A DNA stretch of 64,000 nucleotides from positions 1,888,001-1,952,000 of the forward strand of contig OY761614.1 in the NCBI GenBank assembly GCA_963664825.1. Reading direction: 5' to 3'. Under the pieces are notes generated by a model that worked only from the letters and a program-made list of their open reading frames with translations, had not been told where the DNA came from and made no database searches. Below are positions 1 through 64,000 of the stretch, piece after piece. How positions within the stretch are numbered: the first letter of the stretch is position 1; every line of letters starts with the position of its first letter. This DNA is from an uncultured Holophaga sp. GTDB taxonomy: Bacteria > Acidobacteriota > Holophagae > Holophagales > Holophagaceae. The translations under genes were made by a program, and so were the position numbers.

Positions 1-2
1 AT

Positions 3-521
3 CCAGGCCTGGCCTTCGGCACGGGGGGCCACGAGACGACCCGGCTTTGCATGGCCATGCTCGAGGACCTGGCCCGGGAGGGCCGCCTGGGCGGCCCCAT
101 CCTGGATATCGGTTCGGGCACGGGCATCCTGGCCCTGACGGCCCATCTGCTGGGGGGCCAGGCCATCACGGCCTTCGATGTGGATCCCGACTGCGGACCG
201 GCCATGACCGAATTCATCGCGATGAATGCGGGCGTCCTCAAGAGTGCCAAACCCTTCGAATCCTTCGTGGGAAGGCTGGAGGAGGAACGCTTCCGGGGCC
301 CCTACCAGGGAATGCTGGCCAATATCCTGCTGGAGACCATCCAGGAGCTCCTGCCCCGCATGGCGGAGATCGCGTCTCCCGGCAGCTGGCTGGTGGCCTC
401 GGGCATTCTCGCCGATCGCCAGGACGAGGCCCTCGTGAGCCTTGCCACGGAGGGTTTCCGGCCCCTGCGCGTGGTGCAGGAGGGGGCCTGGGTGGCCATT
501 CTCTGCGAGCGCCTCCCATGA
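3..521 (+). CDS. prmA: Ribosomal protein L11 methyltransferase (5' truncated by window)
   Basis: Frame open from base 3: PGLAFGTGGHETTRLC, ILDIGSGTGILA, ANIL, LVASGIL motifs. Confidence 0.93.
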   Translation, partial: PGLAFGTGGHETTRLCMAMLEDLAREGRLGGPILDIGSGTGILALTAHLLGGQAITAFDVDPDCGPAMTEFIAMNAGVLKSAKPFESFVGRLEEERFRGPYQGMLANILLETIQELLPRMAEIASPGSWLVASGILADRQDEALVSLATEGFRPLRVVQEGAWVAILCERLP

Positions 522-1306
522 ACCCGGATCGGCCCATCGGCGTCTTCGATAGCGGCATCGGCGGCCTCACCGTGGTGCGCGCCCTGCGGCGCCTTCTGCC
601 GGGTGAATCCATCGTCTACCTGGGGGACACGGCCCGCCTCCCCTACGGCAGCAAGAGCCATCGGACCATCGAGCGCTACACCCTGCAGATGGGGGAGATC
701 CTCCAGCGCTTCGATCCCAAGCTCCTGGTGGTGGCCTGCAATACGGCCTCCGCCCACGGGCTCCCGGCCCTCCAGGCCGCCAGTCCCTGTCCCGTGTTGG
801 GCGTGATCGAGCCCGGGGCCGAGGTGGCGGCGCTGGCCAAGGGGCCCGTCGGCGTCATCGGCACTCTGGCCACCATCTCCAGCGCCTCCTACGACAAGGC
901 CATCCACCGGAGGGATCCGGAAAAGGTGATCCACAGCATGGCCTGCCCGCTCTTCGTGCCCCTGGCCGAGGAGGGCTGGTTCGACGATCCCATCACTGAC
1001 GCCATTAGTCGCCGCTACCTCAACCAGCTGCCCTTCGAGGCCAAGACGGTCGTATTGGGCTGCACCCACTATCCCACGCTGCTGCCCAGCCTGGAGCGCA
1101 CCCGGCCCGGCACCCGCTGGATCGATAGCGGCGAGGTGACGGCCCAGAGCGTGGACCGCCTCCTCCAGGGCAGCCTCGGATACCGCACAGAGAGCGCCCG
1201 GGGTCCCTTGCGCGTCCTCCTGACCGATGCCAGCAGCCGCCTCCGGGAAGTGGGGGAGCGCTTCCTGGGCGAGGCCGTAGGGAACGTGGAGCTGGTGGAG
1301 CTGTAG
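518..1306 (+). CDS. murI: Glutamate racemase
   Basis: IGVFDSGIGGLTV, YLGDTARLPYG, VACNTAS, LGCTHYP; ATGA overlap with the prmA stop. Confidence 0.97.
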   Translation: MNPDRPIGVFDSGIGGLTVVRALRRLLPGESIVYLGDTARLPYGSKSHRTIERYTLQMGEILQRFDPKLLVVACNTASAHGLPALQAASPCPVLGVIEPGAEVAALAKGPVGVIGTLATISSASYDKAIHRRDPEKVIHSMACPLFVPLAEEGWFDDPITDAISRRYLNQLPFEAKTVVLGCTHYPTLLPSLERTRPGTRWIDSGEVTAQSVDRLLQGSLGYRTESARGPLRVLLTDASSRLREVGERFLGEAVGNVELVEL

Positions 1307-1323
1307 GGGATCAGGGTCCTTGG

Positions 1324-3015
1324 TCAGGCCACGACCTCTCCCGGCAGCGTGAAGATCATGGTCGTGCCCTGGCCTTCCTCGCTCTCGATGCGGATATCCC
1401 CGCCATGGTTGCGCAGGATCTCCCGCACGATGGTGAGGCCGAGGCCCGTGCCCTTGCCTTCGGGCTTCGTGGTGAACATGGGTTTGAAGACCTTGGATAT
1501 GAGTTCCGGAGGGATGCCCAGGCCCTGGTCCCGCAGCTTGAACTGCCAGAAGGGCGCGGAGGGCAGGGAGGTGGGATCGGCCTCCACCTGGAGCCGGATC
1601 TCGCCTCCCTCGGGCATGGCGTCCACGGCGTTGTTCACGAGGTTGATGAAGATCTGCTCCATCTGCTTGCGGTCCACCCGGAGCACACAGGATTCGGGCG
1701 CCGTGCAGGCAAAGGTGATGTGGTGCGTGGCCAGGGTGGGCGTCCAGAGCCGCTGCAGGTCGGCCACCAGGGTGGCGAATACCAGGGGCTCCTGCCGGAG
1801 CTTGGGACGGCGCGTGTGGCCCAGGAGCTTCCGCACGATCTCTCCCACCCGTTCGATCTGAGCCTGGATGACCCCGAGGCGATCCCGGGTGCGATCGCTC
1901 AGATCCGCCTGGCCGTGGAGTAGCTGCAGATGGCTGTTGACCAGATTGAGGGGCGTGCCCACCTCGTGGGCGAAGGCCGCCGTCAATTGTCCGGCCACGG
2001 CCAGCCGCTCCTGGACGCCCAGTTCTTCCCGGAGGAGGGAATTGCGCTCCATGAGCTGCTCCAACTCCTGGTTCTTGATCTGCAGCTCCCGCAGGGCGGC
2101 GTCGATGCGGTCCTGGAGATTGGTGTTGAGGCCGCGGATCTCCTCCACCAGGGCCTCCCGTTCCGTCGAGGCGCGTTCCAGCTGGGAAGCCATCTGATTG
2201 AAGCGCAGGGCGATCTGTCCCAGTTCGTCCTTGCGGGCAATGTTGGCCCGAGCGGACGCGTCGCCTCGCTCCAGTTTCCGCATGGCCTCCATGATGCCCT
2301 TCAGTGGATCGCTCAGGATCACGCCCAGGAGCACCCAGAGCAGGATGAATTCGCCCAAAAGCACTGGGGGAAGCAGATACAGCGTGCGTTGGAGGTTCTT
2401 CTCCCAGACCACTTCCCAGCGTTCCAGATCGCAGTAGGTGCGGATCAGGCCGATGGGGGGGTGCCCGGGCTTGGGGTTGTGGATGGGATAGAAGACTCTC
2501 CAGCCCCGGTTCACCTTTCCCTCGGGATCGACCAGGGGCACGATCTCGGCCGTGGGTGTCCCCACGGTCATGTAGGTCGAAAGGCCTGGCTTCCAGTCGA
2601 TGGTGCTGTCGTCGCCGGAGGAGGTGACGAAGTTGATCTGGTCCCTCCCTTCGGCCTTGAAGACATCAATCTGGAAGATCGCTCGTCCGTCTCCTGCCAG
2701 GCTCTCCAGCACCTCTTCGATCTTGCGGGGATCGCTGAAGGTGGGATCCCGGGCCGTGATATCGGCTTCCACGGCCTGGGAGGTCTCGATGGCCAGCTTT
2801 CGTGAATAGGATTCCAGCTCTCTCCGCAGATTCCGGTTGATCTGAAGGGCCACGGCCACCGTGATGCCGCTCGTGAGGATGGCCGTGACGATGAAGAGTT
2901 TGGCATGCAGGCTCTTGAACCAGCCCAGGGGGAGGATCCTGCGAAGGCGGAATCTCACGAGGCGCGATGCCGGGAAGGGGAGAAGGCGGCGGAAGACATG
3001 CCCCCATTCTGACAA
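1324..3015 (-). CDS. HAMP-domain sensor histidine kinase (start uncertain)
   Basis: Two TM segments, HAMP ([14 protein letters not shown]), H-box AHEVGTPL, N-box [25 protein letters not shown]. Confidence 0.92.
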
Positions 3016-3104
3016 CAGACCCTTCGCCGCATCGAAAGAAGAAGGGGCTATCGAAGTCCTCGAGATGGCGAACTTTTAGCGTAATATGGCGAGGGAGCTT
3101 TGAC

Positions 3105-5936
3105 ATGGATAGCATCACGATCCGCGGTGCCCGGGAGCACAACCTGAAGAACATCGATCTGGTGCTGCCCCGCAACCGGTTGATCGTCATCACGGGGCTA
3201 TCGGGCAGCGGCAAGTCCAGCCTCGCCTTCGATACGCTCTACGCGGAAGGCCAGCGGCGCTATGTGGAGAGCCTCAGCGCCTACGCGCGGCAGTTCCTGG
3301 ACCAGATGGAGAAGCCCGACGTGGATTTCATCGAGGGTCTCAGCCCGGCCATCTCCATCCAGCAGAAGACCACCAGCCGCAACCCGCGTTCCACGGTGGC
3401 CACCGTCACGGAGATCTACGACTACCTGCGCCTGCTCTTCGCCCGCACGGGTAAGCCTGTATGCGTGGAGTGCGGCCAACCCATCGCCAGCCAGACCATC
3501 CAGGAGATGGCCGACCAGATCCTGGCCCAGCCCGAGGGCACGAAGCTTCAGATCCTGGCCCCCATCGTGCGAGGCCGGAAGGGCGAATTCAAGAAGCAGC
3601 TCCAGGATCTGATGAAACGCGGCTACATCCGGGCTCGGGTGAACGGCGAAATGCACGACTTGACCGAAGGGCTGCCGGAGCTGGACAAGCAGAAGAAGCA
3701 CAACCTCGAGGTGGTCATCGATCGTTTGAAGGTGAGTGCAGCCATCCGCACGCGGCTGGCCGATAGTCTGGAGATGGCCTGCAATCTCGCTGAGGGCAGC
3801 GCCCTGGTGGATCTGGACGGGACGGAACGCCTCTTCTCCTCGAAGCTGGCCTGCAATAACGCCAAGTGCGGGCGCTTCGGCCTGGGGCTTCTGGAGCTGG
3901 AACCCCGCAGTTTCTCCTTCAATACGCCCTACGGGGCTTGCACAGCCTGTGATGGCTTGGGCTTCAAGCGCCAGTTCGCCGAAGAGCTGATCGTGCCCAA
4001 CCCGGCCCTCTCCATCAACCAGGGGGCCATTCAGGCCACAGGCTGGAAGAGCGTCGGCGACGACGGATGGCGGGCCCAGATGATGGATCAGCTCGCTTCC
4101 AAGCTGGATTTCAGCCTGGAGGCGCCCTGGAAGAAGCTGCCCGCGGAGATCCGCGAGATCCTGCTCTACGGCAGCACTCGGGCCATGCGCTTCAAATACG
4201 AGAAGGGCCGCAGCAAGTACGAATTCCTCCACACCTTCGAAGGCGTCATCGGCAACCTGGAGCGCCGCTACAAGGAAACCAACAGCGAGGAGGTGCGCGC
4301 CGAGATGGAGGAATCCATGCGCGTCATCCCCTGCGAAACCTGCCAGGGCCAGCGCCTCAAGCCCGAGGTGCTGAGCGTCTTCGTCGGAGGGAAAAATATC
4401 GCCGAAGTGGTGGAGCAGAGCGTCCGCGAATCCAGGTCTTGGTTCACCCGTCTGAAGCTGGACGGACGGGACGTGGCCATTGCTGAAAAGATTCTCAAGG
4501 AGATCAACGAGCGCCTGGGCTTCCTGGATGATGTGGGCTTGGGCTACCTCACGCTGGATCGCAGCGCGGAGACCCTGTCGGGGGGCGAGGGGCAGCGCAT
4601 CCGCTTGGCCACCCAGATCGGTTCGAAGCTCCAGGGGGTCATGTACGTGCTGGACGAGCCCAGCATCGGTCTCCATCAGCGGGATAACCAAAAGCTGCTG
4701 AAGACCCTCAAGGAAATGCGCGATCTGGGCAACACGGTGCTCGTGGTGGAGCACGACCTGGAGACGATCCTGGAGGCCGATTACGTGGTGGATCTGGGGC
4801 CAGGAGCCGGTGAACACGGGGGATGGCTGGTGGCCCAGGGCACGCCTGCTGAGATCGCCCAGCATCCCGATTCCATCACGGGCCACTTCCTCTGCGGCAA
4901 GGAGACCATTCCCTTGCCATGCAAGCGCCGCAAGGCTCAGCGAGGGCACATCCAGGTGCTGGGTGCCCGGGAGAACAATCTCCAGGACATTGACGTGAAG
5001 TTTCCCATCGGCCTCTTCACCTGTGTGACAGGCGTTTCGGGCAGCGGGAAGAGCACGCTGGTCAACGAGATCCTCTACAAGGCCCTCGCCAACCGGCTCC
5101 ATCAGGGGACCCACGTGGTGGGCCAGCACCGGAAGATCCAAGGCCTGGAGCATATTGACAAGGTCATCGATATCGATCAGGCGCCCATTGGTCGGACCCC
5201 CCGCAGCAACCCGGCGACCTATACGGGCCTCTTCACGCCCCTTCGGGAACTCTTCGCCAAGCTCCCCGAGAGCAAGGCGCGGGGCTATGGCGCGTCCCGC
5301 TTCAGTTTCAACGTGAAGGGCGGGCGCTGCGAGAAATGCGAAGGTGATGGCGTCATCCGCATCGAGATGCATTTCCTCCCGGACGTCTATGTCACCTGCG
5401 AACAGTGCAAGGGCAGGCGCTACAACCGCGAGACCCTGGAGGTTCACTACAAGGGCAAGAGCATCTCCGATGTGCTGGCGATGACTGTGGAAGAGGCGCT
5501 GGAGCTCTTCGCGCCCATTCCCGTATTGGCCAACAAGCTCCAGACCCTCCTGGACGTGGGCCTGGGCTACATCCGCCTGGGACAAAGCGCCACCACGCTA
5601 TCCGGCGGCGAAGCCCAGCGGGTGAAGCTCGGCAAGGAACTCTCCAAGCGGGGTACGGGGCGCACGCTCTACATCCTGGACGAGCCCACCACGGGCCTCC
5701 ATCTCAAGGACATCCAGAAGCTGCTGGAAGTGATAAACCGGTTGGTGGAAACCGGCAATACCCTCGTGGTCATCGAGCACAATCTGGACGTCATCAAGAC
5801 GGCCGATTGGATCCTGGACCTGGGTCCCGAAGGCGGGGCCGCCGGTGGTCAGATCGTGGCCGAAGGCACGCCCGAGGATGTGACGAAGAGAAAGGCCAGC
5901 GTCACCGGTCAGTATCTGAAGCCCTACCTGGTGTGA
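3105..5936 (+). CDS. uvrA: Excinuclease ABC subunit A
   Basis: [10 protein letters not shown], two Walker A motifs ([18 protein letters not shown]), LSGGE signatures, Zn fingers; SD GAGGGAG before ATG 3105. Confidence 0.98.
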
Positions 5937-5942
5937 ACGCAG

Positions 5943-6092
5943 ACGTGATGTCCGGGCTTCGCCTGGACATCACGTGGGGGTCAAAGGGGGGACACGGGGC
6001 CCGCCTCTAATCGCACAACGCGCGATTAGGAGCAGGCTCAGTGGAGCCTGCGATAGGCGGGAAGCGAACTCTAGCGAGCGGTCCCCTCTTTC
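5943..6092 (+). repeat. Structured repeat family G, copy 1 (intergenic, between convergent uvrA and yjfB)
   Basis: Hairpin ACGTGATGTCC..GGACATCACGT, then GGGGGTCAAAGGGGGGACA, nested hairpins, GCGGTCCCCTCTTT; related copies at 45052, 58364, 63224. Confidence 0.85.
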
Positions 6093-6105
6093 ATGGCAAA
6101 TGGGC

Positions 6106-6288
6106 TCAGGCGCTGGTATCCATCCTGGAGCCGATGCCTGTGCTCTGGTTCATCATCTGGACGAGCTGCAGGGCCTGGGTGGACTGGGCATCCAGGGCCT
6201 TCTTCAGCACCAGGACGCCCGCCGATTCTTGTGTGATCGCCTGGTTCTGGGCAGAGACCGAAGCGGGGGTAATGCCTTGCACGTCCAT
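6106..6288 (-). CDS. YjfB-family putative motility protein
   Basis: 60 aa with GVLVLKKALDAQ..ALQL and C-terminal G..MD; lies downstream of csrA. Confidence 0.75.
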   Translation of the reverse strand: MDVQGITPASVSAQNQAITQESAGVLVLKKALDAQSTQALQLVQMMNQSTGIGSRMDTSA

Positions 6289-6307
6289 GGGAACTCCAGA
6301 CCCTTCC

Positions 6308-6568
6308 TTATCGGTGCTTGGTCAACCGGACTTTAGGGGCACTGCCGCGCAGGAGGGCGGCGGCTTCCTGGATGGGCACCCCCGGGGTGGGGGTCGCGGC
6401 GCGGTTGGCGGCGGCGATGGCCTCGAAGACTTCGCTGCGGTGGACCTGGACTTCCCGGGGGGCCTTGATGCCCAGGCGCACACCCTCCTTGGTGATGCCC
6501 ACGACCATCACTTCGATATTGCCATTGATGATGATGGATTCGTCAGCCTTGCGGGTAATGACGAGCAC
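6308..6568 (-). CDS. csrA: Carbon storage regulator CsrA (long C-terminus, FliW-sensitive type)
   Basis: MLVITRK..ESIII..VRLGIKAPREVQVHRSEVF..ANRAA; GTG start with AGGAGG SD. Confidence 0.96.
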   Translation of the reverse strand: MLVITRKADESIIINGNIEVMVVGITKEGVRLGIKAPREVQVHRSEVFEAIAAANRAATPTPGVPIQEAAALLRGSAPKVRLTKHR

Positions 6569-6636
6569 GAGGGGAGCCTCCTTGGGGCCGTTACGAAGTA
6601 CGCAATGCTTTCCGGATTTGTTATCCCTGGCAACGA

Positions 6637-7416
6637 CTAGCGACCCGCGAGGATGGGGAACTGGAGGGGGTAGGTCTCGGTATTCAGCACCACCTGTCGG
6701 CCGATGCGGGTCTTGCCGTTGATGACCAGGGGGCCCGCCAGGTTGGCGGTCATCTTCCGGGGATCCTCCGGGATGACCACCAGGGCCAGGACCAGGGCGT
6801 CGATGGGCGCCTCCAGGGCGAGGATCGCCGCATCCTCTTCCCCCAGCGGTACCTCGTAATCCGGCTGGATGGCCGCCACGTCCATACAGGTGAAGGAGAT
6901 GTCGGGTTCATCCACGGATTGAAGGAACTTGAGAGGATAGCCCCCTGCGGGTTCGAAGAGACGAAAGGAGCGGATCCGAGGGAAGCCCACCAGGCCCGCC
7001 GGAAAGGTGATCAACACCTCCTCCTTGGCATTGAATACGGGGTATTGGAGTTGGAACTGTTTGCTGTCCAGGACCACCTGAACGCCGATGCGGGTGCGGG
7101 TATTGATGACCAGGGGGCCGGCCAGATCGGCCGTCATCTGGCTGGGATCGGCGGGCACGACCATCAGCAGGAGCACCAGCGCGTCCTGGGGGGACTCCAG
7201 GGAAAGCACCTGGGCCACGGAATCCTCCAGGGGCACCTCGTAGTCCATCTTCACGGCTGCGGCGTCCATGCAGGTGAAGGAGAGATCGGGGTCTTCGGTG
7301 CTTTGGAGGAACTTGAGGGGATACCCATCGACGGGTTCGAAGAGCTGGAATGCCTTCCGATCCGGAAATCCGATGAGACCCTGGGGAAAACGGATGATCA
7401 CTTCGTCCTGGGACAT
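6637..7416 (-). CDS. fliW: Flagellar assembly factor FliW with two tandem domains
   Basis: Two ~130-aa copies of I.FP.GL.GFP, FLQS..PD.SF, MTA(D/N)LAGPLVIN; adjacent to csrA. Confidence 0.9.
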   Translation of the reverse strand: MSQDEVIIRFPQGLIGFPDRKAFQLFEPVDGYPLKFLQSTEDPDLSFTCMDAAAVKMDYEVPLEDSVAQVLSLESPQDALVLLLMVVPADPSQMTADLAGPLVINTRTRIGVQVVLDSKQFQLQYPVFNAKEEVLITFPAGLVGFPRIRSFRLFEPAGGYPLKFLQSVDEPDISFTCMDVAAIQPDYEVPLGEEDAAILALEAPIDALVLALVVIPEDPRKMTANLAGPLVINGKTRIGRQVVLNTETYPLQFPILAGR

Positions 7417-7486
7417 GGCGGCCTCCGAACACTACGGACAAGGCATCGGCTGGGCCGGGGCCTGGTGTTAGTTTAGGCAGAGATCC

Positions 7487-8371
7487 TTAGGAACCGAATA
7501 CATCCCAGAGCGCGTCCAGGCGCTTGGCCCGGAAGCGGGGGTTGGGGATGCAGCGTTCCAGAGCCTCCTTGGATTTGGGAGGATGCTGGACCCGGGCGAG
7601 GATCCAGCGGTTTCCCAGCTCCATCACTGCGGCCACATCCCCCTCGTTGCCCCATTTGAGGCGCAGCTCGGAAAGCAGGTGGGCGCGATGCTCGGCGAGG
7701 GCGCCCAGGCCCATGGATCGGGCCTTTTCCACCACAGGGTGGCGCTCCGGCACCCGGTAGTGATGGATGCGGTTCACCAGATGGCGGATCTCCATGGGCA
7801 GGCGCGCGAGGCGGGGGCCGATCTCGGGATCCTCCTTGCGCAGTTCAGCCTCTTCGGCGAGGCGCCGCAGGAGGGGCAGCAGCAGGGCCGCGTCCCGGGC
7901 CGCATAGCTGATCTGGGAGGACCGGAGGGGCCTCAGCATCCAATTGCTATCCTGCTCTTCCTTCGGGATCTCGATGCCCAGCTTCAGCCGGGCTAGCGTC
8001 TTGAGTCCCGGCTGGGGATAGCCCAGGGCCCTGGCCAAGAGCATCGTATCCATCACGCCGCAGGGCATCACGTCATAGAGCCGCTTGAACACGATGCCAT
8101 CGCCGGAAAAATCGTGGGCGATCCAGGGAATTTCCGCCAAGGCCCGCATGGCGGGCTTCATTAGCGGCCCCAGCGCGATGGGGTCCACGAGCCAGGCCTG
8201 CTCGTGGCTCGCGATCTGAACGAGGGCCATGGCGCAGTGGTGAAAGCCCGTCAGGCTGCACTCCACATCGACTGCCAGGAGGTGGGCCGCGAACCAGTCG
8301 GGCAGCACAACCCCCAGTTTCTCGGGAGTGTCGACGAAGGTGATCGGGAGGTCGTAGCGAGTGAGCGCCAT
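7487..8371 (-). CDS. Ribonuclease D-like DEDDy 3'-5' exonuclease
   Basis: LAVDVE, LVQIA, HDFSGD, DTML, EQDSNWMLRPL..Q.SYAARDA. Confidence 0.85.
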   Translation of the reverse strand: MALTRYDLPITFVDTPEKLGVVLPDWFAAHLLAVDVECSLTGFHHCAMALVQIASHEQAWLVDPIALGPLMKPAMRALAEIPWIAHDFSGDGIVFKRLYDVMPCGVMDTMLLARALGYPQPGLKTLARLKLGIEIPKEEQDSNWMLRPLRSSQISYAARDAALLLPLLRRLAEEAELRKEDPEIGPRLARLPMEIRHLVNRIHHYRVPERHPVVEKARSMGLGALAEHRAHLLSELRLKWGNEGDVAAVMELGNRWILARVQHPPKSKEALERCIPNPRFRAKRLDALWDVFGS

Positions 8372-8450
8372 GAAGACAGTGTGCGACTTTTTCCCGCGGT
8401 TCCAAAGTCGGAATGCGGCGGACCAGCGCTACCATTGCCCGGGGGCGAGG

Positions 8451-8720
8451 ATGAACAAGGCACTCTTCTGGACGACATTCGGAACCGTCTTCCTGGCGGA
8501 GCTGGGCGATAAGACCCAGCTCGCCGCCATGACGGCGACGGCGAAGAGTGGCGCCATCCTGACGGTCTTCTGCGCGGCCAGCGCCGCCCTCGTCTGTGCC
8601 ACGGCCGTGGGTGTCCTGGTGGGAGGCGCGCTCTTCAAACTGGTGCCCGAATTCCTGATCAAGTATCTCGCGGGCTCGCTCTTCATCGGCGTGGGGATCT
8701 GGGTGATCGTGAAGGGCTGA
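8451..8720 (+). CDS. TMEM165/GDT1 (UPF0016) family single-repeat membrane protein
   Basis: FLAELGDKTQLA motif, 89 aa, about 3 TM segments. Confidence 0.9.
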   Translation: MNKALFWTTFGTVFLAELGDKTQLAAMTATAKSGAILTVFCAASAALVCATAVGVLVGGALFKLVPEFLIKYLAGSLFIGVGIWVIVKG

Positions 8721-8745
8721 GCCGAAGGTGCAGTTCCCGGCGGCC

Positions 8746-9462
8746 TCAGCGTCCCAGCTGGAACTGCACGGCCCCCAGGATGGCCGCCGGGCAGGTGACG
8801 GCCCGCAGGATACTCGCCCCCAGGGAGATCGGGGCCCAGCCCGCGTCCCGGAGGGCAGATATCTCCCCATCGGTGATGCCGCCCTCGGGGCCGTGGGTGA
8901 AGGCGAGTCCTTCGCGGCGGAGGGTCGGGTTGAGTTCCTCCGTGCGGAGTTCATAGGCCACCCACTTCTGGGAGAGATCCCAATCCAGCAGGGCCTGGAA
9001 GGGAATGGGATCCCGCAATTCGGGGATGGTGCTGCGGTGGCTCTGTTCGCAGGCGGCTACCACGATGCGCCGCCATCGCTCCAGCCGGGGGCCGATCTTC
9101 CGGCTCTCGTACTGGCTGCGGGCGAAGACCACGGGCTGGATGAGCGTGACCCCCAGTTCCACCGCCCCCGGCAACCATTCGTCCCACAGCGATAACTGAG
9201 CCGTGAGGGGCAGGCAGGCGTGGATCGGGATGGGCGGTTCCCGGTTCTCCTCCAGGTGGGCCACCAACCGCGCGGTGGCGCCGTGCCTCCCCAGTTCGGC
9301 GAGATCAGCCTTCCAGGGTCCCGGGGGCAGGAGCAGTTCCAGGGCATCCCCCGGCTGGAGGCGCAGGACGGCCAGGTGTCGCGCCTGTTCCGGTTCCAGA
9401 GGGACGAGGGTGTTCTCGGCAGGAATACCCGGGAAGGCCAGGACGAAGCGGGGTAGGCTCAC
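8746..9462 (-). CDS. rsmE: 16S rRNA m3U1498 methyltransferase
   Basis: HLAVLRL..GD, ELGV..IQPV, AACEQS.R..IP, GPEGG, SLG.SILRA; probable GTG start at 9462. Confidence 0.92.
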   Translation of the reverse strand: MSLPRFVLAFPGIPAENTLVPLEPEQARHLAVLRLQPGDALELLLPPGPWKADLAELGRHGATARLVAHLEENREPPIPIHACLPLTAQLSLWDEWLPGAVELGVTLIQPVVFARSQYESRKIGPRLERWRRIVVAACEQSHRSTIPELRDPIPFQALLDWDLSQKWVAYELRTEELNPTLRREGLAFTHGPEGGITDGEISALRDAGWAPISLGASILRAVTCPAAILGAVQFQLGR

Positions 9463-9536
9463 GCGGCACTTCCTGTGCCGCGCCCTACGGGCGCCGCCTG
9501 AGGCGGCGTGGCCCTCCGCTCCTGCTTCGGGATCAT
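9459..9536 (-). other. 74-nt coupling cassette with 25-aa mini-ORF MIPKQERRATPPQAAPVGRGTGSAA
   Basis: Begins ATGA and ends GTGA overlapping the rsmE start; same length as, and homologous to, 27402-27479. Confidence 0.75.
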
Positions 9537-9671
9537 GCGGCACCTCCCGACCGCCGGGTGAGGGCCAACGCTTCGCGAATGGGGGGGAAGAACATGGGAC
9601 TCTCCAGAGGAATCTCTGATTCTAGCGGCGCTCTGGGACTAGGCCGATAAACTGGAGGCTTCGGAGGCTCC

Positions 9672-10643
9672 GTGTTTACTGTTCTGCTCCAATCCGCACC
9701 TCTTTGGGCTTGGCTGGGCTTTCATGCCCTGGTCTTCGTGATGCTGGCGCTGGATCTGGGGGTCTTCAATCGGCGCGTCCATGCCCCGAGTTTTCGCGAG
9801 GCGGCCGTCTGGAGTGCCGTGTGGATCACCCTCGCCTTAGTCTTCAACGGCATCATCTTCCACTGGATGGGTCCCCTCAAGGGCACGGAATGGCTCACGG
9901 GCTATGTGCTGGAGAAGAGCCTGAGTGTGGACAATCTCTTCGTGTTCGTCATGCTCTTCGCAGCCTTCGGCGTGGAGATGAAGAACCAGCACCGCATCCT
10001 CTACTGGGGCATCCTGGGGGCGCTCATCATGCGGGCCGCTATGATCCTGATGGGCACGGCCCTGCTGAACCGCTTCGAATGGATGATGTACGTCTTCGGC
10101 GCCTTCCTGGTCTATACCGGCATCAAGATGTTCTTCGTGGAGGAAGCGGAGTCCGACCCCACCAAGAATGGCATCGTGCGGGCCTTCCGGAAGTTCGTGC
10201 CCTTCGATCCCGAGGGCGGACATCAGCATCTCTTCACGTTGAAGCACCACCGGATGTACGCCACACCCATGCTGCTGGTGCTGATCTCCATCGAAGTCTC
10301 GGATCTCATCTTCGCCGTCGATAGCATTCCGGCGGTGCTGGCCATCACCCGGGATCCCTTCGTGGTCTACACCTCGAACATCTTCGCCATCTTGGGCCTG
10401 CGCAGCCTCTACTTCCTCTTGGCCAAGATGATGGATCGCTTCCATCGCCTGAAGGTGGGGCTGGCCGTCATCCTCACCTTCGTGGGCATCAAGATGTGCG
10501 CGGCGCACTGGCTCAAAGTCTGGATGGGCGTTTCGGACCAGGGGCTGATCCTGGTCAGCCTCCTGTTCATCACCGCCGCCCTGGCCGGCAGCATCGTCGC
10601 CAGCCTGGCCTGGCCCGCGGAACACCCCGGGGACAAGTCGTGA
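9672..10643 (+). CDS. TerC/Alx family membrane protein
   Basis: EKSLSVDNLFVF, DLIFAVDSIPAV, TSNIFAILGLRSLYF. Confidence 0.95.
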   Translation: MFTVLLQSAPLWAWLGFHALVFVMLALDLGVFNRRVHAPSFREAAVWSAVWITLALVFNGIIFHWMGPLKGTEWLTGYVLEKSLSVDNLFVFVMLFAAFGVEMKNQHRILYWGILGALIMRAAMILMGTALLNRFEWMMYVFGAFLVYTGIKMFFVEEAESDPTKNGIVRAFRKFVPFDPEGGHQHLFTLKHHRMYATPMLLVLISIEVSDLIFAVDSIPAVLAITRDPFVVYTSNIFAILGLRSLYFLLAKMMDRFHRLKVGLAVILTFVGIKMCAAHWLKVWMGVSDQGLILVSLLFITAALAGSIVASLAWPAEHPGDKS

Positions 10644-11578
10644 AGGTCTGGCGCCATGGCCTGGAAGAGGCCCCCCTCCATTCGGGTCCCACCGTCCTCA
10701 CATTGGGTAATTTCGATGGCCTCCATACGGGCCATCGGGAACTCCTCTCCCTGGCCGTGCGCCGCGCCAAGGAGCGGGGCATCACGGCCACCGTGGTCAC
10801 CTTCGATCCCCACCCGACGGTGGTGGTGGCGCCGGAGCGGAGACCCAAGCAACTCACGACTCTGACCCAGCGCCTGGCGGCCTTCGAGGCCGTGGGTTTG
10901 GATCTCGCCTGGGTGATCCCCTTCAGTCGGGCCTTTTCCCAACAGAGCGCTCAGAGTTTCCTGACGTCCCTGGACCGGGTGTTGGAACCCGTGGAACTCC
11001 ATGTGGGGCGCGCCTTTCGTTTCGGGCGGGACCGGCTGGGGGATCTCCTGGCCCTGGAGGAATGGGGTCTGGAGGCCGGCGTCAAGGTCATGCCCCACGC
11101 CTTCAAGGCCTACGACGAGGGGTGGCTCTCCAGCACCCGGGTCCGGGAGGCCCTCGAATGGGGCGATGTGGACGAGGCTCTCCGCCTTCTGGGTCGGCCG
11201 TACGCCATCACGGGGGTGGTGGTGGAGGGCGATCGCCGGGGCCGCCATCTGGGCTTTCCCACGGCCAATCTCCAATGGGAGCAGGAACAGCTGCCCGGCT
11301 TCGGCGTCTATGTGACCGAGGTGCGAGGCCCCCGGCTGGTCCATCCCCGCCTGGGCCTTACCAACGTGGGCCAGAAACCCACCTTCCAGGGACAGAACCT
11401 CAGCATCGAGACCTTCCTGCCGGATTTCGATGGCGATCTCTATGGCGCCAGGCTAGAACTGGCCTTCCTTCATCGCATCCGAGGGGAAGAGCGCTTCGAG
11501 GGCGTGGAGGCCCTGCGCGAGCGCATCGCCCGGGACGTGGAAACGGGGAGGACGTGGTGGAGGGAACGCCGGGGATGA
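10640..11578 (+). CDS. ribF: Bifunctional riboflavin kinase/FAD synthetase
   Basis: LGNFDGLHTGH, TFDPHP, SSTRVR, GR.LGFPTAN; GTGA overlap with terC. Confidence 0.96.
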   Translation: MKVWRHGLEEAPLHSGPTVLTLGNFDGLHTGHRELLSLAVRRAKERGITATVVTFDPHPTVVVAPERRPKQLTTLTQRLAAFEAVGLDLAWVIPFSRAFSQQSAQSFLTSLDRVLEPVELHVGRAFRFGRDRLGDLLALEEWGLEAGVKVMPHAFKAYDEGWLSSTRVREALEWGDVDEALRLLGRPYAITGVVVEGDRRGRHLGFPTANLQWEQEQLPGFGVYVTEVRGPRLVHPRLGLTNVGQKPTFQGQNLSIETFLPDFDGDLYGARLELAFLHRIRGEERFEGVEALRERIARDVETGRTWWRERRG

Positions 11579-11681
11579 CCCAGCGGGTCTTCTTCGCCGC
11601 CCTGCGGCTCAGGGCTGAATCCACCGGCGCCCGTGGCGCGGCCAGGCCCGCCTCCGGCCCTGAGGCTCCGTTGTGACGACG

Positions 11682-12209
11682 ATGCGTTTGTTCTTCGCCC
11701 TGGACCCGTCTCGAACGCTGAAGGAAGGGCTGATCGCCTTCCAGGCCTCCCATCCGGCCCTGCCCTGGACCGACCCCTGGAGGCTGCATCTCACCCTGGC
11801 CTTCCTGGGGGAGCTTCCAGAAGAGAGGCTTCCGTCCCTAAGGGAGATCGGGACCCGGGTCGCGGAATGCTGCGCGCCCCTCACGCTCCGCACGGCGGAG
11901 TTGGGGGGCTTTCAGCGTCCTTCCAGGGCCCGAGTCCTGTGGCTCGGAGTGGAGAAAAATCCCGCACTGGAATCCCTGGCGGCGGGGCTCCGAGAGGCGC
12001 TTCAGCGGGAGGGCCTCCCGCTGGATGGGAAACCCTTCGCGGCCCATCTGACCGTGGCCCGTTTCCGGGTCCCGACGGATATCGCGTTCTTGGAGCCTGC
12101 GCCGGAACCCCTTGTCTTCCAGGTTCCGGAACTGGTCCTCCTCCGCAGCCATCTGGGGCCCCAAGGGTCTCGCTACGAGAGGATTTGCGCCTTTCCCTTC
12201 CAGGGATGA
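11682..12209 (+). CDS. thpR: RNA 2',3'-cyclic phosphodiesterase (2H family)
   Basis: MRLFFAL, HLTLAFLG, F.AHLTVAR. Confidence 0.92.
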   Translation: MRLFFALDPSRTLKEGLIAFQASHPALPWTDPWRLHLTLAFLGELPEERLPSLREIGTRVAECCAPLTLRTAELGGFQRPSRARVLWLGVEKNPALESLAAGLREALQREGLPLDGKPFAAHLTVARFRVPTDIAFLEPAPEPLVFQVPELVLLRSHLGPQGSRYERICAFPFQG

Positions 12210-12244
12210 GGCGCGATCCTTTTCTAGGAGGCTATCTCCCGCGG

Positions 12245-12922
12245 TCAGATGCTGGCCAGCACCTTCTCGAAGGAAGGGTCGGCGCGGTCCTTGAAGAGGG
12301 CCTTGTATTCGGCATAGTCATGCCACGCCTGATCCCGGTCCCCCTTCAGGCGGTGGAGTTCCAACAGGGTGGTCCAGTAGAGGGGGGCCCAGGGCGTATC
12401 GGGCTTGGCGGCATGGCGCAGGGGCTGGAGGGTCGAGGCCACGGCGTCGGCCTGGCCTAGGGCGAGCTGCCGCTGGGCCGTGCGCAGCCGGGCCCAGGGG
12501 TCCGTACCCTCAGGCGCCTGGGGAGCCTTGCCGTCCAGTTGGAGGCGCCAGGAGGCCAGGAGACCCTGGGTGGTGGCCGTGGCTGCGCTCGGGGCGCGCT
12601 TGGCCAGGGCCTCGAGTTGAGGCAGGTGGGCCCGCATGCGCTGCTCCAGCTCAGCGGGGGGCACGGGGCTCAGGCCATCCCCTTGCACTTCCGTGAGGAG
12701 TTCGGCCACGGCCACCTCGTGCTTCTCGAGCACATTGGCGCGCCAGGCCAGGAAGCCGAAGGTGCCCAGCACCAGGACGGCCACGATGCCCGCCCCGATG
12801 AGCAGGGGCTTGAGGAGGGTGATCTGGGAGTCCTCGCCCCGGGCCAGCTTCTGCTGAAAGGCTTGCAGGCTCTGGGCCGGCTTCTGGACCTGGATTTCCT
12901 TGCTCTTGGGATTGGTGGCCAT
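12245..12922 (-). CDS. Single-pass membrane protein with helical/TPR-like domain (YfgM-like)
   Basis: N-terminal TM LLIGAGIVAVLVLGTFGFLAW followed by Ala/Leu-rich helices; family assignment tentative. Confidence 0.6.
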   Translation of the reverse strand: MATNPKSKEIQVQKPAQSLQAFQQKLARGEDSQITLLKPLLIGAGIVAVLVLGTFGFLAWRANVLEKHEVAVAELLTEVQGDGLSPVPPAELEQRMRAHLPQLEALAKRAPSAATATTQGLLASWRLQLDGKAPQAPEGTDPWARLRTAQRQLALGQADAVASTLQPLRHAAKPDTPWAPLYWTTLLELHRLKGDRDQAWHDYAEYKALFKDRADPSFEKVLASI

Positions 12923-12972
12923 TCCGTATGCTCCGAAGCTCCCAGGATGCCCCAGCACCCCTTCCATCGCAC

Positions 12973-13000
12973 TTGAAAAAGCGCCCATCCCTGATAACCT
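12973..13000 (+). promoter_or_regulatory. Sigma70-type promoter of tRNA-Phe
   Basis: TTGAAA-16 nt-TAACCT with extended TG, 10 nt before the tRNA. Confidence 0.6.
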
Positions 13001-13010
13001 GACTGTTCCC

Positions 13011-13086
13011 GCCTGGGTAGCTCAGTTGGTAGAGCAATGGACTGAAAATCCATGTGTCGACGGTTCGATTCCGCCTCCAGGCACCA
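13011..13086 (+). tRNA. tRNA-Phe(GAA)
   Basis: GCCTGGG/TCCAGGC acceptor stem, TAGCTCAGTTGGTAGAGC D arm, ATGGA-CTGAAAA-TCCAT anticodon arm, GGTTCGATTCC, encoded CCA. Confidence 0.98.
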
Positions 13087-13124
13087 AAACGAATGTGGCC
13101 CCTCCGCGGGGCCACATTCGTTTT
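13087..13124. terminator. Intrinsic terminator after tRNA-Phe
   Basis: AAACGAATGTGGCCCC..GGGGCCACATTCGTTTT long stem with A/T tails. Confidence 0.85.
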
Positions 13125-13348
13125 GGGGAGGCAGAATCGAATCACAGGACCCTGGACTCGGGCCCTGACGGAGGAGGACCGACGACGGAAGCGGGTCCTA
13201 GGGGCCGTGCGGCCGAGCCAGCTGCGAGAGCCGCGCCAGCGAGGGATTCCGCCAGCCACCCAGATATTGAATCTCGCTGGCTTGTCCGCGTCCTCCGATC
13301 GAAGGCCCCGGGGGTGGGTTCAGGGCGGCAACCTCGGCGCCCAGAATG

Positions 13349-13386
13349 TTTCTAGAAAAAAAGTTCTAGAACTATTTTTCTAGAAA
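13349..13386. promoter_or_regulatory. Probable operator of the BlaI-family repressor
   Basis: 38-bp palindrome with 1 mismatched pair; three TCTAGA boxes at 14-bp spacing, 32 nt upstream of the repressor ATG. Confidence 0.7.
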
Positions 13387-13418
13387 GCTCATTCTACTTC
13401 TGACGATACGGAGCGAGC

Positions 13419-13796
13419 ATGCCGAAGCTGCCGAAACCTACCCCTGCTGAACTGGATCTCCTGCGCGTCCTCTGGCGCCTGGGGCCGTCTACGGTGAAGG
13501 AAGTCCACCTCGAGGCCGCGAAGGCACGCGAGATCGCCTATGCCAATGTCTTGCGCCAGCTCCAGATCATGCATGACAAGGGGCTGGTGTCCCGGAACGA
13601 AAGCCAGCGTTCGCATGTGTATGCCCCGGTCCAGGCCAAGGAGGTGACTCGCAAGGGGTTGCTGACGGACTTCATCCGGATGGCCTTCTCAGGGTCCGGG
13701 AAGGAACTGGTGATGGCGGCCCTGCAGGGCGGCCACATCACTCCGGAAGAGCGCTCTGAAATCGAAGCCTTCCTGCGGGGGGAGGCCGAGCGATGA
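13419..13796 (+). CDS. BlaI/MecI/CopY family repressor
   Basis: PTPAELDLLRVLW..GPSTVKEV, LQIMHDKGLV.R, HVY.P. Confidence 0.95.
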   Translation: MPKLPKPTPAELDLLRVLWRLGPSTVKEVHLEAAKAREIAYANVLRQLQIMHDKGLVSRNESQRSHVYAPVQAKEVTRKGLLTDFIRMAFSGSGKELVMAALQGGHITPEERSEIEAFLRGEAER

Positions 13797-15538
13797 CGGC
13801 GGGAAGCTCTCCCCTGATTCCGGCGCTGGGGCTTTCCCTCCTGCACTTCCTCTGGCAGGGCTGCCTGGTCTGGGGGCTCACGGCGTTTGCGCTCTGGCTG
13901 GCGCGCCATGCCGGGCCGCGGGTCCGCTATGTCATCGGCATCCTGGGCCTGCTCGTCTGTGCGGCGATGCCCGTTCTTGGGCTGATCGGGCGATTGGAAT
14001 CCCATGCCAAGCCCTCGGACATCCCACCCATTGTCAGGACCCTCGATATCTCAGAACAGAAGGCCATCCAGGCGCCTCGGGTCGTGCGGTTCCAACCCCT
14101 TTCCATGGGCCTGGAAGACAGGCTGCTCAGGCATATGGATCTCGTGGTCCTGGCCTGGCTGGTCGGCATCGGGCTGCTCTCGCTGCGCATCCTTTCCGGT
14201 CTCTTATGGGTACGTCGTCGGCGCCGCGAGAGCGGGGAACCCGTGCCCAGCGTCTGGCAGCGGCGGATGCTGGAACTCGCCGCGCGCATGGGTGTGACCC
14301 GCGCCCTGTGCCTGAGGGTCAGTGCCTCCATCGATACACCCATGGTCCTGGGCTGGTGGAGGCCGGTGATCCTGTTCCCCCTGGGGGCCCTCACGGGGAT
14401 GGACGCTTCGCTCCTGGAGGCGCTCCTGGCCCATGAACTGGCCCATGTCAAACGGCTGGACTATCTCGTGAACCTCCTCCAGCGGGGGTTGGAGACCACC
14501 CTTTTCTACCACCCTGCCGTCTGGTGGATTTCCCGCCAGGTCCGCCAGGAACGGGAATTGATTTGCGATGAATGTGCGGCCAGAACCCTCGGCGAACCGC
14601 GGCGCCTGGTCCTGGCCCTCCAGGAGTTGGACCGGTTCCAGCTCTCCACCCCTCATCTGGCCCAAGCGGCCCACGGAGGCAATCTCATGCGCCGAATCCG
14701 AAATCTCATCCAGCCCGATACTCAGCCCTTCTCCTGGAACGGGCTCCTCCCCATAACCGGTATCGCCATCCTCGCCCTGGCGGGCTCTGTGCTCGCAGCC
14801 CATTCCAAGGACACGAAGGCGCCGGTGGCCCACGCGTCTGAAAAAGAGAATGTCCTGAAGGGACCCATCCAGCAGTTTGCCTTCGGCAAGAAGGATGAAA
14901 AGGGGGTCTCAGGGCATTGGAATACGCGCCATACCAAGGAAATCGAGGCTCTCCAGGCCAAACTCGGTTCGGATGTCCTCTGGTTCAGGGAGAAGGGCGT
15001 CTCCTATGTCATCACCGATCCCAGCAGCGTGGCCCGGGCCCGGGAAATCCACCACCCCGTCGATGAGCTCGGGGGCGAAATGGGGCGCCTCGGCGGGAAG
15101 ATGGGTGATGCCGGAGGCAGGATGGGTGATCTGGGCGGCCAGATGGGAACCCTGGGCGGAAGGCTCGGGGAGATCGGGGGCCGTATGGGGACCGTGGGCG
15201 GGAAGATGGGCACGGTGCAAGGGCGTCTCCATGCCCCGGGGCTGAGCGATTCCGAAAGGCAGGGCCTCGAGACGGAGCTGCAGGCCCTCAAGGGCGAGAT
15301 GCAATCCCTCAAGGAAGAGATGGCCAAGGCCCAGGCGGAGATGAAGCCCCAGATGGAGGCCCTCAAAACCCAGATGAAGGAGCAGAAGGAGCCGATGAAG
15401 GCACTTTCCAGTGAGATGCGCGCCCTGGGTCAGAAGATGAAGGAGGCCAGCAGGCAGGCCAATGACCAGATCGTCCAACTGATCCAGGAGGCCCGCAAGG
15501 CCGGCAAGGCCTCCAGAGCCGTCGATCAGCTGAAGTAG
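13793..15538 (+). CDS. M56 family (BlaR1-like) metallopeptidase/sensor with Gly-rich heptads and coiled-coil C-terminus
   Basis: LLHFLWQG, LAHELAHVKRLD, FYHPAVWW, ERELICD; ATGA overlap with the repressor gene. Confidence 0.93.
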   Translation: MTAGSSPLIPALGLSLLHFLWQGCLVWGLTAFALWLARHAGPRVRYVIGILGLLVCAAMPVLGLIGRLESHAKPSDIPPIVRTLDISEQKAIQAPRVVRFQPLSMGLEDRLLRHMDLVVLAWLVGIGLLSLRILSGLLWVRRRRRESGEPVPSVWQRRMLELAARMGVTRALCLRVSASIDTPMVLGWWRPVILFPLGALTGMDASLLEALLAHELAHVKRLDYLVNLLQRGLETTLFYHPAVWWISRQVRQERELICDECAARTLGEPRRLVLALQELDRFQLSTPHLAQAAHGGNLMRRIRNLIQPDTQPFSWNGLLPITGIAILALAGSVLAAHSKDTKAPVAHASEKENVLKGPIQQFAFGKKDEKGVSGHWNTRHTKEIEALQAKLGSDVLWFREKGVSYVITDPSSVARAREIHHPVDELGGEMGRLGGKMGDAGGRMGDLGGQMGTLGGRLGEIGGRMGTVGGKMGTVQGRLHAPGLSDSERQGLETELQALKGEMQSLKEEMAKAQAEMKPQMEALKTQMKEQKEPMKALSSEMRALGQKMKEASRQANDQIVQLIQEARKAGKASRAVDQLK

Positions 15539-15596
15539 CTTCGGGCTTGAGCCAGGGGCCCCTCGAATGGGGTATGTTTCTTAGGGAGATCCTTCC

Positions 15597-18500
15597 ATGC
15601 GTGCATTCGTTCCTTCCGCGCTGTTCTGTGTGCTGGCTTCGGGGGCCCTGGTGGCCCAGAAGACGCCCCTCTGGATTCGGCATCCGGCCATCTCTCCCGA
15701 CGGGAAGTCGATCGTCTTCTGCTACCAGGGGGACTTGTATTCGGTGCCGACTCAAGGGGGCACGGCCAAGCCCCTCACGGTGGATGGCTCCCACCACTCC
15801 AACCCGGTCTGGAGTCATGACGGCAAGCACCTCGCCTTTGCCTCGGATCGGGCGGGCAATCTGGACGTCTACGTCATGCCGGCTCAAGGGGGGGAAACCC
15901 GCCGCCTCACCTTCCATTCGGCCAACGATGTGCCCCTTAGCTTTTCGCCCGATGACCGGGAGATCCTCTTCCTCTCCAACCGCCAGCAGGCCAGCAGCAG
16001 CCGCCAGTTCCCCTCGGGCGGCCTCTCCCAGACCTACCGGGTGAGCGTGGAGGGAGGCGAAGCGCGGCTGCTTAGCACCCACGCCATGGAGGCCGCCGTC
16101 TTCGATCCCAGCGGCAAGACCCTCCTCTATCAGGACCTGAAGGGCTACGAAGACCCTTGGCGCAAGCACCACACGTCGGCCGTGGCCCGAGATATCTGGC
16201 AGTTCGAGCTGGCCTCTGGAACGTATACCCAGCTCACCGATTTCGCCGGAGAAGATCGCAACCCCGTCTTCGGTTCGGAGGGCGGCAGCTATTTCTACCT
16301 GAACGAACAGAGCGGCAGCTTCAACGTGGTGCGCGGCAGCCTGAAGGGCGGCGAGGCTCCCGCCCTCCTCACCCATTTCACGCGCCATCCCGTGCGCTTT
16401 CTCAGCGCGGCCCGGGACAATACCCTCTGCTTCACCTATGACGGCGAGCTCTACACTCAGCGGCCGGGAGGCCAGCCCGTGAAGGTGGGCGTTTCCCTAT
16501 CGGTGGATGGCCGTTCGACCCAGGAGCGCATCCTGCCGGTGAATGGGGGCATCTCCGAGATGGCCCTCTCGCCCAATGGCAAAGAGGTGGCCTACATCGT
16601 GCGAGGGGAGGTCTTCGTCAGTTCCGTGGACGGGAAGGTGACGCGGCGCATCACCAGCACGGCTGGTCAGGAGCGCTCGGTGGGCTTCAGCCCCGATGGC
16701 CGCACGCTGGTCTATGCTGCCGAGCGGGGGAAGAGCTGGGACATCTACACCTGCAAGCTGGTGCGCAAGGAGGAGCCCTATTTCTACGCCTCCACCCTGC
16801 TGGAGGAGAAGCCCCTGGTCGCCACCGAGGCCGACGAGTTCCAGCCCCTCTTCAGCCCGGACGGCAAGGAGGTGGCTTTCCTCGAGGAGCGGACAGGCCT
16901 GAAGGTGCTGAACCTGGAGAGCCGCAAGACCCGGACCATCCTGCAGGCCGGTCGGAACTACTCCTACGCCGATGGCGACCAATCCTTCACCTGGTCGCCG
17001 GATAGCAAGTGGCTGCTGCTCTCCATCAACACGGGCCTGGGCTGGCTCCGCGACGTGGCGCTGATGTCGGCGGAGGGTGATGGCGTCGTGCACAACCTGA
17101 GCCGCAGCGGTTTTGCCGATGACGAGCCGCGCTTTTCGCCCGATGGGACCATGGTCTATTGGACGACGGACCGGGAAGGCTACCGCAACCTGGGGCAGAA
17201 AGGCACCACCAGCGACATCTACGGCGTGTTCCTCACGAAGGCGGCCTGGGACCGATTCCAGCTCTCCAAGGAGGACTTCGCCCTGGTGAAGGAGCAGGAA
17301 GACAAGGACACGGAGGCCAAGGCCAAGGCCGACAAGGATGCCAAGAAGGAGGCCAAGCCCCAGCTCGAGCTTGTGAAAATCGACTGGGAAGGGCTGGAGG
17401 ACCGACGGGCTCGCTTGACTACCCACACGACGACCCTGGGCGATGCGGTGGTCAATAAGGCCGGTGACGCCCTGTACTACCTGGCCCGTTTCGAGAAGGG
17501 CTTCGATCTCTGGTCCACCGATCTGCGCACCCACGAGAACAAGCTGGTGGCCAAGCTGGGCGCCAACCGAGTCGGCATGGAGGCCTCTCGGGATGGCAAG
17601 TTCCTGCTGATCCAGGCCGATGGCAAGCTGGTGAAGATCGAAGCGGAATCCGGCAAGCGCGAGGACCTGGTCGTGGCTGGCGAGCTCGTCAACGACCCGC
17701 GGGCCGAGCGGGCCTACATCTTCGAGCATGCCTGGCGCCAGGTGGTGAAAAAATTCTACGTGGTGGACCTGCAGGGCGTGGATTGGCCGTTCTACCACGA
17801 CGCCTACCAGAAGTTCCTGCCCCACGTGGCCAATAACGTGGACTTCCAGGATCTGCTCAGCGAGATGCTGGGAGAGCTGAACGCCTCCCACACGGGCGCC
17901 CGCTTCCGGGCCGCCCAGCCCAATACGGACGCCACGGCGGGCCTCGGCCTATGCCTGGCGCCCACCGAGGGCAAGGGGCTGCGCATCGCGGATGTGCTCA
18001 AGGATGGACCGCTGGATCTCGCGGGCTCCAAGGTGAGGCCGGGCCATCGGCTGATGGCCATCGATGGGGTGGAACTGGGGGCGGGGCAGGACCATAACGC
18101 CCTGCTCAACCGCAAGGCTGGGCAGCGTGCCCTGCTGGCCTTTGCCGATGACAAGACCGGCCAGCGCTGGGAAGAGGTGGTCAAGCCCATCAGCCTGGAC
18201 CGTGAGAACGAGTTGTTCTACAGGCGTTGGGTGGAGCAGAACCGCCGGGAGGTCGAACAGCGGTCCAAGGGGCGGCTGGGTTATGTGCACGTGCGCTCCA
18301 TGAGCGACCCCAGCATGCGCACGGTGATGGATGAGGCGCTGGGCCGCTACCCCAATGCCGAGGCCATTGTGGTGGACACCCGCTTCAATGGCGGCGGCAA
18401 CATCCACGAGCAGCTCTCGGATTTCCTGAGCGGCAAGAAATACTTCGATGTCATTCCCCACGGTCAGGCCTACGGCCGAGACCCCCTGATGAAGTGGACC

Positions 18501-18830
18501 AAGCCCTCCATCGTGCTCGTCAACGAGGGCTGCTATTCGGACGCCCACCTCTTCCCGGTGGCCTACCGCCTCAAGGGCCTGGGCAAGATCCTGGGCATGC
18601 CCGTGCCGGGCACCGGCACCTTCGTCTGGTGGGAGACCCAGATCGACCCCACCCTGGTCTTCGGCATCCCCCAGGGAGGCTGGCGCACGCCCGATGGCAA
18701 GTTCTGCGAGAACAACCAGCTGGAGCCCGATATCCGGGTGCCCAATAGCCCCGCGCTCCTCGCCAAGGGCCGTGACCAGCAATTGGAAAAAGCTGTGGAT
18801 ACGCTGCTAGAAGGCCTCGCGAGGCACTGA
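15597..18830 (+). CDS. Tricorn-like S41 protease (beta-propellers, PDZ, S41 domain), exported
   Basis: Signal peptide, many SPDG/WSPD PD40 repeats, GELNASH, DTRFNGGG, YSDAH.FP, LEPDI. Confidence 0.93.
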   Translation: MRAFVPSALFCVLASGALVAQKTPLWIRHPAISPDGKSIVFCYQGDLYSVPTQGGTAKPLTVDGSHHSNPVWSHDGKHLAFASDRAGNLDVYVMPAQGGETRRLTFHSANDVPLSFSPDDREILFLSNRQQASSSRQFPSGGLSQTYRVSVEGGEARLLSTHAMEAAVFDPSGKTLLYQDLKGYEDPWRKHHTSAVARDIWQFELASGTYTQLTDFAGEDRNPVFGSEGGSYFYLNEQSGSFNVVRGSLKGGEAPALLTHFTRHPVRFLSAARDNTLCFTYDGELYTQRPGGQPVKVGVSLSVDGRSTQERILPVNGGISEMALSPNGKEVAYIVRGEVFVSSVDGKVTRRITSTAGQERSVGFSPDGRTLVYAAERGKSWDIYTCKLVRKEEPYFYASTLLEEKPLVATEADEFQPLFSPDGKEVAFLEERTGLKVLNLESRKTRTILQAGRNYSYADGDQSFTWSPDSKWLLLSINTGLGWLRDVALMSAEGDGVVHNLSRSGFADDEPRFSPDGTMVYWTTDREGYRNLGQKGTTSDIYGVFLTKAAWDRFQLSKEDFALVKEQEDKDTEAKAKADKDAKKEAKPQLELVKIDWEGLEDRRARLTTHTTTLGDAVVNKAGDALYYLARFEKGFDLWSTDLRTHENKLVAKLGANRVGMEASRDGKFLLIQADGKLVKIEAESGKREDLVVAGELVNDPRAERAYIFEHAWRQVVKKFYVVDLQGVDWPFYHDAYQKFLPHVANNVDFQDLLSEMLGELNASHTGARFRAAQPNTDATAGLGLCLAPTEGKGLRIADVLKDGPLDLAGSKVRPGHRLMAIDGVELGAGQDHNALLNRKAGQRALLAFADDKTGQRWEEVVKPISLDRENELFYRRWVEQNRREVEQRSKGRLGYVHVRSMSDPSMRTVMDEALGRYPNAEAIVVDTRFNGGGNIHEQLSDFLSGKKYFDVIPHGQAYGRDPLMKWTKPSIVLVNEGCYSDAHLFPVAYRLKGLGKILGMPVPGTGTFVWWETQIDPTLVFGIPQGGWRTPDGKFCENNQLEPDIRVPNSPALLAKGRDQQLEKAVDTLLEGLARH

Positions 18831-18848
18831 TACGAGTTGCATTTAAAA

Positions 18849-20178
18849 GGTTCTTCGCGGATTTGCGTGAAGTAGGTCGGCAGTGGCGGATTTCAGGCAT
18901 CTTGGGTTTGTCGAGAACTCGAGATGAAGGAGGCCGCCACTGCCTACCAAAGAGCTTATGTCCCGCTTGGGCGGGTGGAAAGGGCAACGCGTCGGAATCG
19001 TGGAGCGCTTCGAAGCCGGGGTGAAGGGGCCGCGGGCCGAGGTGTGGATCGAGTTGCTTGGGTTCGGCGATCATCCCCGGAAGTGCAGCGGTTGTGGGCA
19101 TTTCGTGCGGAGCGTCCACGACTGGTCAGAGCGGGAGATCCGCGACCTTCCGCTGTTCGACGCCGACACAGTCCTAGTGGTGTGGCGGGCTCGAGTAGCC
19201 TGCCCCCGGTGCGGCCCGAAGCTGGAAGCCCTGGACTGGTTGGAGCCCCATGCCCGGATCACGAACCGGCTTGCCGCGAGCGTGGCGCGGCTTTGCAAGG
19301 TCATGCCCATCAAACAGGTCGCGGAGCACTATGACCTGCACTGGGGCACGGTGAAGGCGATCGACAAGGCTTACCTGGACCGAGAACTTGGGCCCGTGAA
19401 GCTGAGCAAGGCGAGGCTTCTTCTGATGGACGAATTCGCCATCCACAAGGGACAGAGCTATGCCACGGTCATCACGGATGCGGAAACGCGTCGCGTGCTC
19501 TGGGTCGGGAAAGGGCGTGGCCGCGAGGACATCCGCCCGTTCTTCGATCTGATCGGGAAGAAGGGCTGCAAACGGATCCAGGCCGTGGGCATAGACATGT
19601 CGGCGGCCTTCGAAGGCGAAGTCCGGGCGCGCTGTCCCAACGCCGAGATCGTCTACGACCAGTTTCATGTCGTGGCAAAGTACGGCCATGACGTCATCGA
19701 CCGGATCCGGGTGGATGAGGCCAATCGATACCGGCACGACAAGGCCTCGCGGGAGCTCGTCAAGGGCGCGAAGTGGCTCCTGCTGGGCAATTGGGAGAAC
19801 CTGCCGAATCGGGATGCCAAAGTCCGCCTCAACGAGTTATTGGACGCGAACCAGCCTCTGATGACCGCCTACGTGCTGAAAGACGCCCTGAAGGCACTGT
19901 GGCGCTACACGCGGGAGGGCTGGGCTCTGAAGGCCTGGGAGAACTGGATGGAACTCGCCACCTCAAGTGGACTCCAGCCCCTCGTGAAGTTCGCCAAGAA
20001 TCTCGCCCAGCGGATCGACGGAATCCTCTCCCATTGCCGCTGGCCGCTCAATACCAGCGTCCAGGAAGGGATCAACAACAAGATCAAAGTCCTCAAGCGC
20101 ATCGCCTACGGCTACCGGGATGAGGGCTACTTCTTCCTTAAGATCCGTGCGGCCTTCCCCGGAAAAACGTGAAGAACC
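18849..20178 (+). mobile_element. ISL3-family insertion sequence, 1330 bp
   Basis: Terminal IRs GGTTCTTCGCG.. / ..CGTGAAGAACC; 8-bp direct repeat ATTTAAAA at 18841-18848 and 20179-20186. Confidence 0.95.
18958..20172 (+). CDS. ISL3 transposase
   Basis: Zn-ribbon CSGC..CPRC, MDEFA, IDMS, YDQFHV, EGINNKIKVLKR.AYGYR. Confidence 0.96.
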   Translation: MSRLGGWKGQRVGIVERFEAGVKGPRAEVWIELLGFGDHPRKCSGCGHFVRSVHDWSEREIRDLPLFDADTVLVVWRARVACPRCGPKLEALDWLEPHARITNRLAASVARLCKVMPIKQVAEHYDLHWGTVKAIDKAYLDRELGPVKLSKARLLLMDEFAIHKGQSYATVITDAETRRVLWVGKGRGREDIRPFFDLIGKKGCKRIQAVGIDMSAAFEGEVRARCPNAEIVYDQFHVVAKYGHDVIDRIRVDEANRYRHDKASRELVKGAKWLLLGNWENLPNRDAKVRLNELLDANQPLMTAYVLKDALKALWRYTREGWALKAWENWMELATSSGLQPLVKFAKNLAQRIDGILSHCRWPLNTSVQEGINNKIKVLKRIAYGYRDEGYFFLKIRAAFPGKT

Positions 20179-20197
20179 ATTTAAAAGCATGAAAGTG

Positions 20198-20289
20198 CAC
20201 CACGGAGACACGAAGGACACAGAGAGAGGCCTGAAAGAGCCGCGCGCTTCTTGACTGCTTTTCTCCGTGAACTCAGTGCTTCCGTGGTG
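20198..20289. repeat. Periodic palindromic repeat (CACCACGGAG..TTCCGTGGTG)
   Basis: Imperfect inverted repeat of ~9-nt CAC(A/G)GAG units; relatives at 28721, 30922, 45338, 57528. Confidence 0.75.
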
Positions 20290-20317
20290 AATCTTTTTTT
20301 TGAACGCGAAACCCTCT

Positions 20318-22834
20318 TCAGGGCTTGGCTGCGGCCTTGGGGGGAACCCCCTGGAGCCTCACCACCAGATCGGGCCATCCGTAGAGTTTCAAGTACAGGA
20401 TCCCATGGCCATCGGGGGGGGCTACCGGGGCGATCTGCCTGCCCTCATGGAAGCCGATCTTCAAAGGTAGCCAGGGGCCCGCGGGGGAGGAGGCGCTTGC
20501 CTCCAGGCAGTCCAGGGCCCCTTCGGCCACCCAGCCCTCACCCTCCTGGCGCAGGCTCAGGATGGTGGGCAGTTCCAGGAAGAGGGCGGGCACAGGCGTC
20601 CAGGCGCTGGCGCCGACGCCCTCGTCCTGGATCTGGATCTCCAGGCGGCCACTGGCGCGGGTGCCGAGGGCTTCCGAGGCCTTGAAATTCGCGAGCAGGC
20701 GCTGGCCGCGCCCCGTCAGGCGCACGGCCGCTGCGGGCAGGGGCACGGCGGCCCCCGGGTCATCGGCGTTCCGCAGCAGCACCTTGGGGCCTCGTCCCAG
20801 GGGGTAGCGCCCCTTGTGCCCGGAGATGGTAGAGACCATCACCGGGGAGGTGGTGGAGACCAGCAGCGTATCAAAGCTCAAGGGGAGGCCCTGGGGGGGC
20901 GCCTGGGGGATCACCTCCAGGGACTGGAGGACGGGACGGGGGGGCAGCAGGCTGGCGCCCTTCACGGGGATCGTGCGTCCATCGGAGAGCTTGAGGGTGC
21001 CCTCCAAGGGGATGCCGGGTTCGCCTTCGAGGGTGCCCTTGGCGGCGGTGAAGAGGCTCCCCTCCGGGGTCTCCCGGGTCCACAGGAAGGTCTGCTCGCC
21101 CAGGAGGAGTGTCTTGGCGCTCCGGAGATTGCGTCCCGAGAGGAGCAGGGAATTCTCTCCCTGGTGGGCCCGGAGGCCGTCCACGGCGGGCAGGGGGTAC
21201 TGGAGCAGGATGGGGACGGAGATGACGGCCGGGAGCTGGTCATTCACGAAGACTTCCAGGAAGCCCGGCCCGGCTTCGGTCTGGAGACTGGAGAACTGGA
21301 TCGTGCAGCCTCCCTCCGGGCCCATCTTGAGGGTGGCCGGGACCGCAGGCCTGCCGCTTCCGCTGGGGCGGAACTGGGCCTTGGCGGCGGCCCGTCCCCA
21401 GGGTGCGGGAAGGGCGAAGGTGCAGGCCTGGTCCTCCATAAAGTGGTCGAGTTCTGTGCGGGAGGGTTTCCAGGTGCCATCCAGGCCCGTGATGCAGGCT
21501 CGCGGGTTTGTCGTTATCGTCTGGAAGCCCCAGCGCCCTTCGATGTGGGCCTGCACATTCAGGAGGCCCTTCTGCTGGAGCTTCTGGAGGGCGGGGCCGG
21601 GTTCGATGACGAAGGCCTGCTGGGTAGGGTTGGGGGTCAGGGGCAGGGGCTCCAGCGCCACGCCTGCGGGGCCCTTTAGGACCAGATGCCAGTCGTGGCC
21701 GAAGATCGCCAGGGGGGAATTGCTCTTGGGGCTGGGCTGGAGCTTGAGCTGCGTGTAGGGCCGCAGGATGCATTCCGAGGGGCCCAGCTCGAACTGGAAT
21801 TCGGGAGTCTCCGCATCGTTCCAGCGGCAGGGGCTGAACACCAGAGCCCCCCGGACATCCCCGGTGGTCTTGATCCAGTCGTCGTAGTAGAGCTGGGCCT
21901 TGAAGCCATCGAAATCCCGGGCCAGGGCCGGCACGTACTGGAATTTGTGGCCCGGCCACAGGTTCTGGAAGATCTGCATCAGATCGAAGGCGATGGCCAC
22001 GTACAGGGAACCGGCGTGGATATCCCCGCTGAGGGTCGAGCCCTCCACCTTCACCGTGCGGTCCGAGGCGTCCGGCGTGGGCACCAGCAGGTTGGTGCGC
22101 TTGAACTCGGAAACCAGGAACTGGAATCGCGCCAGGTTGGAACCGCTGCCCCGGCTGAGGAAGGCCTGGAGATCCTGGGAGACCTGGCCGCCGTATCCCT
22201 TGAGGAAATTGAAGACGGCATGGTCGTAGGAGGCCGCCGATTGGTCCTGGCGGATGGATTCCAGGCCCTTCAGGAAGCGGTCCGCGTAGGCCCGCTGTTC
22301 GGCCAGGTCGCTGAGCTTCAGGCAGATATTGCGGAAGTCCGCCAGGTGGGCGTTCAGGTCCGTGAGGATCTTGCGACGCCCTCCAGAATCCGGGAGCAGG
22401 AAGATCATGGGAATGGAATCGTAGGGCACCGATACCTGGGGCGCGACCATGCCTTGGGGCGTCCTGGATAGGGTTAGGCTCACCACCCCCTTTTCCGTGG
22501 GGGCCACGGTTCGGGGCAGGAAGACCACCACCAGGGTCCAGTCCGCCTGGGTCACCCGGGGGTCGAAGGCCTCCCCGGAGAAGGTGAAGGCGAGGCGGTC
22601 CTGATAGCGCAGCACGGGGGCCTGGAAGAGGGGGAGGGATTCGTTCTTGCGCAGGACCTTGGCCGAGATGGTGATGGGGCCCTTCTGGAAGGCCTCCGTC
22701 AGGGAGGCTTTCGCGGGCTCGGCGGCCTCCTCCGGGGCCTTAGGCGGGGCCTCCGCCAGGCTCGCCCGTTCCGAACCGAACGCCAGGGTCATGACCAGGG
22801 GCATTGCGAGGGACGCGGGACGGGGAAATCGCAT
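20318..22834 (-). CDS. Large hypothetical exported protein (~840 aa)
   Basis: Long ORF with host-like codon bias and signal-peptide-like N-terminus; no recognised family. Confidence 0.75.
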   Translation of the reverse strand: MRFPRPASLAMPLVMTLAFGSERASLAEAPPKAPEEAAEPAKASLTEAFQKGPITISAKVLRKNESLPLFQAPVLRYQDRLAFTFSGEAFDPRVTQADWTLVVVFLPRTVAPTEKGVVSLTLSRTPQGMVAPQVSVPYDSIPMIFLLPDSGGRRKILTDLNAHLADFRNICLKLSDLAEQRAYADRFLKGLESIRQDQSAASYDHAVFNFLKGYGGQVSQDLQAFLSRGSGSNLARFQFLVSEFKRTNLLVPTPDASDRTVKVEGSTLSGDIHAGSLYVAIAFDLMQIFQNLWPGHKFQYVPALARDFDGFKAQLYYDDWIKTTGDVRGALVFSPCRWNDAETPEFQFELGPSECILRPYTQLKLQPSPKSNSPLAIFGHDWHLVLKGPAGVALEPLPLTPNPTQQAFVIEPGPALQKLQQKGLLNVQAHIEGRWGFQTITTNPRACITGLDGTWKPSRTELDHFMEDQACTFALPAPWGRAAAKAQFRPSGSGRPAVPATLKMGPEGGCTIQFSSLQTEAGPGFLEVFVNDQLPAVISVPILLQYPLPAVDGLRAHQGENSLLLSGRNLRSAKTLLLGEQTFLWTRETPEGSLFTAAKGTLEGEPGIPLEGTLKLSDGRTIPVKGASLLPPRPVLQSLEVIPQAPPQGLPLSFDTLLVSTTSPVMVSTISGHKGRYPLGRGPKVLLRNADDPGAAVPLPAAAVRLTGRGQRLLANFKASEALGTRASGRLEIQIQDEGVGASAWTPVPALFLELPTILSLRQEGEGWVAEGALDCLEASASSPAGPWLPLKIGFHEGRQIAPVAPPDGHGILYLKLYGWPDLVVRLQGVPPKAAAKP

Positions 22835-22912
22835 GGATGACACCCACTGAAACAGGGATCCGGGGGCCGGCTCCTCCGTGATTCTACGCTCAGGAAAAGG
22901 GCCGGAAGGCCA

Positions 22913-23299
22913 GAGGTCTCAGGAACTGAACCATGGACACCGGTGAGAACCCATAGAACCAGTGATAACCGGTGAGGACAGTGAGATCCGGTGGAGCTCC
23001 CATGAGCCAAGACGCTCGTATTCCCATCCTGAAGCCGCTCTCAAAGCTGTATTAGCCGGGGATTCCCGGGGATGGACGAGGATCAAAGCAAGCCAGGAAT
23101 CCGTGAGATTGGATCCCGAACCTTCATCCCCGCAGATCCCCGTCTATCCCCGGCTCAACTCCCCACCCGGCAGCGACGCGGTGCTGGATTTGAACATTGA
23201 TGAACGCCGATTCACGCCGATGGGGCGCGGCCTGCGGATCTTCATCCACGTTCATCTGCGTGCATCAGAGTCGGATTCTTTTTGCAGTGAACCGGCCGC
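22913..23299. repeat. Dispersed non-coding repeat modules B (22913-22985) and A (23070-23299)
   Basis: Closely similar to 57915-57986 and 57623-57859 respectively. Confidence 0.88.
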
Positions 23300-23551
23300 G
23301 ATCCTGGCCTCCCAGTCCCAGGACACCTGCATCCCTGTTCAAAATGTTTTTTCCCTAGATGCGACGGCGCTCTTCATGAGGTCCAGAAAGGAAGGGGGGG
23401 ATTCGTTCTTGCGCAGGACCTTGGCCGAGAGGGTGATGGGGCCTGAAGGCCGTGGGCGCGGAATTGAATGTTTCCTACAACCCGGCGCGCTGGTAGGCTG
23501 GAAGGCTCCTGAGCGCGTTCGCGCCAACGCATTTTTCTTGTCGGATCTTGC

Positions 23552-26281
23552 ATGTCACCTCGCCTTTCCCTCGTTTCCCTTTTGCTGGTCGCCTCCCTTT
23601 CCGCCCAGGAGACCCAGGACCCGAATCTGCTCAATGCCCTGAAGAATGCTGGTCAGCAGGGCAATGTGCCCAATCAGGCCGGGGACGCGCTTCCCAAGGC
23701 TCCCGGTGCGGCTTTCCAGCCGGATGCGGTTCCGACGCGCCAGGAGGAGACCGAAGCCGATCGCCTCGACCGGGAGATCCGCGCCCGCAAGGCCAAGGAA
23801 CGGGGGCCCCTGCGCTTCGCCGCCGATCTCTTCGAGGTGCGTCAGCGGGGCACGGGAGCCACAGAGGGAGGCATCTCCGAGGACTATGTGCTGGGCACGG
23901 GGGACCGCCTGGCCCTCAGCGCCTTCGGAAGCGCCAGTTTCGAGCTGCCCCTCCAGGTGGATGGCCGGGGGGATGTGGTCATCCCCAAGGTCGGCCTCGT
24001 CAAGGTGGGGGGCCTCACCCTGGGGAAGGCTAGGGGCGCCGTCCAGGGCCTGGTGAGCCGCAATTTCTCGGCCACCACCGTCGATCTCACCGTCACCAAA
24101 CTGCGGGAGGTGCGGGTCTTCGTTTTGGGGGAGGTCTACAAGTCCGGTTCCTACCTGGTGCCCAGCCTCAGCAGCCTGGTGAATGTGCTGGGCCTGGCCG
24201 GTGGCCCCACTCCCAGCGGCAGCTTCCGTCAGATCCGCGTGATGCGGGGGGGGCGCCTCCTCCATACGCTGGATCTCTATCCCCTCCGGGCCGAGGGCCT
24301 CGGGAACATGAACTTCTCCCTCCAGAATGGGGACACCCTCTTCGTGCCCCTGGTGGCCAATCAGGTGCTCTTGGAGGGAGCCTTCCAGAGAGTCGTCGCG
24401 GCTGCAGCGGCCCTTCCCCCCAAGGATGGAGTCTTCGAGCAGGATTCCGAGCAGGAGGCCCTCCGGAATCGGATTCGCCAGGAAGAGGCCCGTCTGGAAT
24501 ATTCCCGTTCCGGACAGAACAGCACCAAGACTCTTGCCCTTACACCCGATGCCTTGCGTCAGGAACAGGAGGCCGGACCCCTTTCGCCGGAGGAAAGGAC
24601 CGAGACTGAACTGCGGATCCGGATGCTGAAGGACAAATTGAAGTCCCTGGCCGAGCGCAAGCGGGGAGACCAACGTCTGAGCCCCGAGGAAGCCTTGAAC
24701 GGCCATTCGGATAATGCGGGGCAGCCTTCTTGGCTCAGGACCTGGCAGGCCGAGGGCAAGGCTCCCCAGATGCAGTTCGAGATGCTGCCCGGGGAGACCG
24801 CCGCCGCCGCCCTGCGCTTCGCGGGAGGATTTGCCCTCCAGGCTTTTTCCGAAAGCTTGAATCTCCGCCGCCTGGACGCCAAGGGCGCCATGGACGCCCA
24901 GGATCTCCCCCTGGCCTCCCTCGACCGCACGCCCCTGCAGCGGGGGGATATTCTTTCGGCCCTGCCTCGCCGGGATCACCAGGAGCGCGTGGTGGAAGTC
25001 CGCGGCTGGACCCGGGTGCCGGGGCTCTTCGCTCGCACGGAGGGCTTGAAGGTGGGGGATCTCCTCGGCCGGGATAGCCAGGTGCTCCCCGATACCTACT
25101 TGGGTCGGGGCGAGATCACCCGCACCCTTGCGGATGGCAGCACCCACTTCCTGTCTTTTGATGTGGCCCGGGCCCTGAAGGGGGATCCCGGTCACAACGT
25201 CTCCCTGGAAAACCGGGACCGCGTCGAGCTCTATCGCGTAGACGATCTGCGGCTTCCCAAGCACCTCACGGTGCTGGGGGCCGTCACGAGGCCGGGCACC
25301 TTTGCCTGGCACGAGGGCATGCGCGCGGCCGATCTGCTCTTCCGGGCTGGCGTGCCCCTTCGGGAGGCGGATCGCTTCATCGCCGAACTGGCCCACGCCC
25401 GGGATGGCAAGCCCAGCGAGGTGAGGCGGCTGGATCTCACGAGGCTCCTCTCCACGGAACAGGGCAGTCCCGTGGACCTGAAGGATGAGGCCCTCAATCC
25501 GCTCCTGGAACCCTTCGATCAGCTGAGTATCTACGCGAGACCCGATTACCGGGCCCATCGGACCGTGAAGCTCTCCGGCCAGGTGGTGCGTCCGGGGTCC
25601 TACGTGTTTGACACCGAGCACCCCCATCTCCGGGATCTCCTGGCCCGGGCCGGGGGATTGACTCCCAACGCCATGCCCCAGGCCGGGATCTTCCTGAGGG
25701 CCTTCGCCCAGCAGGACCCCGAGAAGATGCGGGCGGCTCTGGAAAGTGGGTTGGAGGCCCAGGATCCCACGGCCCAGGGCGTCAATAGCATCCTGGAGCG
25801 CCTCTCGGAGACCAAGCGCCAGCCCACCACGGGCCTGCTCCAGAAGAACCCCCTTCTCCACAAGCTGGAGACCGGCAGCCTCAATCGCCTGGTGGTCAAT
25901 CTTCCGGCAGTGCTGGCCGGGGACCGGGAGGTGGATGTGGAACTCCAGGATGGGGACGAGATCATCATCCCCCGCAAGACCGATGCCGCCTACGTGGTGG
26001 GGGAGACGGCCAGCCCCTTCGCCGTCTACAAGGTCAAGAATGGGATGACCGTGAAGGAAATCCTGGTGCTCGCTGGCGGCACCACCCGCAATGCCGACAC
26101 CTGGAATATCCGCCTGCTCAAGGCCGATGGCCGGATCCAGGATTCCTGGGTCTCCTGGCGCAAGGTCGAACCTGGCGATACCGTGCTCGTGCCCCAGCGC
26201 ATCCGCAGGGACACCACCTGGCAGGAGAACCTGACGGCCCTGACGCCTCTGGCCATCCTGATCAATACGCTGAGGAACTGA
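23552..26281 (+). CDS. Multi-SLBB polysaccharide export protein (Wza/KpsD-like)
   Basis: DYVLGTGD Poly_export motif, repeated GEV..PG / AGG / L..GD SLBB units, C-terminal VEPGDTVLVP. Confidence 0.9.
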   Translation: MSPRLSLVSLLLVASLSAQETQDPNLLNALKNAGQQGNVPNQAGDALPKAPGAAFQPDAVPTRQEETEADRLDREIRARKAKERGPLRFAADLFEVRQRGTGATEGGISEDYVLGTGDRLALSAFGSASFELPLQVDGRGDVVIPKVGLVKVGGLTLGKARGAVQGLVSRNFSATTVDLTVTKLREVRVFVLGEVYKSGSYLVPSLSSLVNVLGLAGGPTPSGSFRQIRVMRGGRLLHTLDLYPLRAEGLGNMNFSLQNGDTLFVPLVANQVLLEGAFQRVVAAAAALPPKDGVFEQDSEQEALRNRIRQEEARLEYSRSGQNSTKTLALTPDALRQEQEAGPLSPEERTETELRIRMLKDKLKSLAERKRGDQRLSPEEALNGHSDNAGQPSWLRTWQAEGKAPQMQFEMLPGETAAAALRFAGGFALQAFSESLNLRRLDAKGAMDAQDLPLASLDRTPLQRGDILSALPRRDHQERVVEVRGWTRVPGLFARTEGLKVGDLLGRDSQVLPDTYLGRGEITRTLADGSTHFLSFDVARALKGDPGHNVSLENRDRVELYRVDDLRLPKHLTVLGAVTRPGTFAWHEGMRAADLLFRAGVPLREADRFIAELAHARDGKPSEVRRLDLTRLLSTEQGSPVDLKDEALNPLLEPFDQLSIYARPDYRAHRTVKLSGQVVRPGSYVFDTEHPHLRDLLARAGGLTPNAMPQAGIFLRAFAQQDPEKMRAALESGLEAQDPTAQGVNSILERLSETKRQPTTGLLQKNPLLHKLETGSLNRLVVNLPAVLAGDREVDVELQDGDEIIIPRKTDAAYVVGETASPFAVYKVKNGMTVKEILVLAGGTTRNADTWNIRLLKADGRIQDSWVSWRKVEPGDTVLVPQRIRRDTTWQENLTALTPLAILINTLRN

Positions 26282-27258
26282 TGGAAAAGGGAATCCGGGA
26301 AATCCTCATCGGCCTCAAGCGCCCGCTCCAGATCGGCTTCGGTGCGGCCCTCCTGACGGCCCTCATCACCCTCTTCATGCCCAATTACTACCGTTCCGAG
26401 GCGCGGATCCTGCCGGTGGAAACAAAAAACCTTGGCAGCGGCCTCGGCAACCTGGCGGCGGCCGCCGCGGCCTTCGGTGTGGGCGTTCCGAGCGCGGACG
26501 GGGGCGACGCCAATTTCGTCGATATCCTGAGCAGTCGCTGGATGCGGGAAGCCCTCCTGAAGACCCCATTCACCTTCAAGGCGCGGTCCTGGCGCTTCGG
26601 CGCGGAAAAGGCGCGGACCCAGACCCTCTCTGATTACTTGAAGATCAAGAACCTGGACAGGGGCGTCAAGGAAGTGGGGGCCCTGATATCGGCCTCCCGG
26701 GATCTCAAGTCCAAGGTCCTGACCCTCAGCGTGGAGACGCCTGCGCCGGAGCTCTCCCAGCAGGTGGCCCAGCGCACCACGAAGCTCCTGGAGACCTTCG
26801 TCCAGGAAAAGGGCCGCACCCGGGGGGGCTACAAGGCCGCCTTCGCCGAGGCGAGGCTCAAGGAGGCTCGGGACGAGATGGCCCTGGCCGAAGACGAATT
26901 CCGGCGCTTCCTGGATGGCAACCGGAACTATCTCGCCAGTGCCGATCCCTCGGTGCGCATCCGCGGCGCCCGGCTGGAAGCCGAGCTCAAGCTCCGCCAG
27001 CAGCTCGTGATGACCCTCGCCATGAACCGCGAACAGGCGCTCATGGAAGAGAAGAACGATATCCCCATCCTCAACGTGCTGGACCCGGGGAATCTGCCCA
27101 TCGATAAGAGCCGTCCGGCACGCTCCATCATCGTCCTCCTCGCCTTCTTCCTGGTTTCCGCCGGGTCCTGGGCCTGGCTGAACAGGGAATGGATCCGCGA
27201 GCGGCTGCTGGACGCGGAGGACGAAAAGACCGTTACGCCTGAAACGGAGAAAATATGA
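26281..27258 (+). CDS. Wzz-like polysaccharide chain-length regulator
   Basis: Two TM segments flanking a coiled coil; P..Y.SEA.ILP and VLDP..P..KS.P.R motifs. Confidence 0.85.
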   Translation: MEKGIREILIGLKRPLQIGFGAALLTALITLFMPNYYRSEARILPVETKNLGSGLGNLAAAAAAFGVGVPSADGGDANFVDILSSRWMREALLKTPFTFKARSWRFGAEKARTQTLSDYLKIKNLDRGVKEVGALISASRDLKSKVLTLSVETPAPELSQQVAQRTTKLLETFVQEKGRTRGGYKAAFAEARLKEARDEMALAEDEFRRFLDGNRNYLASADPSVRIRGARLEAELKLRQQLVMTLAMNREQALMEEKNDIPILNVLDPGNLPIDKSRPARSIIVLLAFFLVSAGSWAWLNREWIRERLLDAEDEKTVTPETEKI

Positions 27259-27479
27259 GCATGAAACAGGGAGGCTCCGCCTTCGCGAGATGCGAGGGGG
27301 AACCCGGCCCGGGGGGCCGGGTGTTAGGCGGAGGGAGCGCCACTTCGCGCAGCGAAGCCCCGCAGGGGATGCAACGCATGCGTTGCATCACAGGAGGGAG
27401 CATGAGCACGAAGCAGGAGCGGAGTGCCACTTCGCGCAGCGAAGCCCCGCAGGGGTGCTGCACAGGAGGTGCAGCATGA
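27255..27479 (+). repeat. Tandem coupling-cassette array forming a 74-aa bridging ORF between wzz and rmlA
   Basis: GCCACTTCGCGCAGCGAAGCCCCGCAGGGG occurs twice; ATGA overlaps at both ends; last unit 27402-27479 homologous to 9459-9536. Confidence 0.8.
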
Positions 27480-28219
27480 AAGGTGTTGTTCTAGCGGGTG
27501 GGACGGGTTCCCGCCTCTTCCCCCTCACGAAGGTGACGAACAAGCATCTGCTGCCGGTGGGCTATGCGCCCATGATCTGGCATCCCGTGTGGAAGCTGAA
27601 AGAAGCTGGCGCCGAGGAAATCCTCATCGTCACCGGCACCGAGCACATGGGGGCCGTGGTGCAGTGCCTGGGGTCCGGCAAGGACTTCGGATGCCGCTTC
27701 ACCTACAAGGTCCAGGACGAGGCCGGCGGCATCGCCCAGGCCCTGGCCCTGGGGGAGAATTTCGCAGGGGGGGATTCCCTTTGCGTCATCCTGGGGGATA
27801 ACGTCTTCCAGGACAGTCTGGTGAACGAATTCCAGGCCTTCGAGCGCCAGGGCGCCGGCGCCCGCATCCTGCTCAAGCCCGTCTCCGATCCCCACCGCTT
27901 CGGCGTCGCCGAAGTCGTAGGCGATAAGGTGGTGGGCATCGAGGAGAAGCCCAAGGCTCCCAAGTCCAATCTCTCGGTGACGGGCATCTACTTCTACGAC
28001 TCCCAGGTCTTCGATATCATCCGCCGCCAGAAGCCCTCGGGCCGAGGCGAAATGGAGATCACGGATGTGAACAACGCCTATATCGAGAAGGGCCAGATGA
28101 GCTTCGGCACCTTCCAGGGCTGGTGGTCCGACGCGGGCACCTACCCCAGCCTATCCAAGGCTAATGAACTCGCCCTCGGGGAGGCCATGCCCTTCCCGGA
28201 TATCCCGAGGAAGATCTGA
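27476..28219 (+). CDS. rfbA: Glucose-1-phosphate thymidylyltransferase (short form)
   Basis: MKGVVLAGGTGSRLFPLT, KHLLPV, LGDN, EKP, RGEMEITD, W.DAGT. Confidence 0.93.
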   Translation: MKGVVLAGGTGSRLFPLTKVTNKHLLPVGYAPMIWHPVWKLKEAGAEEILIVTGTEHMGAVVQCLGSGKDFGCRFTYKVQDEAGGIAQALALGENFAGGDSLCVILGDNVFQDSLVNEFQAFERQGAGARILLKPVSDPHRFGVAEVVGDKVVGIEEKPKAPKSNLSVTGIYFYDSQVFDIIRRQKPSGRGEMEITDVNNAYIEKGQMSFGTFQGWWSDAGTYPSLSKANELALGEAMPFPDIPRKI

Positions 28220-28722
28220 TGGAATTCAAGAAGGGCCCCATTCAAGGGGTCAAACTGACGCCTCTCAAGAAGTTCGTGGACGAACGAGGCTGGCTGGCGG
28301 AGATCTTCCGCCACGACGAACTGGAGCCTGAATTCCACCCGGCCATGTCCTACGTGAGCGTGACGCTGCCTGGCGTGCTGCGCGGCCCCCACGAGCACGT
28401 GGACCAGGCCGATCTCTTTGCCTGGGTGGGGCCCGGGGACTTCAAGCTGACCCTCTGGGACAACCGTCCCACGAGTCCGACCTACCTGAACCGCATGGAG
28501 CTCTGTCTGGGCATCAACAATCCGGGCTCCGTGGTGGTGCCCAAGGGCGTAGTGCACTGCTACCGCTGCGTGAGCCAGGAACCCGGCTTCGTCATCAACT
28601 GTCCCAACCAGCTCTTCGCCGGGGAAGGCAAGAAGGCGCCCATCGACGAGATCCGCCACGAGGATGATGCCGAGAATCCCTTCGTCCTGGACGAAGCCGC
28701 GCGCAGGGTCCACACAAAATGA
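28219..28722 (+). CDS. rfbC: dTDP-4-dehydrorhamnose 3,5-epimerase
   Basis: DERGW, GVLRGPH, D.R..SPTY, VPKGVVH. Confidence 0.9.
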   Translation: MEFKKGPIQGVKLTPLKKFVDERGWLAEIFRHDELEPEFHPAMSYVSVTLPGVLRGPHEHVDQADLFAWVGPGDFKLTLWDNRPTSPTYLNRMELCLGINNPGSVVVPKGVVHCYRCVSQEPGFVINCPNQLFAGEGKKAPIDEIRHEDDAENPFVLDEAARRVHTK

Positions 28723-28846
28723 TTCACCACGGAGAACACAGAGGAGCACGGAGGAAGCACGGAGAAAAGGTCATCCCATCCATGGCTTTGCCCGCATTTA
28801 TCAAGGCTGTTTTTTCTCCCCGTCCTTTGTGCATGAGTGGTGAATC
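28721..28846. repeat. Periodic palindromic repeat filling the rmlC-rmlD gap
   Basis: Perfect terminal IR GATTCACCAC/GTGGTGAATC with internal CACGGAG units. Confidence 0.8.
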
Positions 28847-28849
28847 CCT

Positions 28850-29716
28850 GTGAGGGTCGTCGTCGCAGGGGGAAGCGGCCAGTTGGCCCGGGCGATCCGG
28901 GAGACCTGGACCGGTCACGAGTTGATCTTCCCACCGGAAACGGAACTGGATCTCTCCCGCCCGGAAGCCATCCAGAAGGTGCTCCGGGAACTCCAGCCCC
29001 AGATCGTCCTCAACTGCGCCGCCTTCACCCAGGTGGATCGCTGCGAGACCGAAGAAACCACGGCCACCCTCATCAATGGCAGGGCCGTGGGCTGGCTGGC
29101 GGAAGCCTGCGATGATCTGGGCGCCAAGCTCGTGCAGATCAGTACGGACTACGTGTTCGACGGACAGGGCACACGGCCCTACCGGGAGAGCGATCCCACA
29201 AGTCCCGTTTCGGCCTACGGCCGCACCAAGCTCCTGGGGGAGCGCGCTGCCCTCTCTGCAAGGCGCCATCTGGTGGCCCGCACGGCCTGGCTTTTTGAGG
29301 CCTGGGGCAAGAACTTCTTCCTCACCATGGTGAACGCTGGCCTTCAGGGCCGCACCCTGCGTGTGGTGGACGACCAGAGGGGCACGCCCACCACCTGTCG
29401 AGCCCTGGCCCGCCAGCTGCAGATGGCCGTAGACGAGGACTGGCAGGGACTGGTGCATGTCACCTGCGCGGGTGAAACCACCTGGCACGGCTTCGCCGCA
29501 GAGATCTTCCGCCAGACGGGCATCGAGGCCCATCTCACACCCTGTGCCAGCACCGAATACCCCACACCCGCCCGCCGTCCTGCCTACTCGGTGCTGGATG
29601 GCAGCCATCGCAGCGAACTGGGCACGGACCTCATGCCCCCATGGCAGGAGGCCCTGGCGGAAGTGGTGCGGAATCTCCCAGACTTCCCCACACTATCAGG
29701 GGGGGAACGTCCATGA
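28850..29716 (+). CDS. rfbD: dTDP-4-dehydrorhamnose reductase
   Basis: GGSGQL, NCAAFTQVD, STDYVFDG, YGRTK, DQRGTPT, RPAYS. Confidence 0.96.
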   Translation: MRVVVAGGSGQLARAIRETWTGHELIFPPETELDLSRPEAIQKVLRELQPQIVLNCAAFTQVDRCETEETTATLINGRAVGWLAEACDDLGAKLVQISTDYVFDGQGTRPYRESDPTSPVSAYGRTKLLGERAALSARRHLVARTAWLFEAWGKNFFLTMVNAGLQGRTLRVVDDQRGTPTTCRALARQLQMAVDEDWQGLVHVTCAGETTWHGFAAEIFRQTGIEAHLTPCASTEYPTPARRPAYSVLDGSHRSELGTDLMPPWQEALAEVVRNLPDFPTLSGGERP

Positions 29717-30261
29717 GCCTGCCTCAAACGCGTCACCCGGGGTACACCCTGCAGGATTGGGAAACCTGGGAAGGCCATTGGGAACTGATCCACGGAATCG
29801 CCTACCCCACCTACGGGATTCCCAGCTTGGAACATCAGCGCGTCAGCGTGAACCTGGCCTCCGATATCCTGATGGCCTTGAAGGAAGCCAAGGGCCGAAT
29901 CGGAGGCGGCGAATGCGAGGTATTCCCGGCCCCGGTGGATGTCTTCTTGGGAAATAGTGTGGTCCAGCCCGATCTCGTAGTGGTCTGCGATCCTGCCAAG
30001 AAGTCCGATCGGGGCATCGCGGGCCCTCCCGATCTGGTGGTGGAGATCCTGAGCCCCAGCACCGCGTCCAAAGACATGACTCGTAAATGGTGGCTTTATG
30101 AATCAGCCGGAATCCCAGAATATCTGATCGTGGATCCCCTGGAGCGCCTCGGAAAACTCCTCCGCCTGGAGGCAGGCCGGTATCTGGAGGCCACGCGCCT
30201 GGAATGGGGTGAGGTCGTGACCCTCCTGGGGGGCAAGATCACCGTTCCCCTCGGGTCCTGA
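29713..30261 (+). CDS. Uma2 family PD-(D/E)xK endonuclease
   Basis: ELIHG, HQ, QPDLVVVC, PDLVVEILSPST, YESAGIPEYLIVDP. Confidence 0.92.
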   Translation: MSLPQTRHPGYTLQDWETWEGHWELIHGIAYPTYGIPSLEHQRVSVNLASDILMALKEAKGRIGGGECEVFPAPVDVFLGNSVVQPDLVVVCDPAKKSDRGIAGPPDLVVEILSPSTASKDMTRKWWLYESAGIPEYLIVDPLERLGKLLRLEAGRYLEATRLEWGEVVTLLGGKITVPLGS

Positions 30262-30309
30262 ACTCATTAAATGTGTTATTATTTTTTTGAATCAGGAAGG
30301 AGCCCATTC

Positions 30310-30546
30310 ATGACCATCTGGCGCGATCGCATTACCAGCGACACGACCGTATGCCACGGACAAGCTTGCATCCGGGGGACACGCATTCCCGTGGCTGTCG
30401 TGCTTGATAACCTCGCGGCGGGTCTCCGGGTCGAAGAAATCATCATCAGCTATCCCAGCCTCCAGCCTGAAGATATCCAGGCCGCCTTATCCTATTGTGC
30501 TGAGATCGCCCGAGAGCGCATCGTCATCCTCCCGGAATCCGCATGA
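30310..30546 (+). CDS. DUF433 family protein (VapB45-like antitoxin)
   Basis: VCHGQACIRGTRIPV..L, YPSL..EDI.AAL.Y. Confidence 0.92.
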   Translation: MTIWRDRITSDTTVCHGQACIRGTRIPVAVVLDNLAAGLRVEEIIISYPSLQPEDIQAALSYCAEIARERIVILPESA

Positions 30547-30923
30547 GCCAGCAGGATGGGCCGTGTGGCCCGAAATTCAAACTGGACGAGAACCTGCCGG
30601 TAGAGGCCGCTGAGGCGCTCCGCAAGGCGGGTTACGATGCCGTGACGGTGCTCGAGCAGGCCCTGGGGGGTGCGAAGGACGATCGCGTGGCGGACGTCTG
30701 TCGTCATGAGAACCGAGTGCTGGTGACCCTGGATCTCGATTTCTCCAACATCCAGACCTATCCGCCCTCCTCGCATTCCGGCGTCATCGTTCTCCGCCTC
30801 CCCTGTCAGGACAAGCCCGAAGTCCTGAAGGCCATGACCGCGTTGATCCCCCATCTACCCCAGGAACCGCTGGCCGGGCATCTTTGGGTGATGGACGAGC
30901 ACAAAATTCGAATCAGAGGCTGA
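30543..30923 (+). CDS. DUF5615 PIN-like protein (VapC45-like toxin)
   Basis: KFKLDENLP, G..D, RVLVTLDLDF, GVIVLR; ATGA overlap with DUF433. Confidence 0.9.
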   Translation: MSQQDGPCGPKFKLDENLPVEAAEALRKAGYDAVTVLEQALGGAKDDRVADVCRHENRVLVTLDLDFSNIQTYPPSSHSGVIVLRLPCQDKPEVLKAMTALIPHLPQEPLAGHLWVMDEHKIRIRG

Positions 30924-30980
30924 TTCAGCCTTTTCCTCCGTGGTGAATCTTCTTTCCTTAGTCTTTCTTGGTGAATTCTC

Positions 30981-31955
30981 ATGTCTGAAACCATCCTCAT
31001 TACAGGCGGCGCCGGCTTCATCGGCTCGAACCTCGTCCACCGCTGGCATCGGGAGCATCCCCAGGACCGCATCCTGGTGCTGGACAAGCTCACCTACGCC
31101 GCCGACCGCACACAGATAGAGGGTCTTGAAGGGGTCGAACTCGTTGTCGGGGATGTGCAGAACCTGGAACTGGCCCGCCACCTCATCGAGCGCCACGGCG
31201 TGAGGAAACTCTTCCATCTGGCCGCGGAAAGTCACGTGGACCGCAGCATCACGGGGCCCGCGGAATTCATCCAGACCAACGTGGTGGGCACCTTCTCCAT
31301 GCTGGAAGCCGCCCGCCAGGCCTGGGCGGGCGACACGAGCTGTCGCTTCCTGCACATCAGCACAGACGAGGTATATGGATCGCTCGGTGAGACGGGCAAG
31401 TTCTCCGAGACGATGGCCTACGCCCCCAATAGTCCCTACAGCGCCAGCAAGGCCAGCAGCGACCATCTGGTGCGGGCCTATCACCACACCTATGGCCTGA
31501 ATACCGTCACGACCAACTGCTCCAACAACTATGGCCCCCGCCAGCACCCGGAGAAGCTGATCCCCCTGGCCATCACGCGCATGGCCAAGGGCGAGCCCAT
31601 CCCCATCTACGGGGATGGCCAGAACGTGCGGGACTGGCTCTTCGTGGAGGACCACTGCGCGGCCCTGGAATTAGTGATGCTGAAGGGCGTCAGTGGCGAG
31701 ACCTACTGCGTGGGGGGCGATAACGAGCGGACGAACCTGGAGCTCATCGATCTGCTCTGCGACGCGGTGGACAAGCATCTGGGGCGAGCCCAGGGGACGA
31801 GCCGCAGGCTCAAGACCTTCGTAAAGGACCGGGCGGGACATGACAGGCGCTACGCGATTGATGCGGGGAAAATCCATATTGATTTGGGTTGGGAACCAGG
31901 AATCGCCTTTGTCGACGGCTTGGGGGAGACGGTCGCCTGGTACCTGAAACAATGA
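30981..31955 (+). CDS. rfbB: dTDP-glucose 4,6-dehydratase
   Basis: TGGAGFIGS, DKLTYA, HLAAESHVDRSI, STDEVYG, YSASK, GHDRRYA. Confidence 0.97.
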   Translation: MSETILITGGAGFIGSNLVHRWHREHPQDRILVLDKLTYAADRTQIEGLEGVELVVGDVQNLELARHLIERHGVRKLFHLAAESHVDRSITGPAEFIQTNVVGTFSMLEAARQAWAGDTSCRFLHISTDEVYGSLGETGKFSETMAYAPNSPYSASKASSDHLVRAYHHTYGLNTVTTNCSNNYGPRQHPEKLIPLAITRMAKGEPIPIYGDGQNVRDWLFVEDHCAALELVMLKGVSGETYCVGGDNERTNLELIDLLCDAVDKHLGRAQGTSRRLKTFVKDRAGHDRRYAIDAGKIHIDLGWEPGIAFVDGLGETVAWYLKQ

Positions 31956-33274
31956 CGCAAACGCGAAGCCTCACCAAAAATTCGATCTACAACCTGGTAG
32001 GCGGTGGGTTGCCTATGATCGTCGGGATCGTGACTATTCCGCGCCTCGTGCATACATTGGGAGTGGACCGCTTCGGTGTTCTGACTCTGACATGGGTGGT
32101 CATGGGATATTTCAGCCTGTTCGATCTGGGGTTGGGTCGGGCCCTGACCCAGATTGTCGCCGAGCGCACGGGAACTGGGGATTGCCAGGAACTTCCTGAC
32201 ATCATCCGAACGGCACTGGTTATGATGGCTCTGCTGGGATTGGTGGGTGGGGTTGGCCTGAGCATAGCTTCGCCCCTCGTGGTGGGCCGCGTCCTGAAAA
32301 TGTCTCCCACGCTCCATCGCGAGTCCCTGTACGCATTCGGATTGATGGCCTTTTCTGTGCCGGCCGTCACCCTGCTGGCTGGACTCCGAGGCATTCTCGA
32401 AGCCCGCCAGCGTTTTTTCCAGATCAACCTCCTCCGTATGGGCATGGGCGTCCTCACCTTTTTGGGGCCCTGGTTGGTGTCCTTCAAGACGGTCCACCTT
32501 TTCTGGGTGGTGCTGAGCCTGGAAGTGATGCGGTATAGCGCCCTGGTGGCGCATTACCTACTTTGCCGCCGGGTCGTGCCGGAAATGATTGGGCATAGGA
32601 GCTTCCAATCCCGTCATGGGAAGACTCTGCTGCGGTTCGGGGGCTGGATGACGGTAAGCAACGTGGTCAGCCCCTTGATGGTGAACATGGACCGCTTCTT
32701 CCTGGGGGCCTTCGTATCCGTGGGGGCCATCGCCTACTACGCCACCCCCTTCGATATGATCACCAAAGTGATGGTGGTTTCGAGCGCCATTGTCTCCGTG
32801 CTGTTTCCCATGTTCGGCTCGCTGCACCGGGTTGATCCCGCCGAGGCTTTTCGCCTGTACCGAAAGGGACTCCGCAGCGTTTTCCTGATCCTGGCCCCCA
32901 TCCTCTTCGTGGCCTGGGTCGCGTCTCCCTTCATCCTGCTGCATTGGCTTGGGCCCGATTTCGCCCGGCAGGGCAGCGGGGTCATGCGAATACTTTGCCT
33001 CGGTGTGCTGATCAACGCTCTGGCCGCGGTTCCCTTCGCGTTCATCCAGGGGATTGCCAGGCCCGACATCACCGCCAAACTCCATCTTGCGGAAGCCCCG
33101 GTCTATCTGCTGGTCCTATGGATTTTGGGCACCCATTTTGGTCTTCTGGGGGTCGCCTGGGCCTGGACCATTAGGGTCACTGCGGATTTCATCTTGTTGC
33201 TTTTGGGTGTATGGCGGTATCGAGAGGCTCTCCAGAAACCCTCAGGCCCTGACAGAGTGCCTTCGCTGGGCTAG
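31952..33274 (+). CDS. wzx: Wzx flippase
   Basis: Multi-TM, KNSIYNL, LG.D.FG, FDLGLG, DRFFLG. Confidence 0.88.
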   Translation: MTQTRSLTKNSIYNLVGGGLPMIVGIVTIPRLVHTLGVDRFGVLTLTWVVMGYFSLFDLGLGRALTQIVAERTGTGDCQELPDIIRTALVMMALLGLVGGVGLSIASPLVVGRVLKMSPTLHRESLYAFGLMAFSVPAVTLLAGLRGILEARQRFFQINLLRMGMGVLTFLGPWLVSFKTVHLFWVVLSLEVMRYSALVAHYLLCRRVVPEMIGHRSFQSRHGKTLLRFGGWMTVSNVVSPLMVNMDRFFLGAFVSVGAIAYYATPFDMITKVMVVSSAIVSVLFPMFGSLHRVDPAEAFRLYRKGLRSVFLILAPILFVAWVASPFILLHWLGPDFARQGSGVMRILCLGVLINALAAVPFAFIQGIARPDITAKLHLAEAPVYLLVLWILGTHFGLLGVAWAWTIRVTADFILLLLGVWRYREALQKPSGPDRVPSLG

Positions 33275-33361
33275 AATGTCCGGGTGAAATGGGAAATATG
33301 AATTTCTTCACTTTCGCATCCAACACCGCTGATGGCCCTCTTTTGGGTCGAGGAGCGTGAT

Positions 33362-34630
33362 GTGACAGCATTGGTATTTTCCCTTTGTATTTTTATTTTT
33401 ATAGTTATAACCACGATTAATTATCTTGCCGGAAGAAAAGACGTTTTATATCCTGGTTTTTTGTATGGCCTTGTGTGGGTAATTGTATTTTCTGCGTATG
33501 TGTTTTCTCCGGTAGATGTTTATGATATTGGCTTTAAAACTGTATCGTTGTTGTTGTTTGGAGCTGCAGCTTTTTCGTTGGGATGTTATTTTAGCAAAAT
33601 TATTGATACGCACAGTTATAATTTAACCTATGGTAAGTGCTCAGTTCGAAGATGCGGGATATGGTTCTTGGTTTTATATTGTTTTATAGTGTTCCCATTC
33701 TTTTGTAAGGATATTCTGGCTGTTTCTGGTGGGGGATTGTCGTCTCTCCTTGATCTCCGTAATATGATGGTTTTAGCCACAAAAGATGGAGGAAGTATAT
33801 ATTCAAGCGTAATTACAGGTAGTGTTGTGATGGTTTCAATAAGCACGGCGTGTATAGCATTCATAGAGCCAAATGCAAATCGGCATGCTTTTTACGTTGC
33901 AGTCCTGTTGTCGATTGTGTACTGCGTTCTTAATACTGGACGTAATAGTCTGTTTGCACTGGTGTTTGGGCTAATTGCAATACATCTTATGAGAAAAAAC
34001 AAAACGACTTCATTTGGTTGGGCAGTCAAAAAACTTGGAATTCCATTGATATTATTTGTTTCTGTTATGATGGCGTATATGTTTGTAAATCACCAAACAG
34101 AAGGCGAAGGTTCATTTGTGCTTGCGAATAAATATTTATTCATATACCTAACGGGTGGGATTCCCGCACTGGATACAGTTGTAAATGCAAACGCGTCCAA
34201 CGCCCCGCACCATACCTTTCAATTTTTTACAAGCATTTCAAATGCATTATTCAACACGCGCTATGCACTTCCACTGCCCTTGGATAATTTTGTAAGCGTG
34301 CCATATCCGACCAACGTCTATACGGTCTACAAATTTTTCTATCAGGACTTTGGCTATAGTGGAACTATTATTGTCATGTCTGTAATTGGCTTTATTCATG
34401 GATTGGTTTATAGATTTGCCAAGATCGGCGATAAAATAGCTATATTTTTCTATGCAATGCTAACATCCCCCTTGTTGTTGAGCTTTTTTGATGACACTTA
34501 TTCGGATTTCAGAGGGCATATTAGGAATGCTTTGGTCGTGAGCTTTTGTTATATATTGTTGCCAACGGGTCACGCTCTATTTGTTTGGTTTTCCAAAAAG
34601 ACTAAAACAACAAGCCTTGGGACGTTTTGA
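33362..34630 (+). CDS. wzy: Wzy O-antigen/repeat-unit polymerase
   Basis: AT-rich multi-TM ORF with TGR, TNVYT, Y.DFG..G motifs; SD GAGGAG before GTG (alternative ATG 33332). Confidence 0.78.
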   Translation: MTALVFSLCIFIFIVITTINYLAGRKDVLYPGFLYGLVWVIVFSAYVFSPVDVYDIGFKTVSLLLFGAAAFSLGCYFSKIIDTHSYNLTYGKCSVRRCGIWFLVLYCFIVFPFFCKDILAVSGGGLSSLLDLRNMMVLATKDGGSIYSSVITGSVVMVSISTACIAFIEPNANRHAFYVAVLLSIVYCVLNTGRNSLFALVFGLIAIHLMRKNKTTSFGWAVKKLGIPLILFVSVMMAYMFVNHQTEGEGSFVLANKYLFIYLTGGIPALDTVVNANASNAPHHTFQFFTSISNALFNTRYALPLPLDNFVSVPYPTNVYTVYKFFYQDFGYSGTIIVMSVIGFIHGLVYRFAKIGDKIAIFFYAMLTSPLLLSFFDDTYSDFRGHIRNALVVSFCYILLPTGHALFVWFSKKTKTTSLGTF

Positions 34631-34758
34631 TGGCCTATTTAAGTGCAATACTGTTGCACGGTCCATGTATGGGGTATCTAATGGAATAGGACATCTTCAT
34701 GCGCCGGAGGACGTTTTTAAAAACAAGCTATTTATTGTTGCAAACAGGAAGGCGGACA

Positions 34759-35706
34759 ATGAACACCACGGATCATCGTATGTGTATTAGAATGGTTGCC
34801 GTTATAGCGTTGTACAAAATGCAACCATGCGAATCAATAGCTTTATCTTCACTGCGGAAGGCGATTAGCTATTTGCCAAACGAGCAGGCAAAGGTGAAGA
34901 TCCTGCTGTATGATAACACTCCCGGTGGGCAGGCTATCGGCGAGTTGCCGGATGATGTATTATACAAGGCAAATCCTGAAAATGGTGCATTGTCTGCTGC
35001 CTGTAACTACGCGCTTGAAATTGCCGAGAAAGAGTGTTTTGAATGGCTTATCACCCTGAATCAGGACACTGACTTGCCCCAAGATTTTTTAAGTAAACTT
35101 TTAGACGCAGTAAGGTTAGTATCTCCCATGCAAAAAATCGCAGGGGTAGTGCCGCGCATATCCAGTGATGGGCGTGTTGTATCGCCCTATGTGCAGATGA
35201 GATTTTGGACTCTTCGTAAATATTTCCAAGATGGGTTTGTCGGAATTTCCACAAAAGAAGTACATGCCGCAAATTCGGCATCAATGATCAAGGTTAGCGC
35301 GTTGAAATCGATAGGTGGATTCGATCCGCGGTTCTCGCTTGATTTAGTTGATTTTGATATTGATCATCGGCTTTATTGCAATAATATGCATTTTTTTGTA
35401 GCTGGGAACATTCATGTCGGGCTTGAACTGTCTAGCAATGACTTGAAGAGGAGGTCATCTCCCGGTCGGTATGAAGATTACTTGCGTGCGGAAGAAGTAT
35501 ATTGTGACGAGTACTTTGGAAGAATTGTGAGTACAGTTGTCATGGCAAAACTTATCTACCGAATATGTTATAAGCTATGGTGTAACGGTGGAAATATGGC
35601 GTATCGCAAAATCGCCTTTAAATTTTTGTGTAGAAGACTATTTTGTTCGAAAACACGTCGCAAAGGGAACTGGAAGCCTTTAACAAGCCGACCCCAGTGT
35701 CTATAA
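34759..35706 (+). CDS. GT2-family glycosyltransferase (rhamnosyltransferase-like)
   Basis: LYDNT, N.ALSAACN, LNQDT, NSAS, GGFD. Confidence 0.82.
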   Translation: MNTTDHRMCIRMVAVIALYKMQPCESIALSSLRKAISYLPNEQAKVKILLYDNTPGGQAIGELPDDVLYKANPENGALSAACNYALEIAEKECFEWLITLNQDTDLPQDFLSKLLDAVRLVSPMQKIAGVVPRISSDGRVVSPYVQMRFWTLRKYFQDGFVGISTKEVHAANSASMIKVSALKSIGGFDPRFSLDLVDFDIDHRLYCNNMHFFVAGNIHVGLELSSNDLKRRSSPGRYEDYLRAEEVYCDEYFGRIVSTVVMAKLIYRICYKLWCNGGNMAYRKIAFKFLCRRLFCSKTRRKGNWKPLTSRPQCL

Positions 35707-35743
35707 TTATCGTACTATATAACAAATAGTAAGGAATAGATGT

Positions 35744-36712
35744 ATGCCTCCCGAAAAACAACTCAATATAAATGATAGCGGTGTTTTCAGGCTTCTTGCT
35801 GTCGTTGTTCTTTATAAGATGAAACCAGCGCAATCCGCCTGCTTTGCTACTTTGCAAAAAGCATTCTCGTGTTTAGGGCATGGTCAAGCAGATATTAAAA
35901 TTCTGCTGTATGACAACACGCCCAAAGGTCAAGATCCTGGCTTTCTGCCTGATGATGTAATATACAAAGCGAATGCTGATAATGGAGGGGTATCAGTAGC
36001 CTACAACTATGCATTGGAACTTGCACAGCATGATGGTTATGATTGGCTACTGACATTGGATCAGGATACAAGACTTCCGGAAGATTTCCTGTGTAAACTA
36101 TATGACGCTGCAATGTTTATAGCACCCATGCAGGATGTTGCAGCGGTTGCGCCTAAGCTAACGAGCGATGGCCGGGACGTGTCTCCATTTACGCTGACGA
36201 AATATCTTCGAATCATGAGACATTATCCAGATGAATTTGTTGGGATTCCCCTGAAAGCAGTTGATGCGATTAATTCGGGATATTTGATCAAAGTCAGTGC
36301 ACTCAATGCAATAGGCGGATACGACCGTAAGCTAACTCTTGACTTCTGTGACATTGCGCTAGGCAACCGTCTACACAGCAAGAATTTACGAGTATATGTT
36401 GCTGGAAATATTCACGTGGTGCACGAGTTGTCAGTGTTTGAGCTCATGCAGCGAGCCGATTCTACCAGGTATGAAAACATCCTACGTGCGGAAGAATATT
36501 ATTATGACAAGTATTTAGGGAGGCGGCATGGCGCGGTGCTGCTGCTAAGGTTGTTGTTTCGGGTGCTATACAGGCTGGGGAGAGCCGGAGCGACTCGCCC
36601 CTACTTCTTTGTCGCAATGAAATATATATCCAGAAGGGCTTTCTTTTCGCGCAGGCATCGTTTAAAAAGTCAGGACTGTCGTTTTGGATTGCTGGCACCT
36701 GGGTGTCTGTGA
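35744..36712 (+). CDS. GT2-family glycosyltransferase, paralog of the preceding gene
   Basis: LYDNT, NGGVSVAYN, LDQDT, INSG, GGYD..LDFCD. Confidence 0.85.
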   Translation: MPPEKQLNINDSGVFRLLAVVVLYKMKPAQSACFATLQKAFSCLGHGQADIKILLYDNTPKGQDPGFLPDDVIYKANADNGGVSVAYNYALELAQHDGYDWLLTLDQDTRLPEDFLCKLYDAAMFIAPMQDVAAVAPKLTSDGRDVSPFTLTKYLRIMRHYPDEFVGIPLKAVDAINSGYLIKVSALNAIGGYDRKLTLDFCDIALGNRLHSKNLRVYVAGNIHVVHELSVFELMQRADSTRYENILRAEEYYYDKYLGRRHGAVLLLRLLFRVLYRLGRAGATRPYFFVAMKYISRRAFFSRRHRLKSQDCRFGLLAPGCL

Positions 36713-36832
36713 TTTGTGGTGAAGGTGTTCATTGATCTTACGAAACTATAACCTAGTAAGATAATGATCCGGGGGCATGTGGAATGGCCTCCGGAATAAG
36801 AACAGGCAGTTTGTATCATGAATGGAGTCGCT

Positions 36833-37969
36833 ATGCAAAAAACGAGCATTCTTGTCACGGGCGGGATGGGTTTCATCGGCACCCACCTGATTCGGAGTTT
36901 GTGTGCCCAAGGTCACTCGGTCCGGGTGATCGACAACCTCAGTCCTCAGATCCATGGCCACCTACCCGTGGTGAATCCTGATGTGGCGCAGGACCCCAAT
37001 ATCGAGTTCACCCGAGCGGACATTCTGTCCCCCCGGGCACTGGACGAGGCCTTCCAGGGGGTGGACTACCTGGTACATCTCGCCGCGGAAACGGGAACGG
37101 CCCAGTCAATGTATGAGATTGCGCACTACAATGCCGTCAATTCCCAGGGTACGGCTGAGGTCTTAGACCGTTTGGTGAACACTAAACACTCTATCAAGAA
37201 GGTCATCCTTGCTTCATCTCGTTCGATTTACGGCGAAGGAGCCTACCGGTGCGATACCTGTGGAATCGTCACACCCGTCGCTCGCTCGGCGGAAGCTCTG
37301 GCTGCAGGGAGATGGGAACCTGACTGCCCTAGCTGCCATGGATCCCTTCAGCTAATCGCCACGCCAGAGGTCTCACGGCCATTACCAGCCTCGATTTATG
37401 CGGCCACCAAACTGGCCCAGGAAGACTTAGTGCGCATCGCCTGCGAGTCCAGCGGGATCCCGCATGCCATTCTCCGGTTCCAGAACGTGTATGGGGAAGG
37501 TCAGTCCCTCAAAAACCCCTATACGGGCATCCTGTCGATCTTCTCGACCCGGATCCGGCGCGGAATGGATCTTCCGATCTTCGAGGATGGGATGGAGAGC
37601 CGAGATTTCGTGCATGTATCGGATGTGGTGAAGGCGATTCGGCTGTGCTTGGAGTCGGAGGTCGTGACTGGCCAGGTGTTCAATGTTGGTTCTGGGGTGC
37701 CCACCTCTGTCCTTGACGTGGCCAAGATGCTCATCGAAATTTTCAAGCGTTCCTCCAAGACGGTAATTACAGGTCAGTATCGCGTGGGGGATATCCGGCA
37801 TTGTTATGCCGATATCTCTGCGCTCAGCGCTGCCACGGGCTTTGTGCCTGTCATGAGTCTAGAGGATGGGTTGGCGGCCTTCGGGGAGTGGGTCGCCAGC
37901 CAACCACTCCCCGAGGACGGATTGGATCGGGCCAATCGTGTCCTGATCGAAAAAGGATTAATGAAATGA
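36833..37969 (+). CDS. NAD-dependent epimerase/dehydratase with Cys-rich insert
   Basis: TGGMGFIG, HLAAETGTAQSMY, CxxC..CxxC, YAATK, NVYG.GQSL.NPYTG. Confidence 0.92.
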   Translation: MQKTSILVTGGMGFIGTHLIRSLCAQGHSVRVIDNLSPQIHGHLPVVNPDVAQDPNIEFTRADILSPRALDEAFQGVDYLVHLAAETGTAQSMYEIAHYNAVNSQGTAEVLDRLVNTKHSIKKVILASSRSIYGEGAYRCDTCGIVTPVARSAEALAAGRWEPDCPSCHGSLQLIATPEVSRPLPASIYAATKLAQEDLVRIACESSGIPHAILRFQNVYGEGQSLKNPYTGILSIFSTRIRRGMDLPIFEDGMESRDFVHVSDVVKAIRLCLESEVVTGQVFNVGSGVPTSVLDVAKMLIEIFKRSSKTVITGQYRVGDIRHCYADISALSAATGFVPVMSLEDGLAAFGEWVASQPLPEDGLDRANRVLIEKGLMK

Positions 37970-38508
37970 CCCTTGTCTCATTACTCAAGGCGGATGCGGA
38001 ACGCCAGTTCCACTATGCCGGGCGGAGGGTGGACAAGGTAACCCTGGGGGCGCTCCTGAAGGTCTGCTTCTCGCCGAGATTCCTCCCAGGTCTCTTGTTC
38101 CGATTGGGATCCTGGTGCGCTATCCACCACCTCCGGCCACTTGGGAAGGTTCTGTCTCTCATCAACTTCCTGGTATTTGGACTGGAGATTGGCTTGGACT
38201 GTCCGATTGGGCCAGGGCTATTCTTCCCTCATACCTCAGGGACTGTTATTGGCGCGAAGCGGATCGGGGCCAACGCAGTGATCTATCACAACGTTACCAT
38301 TGGCGCCAAGATCCCTGACCTTCAGAACCTTGGTGAACTGCGTCCCGAGATCGGTGACAATGCATTCCTTGGTGCGGGCTGCAAGATTTTGGGGCCCATT
38401 GTGCTTGGAGATTGCGTGACTGTTGGGGCAAATTCCGTAATCCTTCAGTCGATTCCATCCGGCAGTTTGGTGGTTGGTGTGCCGGGGAAGGTGCTAGATC
38501 GAAAGTGA
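37966..38508 (+). CDS. Hexapeptide-repeat O-acetyltransferase (CysE/WcaB-like)
   Basis: IGPGLFFPH..GTVIG, VTIG, P.IGDN..LGAG, VGANSV, VGVPGK. Confidence 0.88.
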   Translation: MTLVSLLKADAERQFHYAGRRVDKVTLGALLKVCFSPRFLPGLLFRLGSWCAIHHLRPLGKVLSLINFLVFGLEIGLDCPIGPGLFFPHTSGTVIGAKRIGANAVIYHNVTIGAKIPDLQNLGELRPEIGDNAFLGAGCKILGPIVLGDCVTVGANSVILQSIPSGSLVVGVPGKVLDRK

Positions 38509-39548
38509 TGGTGAAATTGCTGGGAGACAGCCTGATGGGGGAAATCGATACGTTCTTTTGGGGGCGGCAGATTCTCCTTATTGCACCGCGCTTTTTTGGA
38601 TACGAAACCAAGATCGTGGAGCACTTGCAAGGCCTGGGTGCCGAAGTTCAGTTTCTGGATGAAAGACCCGGAAATTCATTTTTCATTAAAGCCCTGATCC
38701 GGATCCGCTCTCCTCTGGCGCGGCCCATCATTCGACGGTATTACCGGACGGCATTAGATGTTCTCAAAAAAAAATGTTTTGATGACATTTTAATAATTAG
38801 CCCCGAGTGTTGTGACGAGGCAGTGCTTTGCAATATCCGGCGGACCCAGCCAAAGGCGAGGGTTATTCTATACATGTGGGATGCTTTGGCTCACAAAGGT
38901 TGGAAAGGCATTCGGGCGATCACTTTTGTATCCAAGTTTGACCGTGCTCTATCTTTTGATGATGTCGATGCAGCAAAGTTCGGAATGATATTACGGCCGC
39001 TATTCTATTCGACGACGGTTGGCCAACCGGATCCCGATGGGTTGACTTACACCTTCTCATTCATCGGGACAATCCATAGTGATCGCTTTAGGGTCCTGAA
39101 GTCGCTCAGCCATTGCGCACAAACACGGAATCTTAAAACGTTTGTTCACCCATACTTGCCTAGTCGAATCCTCTACTGGCTCTTCAGGCTAACAAAACCA
39201 GAATTCAGAGGTATCTCTCTAGAGACGTTCGCATACTCACCCATGCCATATGAAAAAGTTTTGGATGTGTTTCGGGCATCTCAATGTATTGTAGACATTG
39301 AGCACCCTGGGCAGCGGGGATTAACCATGCGCACCCTGGAAGTGATCGGATCTGGCAAACACCTGATCACGACCAATCCGAATATCAAGTGCTACCCCTT
39401 CTTTCGGCCGGATCGGGTCACCGTGATAGATCGCCACGATGTCATGCTACCGGATCCCATTCCGGTACCAAGTCCATTGGATAATGAAGAAAAACATGCT
39501 TTAAGCCTATCTGGCTGGTGTGAAGATGTATTCGATTTTGAAGTTTAA
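38508..39548 (+). CDS. Polysaccharide-biosynthesis protein, probable glycosyltransferase
   Basis: P.FFGYE, LYMWD, SFD..D, F.GT.HSDR, QRGLTMRTLE, LITTN; start uncertain (38505-38534). Confidence 0.7.
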   Translation: MVKLLGDSLMGEIDTFFWGRQILLIAPRFFGYETKIVEHLQGLGAEVQFLDERPGNSFFIKALIRIRSPLARPIIRRYYRTALDVLKKKCFDDILIISPECCDEAVLCNIRRTQPKARVILYMWDALAHKGWKGIRAITFVSKFDRALSFDDVDAAKFGMILRPLFYSTTVGQPDPDGLTYTFSFIGTIHSDRFRVLKSLSHCAQTRNLKTFVHPYLPSRILYWLFRLTKPEFRGISLETFAYSPMPYEKVLDVFRASQCIVDIEHPGQRGLTMRTLEVIGSGKHLITTNPNIKCYPFFRPDRVTVIDRHDVMLPDPIPVPSPLDNEEKHALSLSGWCEDVFDFEV

Positions 39549-39556
39549 AAAAATAA

Positions 39557-40225
39557 TCAAAGTAAGAATTTGAGCGTCTCCGGCGGCTCGGGCAAATCTT
39601 TGAAATAGCGTTTATATGCATCACTGCCTGGATGTAGAACAGACCAAGCAGTGAGAAAAATCATTATAAAGTAATTTATGAGGTTTCGTCGTTCGACATA
39701 CCATAGCTCTAGCTGCCCTTTGTACGGTGCGATAATTTCATCGTGCAGGTGTTTTCTGTCACCGCCAGCCCGATTTAAGATGCCCTCCTCATCACGGAAT
39801 ATGAGGGAGCCTATCCCTGTTAGGCCAGGTCGAAAGCCAAGGATGGTTGCGCGCGTGGCCTCGGGATAGAGATCAAGATGTGCTTGGACGATAGGTCTTG
39901 GGCCAACAAGGCTCATTTGACCACAGAATATATTAATAAGTTGTGGCAGTTCGTTAATTTTTGTCTTTCGTAAAAAATTGCCCATCGGAAGAATCCGTGG
40001 GTCCTTTTCTTGAGTAATGCAGCCACCAGGCATCTGAGGGCTATTAAGAAGCATCGTTGCAAATTTGAATACTTTAAATTCTTTGCCGTCCTTCCCGATG
40101 CGAGGTTGAAGATAGAAAATATAATGCTCACCCGTGAGGTGGAGGCCAACCATGATTGGGATCATAAAGGGAAGCAAGATCAGCATAGCAAAGAATGAAA
40201 ATATGATATCAAAGAAGCGTGTCAT
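39557..40225 (-). CDS. Priming sugar transferase (PglC/WbaP-like)
   Basis: RFFDI, FKF.TM, DPRI..G.FLRKTKINELPQL.N, MSLVGPRP, PGLTG. Confidence 0.93.
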   Translation of the reverse strand: MTRFFDIIFSFFAMLILLPFMIPIMVGLHLTGEHYIFYLQPRIGKDGKEFKVFKFATMLLNSPQMPGGCITQEKDPRILPMGNFLRKTKINELPQLINIFCGQMSLVGPRPIVQAHLDLYPEATRATILGFRPGLTGIGSLIFRDEEGILNRAGGDRKHLHDEIIAPYKGQLELWYVERRNLINYFIMIFLTAWSVLHPGSDAYKRYFKDLPEPPETLKFLL

Positions 40226-41416
40226 TTACATCCTCCCGTCCAGAAATTTGCCGGTTTCCATGTGGTTGAAATTTGGAATGGTCGTATTGAAAAGTTCGAC
40301 GAGCTCATGGCGTGTCCACTTCCCTCGCCTGCGCATGGCTGCAATGCACTGTTCAAAATATTCAAGGCGAGTTTTGTCAAAATTGGCTGCATTTTTAATG
40401 ATTCCAACTGTGTTGAAGCGATTCATGTCGAGTGTCTCAAATTCAGTATAGAACTCTTCAAAATCTTTCTCGCCAGTGGTGTCGCTGGAGAAGAAATATA
40501 CTGGCCATTGACGTTTTGCTTTAAGTTCACTTACCTTGGATCTAGCTTCTTCCTCGCTCTCGCAGTGCACTGGTTCGTAATCATGATGTTTGAGGTAGCG
40601 TTCTGCGATTTCGGAAAAGGTGATGAGATTGAGATCCTCATCGAGTTTTGGGAAAAAAAGGTCTCGATTTTCACCCAGGAGTGCTGACAGGAGGCAGAGT
40701 TCTCCGGATTCTTTGGGTGTTACAAAATAGCGCCTAACGTCGTTAGGCGCAGATAAGGGTTGATTTTTCTCCATACGTCGATTAAATCCATAGAGAAGGC
40801 TTCCATCTGAAAAAGCCACATTGGCGAAACGGGCAGTTGAAACAGGGATTTCAAGGCTTCTGCGCACAAGGAACATTTCCATGATGCGCTTGCTTGCGCC
40901 CATCATGTTGACCGGGTTCGCAGCCTTGTCTGTGGATACACAAAAGTAATTTCGAGCACCTTTAGAGTTGGCTTGGCGCATCGTTTTGTCTGTGTTGAAA
41001 ACATTGACATCCACCATCCGCATGAGTGTCCACGGGTCCTTCTCGCTGCGCACATGCTTCAAGGCTGAAAGGTTGAGGACATAATCGTACCCGGTCCCAT
41101 TCGCCATGAATGTGTCAAAAATATCGCTGCCTGCATCGATAGCAAAGGTTGCAAATTCGCCTTTAATATATCCAAGGGAACTGCGGATATCTCGTACGAG
41201 TTCAACCATGTTATTTTCGGATATATCCACAACATGGAGAAGCTTGGGATGCCTGCAAAATATTTCCCGAGTTACAGCCTGACCGATCGAGCCTGCACCG
41301 CCTATGACCAAGAACCGGGATTTTTTAACGAGTTCCGATATTGCGGCTGTATTGGCTAAAATATCCTCACAAAATAGTTCCCTCTCGCGGTCAATGAGGC
41401 CAAGGATAGTATCCAT
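40226..41416 (-). CDS. UDP-GlcNAc 4,6-dehydratase (CapD/PglF family, soluble)
   Basis: GGAGSIG, ALKHV, STDKAANPVNMMGASK, RFANV..SDGS. Confidence 0.9.
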   Translation of the reverse strand: MDTILGLIDRERELFCEDILANTAAISELVKKSRFLVIGGAGSIGQAVTREIFCRHPKLLHVVDISENNMVELVRDIRSSLGYIKGEFATFAIDAGSDIFDTFMANGTGYDYVLNLSALKHVRSEKDPWTLMRMVDVNVFNTDKTMRQANSKGARNYFCVSTDKAANPVNMMGASKRIMEMFLVRRSLEIPVSTARFANVAFSDGSLLYGFNRRMEKNQPLSAPNDVRRYFVTPKESGELCLLSALLGENRDLFFPKLDEDLNLITFSEIAERYLKHHDYEPVHCESEEEARSKVSELKAKRQWPVYFFSSDTTGEKDFEEFYTEFETLDMNRFNTVGIIKNAANFDKTRLEYFEQCIAAMRRRGKWTRHELVELFNTTIPNFNHMETGKFLDGRM

Positions 41417-41740
41417 CAGTGTAATTCCTTTTGCGATTGTGTTTCTGTTTTAATGCTAAATTGCTTAGGTATGGAATGGCATTCATGAATGCGATTGTGT
41501 CAATTTAAACTGCCAATATTTAAACAAGTCTATCTTGCACCGCCCATATTTTCTGGGCTCCCTACTTCGACTAGCTGCTCAAGGCTCTCCATGTTGCTTA
41601 CTCGAACCAACCCTTCCCGGCCTCCGAACCCGCCTAAGCTCAGGAGGCACCGTGAACTCGAATCTTGGACAGAGACGACCCAAGGTCTATCCACGCTCAT
41701 AAGTGCGAGGGGGTGAATCGATACCATACGATTTCATGTC

Positions 41741-42448
41741 CTAGGGTCTTTGACATGTCTCTCTTCCCACACAAAAAGGCACATTTTCAACCCTGATGTG
41801 GGTGCGGAGCCCGCCATCGCAGCGTGAAGTGCATGGTTTCTGGGTTTTAGGACAAACAAATAATCTTAGCCATGATTTTTCCGCGTCAGATTCCGAACTC
41901 CCTACAACACGCAGGATTATTATTGCGCCTGCACATATCAGACCGAACCATCCAGTAGAGATAATAGTGTTTGAACTGTTTTGTAAGTTATCATAGCTAT
42001 AGGCATACAGACAAGGTATGATGGTTGAAGCGGCGGTTAAAACAATAAAAACAGCGCATTGTCCATTCGTATAGGTCGGTACTGATATTCCCTTATTACA
42101 TTCAGAGTAGCCCTTTAGCGAAAAATAGTGGTATTCCCAGTTTGATAGCCCAGTAATGCGCATGTAGCTGGTGAGTATACGCATTTTCTTCCGAATCACA
42201 CAAAGGTACCAAAACATTGTCGTTAAAAATATGTTAATGCAAATAGAGCCGAAACACGAAATTAAAGGGGTATTGCTATTTCCAAAACTCCTTGTCAATA
42301 TAATTGTTATTCCGGCAAAAAATGCCGTGATGGCAGCCATGGTCACCAGAAAACGCTGCATTACAAGTTGGTTTACTTCGTTATGCAATTTAGCGACATC
42401 AGGATCTGTTAAATCCTCGCCGGTGCGATTGTAAAATCTGGACAGCAT
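41741..42448 (-). CDS. Hypothetical multi-TM membrane protein, AT-rich
   Basis: About 4 hydrophobic segments; GGAGAGG SD and TATAAT upstream of ATG 42448. Confidence 0.6.
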   Translation of the reverse strand: MLSRFYNRTGEDLTDPDVAKLHNEVNQLVMQRFLVTMAAITAFFAGITIILTRSFGNSNTPLISCFGSICINIFLTTMFWYLCVIRKKMRILTSYMRITGLSNWEYHYFSLKGYSECNKGISVPTYTNGQCAVFIVLTAASTIIPCLYAYSYDNLQNSSNTIISTGWFGLICAGAIIILRVVGSSESDAEKSWLRLFVCPKTQKPCTSRCDGGLRTHIRVENVPFCVGRETCQRP

Positions 42449-42636
42449 AGCCTCTCCAAATTGCATTAACATTATATGTATCAATTCATTTACATATTTT
42501 AACACTATTGTTCGTTTGTGCTTCTCGAAGATTGAATCTGGCAGCGGGGAAAACATCAGTCGATTCCTGCCGAGGAGCGCCAAATGAAAGCTCTATTTCG
42601 ACAGAATCCATCCGTGATTGCGCAGAATCCCGGGTT

Positions 42637-43848
42637 TCAGTTCCCCACGCTCGAATGCCGCGGGTCTGCTTCCAGATCCACATGAAGCCGAGTGTCGTTC
42701 CTTTGGGAACGAGGCTGACTGCATACCGCCTTCGCCCGCTGATGCCTGCGGATGCTGGAAACCATGAAAACAGTTGTCTGCACGCTTAGCCATGCGAGTC
42801 CGATCCAAGGGATGATCCTCCAGGAACCCGTCAAAAGGGTTCCTGAGGCGCAAAGAGCTGCCTGGAGCCAGATGAGCGGCACCCGAAGGTAGGCCCTTGC
42901 CCCCAGGGCCTCCTTCCAGCGGTGATGGAAGTGGTTCCGGTCGGCCTCACCCAGGGGGCTTCCTGTGGCCAGGCGCACGATGACGACCTGGACGACATCG
43001 GCAATGGGGTATGCGAAGAGCCAGAGCACGGCCTCGGGCTTGGTTCTCCCGAAGGCCTTGAACGCCAGCATGGCGCAGAGCAGGCCGAGGCAAAGGGAAC
43101 CACAATCGCCCAGGAATAGGCGGCTCCGGGGCCAATTGAGGACGAACAGGGCCGTCACCGCGCCCAGTACATAGGGGACGGGGGTGCCCGCGAGGGTCAG
43201 GACGGTGAGGCAGATCAAACCGTATCCCAAGGTCAGGCCATTGGCCCCGTCGATGAGATTGAAGGCCTGGGGGATGCCCCAGAAGAGCATCAGGAGCAGG
43301 GCGCTCAGGAGCAGGGGCATTCCCGAGACATTGCACCCGAACAGGTGGACGGCGGCGGGTAGCTGCGTCAGTTCAAGGGTGCCGAGAAGTGCCAGGAGGA
43401 TGGCGATAGCAAAAGTCCCGGCGGCTTTCCATCTTGCCCTCAGATCGAAGCGGTCGTCCAGGATGCCGATGAGGGCCATGGCCCCGAGGGGCATCCAGAC
43501 TAAGGGCGACAAGGTGTCTTTTAACCAACCACAGGCTCCAGCCAGGGCGAGACTGATGATCAGGGCTAGGCCTCCGATGCGCGGAACGGGGGCCTTATGC
43601 TGCTTTCGCCCACCCGGCTGATCCATGAAGCCCCTGGGCCCCACCCATCGGGCGGCCATGAGGGCGATCACCAGGGTCAAGGCGAAGGCGCCGCAGGAGT
43701 TCACCCAGACATTTCCCACCCAGGATGGCAGATCCGGGATCTGTTGTGGGGTTGCCGCCGGAGCAGCACTCAAGAATCCACCGGCGAAGTGCCGGTCGAG
43801 TCGGGAAATGAGGAACCCGTGGGCTAGCGTCATGAACATTCGGATCAA
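42637..43848 (-). CDS. WecA/TagO-like UndP-HexNAc-1-P transferase (MraY family; start uncertain)
   Basis: D.PGGRKQH..PVPRIGG, GILDD, FNLIDGANG, FLGDCGS, ADRNHFHH. Confidence 0.9.
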   Translation of the reverse strand: MIRMFMTLAHGFLISRLDRHFAGGFLSAAPAATPQQIPDLPSWVGNVWVNSCGAFALTLVIALMAARWVGPRGFMDQPGGRKQHKAPVPRIGGLALIISLALAGACGWLKDTLSPLVWMPLGAMALIGILDDRFDLRARWKAAGTFAIAILLALLGTLELTQLPAAVHLFGCNVSGMPLLLSALLLMLFWGIPQAFNLIDGANGLTLGYGLICLTVLTLAGTPVPYVLGAVTALFVLNWPRSRLFLGDCGSLCLGLLCAMLAFKAFGRTKPEAVLWLFAYPIADVVQVVIVRLATGSPLGEADRNHFHHRWKEALGARAYLRVPLIWLQAALCASGTLLTGSWRIIPWIGLAWLSVQTTVFMVSSIRRHQRAKAVCSQPRSQRNDTRLHVDLEADPRHSSVGN

Positions 43849-44153
43849 ACCTGGGGCAGAAACGAGGGGAATGGTCTATCAGTGCAGGCCCGATGGCCCA
43901 ACGCGTCATGTTATAATTAATGCACCAAAAATAGAAGGAATTACTGTCCATACATCCTTGCGATGTGGCCTAAATCACTGCCCCTCATCGCGATGAGCTG
44001 CCTGGACTCCAGCCCAGGTTTTGGGAGCCCTGAGGAATGGCCGACCTGCTTTTGCCAACTGGGAATCATGATAAGCCGGAAGGGCGGGCGGGGCAACGCG
44101 GGGAAAGTGCCCAGGTCGGCCTCAATGCCTCTGCCCTCGGGTATCCTGCGCTC

Positions 44154-45317
44154 ATGAACCCGCTCACTTCCATCCTCAATGCCCGCCTCGCCTCGGGGCC
44201 CGTCCCGGCCTCCGAGGTCATGGCCCTGGCGCTGTATCATCCCCAGTTCGGCTACTACCGCAGGGCGGAGGGGCCCTGGGGCTTCGAGGGCAAGGACTAC
44301 TACACGGCCCTGGATTGCGGCCCCCTGCTGGGCATGGCCCTGGCCCGGCGCCTGGAGGGAGCCTGGGAGGCGCTCGGGCGCCCTGGGCGCTTCACGGTGC
44401 TGGAGCCTGGTGCGGGGCGGGGCTGGCTGGGGCGGGATCTCCTGGCGGCGGCCCTCGAGCCCTTCGCGTCGGCCCTGTATTATGTTCACAGGGACGATAA
44501 TCCGGCGGCGCGGAGGCTGGCGGAGGAGGCGCTGGCGCCCTACCTAGAGGCGGGGCGGGCCCGCTTCGTGACCGAATTCGAGGCCCTGGAGCCCTTCCAG
44601 GGGGCCGTCATCTCCAACGAACTCCTGGACGCGCTTCCGGCCCAGCCCTGGCGCTGGACGGGGGAGGCCTGGGAGCGGGAGGTGCTGAGTCAGGAGGGCC
44701 CGGCTTGGGTGAGCGCCGATCCGGGAGAGGCGGGGGCCTGGTTCAAGGCCCAGGCGGAGGGGGGCCTGGAACCTGGGGATGCCAGCGTCTGGGCGGAAGG
44801 CCTGCCCGGTCTGGTGAAGGGGCTGACGGGAAGCCTGAAGGCAGGCCTCTTCCTGGCCATCGATTACGGCGATTCGGCCGCCCGGCTCCTGGCCAAGGGG
44901 GCCGATCTGCGCCGTTATCGGGGGCATTCGGTGGACGGCGCCTGGTGGGAGGCCCTGGGGGAAGGGGATCTCACGGCAGACGTGGACTTCACACGGCTGG
45001 GAAGCCTGCTGGAGGAGGAGGGACTGACGGGGGCCACGCCATGGTTGGCTGACCCAGGGTGCGGGCTTTGCCCGAGCCCTGGGTGGGGGTCAAAGGGGGG
45101 ACATTCGCGAGCCTTGGCGAGCAGGCGGTCCCCCCTTTCTTATCATCTGGGGAAGTGGATTCGTGAAAACGCGCCCCTGGCCGAATGGGAGGCCCGGTGG
45201 CAGGAACTGGATGGGGCCACCCGGAGGGCCCGCATGGAGAACCTCCTGGCCCTGACCCTGCCGGGGATGATGGGGGACCGCTTCAAGGTGATGGAGGCCT
45301 GGAAGGGGGGACGGTGA
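44154..45317 (+). CDS. MidA/NDUFAF7-type SAM-dependent methyltransferase with in-frame repeat insertion
   Basis: M.LALYHP..GYY, DYYTA, E.GAGRG, SNELLDALP, IDYG, DLTADVDF, MGDRFKV. Confidence 0.9.
   Translation: MNPLTSILNARLASGPVPASEVMALALYHPQFGYYRRAEGPWGFEGKDYYTALDCGPLLGMALARRLEGAWEALGRPGRFTVLEPGAGRGWLGRDLLAAALEPFASALYYVHRDDNPAARRLAEEALAPYLEAGRARFVTEFEALEPFQGAVISNELLDALPAQPWRWTGEAWEREVLSQEGPAWVSADPGEAGAWFKAQAEGGLEPGDASVWAEGLPGLVKGLTGSLKAGLFLAIDYGDSAARLLAKGADLRRYRGHSVDGAWWEALGEGDLTADVDFTRLGSLLEEEGLTGATPWLADPGCGLCPSPGWGSKGGHSRALASRRSPLSYHLGKWIRENAPLAEWEARWQELDGATRRARMENLLALTLPGMMGDRFKVMEAWKGGR
45052..45139 (+). repeat. Structured repeat family G, copy 2 (inside CDS, in frame)
   Basis: ACCCAGGG..CCCTGGGT hairpin, GGGGGTCAAAGGGGGGACA..GCGGTCCCCCCTTT. 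Confidence 0.85.
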
Positions 45318-45337
45318 GGCGGTTTTTCAATCGTATT

Positions 45338-45493
45338 AAATATTCACGCGGAGGCGCGGAGACCACGGAGAACGATACAAGAAAGAAAGTAAGTCTTTTT
45401 GCATAAATTTGGCTCAGTGGGTCCCATGGCCTCGCGTGGGAACGGCTCTTTCGGGATTCGAGTTTTTCTCCGTGTGCCCCGCGTCTCCGCGTG
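45338..45493. repeat. Periodic palindromic repeat
   Basis: CACGCGGAGGCGCGGAGACCACGGAGAA .. TTCTCCGTGTGCCCCGCGTCTCCGCGTG. Confidence 0.8.
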
Positions 45494-45543
45494 GGTTCCC
45501 TCTTCGGCTGGGTGGACCGACCCATTCCCTCCCGGAATTTCCC

Positions 45544-45572
45544 TTGTCGTCCAAGGGCTTCCTGGGCATACT
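45544..45572 (+). promoter_or_regulatory. Putative rplU promoter
   Basis: TTGTCG-17 nt-CATACT. Confidence 0.5.
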
Positions 45573-45646
45573 GGAGGGCCTTGTCTTGGGCTCCCCAAGT
45601 GCGCCGCTTCCCGTCGCCGCCCCAGACTCTCCCCAGCGAGGATGTC

Positions 45647-45958
45647 ATGTACGCAGTGATCCAGACCGGCGGCAAGCAGTACCGCGTCAGCGAAGGCGAT
45701 ATCCTTCGCGTCGAACTGCTCGAGAAAGATCCCAAGCAGGCGGTGGTCTTCGACCACGTGCTGCTGGTGGCCGAGGATAGCGCCATCAAGGTCGGTCAGC
45801 CCACCCTGATGGGTGCCACCGTCGAGGCCGAAGTCATCCGCCACGGCCGCGCGAAGAAGGTGTTCATCTTCAAGAAGAAGCGCACCACCACCTACCAGCG
45901 CACCCAGGGACATCGTCAGGGCTTCACCGAAGTCCGCATCAAGGGCATCAAGGCCTGA
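45647..45958 (+). CDS. rplU: 50S ribosomal protein L21
   Basis: MYAVIQTGGKQYRVSEGD, GHRQ.FT. Confidence 0.98.
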   Translation: MYAVIQTGGKQYRVSEGDILRVELLEKDPKQAVVFDHVLLVAEDSAIKVGQPTLMGATVEAEVIRHGRAKKVFIFKKKRTTTYQRTQGHRQGFTEVRIKGIKA

Positions 45959-46030
45959 CTCTGATTCCCCGCCCTCGCAGGTGAACCTGCCCGGGCTTTC
46001 CCGAAGCTAAGACAGTAGAGAGGTTTCGTC

Positions 46031-46291
46031 ATGGCACATAAAAAAGGCGTTGGCTCCACCCGCAACGGTCGCGATTCGAACTCCCAGCGCCTCGGCGTCA
46101 AGGTCTTCGGCGGCCAGGTGGTGACGGGCGGTTCCATCATCGTTCGGCAGCGCGGCACCAAGTTCAAGCCGGGCATCGGCGTGGGCCTCGGCACCGACCA
46201 CACGATCTTTGCCAAGCTCAATGGCAAGGTGCGTTTCCAGGATAAGGGCCAGCACGGTCGCTTCATCCACGTTGATCCCATCGAGGCGTAG
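46031..46291 (+). CDS. rpmA: 50S ribosomal protein L27
   Basis: [29 protein letters not shown]. Confidence 0.99.
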
Positions 46292-46373
46292 GCCTCGATA
46301 CTCCCCTGTGAGCGCGCGCGGCCTGGGCTTGCGCGCGCTCTACCTTTAGGGGACTGCCTACCGGACCCGAATC

Positions 46374-47393
46374 ATGTTCCTTGACCATGTCACCCTTCAA
46401 ATCGAGGCCGGCCACGGTGGCGCGGGAGCCGTGAGCTTCCGCCGGGAGAAGTTCGCCGAACACGGCGGTCCCGATGGGGGCGATGGAGGCTCGGGAGGGT
46501 CCATCCAGGTCCGGGCCTCTAGGGCTCTCAATACCCTGAACCCCTTCCGCAGCGTGCGGGCCTTCACCGCCGAGCGAGGCTCCCCGGGGGAAGGCTGCCT
46601 GCGCCACGGCAAGGATGGCGTGGATGTGCTCCTGGAGGTCCCCCGGGGCACCCTCATCCGGGATGCCCAGAGCGGCGAGGTGCTCGCCGAGCTGATGGAG
46701 GATGGCCAGCAGGTCTGCGTGGCCCGGGGCGGGCGCGGGGGCCTGGGCAACGACAACTTCAAGAGCAGCACCAACCGCACGCCTCGCCACGCCCAGCCCG
46801 GCGAGGAAGGCGAAGTCCGGGAGGTGGAGTTCGAGCTCAAGCTCATCGCCGATGTGGGTCTGGCGGGCTTTCCCAATGCGGGCAAGAGCACGCTGGTCTC
46901 CCGCATCAGTGCGGCGCGGCCCAAGATTGCCGATTATCCGTTCACCACCCTGGAACCCCAGCTGGGTGTGGTGGCCATGGAGGCCTTCGGGGGCGATGAC
47001 CGGGATAGTTTCGTCATCGCCGATATCCCTGGCCTCATCGAAGGCGCGTCCCAGGGGGCGGGCCTGGGCATTCAGTTCCTGCGGCACGTGGAGCGCACCC
47101 GCATGCTGCTGCACCTGGTGGATCTGGCCGATCCCGTGCAGGAGCCCGAAGAGGCCATCGAGGTCATCGAGGGTGAGTTGAAGGCCTTTTCGGAAGTGCT
47201 CTTCTCCAAGCCTCGGTGGCTGGTGGGCACCAAGCTGGACGCCCTCCAGGACGAGGATCGCCGCAGCCGCTTCGAGGCGATCTGCCGCGCCCGGGGCCAG
47301 GAGCCCATCTTCATCTCCGGCGTCACCGGCGAGGGCATCCGGAAACTGGTCTTCCGCCTGGGAGCCACCCTCTCCGAGCTCCGAAACGCATGA
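46374..47393 (+). CDS. obgE: GTPase ObgE/CgtA
   Basis: FRREK..GGPDGGDGG, GFPNAGKST, YPFTTL.P, DIPG. Confidence 0.98.
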   Translation: MFLDHVTLQIEAGHGGAGAVSFRREKFAEHGGPDGGDGGSGGSIQVRASRALNTLNPFRSVRAFTAERGSPGEGCLRHGKDGVDVLLEVPRGTLIRDAQSGEVLAELMEDGQQVCVARGGRGGLGNDNFKSSTNRTPRHAQPGEEGEVREVEFELKLIADVGLAGFPNAGKSTLVSRISAARPKIADYPFTTLEPQLGVVAMEAFGGDDRDSFVIADIPGLIEGASQGAGLGIQFLRHVERTRMLLHLVDLADPVQEPEEAIEVIEGELKAFSEVLFSKPRWLVGTKLDALQDEDRRSRFEAICRARGQEPIFISGVTGEGIRKLVFRLGATLSELRNA

Positions 47394-47408
47394 TTGAAGG
47401 CGCTTCCT

Positions 47409-48065
47409 GTGAGTAAGCGGCGCATTGGCCTCCTCGGGGGGGCCTTCAATCCGCCCCACCAGGGCCATCTCAGGCTGGCGGAGCTCTCCCTTGGGCATCT
47501 GGGCCTGGACGAATTGCGTTTCGTGCCCACCCTGATTCCCCCCCACAAGGCGACAGCCGGCGATGGGGCCCCGCGGCTCCGCCTGCTCCGGGCCGCCCTG
47601 GAGGGCATGGCAGCCTGCATCGTGGAACCCCTGGAGCTGGAGCGGGGCGGCATCAGCTACACCGTGGATACACTGGAGGCCCTCACCCAGCGGGAACCGG
47701 GCAACGCCTGGATCTGGATCATGGGCAGCGACCAACTGGAGGGCTTCAAGACCTGGAAGAACGGGGCCCGAATCTTGGAATTGGCCTCCCTGGCTGTGGC
47801 GCCTCGGCCCCCCTTGGACCCTCACCGGGTGCTCGAGGCCCAGGTGGGACGCTCGTGCGAGGCCCAGGCGGAACGCCCGTACGATGTCTGGGGACGGCCC
47901 TGTGAGGCTTGGTCCGGGGCCCCGGGAGAGCTGGTGTGGCTGCCCGGTACCGAACTGGAACTCTCCAGCTCGGAATTGCGGACGGAGCTGGCCGCCGGTG
48001 GCCTGCCCGAAGGGCTCCCGATTCAAGTTCGGGCTGCCATCGTTCGAGAAAAACTGTACCGTTAA
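47409..48065 (+). CDS. nadD: Nicotinate-nucleotide adenylyltransferase
   Basis: GGAFNPPHQGH, PPHK, SYTVDTL, IMGSD, LSSSELR; start uncertain (47394/47409). Confidence 0.93.
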   Translation: MSKRRIGLLGGAFNPPHQGHLRLAELSLGHLGLDELRFVPTLIPPHKATAGDGAPRLRLLRAALEGMAACIVEPLELERGGISYTVDTLEALTQREPGNAWIWIMGSDQLEGFKTWKNGARILELASLAVAPRPPLDPHRVLEAQVGRSCEAQAERPYDVWGRPCEAWSGAPGELVWLPGTELELSSSELRTELAAGGLPEGLPIQVRAAIVREKLYR

Positions 48066-48083
48066 CTAGTTCTTGGAGAAGGC

Positions 48084-48461
48084 ATGACCCTAGACCCCAG
48101 GTTTGTGATCGCAGTGGAAGCCGCACGTTCCAAGAAGGCCCTTCGAATCCGGCTGATCGATGTGAGGGGGATCGCCACCTTCACCGATACCTTCGCGTTC
48201 CTGGAAGGGGGCAGCGATCGCCAGAACCGGGCCATCGCCGATGCCGTGGAGGACCAGCTCCGGCTCGCCGGGGAGCGGCCCCTCTCCATGGAGGGGGCCC
48301 AGAAGGGGAACTGGATCCTCCTGGACTACGGGGATTTCATCGTGCACGTGATGGACGAAGAAACGCGCCAGTATTACAACCTGGAAGAGCTCTGGGCCTC
48401 CGGGCACGAATTGGAATTGCCGCCCGAAGTCCCTCCCGCGAATCTCTCTCCGCTGAAATAG
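48084..48461 (+). CDS. rsfS: Ribosome silencing factor
   Basis: KKA..I..IDV, WILLDYGD..VHVM, R.YYNLEELW. Confidence 0.95.
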   Translation: MTLDPRFVIAVEAARSKKALRIRLIDVRGIATFTDTFAFLEGGSDRQNRAIADAVEDQLRLAGERPLSMEGAQKGNWILLDYGDFIVHVMDEETRQYYNLEELWASGHELELPPEVPPANLSPLK

Positions 48462-48471
48462 AGGAAACGCC

Positions 48472-49722
48472 ATGCTCACGCAGCACAGTGCCTTCGATGC
48501 CATGCAGTCCCGTCTCCGTGCCGCAGCGGAACTCTACGGGCTGGAGGATGCCCTCTTCAAGGTCTTCATCCAGCCTCAGCGCTCGGTCATCGTGAGCCTT
48601 CCGGTCCACATGGACGATGGCCGCTGGGAGGTCTTCACGGGCTTCCGCGTGCAGCACAACGTGGCCCGCGGCCCCGCCAAGGGCGGCATCCGCTACGACC
48701 CCGGCGTCACCCTCGACGAGATCAAGGCCGGCGCCGCCTGGAATACCTGGAAGACTGCTGTGGTGGACGTGCCCTTCGGCGGCGGCAAGGGCGGCATCAT
48801 CTGCGATCCTGCCTCCATGAGCGAGGGGGAGCTGGAACGCCTCACCCGCCGCTACACCGCCGAGGTCATGGATGTGATCGGCCCTGACCGGGATGTGCCG
48901 GGCATCGATATGGGCACCAACGCCCAGACCATGGCCTGGTTGGCCGATACCTACAACATGCACACACGCATTCACGCCAACGCCGTTGTGACGGGGAAGC
49001 CCGTGGGCATGGGCGGCAGCCTGGGGCGGGCCGAGGCCACGGGCCGCGGTGTGCTCATCAACGCTCGCGAGGCCATGCAGCGCCTGGGCAAGCCCCTGGC
49101 CGGAGCCACGCTGGCCGTGCAGGGCTTCGGCAATGTGGGCAACCAGAGCGCACGCCTCCTCCACGAAGCCGGCGCCCGCATGGTGGCGGTCTCGGACCGC
49201 AAGGGCGCCATCCGCAATGATCGCGGCATCGATGTCCATGCCCTTCTGAAGCACCACGCCGAGCATAAGACCGTGGTGGGTTTCAAGGGTGCCGAACCCA
49301 TGGATCCGGCCGAACTCCTCATCATGGCCGTGGATATCCTGGTGCCCGCCGCCACCGATAACCAGATCACTGAGCAGAATGCCGCCAAAGTGCGCGCCAA
49401 GGTGGTGGTGGAGGGCGCCAACGGCCCCACTTCCCCCGAGGCCGATCCCATCCTCCTCAGCAATGGCGTGCTGGTGGTGCCCGATATCCTGGCCAATGCC
49501 GGCGGCGTGACGGTCAGCTACTTCGAATGGGTGCAGAACCGCATCGGCTTCTACTGGCGTGAGCGGGAAGTGAACGAGCGCCTGGTGGAATACATGACCC
49601 ACGCCTTCCAGTCGGTATTTGCCATGACCGACAAGTACAAGACCAATCCCCGCATCGGCGCCTACATCGTGGCCCTGGACCGGGTCTCGGTGGCCATGCA
49701 CTACCGCGGCTTCTACGCGTGA
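48472..49722 (+). CDS. gdhA: Glutamate dehydrogenase (Glu/Leu/Phe/Val family)
   Basis: RGPAKGGIRY, PFGGGKGG, TGKP, QGFGNVG, EGANGP, PDILANAGGVTVSYFEW. Confidence 0.95.
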   Translation: MLTQHSAFDAMQSRLRAAAELYGLEDALFKVFIQPQRSVIVSLPVHMDDGRWEVFTGFRVQHNVARGPAKGGIRYDPGVTLDEIKAGAAWNTWKTAVVDVPFGGGKGGIICDPASMSEGELERLTRRYTAEVMDVIGPDRDVPGIDMGTNAQTMAWLADTYNMHTRIHANAVVTGKPVGMGGSLGRAEATGRGVLINAREAMQRLGKPLAGATLAVQGFGNVGNQSARLLHEAGARMVAVSDRKGAIRNDRGIDVHALLKHHAEHKTVVGFKGAEPMDPAELLIMAVDILVPAATDNQITEQNAAKVRAKVVVEGANGPTSPEADPILLSNGVLVVPDILANAGGVTVSYFEWVQNRIGFYWREREVNERLVEYMTHAFQSVFAMTDKYKTNPRIGAYIVALDRVSVAMHYRGFYA

Positions 49723-50657
49723 GTGAAGGCTATTTCAAGGCTTCGAGAGAGGCCTGGAAATGGAGTGTCCAGTTTCATCAGGGCGACTCGGATCGGCTGC
49801 ACGCTTTCAAGCGGCATCTGCGCTGGGCGTCTGCGGCCGCCTTTCGCCGAGGGGCTGCCGAGGACTGGTTCGCCTTCCTGGAACGCCCAGAGATGCGTCC
49901 CTTCGCGAAGGGGAATCCCCACCTGGCTTTCCGTCCTCTGGCTCGGTACATGTCCATCGAGTGGGATTTCCCGCAGCGGGTGAAGATCCTTCAGGACACC
50001 TATGAGTTCATCCATGCCCAGGGCGGGGGCCTGTGCCAGTCCATGCTCCAGGAGCGCGGCGCCATCCTCGCCCGCTTCCCCTTGGGGAAAGTGGGCGAGG
50101 CCACGGTTCGTTTCGGGTTCCTGGGGAAATTCCGCAAGGAGGGTGAGCTCGTGATCTACCTGGAGAGCTCCCAGACGGAAGGACCCATCAGTTACCTCGC
50201 ATGTTCCCTGGGCCAAGGGGTAGCTGGATGGACGCTGTATGTGGGGGCCGTTCAGGGGCGCTTGGGAGGGGAGGAAGAAGTCATCAAGGAGATTACGAAG
50301 GCGATGCATGGATTCCGGCCGAAGGCCTTCATGGTCTTCCTGGCCCAGGAGTTGGCCCAGGTCCTGCGGGTGAGGGAACTGCGGGGCATCGGCAACGCCA
50401 TCCATGTCTTCCTCGCCCGGAATGAAGGCCGTTCCTCGTCCAAGAAGCGCATCCTTTTCGATTACGACGAACTCTGGCAGGAGGCCGGAGGCGAGCTTCT
50501 GTCGGATGGTTGGTTCAATCTGCCCCTGCGGACGCCCCGGCGCGCTCCAGAGGAGATCAAGCCCAATAAGCGGGGCATGTATACCAAGCGCTACGCGATG
50601 ATGGACGCGATCTCCCGCCAGATCCGTACAGTGCTCACGCCCTTTCCGAGGGGTTGA
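49719..50657 (+). CDS. VirK/YbjX (DUF535) family protein
   Basis: Y.S..W...R, KEGEL, L.VGAVQG, ITKAMHGFRPK, DYDELWQE.GG, EEIK.NKRGMY.KRY. Confidence 0.85.
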   Translation: MSEGYFKASREAWKWSVQFHQGDSDRLHAFKRHLRWASAAAFRRGAAEDWFAFLERPEMRPFAKGNPHLAFRPLARYMSIEWDFPQRVKILQDTYEFIHAQGGGLCQSMLQERGAILARFPLGKVGEATVRFGFLGKFRKEGELVIYLESSQTEGPISYLACSLGQGVAGWTLYVGAVQGRLGGEEEVIKEITKAMHGFRPKAFMVFLAQELAQVLRVRELRGIGNAIHVFLARNEGRSSSKKRILFDYDELWQEAGGELLSDGWFNLPLRTPRRAPEEIKPNKRGMYTKRYAMMDAISRQIRTVLTPFPRG

Positions 50658-50716
50658 ATGAGCCGCTTTTCAAGGTGTTGTCCCCCGGGCATGATGAGAA
50701 CTGCCGCCGACGGATT

Positions 50717-52114
50717 ATGACCCACACCCCCCTTCTAACCCTGAGCTGGGCTGTCCTTCTGGGGATGGCGGGGGTGACGCTGTACGCCCAGAGCCCCATC
50801 GGCACCATCATCTCGGAACAATCTCGCACGAGCTTTACGGTGCAAGGGGCCGGAGCCCGGGCGATGGGCCTCGGGGGAGCCTTCATTGCCGTGGCCGATG
50901 ACGCCACTGCGGTCTCCTTTAATCCCGCGGGTTTGGCCCAGCTCCTGAAACCCGAGGTGAGCTTCGTGGCGAGGGCCGTCAGGCACGACGTGGCCTATGA
51001 GGATGTGGCCACCACCGCAGGGGCGAAACACCTCCTGGTGAGCGATTCCCTCATATCGAATTCACGCATTGATCCCCTCTTCCTGGCGGGTACCGTCCCC
51101 CTGCGCCTGGGCGACCGAACGCTGGCCTTTCAGCTCTCCCTCCAGCGCCTCATACCCTTGGGAGAGGGGGATTCCAGGGACCTGGAGGAGTATTCCCCGG
51201 GGGGGGCCGAGGCGGGACATCTCTCCCAGAGCATCCAACAGCATGGGCAGATCGATCTCTACTCCTTCGCCCTGGCCTACGAGGCCTCCCAGCGGATCCT
51301 GCTGGGCCTGTCGGTGAACCTGTGGCGGGGTGTGTGGGACCTGGATTCTCGGAGTTCCAAGACTTCCGGGGGGCAGACGAACTACGTCAATTTCTCCCAA
51401 TCAAATCGTCTGGAGGGGAACAATTTCAATTTGGGCCTTCTCTGGCGCTGGCCCACCTGGAGCCTTGGCCTCGTGCGACGCACGGCCTTTCGCGCCGACT
51501 ACACATTCGAGACGGCGCTGGATTCCAGTGGCCATCGGCGGACGCCCGCAAGCCCTGGCGGGCTCCGTTGGCCCGCCACCACGGGGATCGGATTCGCATA
51601 CCGCCCCTGGGAGACCTGGCTCTTTACGACCGATATCACGCACACACCCTGGTCCGATGCCTGCTACGTTTCCTCTAGGGCCAGCCTGGACGGCCAGAAT
51701 TTCTTCGACCTAGACAAGGGCACCCGCACGCCGGATTCCACGGATTTCCATATCGGCGCCGAGCACCTCCTCCTGACGTCCTCCGGGAATATCATTCCCC
51801 TGCGCCTGGGCTTCAGCCGGGAGCCCCAACCGGTGGTGGACCGGGCTACGGGGGAACAGCGGGTGATCTTCGGCTTCAGTCTCGGCTCGGGCATCAAGCG
51901 GGGGGCCTATACGCTGGATTTGGCGTACCGCTATGGTTGGAACACCCGCAGGGCTTCCCAATTCCTGGATGTGGATCAGATCCTCTCGAAGACGCCGCCC
52001 TCCTCCGTAGGCACCGAGCGGCTGAAGGAACACCGCCTGGATTTGAGCTTCAATATTCAGTTCGAACGCCAGCCCATCGAACGGGTCCTGCATCACCTCT
52101 TCGTGGGAGACTGA
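50717..52114 (+). CDS. FadL/OmpP1-like outer-membrane beta-barrel protein
   Basis: Signal peptide, GARAMGLGGAFIAVADDATAVSFNPAGL, amphipathic strands. Confidence 0.8.
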   Translation: MTHTPLLTLSWAVLLGMAGVTLYAQSPIGTIISEQSRTSFTVQGAGARAMGLGGAFIAVADDATAVSFNPAGLAQLLKPEVSFVARAVRHDVAYEDVATTAGAKHLLVSDSLISNSRIDPLFLAGTVPLRLGDRTLAFQLSLQRLIPLGEGDSRDLEEYSPGGAEAGHLSQSIQQHGQIDLYSFALAYEASQRILLGLSVNLWRGVWDLDSRSSKTSGGQTNYVNFSQSNRLEGNNFNLGLLWRWPTWSLGLVRRTAFRADYTFETALDSSGHRRTPASPGGLRWPATTGIGFAYRPWETWLFTTDITHTPWSDACYVSSRASLDGQNFFDLDKGTRTPDSTDFHIGAEHLLLTSSGNIIPLRLGFSREPQPVVDRATGEQRVIFGFSLGSGIKRGAYTLDLAYRYGWNTRRASQFLDVDQILSKTPPSSVGTERLKEHRLDLSFNIQFERQPIERVLHHLFVGD

Positions 52115-52115
52115 T

Positions 52116-53639
52116 GTGCGTTCGCGATCGCTTCTCCTCCTCGGGACCACACCCCTGCTCCTGGCCCAGTCCCAGCCCACTTTCTACGCAGCCTGGGAGG
52201 ATGGTCGCGACGCGGAGCATCAGGGCCGCTGGCAGGCCGCCCTGGGCGCCTATCGGCGGGCCGTGGCGCTGCGGCCTATGCCCGCGGTTCGCGTCATCAT
52301 CTACGGGAACAATCTCCTGAAGGACTACTTCCCCTACACCCGCATGGCGCGCTGCCACCTGGAGTTGGGGGAACTGGAGGCCGCCGAGGCCTCTCTTGGT
52401 CGGGGCGAGGCCCAGGCCGAGCCCCTCGGTGAGCGGCAGGCGCTGCTGCGGCGCCTGAGGGAACTTCGGGCCGCGCGCTTGGGGCCAGTATCCCGACTGC
52501 CGACGACCGCTCCGGCGGAATCCCCAACTCGTGGATCTGCGGCGCCTCCGCCCTCTCCGGTCCTTCCTGCGCTCCAGGCCGAGGCCGCGCCGGTTCCCCA
52601 GGGGCTTCCCCTCGGTCAGACCCCCGCGAAGCCCTCGGCCCCCCCGTCGAAGACCCAGGCCAGGGCTGTACCCGCCCCTGTCACGACCCTTCCGGCAGCA
52701 CCACCCGTTCCCCCCCAGCGGAGAGGGAGATCCCGGTGGCCACTGGGGATAGCTCTCTGCGCCTCCTTGGGAGGGCTCCTGCTCCTGGTCCGGTGGCTCG
52801 GGAGGCGCAAGGCCGGGCTGCGGCTTTCCGCCTTCGAGACTCCTGAGCACATCGGCCCCTACCGGTTGGAACGCCTTCTGGGTCGCGGGGGTTTCGCTAG
52901 CACCTACCTGGCCCGTCATTCACAGACCGGACAGTTGGTGGCCTTGAAGCTCCTCCATCCCTATCGTCAGGATGATCCGGAATTCCTGGGGCGCTTCCGT
53001 CAGGAGGCCCGTCTGGGGAGGCTGTTGGACCATCCCAATCTCGTGCATCTTGTGGATCCTGGGCCTTCGATTGGGTCGCCCTGGTTGGCCATGGAATACG
53101 TTGATGGGCAGCGGATGGATCAGTTCCTGCGGGAACGGGGCCCCCTGCCCGTGGCGGAGATCCTTCGATTGGGCCGTGCCCTGGCGTCTGCCATGGCCTA
53201 CGCCCATGCCCATGGCGTGGTTCACCGGGATCTGAAGCCAGGCAATGTCATGCTCCTGGATGGCCAGGTGAAGGTGATGGACTTCGGTATCGCGCGGACC
53301 ATGGATTCCCAGACCCTGACGACGACTTACGCCTTCTTGGGCACGCCCCTCTACGCCGCACCCGAGGTCCAGTTCAAGAGCCAGGTGGGGCCCGCGGCCG
53401 ATGGCTATTCCCTGGGCATCATGCTCTTCGAGATGCTCGCCGGGCATCCGCCCTTCACGGGGGAAACGCCCTTCGAGATTCTGGACCAGCACCGGGCCGC
53501 TCCCTTTCCAGACCTCAGGGCCCTGCGTCCGGACGCGCCCGAGGTCTTAGTCCGGCTGCTGGAGCGCCTCTGCGCCAAACAGCCCGAGGAGCGGCCGGAG
53601 GATATGGAAGTGTTCGAGACCCTCGAAGGGCTTGGCTGA
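52116..53639 (+). CDS. Membrane Ser/Thr (Hanks) kinase with N-terminal TPR-like ectodomain
   Basis: Signal peptide, TPR-like helices, Pro-rich linker, TM, then GRGGFA, VALK, HRDLKPGN, DFG, APE. Confidence 0.9.
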   Translation: MRSRSLLLLGTTPLLLAQSQPTFYAAWEDGRDAEHQGRWQAALGAYRRAVALRPMPAVRVIIYGNNLLKDYFPYTRMARCHLELGELEAAEASLGRGEAQAEPLGERQALLRRLRELRAARLGPVSRLPTTAPAESPTRGSAAPPPSPVLPALQAEAAPVPQGLPLGQTPAKPSAPPSKTQARAVPAPVTTLPAAPPVPPQRRGRSRWPLGIALCASLGGLLLLVRWLGRRKAGLRLSAFETPEHIGPYRLERLLGRGGFASTYLARHSQTGQLVALKLLHPYRQDDPEFLGRFRQEARLGRLLDHPNLVHLVDPGPSIGSPWLAMEYVDGQRMDQFLRERGPLPVAEILRLGRALASAMAYAHAHGVVHRDLKPGNVMLLDGQVKVMDFGIARTMDSQTLTTTYAFLGTPLYAAPEVQFKSQVGPAADGYSLGIMLFEMLAGHPPFTGETPFEILDQHRAAPFPDLRALRPDAPEVLVRLLERLCAKQPEERPEDMEVFETLEGLG

Positions 53640-53643
53640 AACG

Positions 53644-56118
53644 CTAGAACACCCGCAGCAGCATGACATACCCGTTCACGGTGCATACGCCGGGGATATC
53701 GCTCTGGAGGCCGACGCCGAGATTGAGGCGCAGGGTGGTGAACCACCAGAAGCCCGGCAGATCGCCCGCGACGCCAAGGCCCGTGAAACCGTAGGTCTTC
53801 TGGTCGTCCAGGCTGCGGGCCCGGGCGTGATCCAGGGTCAGGGTGAGGCGCAGATTGGACCCTGAAGGCAGCACGACCCCTGCCTTCACGTAGTCCACCT
53901 GGTCTGCCGCCAGGGAATTGGCGCGGATGCCGGCCACATGCTCATCGCCGCCCCCCAGGGAGGTGAAGCGATCGAAGCTCCGGCCCCCGGCGAAGCCCGT
54001 CTCCCCGTGCAGCCACCATTCGCCCTCCATGCGCTGGTCGTAGCCCACCCGGGCGCCCCAGCGGCGGAAGCTGCCCCCATCGGGGATGGCCTGGGGGGCC
54101 AGGGCCGTGCCGTAGGCGCCATCGGGCCTTTGGCCCGCGCCGTAGTAGGCGTGGAGCTGGAAGCCTTGGGCCTGCCAGGACCCGGCGCCCTCCCATTGGC
54201 GGGTGAGCCCCGAGGGGGGCATCTGGAAGCCGGGAGTGACGTATTTGTCCTCCCGGGGCTGGGAGAAGCGATCGTACTGGAAGCGGGTGGTGGCCGTCAG
54301 GCGGAAGCCCTGGCCCAGATCGCGCCCGAGGGTCAGGGAGAGGAGCCCGAATTGCCGGGCCACGCCATCCTTCTCCAGGAGCTTGCCGTCTTTCACGGGG
54401 AGTTCCGTGGAGGGCAGGAGAAAGGTGCGGAACTGGGCGCCCAGATCGAAACCTCCGGCCAGGCGCGGCACGCTCATCTCCACCTGATTGAAGACGATGG
54501 CCGTGACGGCGTTGAGCTGGATGCCTTTATCGAAGGCGTTGAAATCGTAGTAGGCGAAGCCACCCAGGGGCACGACGGGCATCGAGAGGCCGGGGTCCAC
54601 CAAGAGGAAACCGGCCAGGGCCTTGCCGCTGGTCTTGGGCTTCTCCTCCAGGCGACGGCTGCCATCCTGTTGGAGGTTGTAGTAGCGCAGGCCCTCCGGG
54701 GTCTGCTTGAGCATGGTGACCTTCGAGCCTCTGGCGGCCTGGCGCCGGGCCTCGAAGCCCTGGCCATTGATGCGGAAATCGCTGTAGACATGCTGGCGCT
54801 GGATCTGGGTGACACCCCCGGAACTCATCCAGCGTTCGAAGGTCTCCACTTTCAGGATGCGCCAGAGGCCTGGGCTGGGTTCCCCATAGGTCATCACCCG
54901 CCGCTCGCTCTTCACGATGCCCGGCAGATCGGAGCGTTGGCTCCGCTCCTCCAGGATGCGGCCATTGGATTCCAGGACCAGGAGCTCCCCTTCGGGCAGC
55001 AGGGGATCGCGGTCCACGGCCTCGAAGCGGATCCGGCGCGTACCGACCCTTTCCCCCGGCCCCCCGTCCTCATAGTGGTAGCGCTCCGTGAGGTTGAGAG
55101 CCACGGGGGCCGCGATGCTGCTGCGGGCCTCGATGATGGGCAACTGGACGCCGCCTCCCAGGTTGGCCTTGACGCCATTGACGCGGACTTCCCTCTGCAG
55201 CAGTTCCTCGGCCTCTCCGAGGCGTTCGAAGGCCTGGAAGGAGAAACCCAGATCGGTCCCCGTGCCTTCGGCAGCCTGGAGGTGCAGGTCCACCTGCATC
55301 CGCGCCTCGCAGTTGGACAGGGCGGCGCGGTCCCTCAGCTGGGTGGCCCGCATGCGGGCCAACAGGGCCCCCACGTCATAGCTGTCCTTGGCCGTGACCA
55401 TCACCTCGTGGCGCTCCCGGGGCAGTTCGGCGGCCTTCCATTCGCCCTCCGCGAAATGCCAGCGCCGAGCCTCTCCCGTCTTTCGGTGGTGCAGCGTCAG
55501 ATCCCCCAGGCCACCTTCCACCTCCGTGAATTCCGGGGGCAGGGTCGAGGCCAGGCGGGAGGCGGGTCCCTGGGCAGGCACCACCAGCCGCCCGCCGTCC
55601 CCCAGCAGCATGGACATGCGCGGGCCAGGATCCACGGGCATCCAGAGGAACCAGGGGCGCCCGGGCATCTGCTCCTGGGCCGTCACCAGGATCTGACGCC
55701 ACTTCTCCGGGTCTGTGCCCAGGTCCTCGGGGCTGAGGAGGCCTCCCTGGAGGGCGCCCCAGGCGCTGGTGTCCCATAAGCTCGGAGCGCCGGGATCGAA
55801 GACCAGGTAGAGGGCCTGATCGGGATTCTGGGCCTTGAGGGCCTGGCTGGCGGCCAGGAGCAGGCCCAGCCGGGCTTGGCCTCGAGGCAGGCACAGGCGG
55901 AGGGCGGGCAGGCCCCTGAAGGCGGAGATGTGGGAGGCCCAGGCCTGGCGGACGGCTTCCATTTGGGCCGGATCCCGGGCGTCCCGGGGCAGGAGCTGCG
56001 CGGCATCGGCTTCCCTCAGATCCAGCAGGGGCGGGAGGGGTGTGCCCACCTGGATCAGGGACTGGGCTCCCAGCGCCATGGACAGGAAGGGGAGCCATCC
56101 TAGATTCGACCAGCGCAT
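53644..56118 (-). CDS. Large exported protein with probable C-terminal outer-membrane beta-barrel
   Basis: MRWSNLG..LGAQ signal with GAGGAG SD; alternating beta strands ending ..YVMLLRVF. Confidence 0.7.
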   Translation of the reverse strand: MRWSNLGWLPFLSMALGAQSLIQVGTPLPPLLDLREADAAQLLPRDARDPAQMEAVRQAWASHISAFRGLPALRLCLPRGQARLGLLLAASQALKAQNPDQALYLVFDPGAPSLWDTSAWGALQGGLLSPEDLGTDPEKWRQILVTAQEQMPGRPWFLWMPVDPGPRMSMLLGDGGRLVVPAQGPASRLASTLPPEFTEVEGGLGDLTLHHRKTGEARRWHFAEGEWKAAELPRERHEVMVTAKDSYDVGALLARMRATQLRDRAALSNCEARMQVDLHLQAAEGTGTDLGFSFQAFERLGEAEELLQREVRVNGVKANLGGGVQLPIIEARSSIAAPVALNLTERYHYEDGGPGERVGTRRIRFEAVDRDPLLPEGELLVLESNGRILEERSQRSDLPGIVKSERRVMTYGEPSPGLWRILKVETFERWMSSGGVTQIQRQHVYSDFRINGQGFEARRQAARGSKVTMLKQTPEGLRYYNLQQDGSRRLEEKPKTSGKALAGFLLVDPGLSMPVVPLGGFAYYDFNAFDKGIQLNAVTAIVFNQVEMSVPRLAGGFDLGAQFRTFLLPSTELPVKDGKLLEKDGVARQFGLLSLTLGRDLGQGFRLTATTRFQYDRFSQPREDKYVTPGFQMPPSGLTRQWEGAGSWQAQGFQLHAYYGAGQRPDGAYGTALAPQAIPDGGSFRRWGARVGYDQRMEGEWWLHGETGFAGGRSFDRFTSLGGGDEHVAGIRANSLAADQVDYVKAGVVLPSGSNLRLTLTLDHARARSLDDQKTYGFTGLGVAGDLPGFWWFTTLRLNLGVGLQSDIPGVCTVNGYVMLLRVF

Positions 56119-56205
56119 TCGTGCTCCTCGGGTGTCAATGGATGAGTGTACAGGCAGCCCGAGAGGGCGATTAGCCGCTATGCTCGAATATTCTGGGTTG
56201 TTGCC

Positions 56206-57393
56206 ATGCGCTTTTCGGCCAAGTTCACTACCAGGACCGGCGAAGTCCTCGTCCGGGATTATGAAGGCGCGTCCATCGAGGACGTGCAGGCGCGGGTCCT
56301 GGGGGAGGGGAGCTTCCCCCTGGAGGTGAAGAAGGCGGCCTCGGCCTTTCGGCGGCAGCGCACGCTGGCGGCCGATTCCCTCATCCTCTTCAACCAGGAA
56401 CTGCTGGCCCTCCTCAAGGCCGGCATTCCGCTGCTCCAGTCCCTGGAACTGCTGGTGGGCCACGGGAAGGATCCGCTGCTGCGGGATTCCCTGGAACGAG
56501 TGGTGGAGCTGCTCCGGGAGGGCATGGCCTATTCCGAGGCCCTAGAACAGGCGGGCACCTTCCCGGCGGTCTACCGGGCCAATGTGGTGGCCGGCGAGCG
56601 CAGCGGCACCCTGCCCGAGGTTCTCTCCCGCTGGCTGGCCTTCCAGGCCTTCGCCCAGAAGAGCCGCAGCCGCATCGTGGAGGCCATGGTCTATCCGACC
56701 TTCCTGGTGGTGGTGCTCTTCATCTCCCTGGGCGTGATCTTCAATGTGGTGCTGCCGAAATTCCAGGAGATCTACTCGGACGGATCGGTGGAGATGCCCA
56801 CGCCCACACGCATCCTGCTGGGTCTGGGCGCCTTCATGCGGAGCACCATCTGGGTGCAGGGCCTGTTGCTGCTGGGTTTGGCCTTCGTGCTGCGCTGGAT
56901 GTTCACCTCCGAGGCCGGGAAGCGCCTCCTGGAGCGCATTCTGCTTAGCATTCCCAAGATGGGCACCCTCTATCGCATGTACCATTCCTCGGTCTTCTGC
57001 CGGACCCTGAGCGTGCTCCTATCGGGGGGCATGCCCGTGCTCCAGTCGCTGGAAGTGATCCAGCGCACCACGGCCAGCGAGCGGATGAAGTTGCGCCTGG
57101 TGACGGTGATCGAACTGGTGCGGGGGGGCTCTTCCCTACATGGCGCCCTGGAACAATCGAAACTGCTGGACCCCCTCGCCATCGAGATGACGCGGGTGGG
57201 CGAACAGAGCTCGGCCCTGCCCGAGATGCTGGATCATGTGGCGAACTTCTTCGATCAGGAAGTGGAAAAGGCCACTGCTGCCGTGACAGGGCTCATCGGC
57301 CCCGTGCTGATCCTCTTCATGGGCGTGGTGGTGCTGGGCCTGTTGCTGGCCATCTACATGCCCATGTTCAATGCGGGACAGGCCGTGAAGTAG
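56206..57393 (+). CDS. Type II secretion F / PilC family inner-membrane platform protein
   Basis: LL.AGIPLLQSL, AGERSGTL, YP, VGEQS..L..ML, AIYMPMF. Confidence 0.93.
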   Translation: MRFSAKFTTRTGEVLVRDYEGASIEDVQARVLGEGSFPLEVKKAASAFRRQRTLAADSLILFNQELLALLKAGIPLLQSLELLVGHGKDPLLRDSLERVVELLREGMAYSEALEQAGTFPAVYRANVVAGERSGTLPEVLSRWLAFQAFAQKSRSRIVEAMVYPTFLVVVLFISLGVIFNVVLPKFQEIYSDGSVEMPTPTRILLGLGAFMRSTIWVQGLLLLGLAFVLRWMFTSEAGKRLLERILLSIPKMGTLYRMYHSSVFCRTLSVLLSGGMPVLQSLEVIQRTTASERMKLRLVTVIELVRGGSSLHGALEQSKLLDPLAIEMTRVGEQSSALPEMLDHVANFFDQEVEKATAAVTGLIGPVLILFMGVVVLGLLLAIYMPMFNAGQAVK

Positions 57394-57446
57394 GGCCGAG
57401 GCCGAGTTGCATTCCTTGCGCCAAGCTCCGGGAGAAGGCTCCCCCG

Positions 57447-57562
57447 CTGGCCCAGAGCCTGCCGGGGTGGGGGATCGCTTCAGGGTGATGGAGGCCCGGA
57501 AGGCGCGCTGAAGGTTCACCGTCGAAAAAATATTCACGCGGAGGAACGGAGCCCACGGAGAA
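57447..57562 (+). pseudogene. Degenerate copy of the midA 3' end plus adjacent repeat half
   Basis: Aligns by eye with 45246-45372, with a 4-nt deletion and scattered substitutions. Confidence 0.8.
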
Positions 57563-57622
57563 GGAACCAAAAAGGGGTTCTTCGCGGAATTCTGGGGAAG
57601 GCCAGGGCACACCTGCGGCTTC

Positions 57623-58182
57623 GGATGGACGAGGCTCAAAGCAAGCCAGGAATTCGTGAAATTGGATCCCGAACCTTCATCCCCGCAGATCCCCTGTCCT
57701 AGTGGGGCCTGGGCTCATCTCCCCACCCGGCGGCGAAGGGGCGCTGGATTTGAACAATGATGAACGCCGATTCACGCCGATGGGGTGAGGCCTGGGGATC
57801 TTCATCCGCGTTCATCCGCGTGCATCAGAGTTGAATCCTTTTCGCAGTGAACCGGCCGCCTCCACGCAAACCGCGATCAGGGATGAAGAGCCTGGGATCC
57901 CTTCACTGGTTGGCGAGGCCTCAAGACTGAACTATGGACACCAGCGAGAAACGCTAGAACCAGTGATAGCCAGTGAGGACAGTGAGGAGAGAAATGACCG
58001 ATGAGGTTATTTGCGGGAACAGGCTCTCGGACATCATGGTTTTCCTGAACCCCTTGAGAGGGTGCCAGCCAGAGCCCCTGCCTTTTCACCGTTCTCACCG
58101 GTAGATCTTGGACCCTGGGAAGCGGTGAACCGCCTCCTCAAACCAGGAATTGGTGAAATTGGATCCCGAACCTTCATCCCCG
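57623..58182. repeat. Dispersed repeat modules A (57623-57859), B (57915-57986) and partial A (58143-58182)
   Basis: Similar to 23070-23299 and 22913-22985. Confidence 0.88.
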
Positions 58183-58203
58183 GCTATCCCCGGCGCGGCC
58201 CCC

Positions 58204-58338
58204 CTACAGCGTCCCGGCGTAGGGATCCGGCCAGTAGGGGTCCCGGGTGTAGGGTTCCCGCATCCAGACTTCCTGGGGAAATTCCATGGGTTCCTGGGAC
58301 TGGATGGGTTCGTAGGGGGGAGGAGGCAGACCTGTCAT
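58204..58338 (-). CDS. Putative 44-aa small protein MTGLPPPPYEPIQSQEPMEFPQEVWMREPYTRDPYWPDPYAGTL
   Basis: Hand-translated; mostly G/C-ending codons, TAAAAT 7 nt before the ATG, repeated (E/D)PY. Confidence 0.5.
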   Translation of the reverse strand: MTGLPPPPYEPIQSQEPMEFPQEVWMREPYTRDPYWPDPYAGTL

Positions 58339-58363
58339 GGACCCGATTTTACAGGGAAATCAG

Positions 58364-58449
58364 GCGGGGTGGCCAGGCTTTGCCTGGACACCCCGCGGGG
58401 GTCAAAGGGGGGACATCGCGACCGGAGGGAACAGGCGGTCCCCCCTTTC
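58364..58449 (+). repeat. Structured repeat family G, copy 3 (just past the rlmN stop)
   Basis: GCGGGGTG..CACCCCGC hairpin, GGGGGTCAAAGGGGGGACA..GCGGTCCCCCCTTT. Confidence 0.85.
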
Positions 58450-58452
58450 TGG

Positions 58453-59538
58453 TTAGACCCGGCGCGATTCTTCACGTATCAACTGTCCGCAGGCCCCTTG
58501 CACGTCCCGGCCCCGGCTCTTGCGCACGGTCACGAAGCAGCCCCGGGCCTTCAGCCGGGCCACGAAGGCATTCAGATTGGCCTCCTGGGAACCCTGGCAG
58601 GGAGAGGCGGCGTGTTCATTGAGGCCGATGAGGTTGAGATTGTGGCGCTCCCGCAGGGGGCCCAGCCAGTCCGCAAGGCGGTCTGCGTCCTCCAGGCTGT
58701 CGTTGCCCGTCATGAGGACGTACTCGAAGGTGAGCCTCTCCTTGGCCCCCAGGGGCCATTCCTCCAGGGCCTGGCGCAACCGGGCCAGGTTCCAGGCCCG
58801 GTTGACGGGCATGATGGCGCTCCGGGCCTCGTCGGTGGTGGCGTTGAGGGAGATGGCCAGCCAGGGGCGGGGACTCATCTGGGCCAGCCTCTGGATGCCG
58901 GGGACCAGGCCCGAGGTCGAGACGGTGATCCGCTTGGTGCTGATATTCAGGCCCTGGGGGTGGTTGAAGACCCGGATGGCTCGGTGCACATGCTCCAGGT
59001 TGTGGAGGGGTTCGCCCATGCCCATGAAGACCAGGGTGATCTGGTGGGGTTTCTCGGGGCCCAGCTCCTTCAGGAGCGTCAGCACCTGGCCTGTGATCTC
59101 CCCGGCCGTGAGGTTGCGTCGGATGCCCATGGAGCCCGTGGCGCAGAAGGCGCATCCCATGGCGCAGCCCACCTGGCTGCTGATGCAGAGGGTGACCCTG
59201 GGATTGCGCACGGCCCGGGGCATGTGCACGGCCTCGATGCGCTGACCGTCCGCGAGGCCCAGGACCACCTTGGTGCTGCCGTCCTCTGATGCATGGCGCT
59301 CCAGGATCGCCGGCAGGGTCCCATCCAGGCGGGCCGCCATCCATTCCCGGATCTCCTTGCTCAGGCGGGGGCGCTCCTCCACCCAGACCCAGGGGTGCTG
59401 GCACTGGGTGAAGATGTGATCGGGCCTCCCCGGTGCCCCCAAGGCCTCGAAGTCCTCCGGGAGGAGGGCGAAGGCTGAAGGCAGTCCCTGTCGTTCGGGA
59501 GCGGGGCGATCCCAGGCGTGGTGCGCGATCTCTACCAT
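58453..59538 (-). CDS. rlmN: 23S rRNA m2A2503 / tRNA radical-SAM methyltransferase
   Basis: TLCISSQVGCAMGCAFCATG, FMGMGEPL, STSG, SRG.DV.GACGQL. Confidence 0.96.
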   Translation of the reverse strand: MVEIAHHAWDRPAPERQGLPSAFALLPEDFEALGAPGRPDHIFTQCQHPWVWVEERPRLSKEIREWMAARLDGTLPAILERHASEDGSTKVVLGLADGQRIEAVHMPRAVRNPRVTLCISSQVGCAMGCAFCATGSMGIRRNLTAGEITGQVLTLLKELGPEKPHQITLVFMGMGEPLHNLEHVHRAIRVFNHPQGLNISTKRITVSTSGLVPGIQRLAQMSPRPWLAISLNATTDEARSAIMPVNRAWNLARLRQALEEWPLGAKERLTFEYVLMTGNDSLEDADRLADWLGPLRERHNLNLIGLNEHAASPCQGSQEANLNAFVARLKARGCFVTVRKSRGRDVQGACGQLIREESRRV

Positions 59539-59584
59539 GCCTCCATGGTACAGGGCCCTGGGTGGGAAACGGGTCCCCCATTTG

Positions 59585-59684
59585 GAACGCGAAGGCCGCG
59601 AAGGGGGCTAAGCGCGCGAAGAACTGAGGCCTTTGCCCGAAGTCCCATTCGCGCCCTTCGCTTCCTTGGCGCTCTTCGCGTTCT
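59585..59684. repeat. Periodic palindromic repeat (CGCGAAG type)
   Basis: GAACGCGAAGGCCGCGAAG.. / ..TTCGCGCCCTTCGC..CTTCGCGTTC, abutting the FKBP stop. Confidence 0.7.
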
Positions 59685-60155
59685 TCAGTTGCCCTTGGGG
59701 GCTGTGGCCTCACCCTTGAGGCTCACCACTTCCACCTCGAAGAGGAGGGTGGCTCCCGGGGGAATGACGCCGCCGGCGCCCTTATCGCCATAGGCCAGTT
59801 CGGGGGGGATGATCAGCACGCGTTTGGCGCCCTTCTTCATGCCAAGCACGCCTTCATCCCAGCCCTTGATGACCTGACCTGCGCCCAGCACGAATTCGAA
59901 GGGCTTCCGGCGGTTCAGGTTGGAATCGAAGAGTTTCCCCTGGCGGCCCTTGGCTGTGTCGTAGATCCAGCCCCGGTAGAGCATGCCGGGAGTCTGCCCC
60001 TGGGCGGCGCCCTTGCCGCTGCCCGGCTTGATCTCCGCGATCTGCAGGCCGCTGGCCGTCTTGGTGAAGGTGCCTGAGAGCTTGTGGTCCGCGAAGAGGG
60101 GCGCGGCCAAGAGGACCAGGGCCAGGGCGCCGAATAGCCATCGGGAAAGACGCAT
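59685..60155 (-). CDS. FKBP-type peptidyl-prolyl isomerase, exported
   Basis: Signal peptide, YRGW, FDS, QVIKGWDEG, IPPELAYG, IPP.ATLLFEVE. Confidence 0.96.
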   Translation of the reverse strand: MRLSRWLFGALALVLLAAPLFADHKLSGTFTKTASGLQIAEIKPGSGKGAAQGQTPGMLYRGWIYDTAKGRQGKLFDSNLNRRKPFEFVLGAGQVIKGWDEGVLGMKKGAKRVLIIPPELAYGDKGAGGVIPPGATLLFEVEVVSLKGEATAPKGN

Positions 60156-60233
60156 GGAAACCTCACGAAGAATGGAAAATAGGTTCTAAACCGTTGTCAC
60201 GAATGAATCTTACTATCCCAGCGGCAAAGGGAG

Positions 60234-61505
60234 CTACCCGGCCAGATCCTGCTGGCGGATCTCGCCGTGCTTCCGCGTGCCCAGGGCCGAGACCGCCATC
60301 TGCTCCGGGCGCAGCACCTCCCGGGCCACCCGGTTGAGGGTATCCAGGTCCACGGCCTCGATCTCCTGGATCTGGCTATCGAGATCGAGGATGGCATCCA
60401 TGTGGATGGCCTGATGGGCCAGGGAGAACATCCGGGCGCTGGTGGATTCCTGGCTGAAGACTAGGCTCGTGCGGGCCTGGAGCTTAGCGCGCCCCAGTTC
60501 TTCCAGCGTGGCGCCCTGGGCTGCCAGGCGCACGCATTCGGCGGCGCCCCGCTGCACCAGTTCCCGGGCCTTGTCGGAGGCGCAGCTGGCGCTGATCTGC
60601 AGGGCGCCTCCCTCCCGGTAGTGGCTGAGGTAGCTGCCGATCTGGTAGCAGAGGGCGTGCCTCTCCCGGAGTTCCATGAAGAGCCGGGAGGACATGCCGC
60701 CCCCCAGCACATGGCTCAGGAGGTTCACCGCCACGCGATCCGGGTGGCGGTGGTTGGGGGCGGGAAATCCCAGGATGAGGCTGGCCTGCTGGAGATCCTT
60801 CCGGGGGGTATTGAGGATGAAGGGATGGGGGGCGTCCGTGGAGGGGTCCTCCCCGGGGGCGCCATCGGGCAGGCGGTCCAGGACGGGGCGCAGCATTTCG
60901 AGAAAAGCCTGCGGTTCGATATCGCCCGCGGCCGCGATGAGCAGATTGGGCGCCCGGTAGGTCTTTCGGAAGAAGGCCCGCGCCTCTTCCACGCCATAGC
61001 CTGCGACCTGCTGGGGGCGGCCCAGGATGGGGTGGGCCAGGGCGCCGCCCTTCCAAAAATTCAGGTAGAAGAGCTCATTGACCCAGTCATCCGGCTGGTC
61101 TTCGCTCTGGGAGATCTCCTCCAGGATCACCTTGCGTTCCCGCACCAGCTCTTCGGCATCGAAGCGGGGCGTCGTGACGAGGTCCCCCAGCAGCGCGACC
61201 ATCTCCGGCAACTGTTCCCGCAGCGCCTTCCCATAGAAACAGGCCGTTTCCTTGCCCGTGAAGGCGTCCACGTTCCCGCCCAGGGCGTCCGTGGCCGCGC
61301 TCATGCTCACGGGGTCCGGGAAGCGCTCCGTGCCCTTGAAGACCGTGTGCTCGATGAAATGGGCCAGGCCCTCTTCGGCCGCGGTCTCGTGGATGCTGCC
61401 CCGTTTCACCCAGAATCCCACCGAGCAGCTCCGCACATGGGAGAGGGGTTCGATCAGGATCTCGGTGCCCGTGGGCGTTTGGGTGCGGAAGGTGGATTCG
61501 GCCAT
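60234..61505 (-). CDS. M16 family zinc peptidase
   Basis: GLAHFIEH..FKGT (HxxEH), AFTGKE, ER.VILEE, LGGGMSSRLF.ELRE. Confidence 0.95.
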   Translation of the reverse strand: MAESTFRTQTPTGTEILIEPLSHVRSCSVGFWVKRGSIHETAAEEGLAHFIEHTVFKGTERFPDPVSMSAATDALGGNVDAFTGKETACFYGKALREQLPEMVALLGDLVTTPRFDAEELVRERKVILEEISQSEDQPDDWVNELFYLNFWKGGALAHPILGRPQQVAGYGVEEARAFFRKTYRAPNLLIAAAGDIEPQAFLEMLRPVLDRLPDGAPGEDPSTDAPHPFILNTPRKDLQQASLILGFPAPNHRHPDRVAVNLLSHVLGGGMSSRLFMELRERHALCYQIGSYLSHYREGGALQISASCASDKARELVQRGAAECVRLAAQGATLEELGRAKLQARTSLVFSQESTSARMFSLAHQAIHMDAILDLDSQIQEIEAVDLDTLNRVAREVLRPEQMAVSALGTRKHGEIRQQDLAG

Positions 61506-61524
61506 GGGACCAGTGTAAGGCTCT

Positions 61525-62304
61525 TCACCCTTCGGCTTCGGTTCCAGCCAGCCCGATAGCCGCAGTCTGGAGTCTCCAGCCGCTGGCGGCCCAGCAGAGG
61601 AGGCCGAAGACGACGAACACGAGGATGGCCAGGTGCCAAGGTGTGCTGATCTGCTCCTGGGCGAGAAGCTGGGAGGTGCCCACAGAGCTGCCCCGGCTGC
61701 CGGCGATGCTTTCGATGTAGTGCTGGAAGGTGATGCGCTGGAGGTTGCCGGGGAAGATGCGCACCAGGGGATCGAAGATCAAGAGATAGAGCGCCCCCCA
61801 GAGGGTGCCCCGCTTGAAGACTAGGCCCAGGAAGGTCATGAAGGCCAGTTCGGCCCAATAAGCGGCCAGTAGGGCCGCGGCCATGAGGGGCAGGCTGGCG
61901 AACTCGGCCCCCAGGCCCCCCAGGCCCGCGATGGCCACCAGGATCCAGAGGGCCCCCCAGGCGTACCAGAGCAGGCCCTTGCCGAAGGGCAGGGCCCAGG
62001 CCTGGGCCGGACGGGTGAGCACCAGGGGCAGTGTGCGCTGCTCTAAATCTTCCCGGATACCCGCCGGGGCGGCCACCAGCACGAGGATGGGCAGGGCCAG
62101 GTGGGCGAGGACCTTATGGAAGACCATGAGAACCTCCGCCGATCCGAAATTCAGATGCTGCATGCGGAGGAGGGTGGCCAGCCCGTAGCTGAGGAAGACC
62201 GGCAGCAGGAGGACGAGGGCGCAGGCCCAGCCGCGGGCCTGGAGGACGCGAGGGAAGTAGCCCCGGAAAAGGGCCGAGATGGTGCGGGCAGGAGTGGGCA
62301 TCAT
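61525..62304 (-). CDS. ABC-2-type permease
   Basis: About 6 TM segments, EDLEQRTL..VLTRP...GK. Confidence 0.8.
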   Translation of the reverse strand: MMPTPARTISALFRGYFPRVLQARGWACALVLLLPVFLSYGLATLLRMQHLNFGSAEVLMVFHKVLAHLALPILVLVAAPAGIREDLEQRTLPLVLTRPAQAWALPFGKGLLWYAWGALWILVAIAGLGGLGAEFASLPLMAAALLAAYWAELAFMTFLGLVFKRGTLWGALYLLIFDPLVRIFPGNLQRITFQHYIESIAGSRGSSVGTSQLLAQEQISTPWHLAILVFVVFGLLCWAASGWRLQTAAIGLAGTEAEG

Positions 62305-63329
62305 GCGTGATCCTTGGTGAGGAACTGGAACACGGCCTCCAGATTGAGATCCAGGGGATCGAGAGAACGGAGGGGCAGGGCGCCCTCCAGCACCGCCGCC
62401 TGGAGCTTGGGCAGGAAGGAGCGGGGATTGCGCACGGCCAGCACGGCGCCCCCCTCCTCCATGCGCAGGGCCACCAGTTCCTCCTGCTCCACGGCCCAGC
62501 GGGCCACGGCCTGGGAGGATTCGGCACCGATGCGCAGTTCCACGGGATGGCGGTCCAGCAGTGCGCGGATCTCGGGGACGCTGCCCTCCGCCAGGAGCCT
62601 GCCCCGGAAGAGGAGCAGGATGCGGTCCGTGAGGTGGGCCACTTCACCCAGGATGTGGCTGGAGACCAGGATGCGGCGGCCCTTGGCGGCCAGGCCCCGG
62701 AGCACCTCCATCAGCAGGAGGCGCGCCTCGGGGTCCATGCCATTGAAGGGCTCGTCCAGCAGGAGGAATTCGGGATCGTGCAGCAGGGCCTGGGCCAGGC
62801 GCATGCGCTGACGCATGCCCTTGGACATTTCATGGAAAGGTTTGGCACCGTTCTGCGCCATGCCCACCGTGGCCAGGGCCCGGTCCATGGCGGCCCGGAG
62901 CTCGGCCCCCTCGAGGCCGGAGAGTTCCCCCATCATCCTCAGCCACGGAATGCCTCGCAGGCCCGCGGGGAAGCGGTCCCCCTCGGGCACGAAGCCTAGG
63001 CGCGAGAGCACCCTTGGGTTGCGGAAGGGCGCCTCGCCAAAGATCCGCACCTCGCCGCCGGAGGGGGGCAGCAGGCCCGCCAGGAGTTGGATGAGGGTGG
63101 ATTTCCCGGCCCCATTGGGCCCCAACAGACCCGTGATGCCGCCCCCTGCGGGCAGTTCGAAGGAGGTGGGGGAAAGGCCGAGGATATCGCCGTAGCGCAG
63201 GGACGCGCGCTGGAGGGAGACGGACGGGGTGTTCGGGCTTGACCCGATCTCCCCGTGGGGGGACACGGGGGGGACATCGCAAGCGGAGCGAGCAGGCGGT
63301 CCCCCCCGTTTCATGGCGGTGGCGCTCAT
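62301..63329 (-). CDS. ABC transporter ATP-binding protein with repeat-derived N-terminus
   Basis: GPNGAGKST, MSKGMRQR, LLLDEP, SSH; ATGA overlap with the upstream permease stop. Confidence 0.93.
   Translation of the reverse strand: MSATAMKRGGPPARSACDVPPVSPHGEIGSSPNTPSVSLQRASLRYGDILGLSPTSFELPAGGGITGLLGPNGAGKSTLIQLLAGLLPPSGGEVRIFGEAPFRNPRVLSRLGFVPEGDRFPAGLRGIPWLRMMGELSGLEGAELRAAMDRALATVGMAQNGAKPFHEMSKGMRQRMRLAQALLHDPEFLLLDEPFNGMDPEARLLLMEVLRGLAAKGRRILVSSHILGEVAHLTDRILLLFRGRLLAEGSVPEIRALLDRHPVELRIGAESSQAVARWAVEQEELVALRMEEGGAVLAVRNPRSFLPKLQAAVLEGALPLRSLDPLDLNLEAVFQFLTKDHA
63224..63312 (+). repeat. Structured repeat family G, copy 4 (inside the ABC ATPase CDS, antisense)
   Basis: ACGGGG..CCCCGT hairpin, GGGGGGACACGGGGGGGACA..GCGGTCCCCCCCGT. 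Confidence 0.8.
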
Positions 63330-64000
63330 ATTATGGCCTCCGAGGGCTGAGTGCGCCGGGCGGCGACCCAGGTCCAGAGGGTGATGTGGGCAACCGTGCC
63401 GAGGATCGTGGGAAGCCATCCCAACCGGGGTTCCGCCACGCGGCAGAGGAGATCGGGCCAGGCCCCGGCGAGAGCCTGGGGGCTCAGGGCCATCCAGGTG
63501 GGTTGGTGGAGCAGGCCGCTGAGGAGCTCACCCAGGGCGAAGGTGCCCAGATAGATGCCCAGCACCCAGCCGAAGCCCGCCTTGGGGCTCGAGGCGAGAC
63601 TGGAGGCGCCGAGGGTGACGGCCCCCATGAGCAGGGCCATGAGCAGGGCCGCGGGCATCAGGTAGAGGGGCGCCCAGGGGGAAACGGGGCCACCGGGGCC
63701 CGCGATGAGCAGCGACAGGCCCCAGGGCAGGAAGACGAAGGGCAGGAGGATCAGGAAGGGCAGACCCACCGCGAAGAGCCCCTTGGCCGCCAGGTAGTCC
63801 CGGGGGCGCACGGGATGGGCGTAGAGCAGGGGCCGGATGCGATAGAGGGTGTCCCGGGCCACCAGGCCGCCGCCCACCAGGGCCACCTGGAACCAGAGGA
63901 GGCTCGTGAGCCAGCCTCCCATGGTGAGGAGTCCGGCGTGGAACTCGGGGCCCTGGGTGAAGACCTGGCCGGCGAAATCCTTGAGGCCCCGCAGGGCCGC
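63326..64000 (-). CDS. ABC-2-type permease (5' truncated by window)
   Basis: Frame open to the window edge; LVARD..LLYAHPV...YLAAK, multi-TM. Confidence 0.8.
   Translation of the reverse strand, partial: AALRGLKDFAGQVFTQGPEFHAGLLTMGGWLTSLLWFQVALVGGGLVARDTLYRIRPLLYAHPVRPRDYLAAKGLFAVGLPFLILLPFVFLPWGLSLLIAGPGGPVSPWAPLYLMPAALLMALLMGAVTLGASSLASSPKAGFGWVLGIYLGTFALGELLSGLLHQPTWMALSPQALAGAWPDLLCRVAEPRLGWLPTILGTVAHITLWTWVAARRTQPSEAII

Follow-up and report, generated by a model that had tools for sequence, protein, structure and literature searches.

Rickettsia palindromic elements (RPEs) are palindromic repeats of about 100–150 nt that occur both between genes and in frame within unrelated functional genes, with no mobilizer identified (PMC3733652, PMC3184786). 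In the BoxC (Escherichia coli), PIT and TM-ECO repeats, also of many copies, a purine-pyrimidine hairpin carries a mirror arm rich in G and C; Holder 2015 assigns them a class II arm order and names no mobilizer (PMC4666352). REP, BIME and REPIN sequences are non-autonomous hairpin repeats (PMC8266576, PMC6006769, PMC3733652), while Ssn, a GIY-YIG protein, and the NTS/SRM repeats are an earlier case of a hairpin repeat that has a small non-HUH nuclease specific for single-stranded DNA as its partner (PMC11893778). Mitochondrial GC clusters and double-hairpin elements are characterized as GC-rich, multi-hairpin sequences with AG junctions, found in tandem and nested and having no enzyme of their own (PMC4478555).

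The repeat examined here resembles the RPE, BoxC-type, REP-type and mitochondrial groups in the features named above, apart from the class II arm order. An earlier note on the window, the whole 64,000-nt stretch of Holophagaceae DNA that was analyzed, had described four copies with hairpin stems, a GGGGG linker, a second stem and a compensatory change in the fourth copy, all of which are located where the note had placed them (Table 1). The core positions were likewise correct; the ends had been set too short, as the unit extends from the G preceding hairpin 1 to approximately 18 nt past the GTC (e.g., copy 3). The unit is about 91–96 nt long, has no open reading frame for an enzyme, and is composed in the 5' to 3' direction of a 33-nt covarying hairpin, a G-run linker, and a stem 2 with an inner loop that accepts cargo. 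Hairpin 1 is 33 nt in length in 123 of 131 copies. It is preceded by G at position −1 in 126 of the 131 with position −2 being variable, and its foot reads Y-R-G, then A/G-C. A total length that is a multiple of three is a property of a young 93-nt subtype and not of the family in general (27/115).

Table 1. Repeat copies, their parts and neighboring genes in the window.
Feature	Position	Strand	Description
Copy 1	5942–6098	+	157 nt; intergenic, directly 3' of the uvrA stop
Copy 1, hairpin 1	5943–5975		
Copy 1, G-linker and purine arm	5976–5993		
Copy 1, inner loop	5994–6080		
Copy 1, pyrimidine arm	from 6081		
Second repeat family in copy 1 inner loop	5996–6069	+	nested; explains the long insert of copy 1
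Copy 2	45051–45145	+	sense, in frame; net 99 nt / 33 aa; exact ends eroded
Copy 2 host gene	44037–45317	+	MidA/NDUFAF7-type SAM methyltransferase (Methyltransf_28); start probably near 44154
Copy 3	58363–58455	+	93 nt; intergenic
Radical SAM gene	58453–59538	−	convergent with copy 3
Copy 4	63223–63318	+	96 nt; antisense to gene, in frame at the ABC ATPase N-terminus
Copy 4 host gene	62301–63329	−	ABC ATPase; ATG overlaps the TGA of an upstream permease-like gene

The covariation that had been read from the four stems is borne out by 17 copies from the genome, where 94.1% of the cells are paired versus 82.7% after shuffling, with 0 of 500 shuffles reaching the observed value. Two-sided changes were observed at 12 of 25 pairs, and a control with slid partners gave a pairing of only 44–53%. 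When further copies were sought, 30 loci were identified in this genome. While the window copies do all share one strand as previously observed, the genome-wide distribution of 19 plus and 11 minus makes this a matter of chance. A bias with respect to replichore was not found either; the repeat is on the leading-strand sequence at 16 of 30 loci (p = 0.86), with origin and terminus placed from GC skew only.

Collection-wide scans, whose search patterns fix part of the linker and whose counts are lower bounds, detected the repeat in at least 101 of 126 Holophagaceae genomes and a copy number reaching at least about 165 in one genome. A generic triplex scan caught too few of the known copies (five) and was left out of the counts. 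Among the matches listed, close relatives of the repeat belong to Myxococcales and deltaproteobacterial MAGs. Plasmid and phage collections contained no full-length match, and the 3, 0 and 37 pattern matches in viral contigs corresponded to the G-run hairpin core, never to the full element. No Rfam family matched at the gathering score, and a description of the repeat was not found in the main texts of openly accessible papers.

The two copies that had been noted inside open reading frames are within real genes, encoding a MidA/NDUFAF7-type methyltransferase and an ABC ATPase, respectively. The methyltransferase site is empty in 22 of 23 relatives; copy 2 is shared with one other genome (G004), in which it is 87 nt long and has a different internal reading frame. 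Copy 4 adds 32 codons after the MSAT of the ABC ATPase, at a site that is empty in 21 of 21 matched relatives. Three letters at its junction (CGG) can be assigned to either side, and contigs from two of four sequencing runs skip the 96 nt. Comparison with relatives showed that in-frame copies have empty counterparts in four additional genes of this genome: ValS (10 of 10 matches split, 7 of 7 listed sites empty), HydE (5/5 empty), HisH (4/5) and a YgfK-like gene (5/5). Judging from the sequences, in-frame insertion into unrelated, intact genes, a hallmark of RPEs, is found in at least six genes, and the intact frames suggest that the in-gene copies are translated. Between genes, the element is absent from the copy 1 locus of the nine relatives that could be aligned (9/10 loci). 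The composite of element and nested repeat recurs at G000:3415284–3415441, and five other places in this genome have the nested repeat by itself. The right junction of copy 3, TTA|G, falls on the TAA stop of the radical SAM gene.

Recent movement is evident in Holophaga foetida, where young copies that are nearly identical, at least 14 in number, sit at RCAGA sites. Their flanks are unrelated or were independently hit, and CAGA is present at both junctions in nearly all of them; an empty target repeat carries CAGA once. Copies have also inserted into the CAGA of sibling copies, and in head-to-tail arrays of 96-nt units the junction is CA|GAC. From filled and empty sites, the young burst, and nested and head-to-tail copies, it is clear that the repeat is mobile. 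The suggestion that it represents an undescribed, structure-conserved mobile repeat inserting in frame as RPEs do thus holds, given the empty sites, the young burst and the lack of an Rfam match. Since the ends are precise, the target is short, and the burst is recent and in a cultured type strain, the movement of enzyme-less palindromic repeats such as RPEs becomes testable. A host regulatory structure, such as a terminator or an RNA-stability hairpin that gene conversion and slippage had passively spread, is a very improbable origin in light of the precise ends, the near-identical young copies, and single clean insertions in non-homologous coding sites in both orientations, even with the many copies that adjoin stop codons or promoters, the T runs that follow stem 2, and the tandem arrays in its favor. 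Some copies may have been secondarily co-opted for such a role.

Both junctions read YA|G around a target consensus of about 5 nt. The element ends, GACG...TGGCA, are not inverted, leaving it without terminal inverted repeats, and duplication lengths of 0–5 nt are as in shuffles (204 copies), indicating no general target duplication. On these two grounds a DDE-type MITE was ruled out. The variants of the left and right junctions are found combined in every way (AG/AG 58, GG/AG 9, GG/GG 8, AG/GG 8), and the YgfK-like site has CGG on the left and CAG on the right. This mixing would be accommodated by a small double-stranded circle and a site-specific recombinase, IS110-like or tyrosine, acting through a 2–4 bp staggered overlap at an AG/CT core, in which case the hairpins would serve as binding signals or cruciforms. 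The donor junction resembles the target (CA|GA), and in the sister family of G158 donor-like or target-like letters may stand at either junction, as a circle would also allow. The circle is nevertheless judged unlikely because neither H. foetida, with its young burst, nor G007 has a match to the IS110 transposase (PF02371), the target consensus is so short, and the strand-asymmetric wobbles and mirror triads discussed below favor a single strand. Direct derivation from IS110 was likewise rejected; a core-like CT is present, but PF02371 is missing from the same two genomes.

Two features absent from the earlier note are the YA|G junctions and a mirror symmetry of the G-linker. The linker is a mirror image of the purine strand in stem 2; there is three-way covariation, and the arms are ordered third strand, purine and pyrimidine, an arrangement referred to as class I in Holder 2015 (PMC4666352). 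Allowed mirror triads number 240 of 252, whereas slid registers give 162 of 210 and 206 of 252. At the two positions that are informative, 78 of 84 are allowed versus 60.1 when shuffled (0 of 20000 shuffles as high), a result that derives from few independent changes (T.A to G.G; G.G to A.A or T.A) among kin that are not independent. The same pattern was present in 67 copies retrieved without the biasing pattern. A class I purine-motif DNA triplex is thus predicted, its mirror third strand engaging in G.G-C and A/T.A-T triads. As such triplexes do not form in RNA according to Holder 2015 (PMC4666352), the working form would be DNA. The three-way covariation would constitute rare natural evidence for selection on an intrastrand DNA triplex, a question left open for the BoxC/PIT repeats. 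From these, the element differs in its class I order, its fusion to a 33-nt ruler hairpin, a 10–95 nt loop in the duplex, and its presence inside genes as well as between them; it does not match the TM-ECO consensus CCCTCNCCC-GGGNGAGGG-GGGNGAGGG given there (PMC4666352).

Wobbles on the G-run strand are biased to G.T over A.C, both in hairpin 1 (77 versus 23, 110 distinct hairpins) and stem 2 (19 versus 3, 76 stem-2 types). The bias is equally compatible with RNA folding. It could reflect a structured RNA transcript that a borrowed reverse transcriptase had retroposed, a route suggested for the yeast mitochondrial GC clusters, which are flanked by AG repeats (PMC4478555). H. foetida does have two intact group II-type reverse transcriptase genes; however, none was found in three of five copy-rich genomes including this one, the insertions have neither duplication nor tail, and an RNA would offer no explanation for the mirror triads if it cannot form purine-motif triplexes (PMC4666352). 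Retroposition is accordingly regarded as doubtful. The GC clusters, likened by description and not by sequence, further differ in that the element resides in bacterial chromosomes and has no general duplication.

The proposed kinship to REP elements and their HUH (RAYT) enzymes was not sustained. The element has no GTAG or 5'-CGTC tag and no replichore bias, Y1 transposases are absent from this genome, and none of 31 Y1 loci, from the 22 of 131 family genomes with Y1 matches, has the element. One strand of the junction does read C|T, the TnpA-REP cut site (PMC8266576, PMC6006769, PMC3733652); unlike REP/RAYT systems as characterized there, the element lacks a GTAG guide, inverted dimers, a resident RAYT and a REPtron. 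CGTC is found solely at the 3' terminus of the opposite strand. The element is also distinguished from RPEs by the lack of a 5' CGTC tag before an 8–9 bp stem, its two modules (hairpin and predicted triplex) with covarying stems, and its free-living hosts, Acidobacteriota and Myxococcota. The CGTC-1/-4 (RPE-6/-4) families are set apart by their architecture, as far as the family description provides it. An IS200/IS605-derived MITE was rejected since the ends are not shared, those of the H. foetida IS200 having only the GGCTCTGCC apex in common with the element, and there is no orientation bias toward the lagging-strand template.

Other enzyme families were examined at the loci listed, up to 30 at a time, with flanks of about 1.5 kb, several of them in five genomes only. 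The element was found at 0 of 30 Y2 loci, 0 of 36 GxxExxY/DUF559/GIY-YIG loci (five genomes) and 0 of 8 IS110/RT loci. DUF559 is in only one of five genomes, a weak match that is not adjacent. With no copy at the GIY-YIG loci of five genomes and a different repeat, the element is also unlike the Ssn system. Conversely, no transposase or nuclease was found beside copies at the loci checked. From the neighbor ORFs (551 ORFs, 414 loci), 270 of 303 small representatives were scanned; they gave no recurring nuclease, only housekeeping genes, one HNH and one Uma2. MAGs tend to lose mobile genes. The mobilizing enzyme is probably encoded by a passing mobile gene rather than a resident one.

The preferred reading, slightly more probable than not, is that the gene-less element, whose new sites are often in frame within genes, travels as a single strand in folded form that an enzyme supplied in trans cuts and joins again. 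The strand with the G-run would be the one that folds, its linker forming a class I triplex by turning back onto the purine strand in stem 2. An HUH-like or other single-strand nuclease/strand-transferase may recognize both the triplex and the GGCTYYGCC apex, and the hairpin may act as a ruler to direct cuts at its foot and about 18–20 nt beyond stem 2, after which the excised unit would be joined into a YA|G site. The persistence of in-frame copies would be due to their landing in loops or termini that tolerate them, with only the frame kept, implying that core enzymes tolerate foreign peptides. Against the single-strand model count the lack of an enzyme in the loci checked, the mixed junction variants, CGG on both sides of copy 4 as after a staggered cut, and a lack of replichore bias that is unlike IS200/IS605 (PMC6006769). 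A further point against it is that C|TR is the junction reading of the C-rich strand, which places the TnpA-REP-like C|T on the strand opposite the apparent folding strand. More tentatively, and with the balance against it, the repeat could belong to a superfamily of bacterial micro-elements, recognized through a natural DNA triplex linked to a ruler hairpin, that has passed between Acidobacteriota and Myxococcota, is served by an enzyme class new to transposition, and keeps adding loops of 27–33 residues to housekeeping proteins such as ValS.

An autonomous parent, its ends enclosing a gene, was also considered; ends without a partner in H. foetida and G080 proved to be decayed copies, and a parent with a long insert is absent among the genome and metagenome matches. 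The RAYT-like gene of G158 is accompanied by other repeats. One copy among the genome and metagenome matches is interrupted by an IS481-like piece.

The four copies of the element that the earlier note had described in the window are all present as stated. The genome, a single contig of 3.47 Mb with 63.7% G+C, was searched with an iterated nhmmer profile that returned 45 matches (34 with E<1e-3) at 30 loci on both strands. The shared orientation of the window copies is by chance, with no replichore bias, since the leading-strand sequence holds 16 of the 30 loci. From an RNAalifold analysis of 17 copies, hairpin 1 has 15 bp and a 3-nt loop, and stem 2 has 10 bp. The claim of covarying stems held well, as paired cells and two-sided changes exceed 500/500 shuffles and every slid register. 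A search of Rfam gave no match.

Two window copies had been placed inside genes, and this is borne out by the empty sites of relatives. In a MidA/NDUFAF7-type methyltransferase, copy 2 accounts for 33 extra residues at a site that is empty in 22/23 relatives. In the exception, G004, the shared insertion measures 87 nt, and its indels alter the internal frame while the gene frame is regained, which suggests that selection would act on the reading frame and not on the peptide. Copy 4, antisense, contributes 32 residues that follow MSAT in an ABC ATPase; the start codon of this gene overlaps the stop of the upstream one, and the insertion site is empty in 21/21 matched relatives (24 searched). 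The 96 nt of this copy are skipped in contigs from 2 of 4 runs, and three letters are ambiguous. HydE and a YgfK-like oxidoreductase elsewhere in the genome each contain a 93-nt in-frame copy, and each of these sites is empty in 5/5 relatives. HisH contains an in-frame insertion of net 210 nt (4/5 relatives empty, one copy in G004), and ValS has a 27-aa copy where 10/10 relatives are split and the printed sites are empty (7/7). Copies also lie in the open frames of DinG (three in tandem), of an RND permease and of a second ABC ATPase. Judging from the intact frames, the copies would be translated within their host proteins. That the element is a regulatory hairpin that has spread passively is very improbable.

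Wobbles on the G-run strand favour it as the folding strand, with G.T outnumbering A.C by 77 to 23 in hairpin 1 and by 19 to 3 in stem 2. The linker sequence mirrors the purine arm, reading GGGGGT-CAA-AGGGGG in subtype A and GGGGAG-CAC-GAGGGG in subtype B, whose pyrimidine arm has T. Where this A-T pair of subtype A is replaced by G-C, the mirror T is replaced by G. Allowed triads number 240/252 in the mirror register as compared to 162/210 and 206/252 in the registers displaced by one. The two informative positions have 78/84 allowed triads versus 60.1 when shuffled; the associated p-values are too strong because the independent events are few and among kin. According to Holder 2015 (PMC4666352), such an arm order is class I and RNA does not form purine-motif triplexes; the latter points to single-stranded DNA as the probable working form of the element. 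The likeliest reading, held as somewhat probable, is that this non-autonomous element travels as folded single-stranded DNA, moved by a nuclease/strand-transferase supplied in trans. Retroposition is an improbable means of spread, and reverse transcriptase was found in only 2/5 genomes searched.

The ends were compared among 131 parsed copies, of which 123 have a hairpin of 33 nt and 126 have G directly before it. The second base before the hairpin is not fixed (A 82, G 28, T 16, C 5), and YAG peaks 18–20 nt downstream of GTC. Apparent duplication lengths of 0–5 nt among 204 copies are as in shuffles, with a few longer cases that stem partly from arrays. The simplest reading is cleavage at YA|G in both ends and in the target without duplication. 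A short staggered overlap may instead exist at the junctions, since every left/right combination of GG and AG occurs and CGG lies on both sides of copy 4; however, the YgfK copy differs, with CGG on the left and CAG on the right. Movement by a staggered recombinase is considered unlikely.

The covariance model matched 101/126 genomes of the family and 0/24 other genomes of the class, and a pattern search across the phylum matched 19/30 genomes of the family versus 0/370 others. Among the matches listed, MAGs of Myxococcales and of other deltaproteobacteria contain close relatives with an inner loop of 53–59 nt. In Holophaga foetida, the central 23-mer is matched exactly 15 times and at least 14 copies are near-identical. 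These are located at RCAGA, frequently within a CACAGAG repeat whose empty form, adjoining a GxxExxY gene, has a single CAGA. Copies also nest in the CAGA of sibling copies, and head-to-tail arrays have the junction CA|GAC. The element carries cargo as well, with copy 1 containing another repeat and the same composite found twice. The family is notable for combining a covarying triplex signature with a tractable active host.

GxxExxY genes (L321, L323, L327, L330) are flanked by inverted low-complexity repeats of the CACAGAG, CACGGAT and CAGGAT types, and the element has repeatedly inserted into these repeats. Another genome, G158, has an 84-nt sister family with 246 overlapping pattern matches, or about 165 sites, and is the best genome for a partner search. 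These sister copies (L522, L586–L605) are near-identical, often tandem and often within ORFs, and their right flanks look like the start of the element itself.

The proposed link to HUH/RAYT enzymes is not supported, as Y1 is absent from this genome and none of 31 Y1 loci of the family carries the element. Y1 is present in 22/131 genomes, mostly as IS200-like matches, and Y2 in 43/131, with the element in none of the 30 Y2 loci examined. The GxxExxY, DUF559 and GIY-YIG loci of five genomes were without the element, IS110 was not found in Holophaga foetida or the genome G007, and the neighbours of 414 element loci were ordinary genes with no mobiliser found. One remaining lead is the subterminal hairpin of a Holophaga foetida IS200, whose apex GGCTCTGCC is identical to that of hairpin 1. 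The IS200-like element of this species (L125, L127, L128) has three copies with TTAT as the target. Within the source genome, an element with an integrase and an interrupted IS91-like transposase (L199) adjoins a GxxExxY gene.

The element has workings similar to those of RPE (PMC3733652, PMC3184786) but is without the RPE defining features among those testable. It also resembles BoxC/PIT, REP/RAYT (cleaved at C|T, PMC8266576), Ssn-NTS (PMC11893778) and mitochondrial GC clusters (PMC4478555), yet lacks their defining features among those testable. Of the suggestion of an undescribed mobile repeat of the REP/RPE kind, the RPE-like in-frame insertion stands, and the testable defining features of REP/RAYT and RPE do not. 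No description of the element was found in the literature searched (ISfinder, supplements and subscription papers lay outside the search). The family is real and apparently undescribed, and it belongs with the small structured repeats already known from bacteria.

A second repeat family, with a branched fold and a covarying 8-bp hairpin, occurs both alone and nested in the element. A shorter sister family consists of a hairpin followed by GGGGG-NNN-GGGGG...CCCCC, with one copy 250 nt past the window end.

Locations of related repeats and of the IS91-like element (G000:C1, contig of the source genome)
Feature	Location	Other loci
Second repeat family, nested in copy 1	window:5996-6069	
Second repeat family, other sites	G000:C1:2349527, 688239, 2188003, 2302711, 2302880	L620, L627, L628
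Shorter sister family	G000:C1:1632921(-), 1952252(+), 2288397(-)	
Integrase and IS91-like transposase element	G000:C1:828961-832443	L199

Viral contigs (L102–L104, L357 and similar 3.2-kb contigs, L363, L376) present the same hairpin layout of G-run, short loop, G-run and C-run, which is often repeated. An old copy common to Geothrix-like genomes lies upstream of proS and terminates in a TAGACT -10-like hexamer (L079, L082, L084, L086, L089); it is possible that this copy was co-opted into a promoter.

Follow-up and report, generated by a model that had tools for sequence, protein, structure and literature searches.

What is a short, folded reading frame doing immediately in front of rsmE, and why does a relative of it precede an rmlA-like gene on the same contig? 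The question is raised by 64,000 nt of DNA from an uncultured Holophaga sp., hereafter the window, which lies in the genome that we call G000. Unit A (9459..9536, minus strand) and unit B (27402..27479, plus strand) are both 78-nt ORFs that start in ATGA and end in an RTGA overlapping the start of the next gene. An earlier note had described these ORFs from the letters alone, and their coordinates, ends and peptides were all found as described, down to the 14 identical residues out of 25; 56 of the 78 bases are identical as well. Unit A consists of 74 nt plus the repeated RTGA and holds a mini-ORF of 25 codons, the stop of which overlaps the GTG start of rsmE (8746..9462, minus strand; TIGR00046, 118 bits for a cut-off of 41). 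The stop of unit B overlaps the ATG of an rmlA-like nucleotidyltransferase gene (27476..28219, plus strand; TIGR01207, 224 bits, below the cut-off of 361). Another rmlA-like gene, at G000:C1:1373638, is 98% identical to the one at window position 27476, and only the window copy is preceded by a relay of repeats.

The three hairpins that had been claimed for these units do fold as described (z -2.4 and -2.4 as RNA, -3.4 and -4.0 as DNA). The earlier note lacked a fourth hairpin, on the 5' side at unit positions 5-26, as well as a 147-nt unit and 12 further loci of the genome. From the 5' end, H1 (9511..9532 in unit A, minus strand; 27406-27427 in unit B, plus strand) has a 4-bp covarying stem, a purine 3x3 internal loop, a 2-bp stem and an AGGA loop. 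Next comes a near-invariant CCAC (9508..9511 in unit A, minus strand), a candidate guide. H2 (9492..9508, minus; 27430-27444, plus) is capped by a triloop, TCA in unit A versus C-GNA-G in most copies, and H3 (9483..9491, minus; 27445-27455, plus) reads CCC-GTA-GGG in unit A. H4 (9462..9482, minus; 27456-27476, plus) carries an SD-like AGGA(A/G) in its loop, and in unit A its last pair takes in the first base of the rsmE start codon.

Both units continue upstream into other small ORFs. The 147-nt unit (27255..27401, plus strand) starts on the stop (ATGA) of the upstream gene (26281..27258, plus strand; weak Wzz/GNVR match) and has a hairpin of a second repeat family nested in it at about 27266-27333. 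It is in frame with unit B, and the two therefore form one relay ORF of 74 codons running from the upstream stop to the rmlA-like start, which the protein collection also lists as a gene. At this junction, G007 and G008 carry just one unit. Upstream of unit A, a 20-codon ORF (9533..9595, minus strand) overlaps the mini-ORF by ATGA and had been thought to feed into it. The ORF and the overlap are there, but judging from its composition it is a patchwork remnant and not a separate or designed leader. In G004 and G007, the small ORF in front of rsmE begins in a way that resembles its 5' part. Its last 29 nt recur as the end of a relay ORF at G000:C1:3443551; they combine the end of a third repeat module with the right half of an H4. 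A Pfam search with the three small ORFs gave no match, and a promoter and terminator scan of 9400-9750 found none. Contigs of the public run X3 cover 8878-9992 and 24490-27532 with zero differences, so the repeat copies are not an assembly artefact; among the 15 joints listed of 36 in public runs, none skips either unit. Loose read ends cluster at the borders of a tRNA gene at window 13011-13083 (plus strand).

The idea of a two-copy cassette was right about homology but not about number. Profile searches place the repeat at 14 loci of G000, some of which hold two or three tandem units, and the family is dispersed. Twelve matches had E<1e-9, when the best values in the reversed genome were 0.24 and 0.62; hence, the resemblance is not due to chance. 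Unit A scores 93 bits with a covariance model. A 29-letter pattern matched 74 of 121 genomes of the bacterial family, in 11 of its 16 genera, and its reversed control matched none; the same pattern was absent from 24 genomes of the two other families of the class. Over 141 genomes of the phylum, matches to the covariance model were confined to one family, save two marginal ones (E about 1e-4) without the anatomy of a unit. Among the 80 named records listed of at least 116 with the pattern, most are Geothrix, Holophaga, Mesoterricola and other Holophagaceae-type organisms. Viral contigs had no match, Rfam recognised only a tRNA in the window, and at E up to 5 it gave no credible match for five array loci. 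A CRISPR-like array at G000:C1:473100 lies beside a chance match to the motif. Units are on average only 73% identical, so most of the spread is old, and near-identical units occur in the tandem arrays L136, L166 and L258. Within arrays, units lie head-to-tail and their ends are direct RTGA repeats. Literature searches made without genus names, with most subscription journals outside their scope, found no published description. This is a real repeat family, and one apparently undescribed.

Does the repeat insert, or was it lost from most places? The search for empty sites in relatives that the earlier note proposed was rewarding. At rsmE there are 24 loci in the bacterial family: one is G000 itself, one lacks the flank, G004 has a unit and the other 21 have none. 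Most of the empty sites share a divergent terC-like neighbour and an ATG start; the start is GTG in the two filled sites and ATG in most empty ones. The atpF/atpH junction is a plain RTGA overlap in G006, G007 and G004, and has a 74-nt unit in G002 and G001 and a 44-nt one in G000. The rlmN gene is empty in G007, G002 and G008, has one unit in G000 and G112 and two in G006, and all these copies lie in frame inside the gene. Finally, rnr is empty in G004 and G008, and has 75 nt in G000 and twice 75 nt in G006. Single copies inside rlmN and rnr are 75 or 81 nt long. The presence of orthologous sites both empty and filled shows that the repeat inserts. G000 is empty at several starts where relatives have a unit; one is the ATGA start at window 30543..30546 (plus strand), which is filled in G043 (L097). 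Some empty sites, at atpF/atpH and at a cheW junction, resemble the 3' end of a unit and could be excision scars. In the G002 assembly, an 11-nt remnant of a unit frameshifts rnr, the RNase R gene (L218, G002:C8).

These comparisons also define the target. Where an empty site has ATG, a filled one typically shows ATG on the left and GTG on the right. The right-hand R pairs within H4 in all 36 aligned rows and is thus part of the unit. Base 5 of the unit is G in 51 of 53 units and its counterpart in the right flank varies, so that only (R)TGA is the repeated core. The target is the sequence RTGA, not the start codon as such. We found no longer target duplication and no target-matched guide at positions 5-8, which do not correlate with the right flank in 53 clusters. 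A weak excess at left positions -1, -3, -4 and -9 probably stems from older units.

If RTGA is the target, the distribution of copies among genes becomes informative. We classified 108 arrays, made of the window and loci L061-L172; these came from the pattern search, from 12 regions of G000 and from 40 regions picked from 150 listed of 404 matches. The 108 arrays represent 59 target clusters, so orthologues enter the counts repeatedly. A gene start marks the end of 85 arrays, six are in-frame copies within genes, and the remaining 17 are of other kinds or miscalled; several of the 17 are miscalled ends, automatic end-calling having failed for some degenerate arrays (those of L065 and L073 were corrected by hand). 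Other placements include copies between convergent genes and antisense copies at gene ends. The prediction that copies always sit on start codons with one length modulo three thus fared well as a preference and failed in its "always". In G000, where we left aside two in-gene loci and one tail duplication and called genes with our own script, 9 of 11 loci end on a start as against 15.8% of the RTGA sites outside coding interiors (p 2.5e-6), and 7 of 11 fill a stop/start overlap as against 3.5%. This excess means that gene starts are really preferred.

Reading frame acts as a filter on the arrays. An unbroken RTGA relay is found in 80 of the 85 start arrays; three others are in-frame fusions and two run past the start. 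For 33 of the 85, the beginning was scored as coinciding with the stop of a preceding gene, a figure that includes at least two misread divergent genes. The last unit is 3n+2 nt long in 81 of 85. Among nine derived lengths, which leave out L159 with its poly-G stretch, seven are 3n+2 (59, 62, 65, 86, 131, 149 and 197), one is 3n and one 3n+1. In contrast, all six in-gene arrays are 3n, and they retain GGAGG in two cases out of six versus 72 out of 85 for start arrays. Together with the empty and filled sites and the preference for starts, these relays support the suggestion of a mobile module that occupies stop/start junctions and leaves coupling unbroken.

The fold of the unit is supported by covariation. 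When four helices are laid on 36 aligned units, 90.5% of the cells are paired and both partners have changed in 16 of 24 pairs, in rows that are related and with a structure drawn from unit A; none of 500 shuffles reaches the observed value and slid controls give 32-47%. Three of the four outer pairs of H1 change on both sides, and pair 55-76 of H4 is CG in 20 rows, UA in 13 and GC in 3, and is never unpaired. The H2 loop is C-GNA-G in 68 of 89 distinct units and the H3 loop GNA in 71 of 89. GNA triloops closed by C-G are very stable in DNA (PMC3201870; PMC13037366), and PMC13037366 notes for the tetraloop form that its RNA counterpart is less stable. CCAC is kept in 132 of 137 units, a count biased by its being part of the search pattern. 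In the fold of unit A its CA is paired to the 3' TG, in that of unit B to the 5' TG, so it might be a switchable guide, by analogy with the guides of IS200/IS605 elements (PMC3333891). H4 alone folds with -15.0 and -12.6 kcal/mol, the SD core being in the loop and the first base of the start paired. Substitution rates are 0.22, 0.15 and 0.21 at the three codon positions, and this lack of a pattern means that the peptide is not what is conserved. In-frame stops in 75 units number 1, 16 and 3 in frames 0, 1 and 2, all below a crude simulation, and depletion of stops did not single out the frame of the mini-ORF in this set.

We propose that this is a non-autonomous mobile repeat of the Holophagaceae, a family of soil and sediment bacteria, and that it probably works like a MIRU; its mini-ORF and built-in SD are best read as limiting damage rather than regulating. 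At insertion, the RTGA of the target stays on the left and the unit supplies its own RTGA on the right. The old start, or the old stop/start overlap, would then open the mini-ORF. H4 would stand in the way of new initiation, yet a ribosome that terminates at the overlapping TGA could unfold it and restart on the host gene. Melting of the SD hairpin by the ribosome, which the earlier note had also put forward, is plausible in view of the models of unfolding and reinitiation for coupled genes discussed in PMC12548453. From the established biology of coupling, such relayed translation would make an insertion nearly harmless. The unfolding and reinitiation model would also explain the frame filter, by which survivors are 3n+2 with an SD at starts and 3n inside genes. 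The peptide itself would have no job. Copies pile up in tandem and gather nested insertions. The coupling principle itself is already known. The repeat alters the ribosome-binding sites and start codons of housekeeping genes (ATP synthase, rsmE, sbcC) throughout the bacterial family, and in annotations it gives rise to spurious small genes and N-terminal extensions.

The likeness to MIRUs lies in functional features. In the account of PMC12548453, MIRUs are mobile and land on start codons, carry an internal ORF that is coupled to the host gene at -4 spacing, and are proposed to keep harm to a minimum. The present family is similarly short, dispersed (14 loci in G000, 59 target clusters) and apparently mobile; it inserts at start codons, if not exclusively (85 of 108 arrays), and its internal ORF has the -4 overlap in 80 of 85. 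MIRUs vary in tandem copy number, and such variation is observed here too. Yet, the host belongs to another phylum and matches are found in one family, not in mycobacteria, so narrow a host range that homology to MIRUs is not suggested. The same account does not mention, for MIRUs, several features of the present repeat: covariation in four hairpins with DNA-type triloops, copies in frame within genes, copies in antisense and duplicated gene tails.

Other known systems share other traits. REP/BIME sequences with TnpA-REP (RAYT) and the ends of IS200/IS605 also have strand-specific hairpins with compensatory changes, a conserved tetranucleotide at the hairpin foot, variation in tandem number, and a 4-nt target to which the element supplies its own end (PMC3333891). 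Unlike REP/BIME, our units have no 5' GTAG on the folding strand, where CCAC is found instead, and form no REP/iREP pairs; unlike REP/RAYT, they have no Y1 enzyme in G000 or linked to them and sit on start codons rather than after genes; and unlike IS200/IS605 they have no lagging-strand bias in the small sample of G000. The units resemble MITEs, as these are defined in PMC3049150, in being short, folded and non-autonomous with a short direct repeat at the ends, but they are GC-rich, strongly oriented and devoid of the terminal inverted repeats of that definition. We rejected REP, MITE and attC identities, the features of membership being absent. As in ATGA termination-reinitiation and bicistronic designs (PMC12548453), a short ORF brings the ribosome to a start hidden by structure, but in this family the relay comes with a repeat, after the fact. 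Rickettsia palindromic elements likewise lie in frame inside protein genes, where they add a peptide loop, but of our arrays only 6 of 108 do so and the main niche is the start codon.

Could the units have been domesticated for regulation? The two AGGA loops, about 49 nt apart, might bind a CsrA dimer over the SD, with the targets under CsrA/FliW control and the mini-ORF as a switch. The paired A(N)GGA sites that CsrA recognises lie in hairpin loops separated by 10-55 nt (PMC6028588), and the loops at unit positions 14-17 and 63-66 fit this geometry, though the motif resembles any SD and so counts for little. Both csrA (6308..6568, minus strand) and fliW lie in the window, outside the repeat; fliW adjoins csrA, has two tandem FliW domains (6637-7416, minus strand) and has a YjfB-family gene after it. 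The repeat occurs in 65 of 84 csrA-positive genomes versus 9 of 37 csrA-negative ones, and the association also holds within genera g5 (p 0.0016) and g14 (p 0.008), when the integrase taken as a control has no such link within g5 (p 0.22). However, the integron integrase also goes with the repeat across the bacterial family (56 of 79 versus 18 of 42, p 0.003), so that tables of the whole family are confounded. On a lepA tree that is poorly resolved, covers 27 of 30 genomes and includes 19 csrA-positive genomes hand-picked among 39, the 10 csrA-negative g5 genomes placed make up about five lineages, one with 8 copies, and some csrA-positive lineages have 0-2 copies. (A tricorn protease, present in 4 of the 30 genomes, was too patchy as a marker for a tree.) Genera g9 and g13 have csrA (12 of 12 and 3 of 3 genomes) and few or no copies, and three of 13 listed matches of the csrA-positive G100 have lost the GGA of H1. 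Target genes share no function, and at copies inside genes and in antisense CsrA control is impossible. Thus, the candidate CsrA site has the geometry and a genome-level association on its side, but the latter weakens once lineage is considered. CsrA control is improbable, and a side effect or confounding by lineage is likelier than a function. More generally, the notion of a regulatory module is not supported: targets are unrelated, the peptide is free of codon-position pattern and the upstream ORF is a remnant.

How such a repeat moves is the more intriguing question, and the treatment of start-codon-inserting repeats in PMC12548453 offers, in the sections concerned, no explanation. Useful leads from the present family are its 4-base target, hairpins that covary and whose DNA-type loops mark one strand, a candidate guide, cultured hosts, and off-target products such as the in-frame insertions in RlmN and RNase R and the duplicated gene tails. 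The GNA loops and the junctions point to DNA. The unit may move as a single folded DNA strand, the mRNA-like one, probably via a circle, with CA pairing to the TG of the target or of its own end and with some enzyme doing the work, a proposal about equally likely to be right or wrong. The geometry of junctions fits insertion of the IS200/IS605 type, and a crossover inside the TGA core fits equally. We rejected a Y1 transposase as mover, as G000 has none and no unit lies near 30 Y1 loci. Y1 occurs in 20 of 121 genomes of the bacterial family, and the repeat is in 11 of 20 genomes with Y1 versus 63 of 101 without (p 0.62). It also speaks against the proposed movement that neither G000 nor viral contigs yielded a larger element sharing the ends of the unit, and that we saw no bias for replication strand in G000, 6 of 14 loci being leading versus 8 of 14, in a small sample. 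One might speculate on a new single-strand recombinase that would act on a four-way DNA fold in which the CA guide swaps between the RTGA of the unit and that of a target on the transcribed, mRNA-like strand, though we consider it unlikely. If true, it would yield circles, tandem arrays, in-frame insertions and gene-tail duplications alike, the companion repeats that target GAGG would share its logic, and MIRU-type repeats in other phyla might have moved likewise.

Three other routes have to be weighed against movement as single-stranded DNA. The strong preference for the sense strand and for start codons without replication-strand bias would be natural if the unit were copied as part of the host mRNA, then reverse-transcribed or reverse-spliced by an enzyme of the host or of an intron, and joined to RTGA by recombination; T-G outnumbers A-C in H2 by 64 to 8, albeit mostly through one inherited pair, and the long gene-tail duplications resemble primed insertion. 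Yet, H2 and H3 are capped by GNA triloops and not by GNRA or UNCG tetraloops, in-gene copies keep frame and so are not spliced out, and antisense copies exist, which leaves passage through RNA quite improbable. Dedicated mobility might also be dispensed with altogether, if SD-plus-start junctions had duplicated locally and spread by slippage and gene conversion. Near-identical tandem units (L136, L166, L258) are what this would produce, and slippage probably does explain copy number within arrays; some targets look like the 3' end of a unit, but targets are not clearly more unit-end-like than other overlaps (18 versus 228 sites, p 0.096). The ends are precise inside rlmN and rnr, where SD-like homology is absent, and four covarying helices need a reader of structure. 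We consider such an origin very unlikely. Least credible is an attC-like substrate moved by the resident integron integrase, which we hardly believe at all. G000 does have an integron, with an integrase, about 12 attC sites and small AT-rich cassettes (G000:C1:2531900-2539900), and integron integrases, found in 79 of 121 genomes of the bacterial family, act on folded single strands and make circles (PMC5737381). But the unit lacks RYYYAAC/GTTRRRY boxes and true attC sites of G000 look different, no unit lies near 30 integron-integrase loci, genera g7, g13 and g16 have the integrase without a match to the pattern, and G018 and G008 carry 16 and 10 copies without a detected integrase.

Some odd loci bear on movement as single-stranded DNA. 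Downstream of an intact gene they have some short filler and then a unit, after which the last 10-50 codons of the gene appear again, the duplicated tail beginning at an internal RTGA-like site. Such duplications are in sense at lepA, nuoD and asnS, and antisense at guaA, uvrA, an integron-type integrase gene and one more. Except for nuoD, these gene names are our assumption from recognising the peptides. The tail copy in L113 is identical over about 77 nt; elsewhere copies differ at silent sites. Circles or one-ended strand transfer at the unit end would fit these structures, and an alternative is an in-frame insertion bypassed later by an integrating element. In G053 a block of 348 nt made of uvrA tail, filler and antisense unit is present in three tandem copies (L368, G053:C2:1277604-1278381). 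This three-fold block lies directly downstream of csrA-yjfB.

The units are also hosts to other repeats. Two further hairpin families nest in them and also stand alone in G000: one is a 57-nt insert that repeats GAGG (131-nt variant), and the other ends in the motif of the 20-codon ORF of the window. The second family has hairpins of 57-70 nt with CTCC/GGAG ends, which insert at GAGG, often in the SD loop of a unit with the frame kept (G000:C1:350144, minus; 553337, plus; 2302716 and 2302885, plus; window 27266-27333). An intergenic tandem duplication of 169 nt at G000:C1:2302600-2303000 carries such a hairpin. The third module, with CCTCC/GGAGG ends, is found at G000:C1:1875821-1875890, 2280062-2280020 and 3443495-3443566, and after lepA in L433; at 3443449-3443576 it lies inside a 125-nt relay ORF between two genes. 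A fourth, GC-rich hairpin is inserted within the duplicated lepA tail in L420, L430, L431, L432 and L077. After lepA in G119 and G106 (L411, L426), an AT-rich imperfect palindrome (ACAGGAT/ATCCTGT) occupies the spot where other genomes carry GC-rich repeats.
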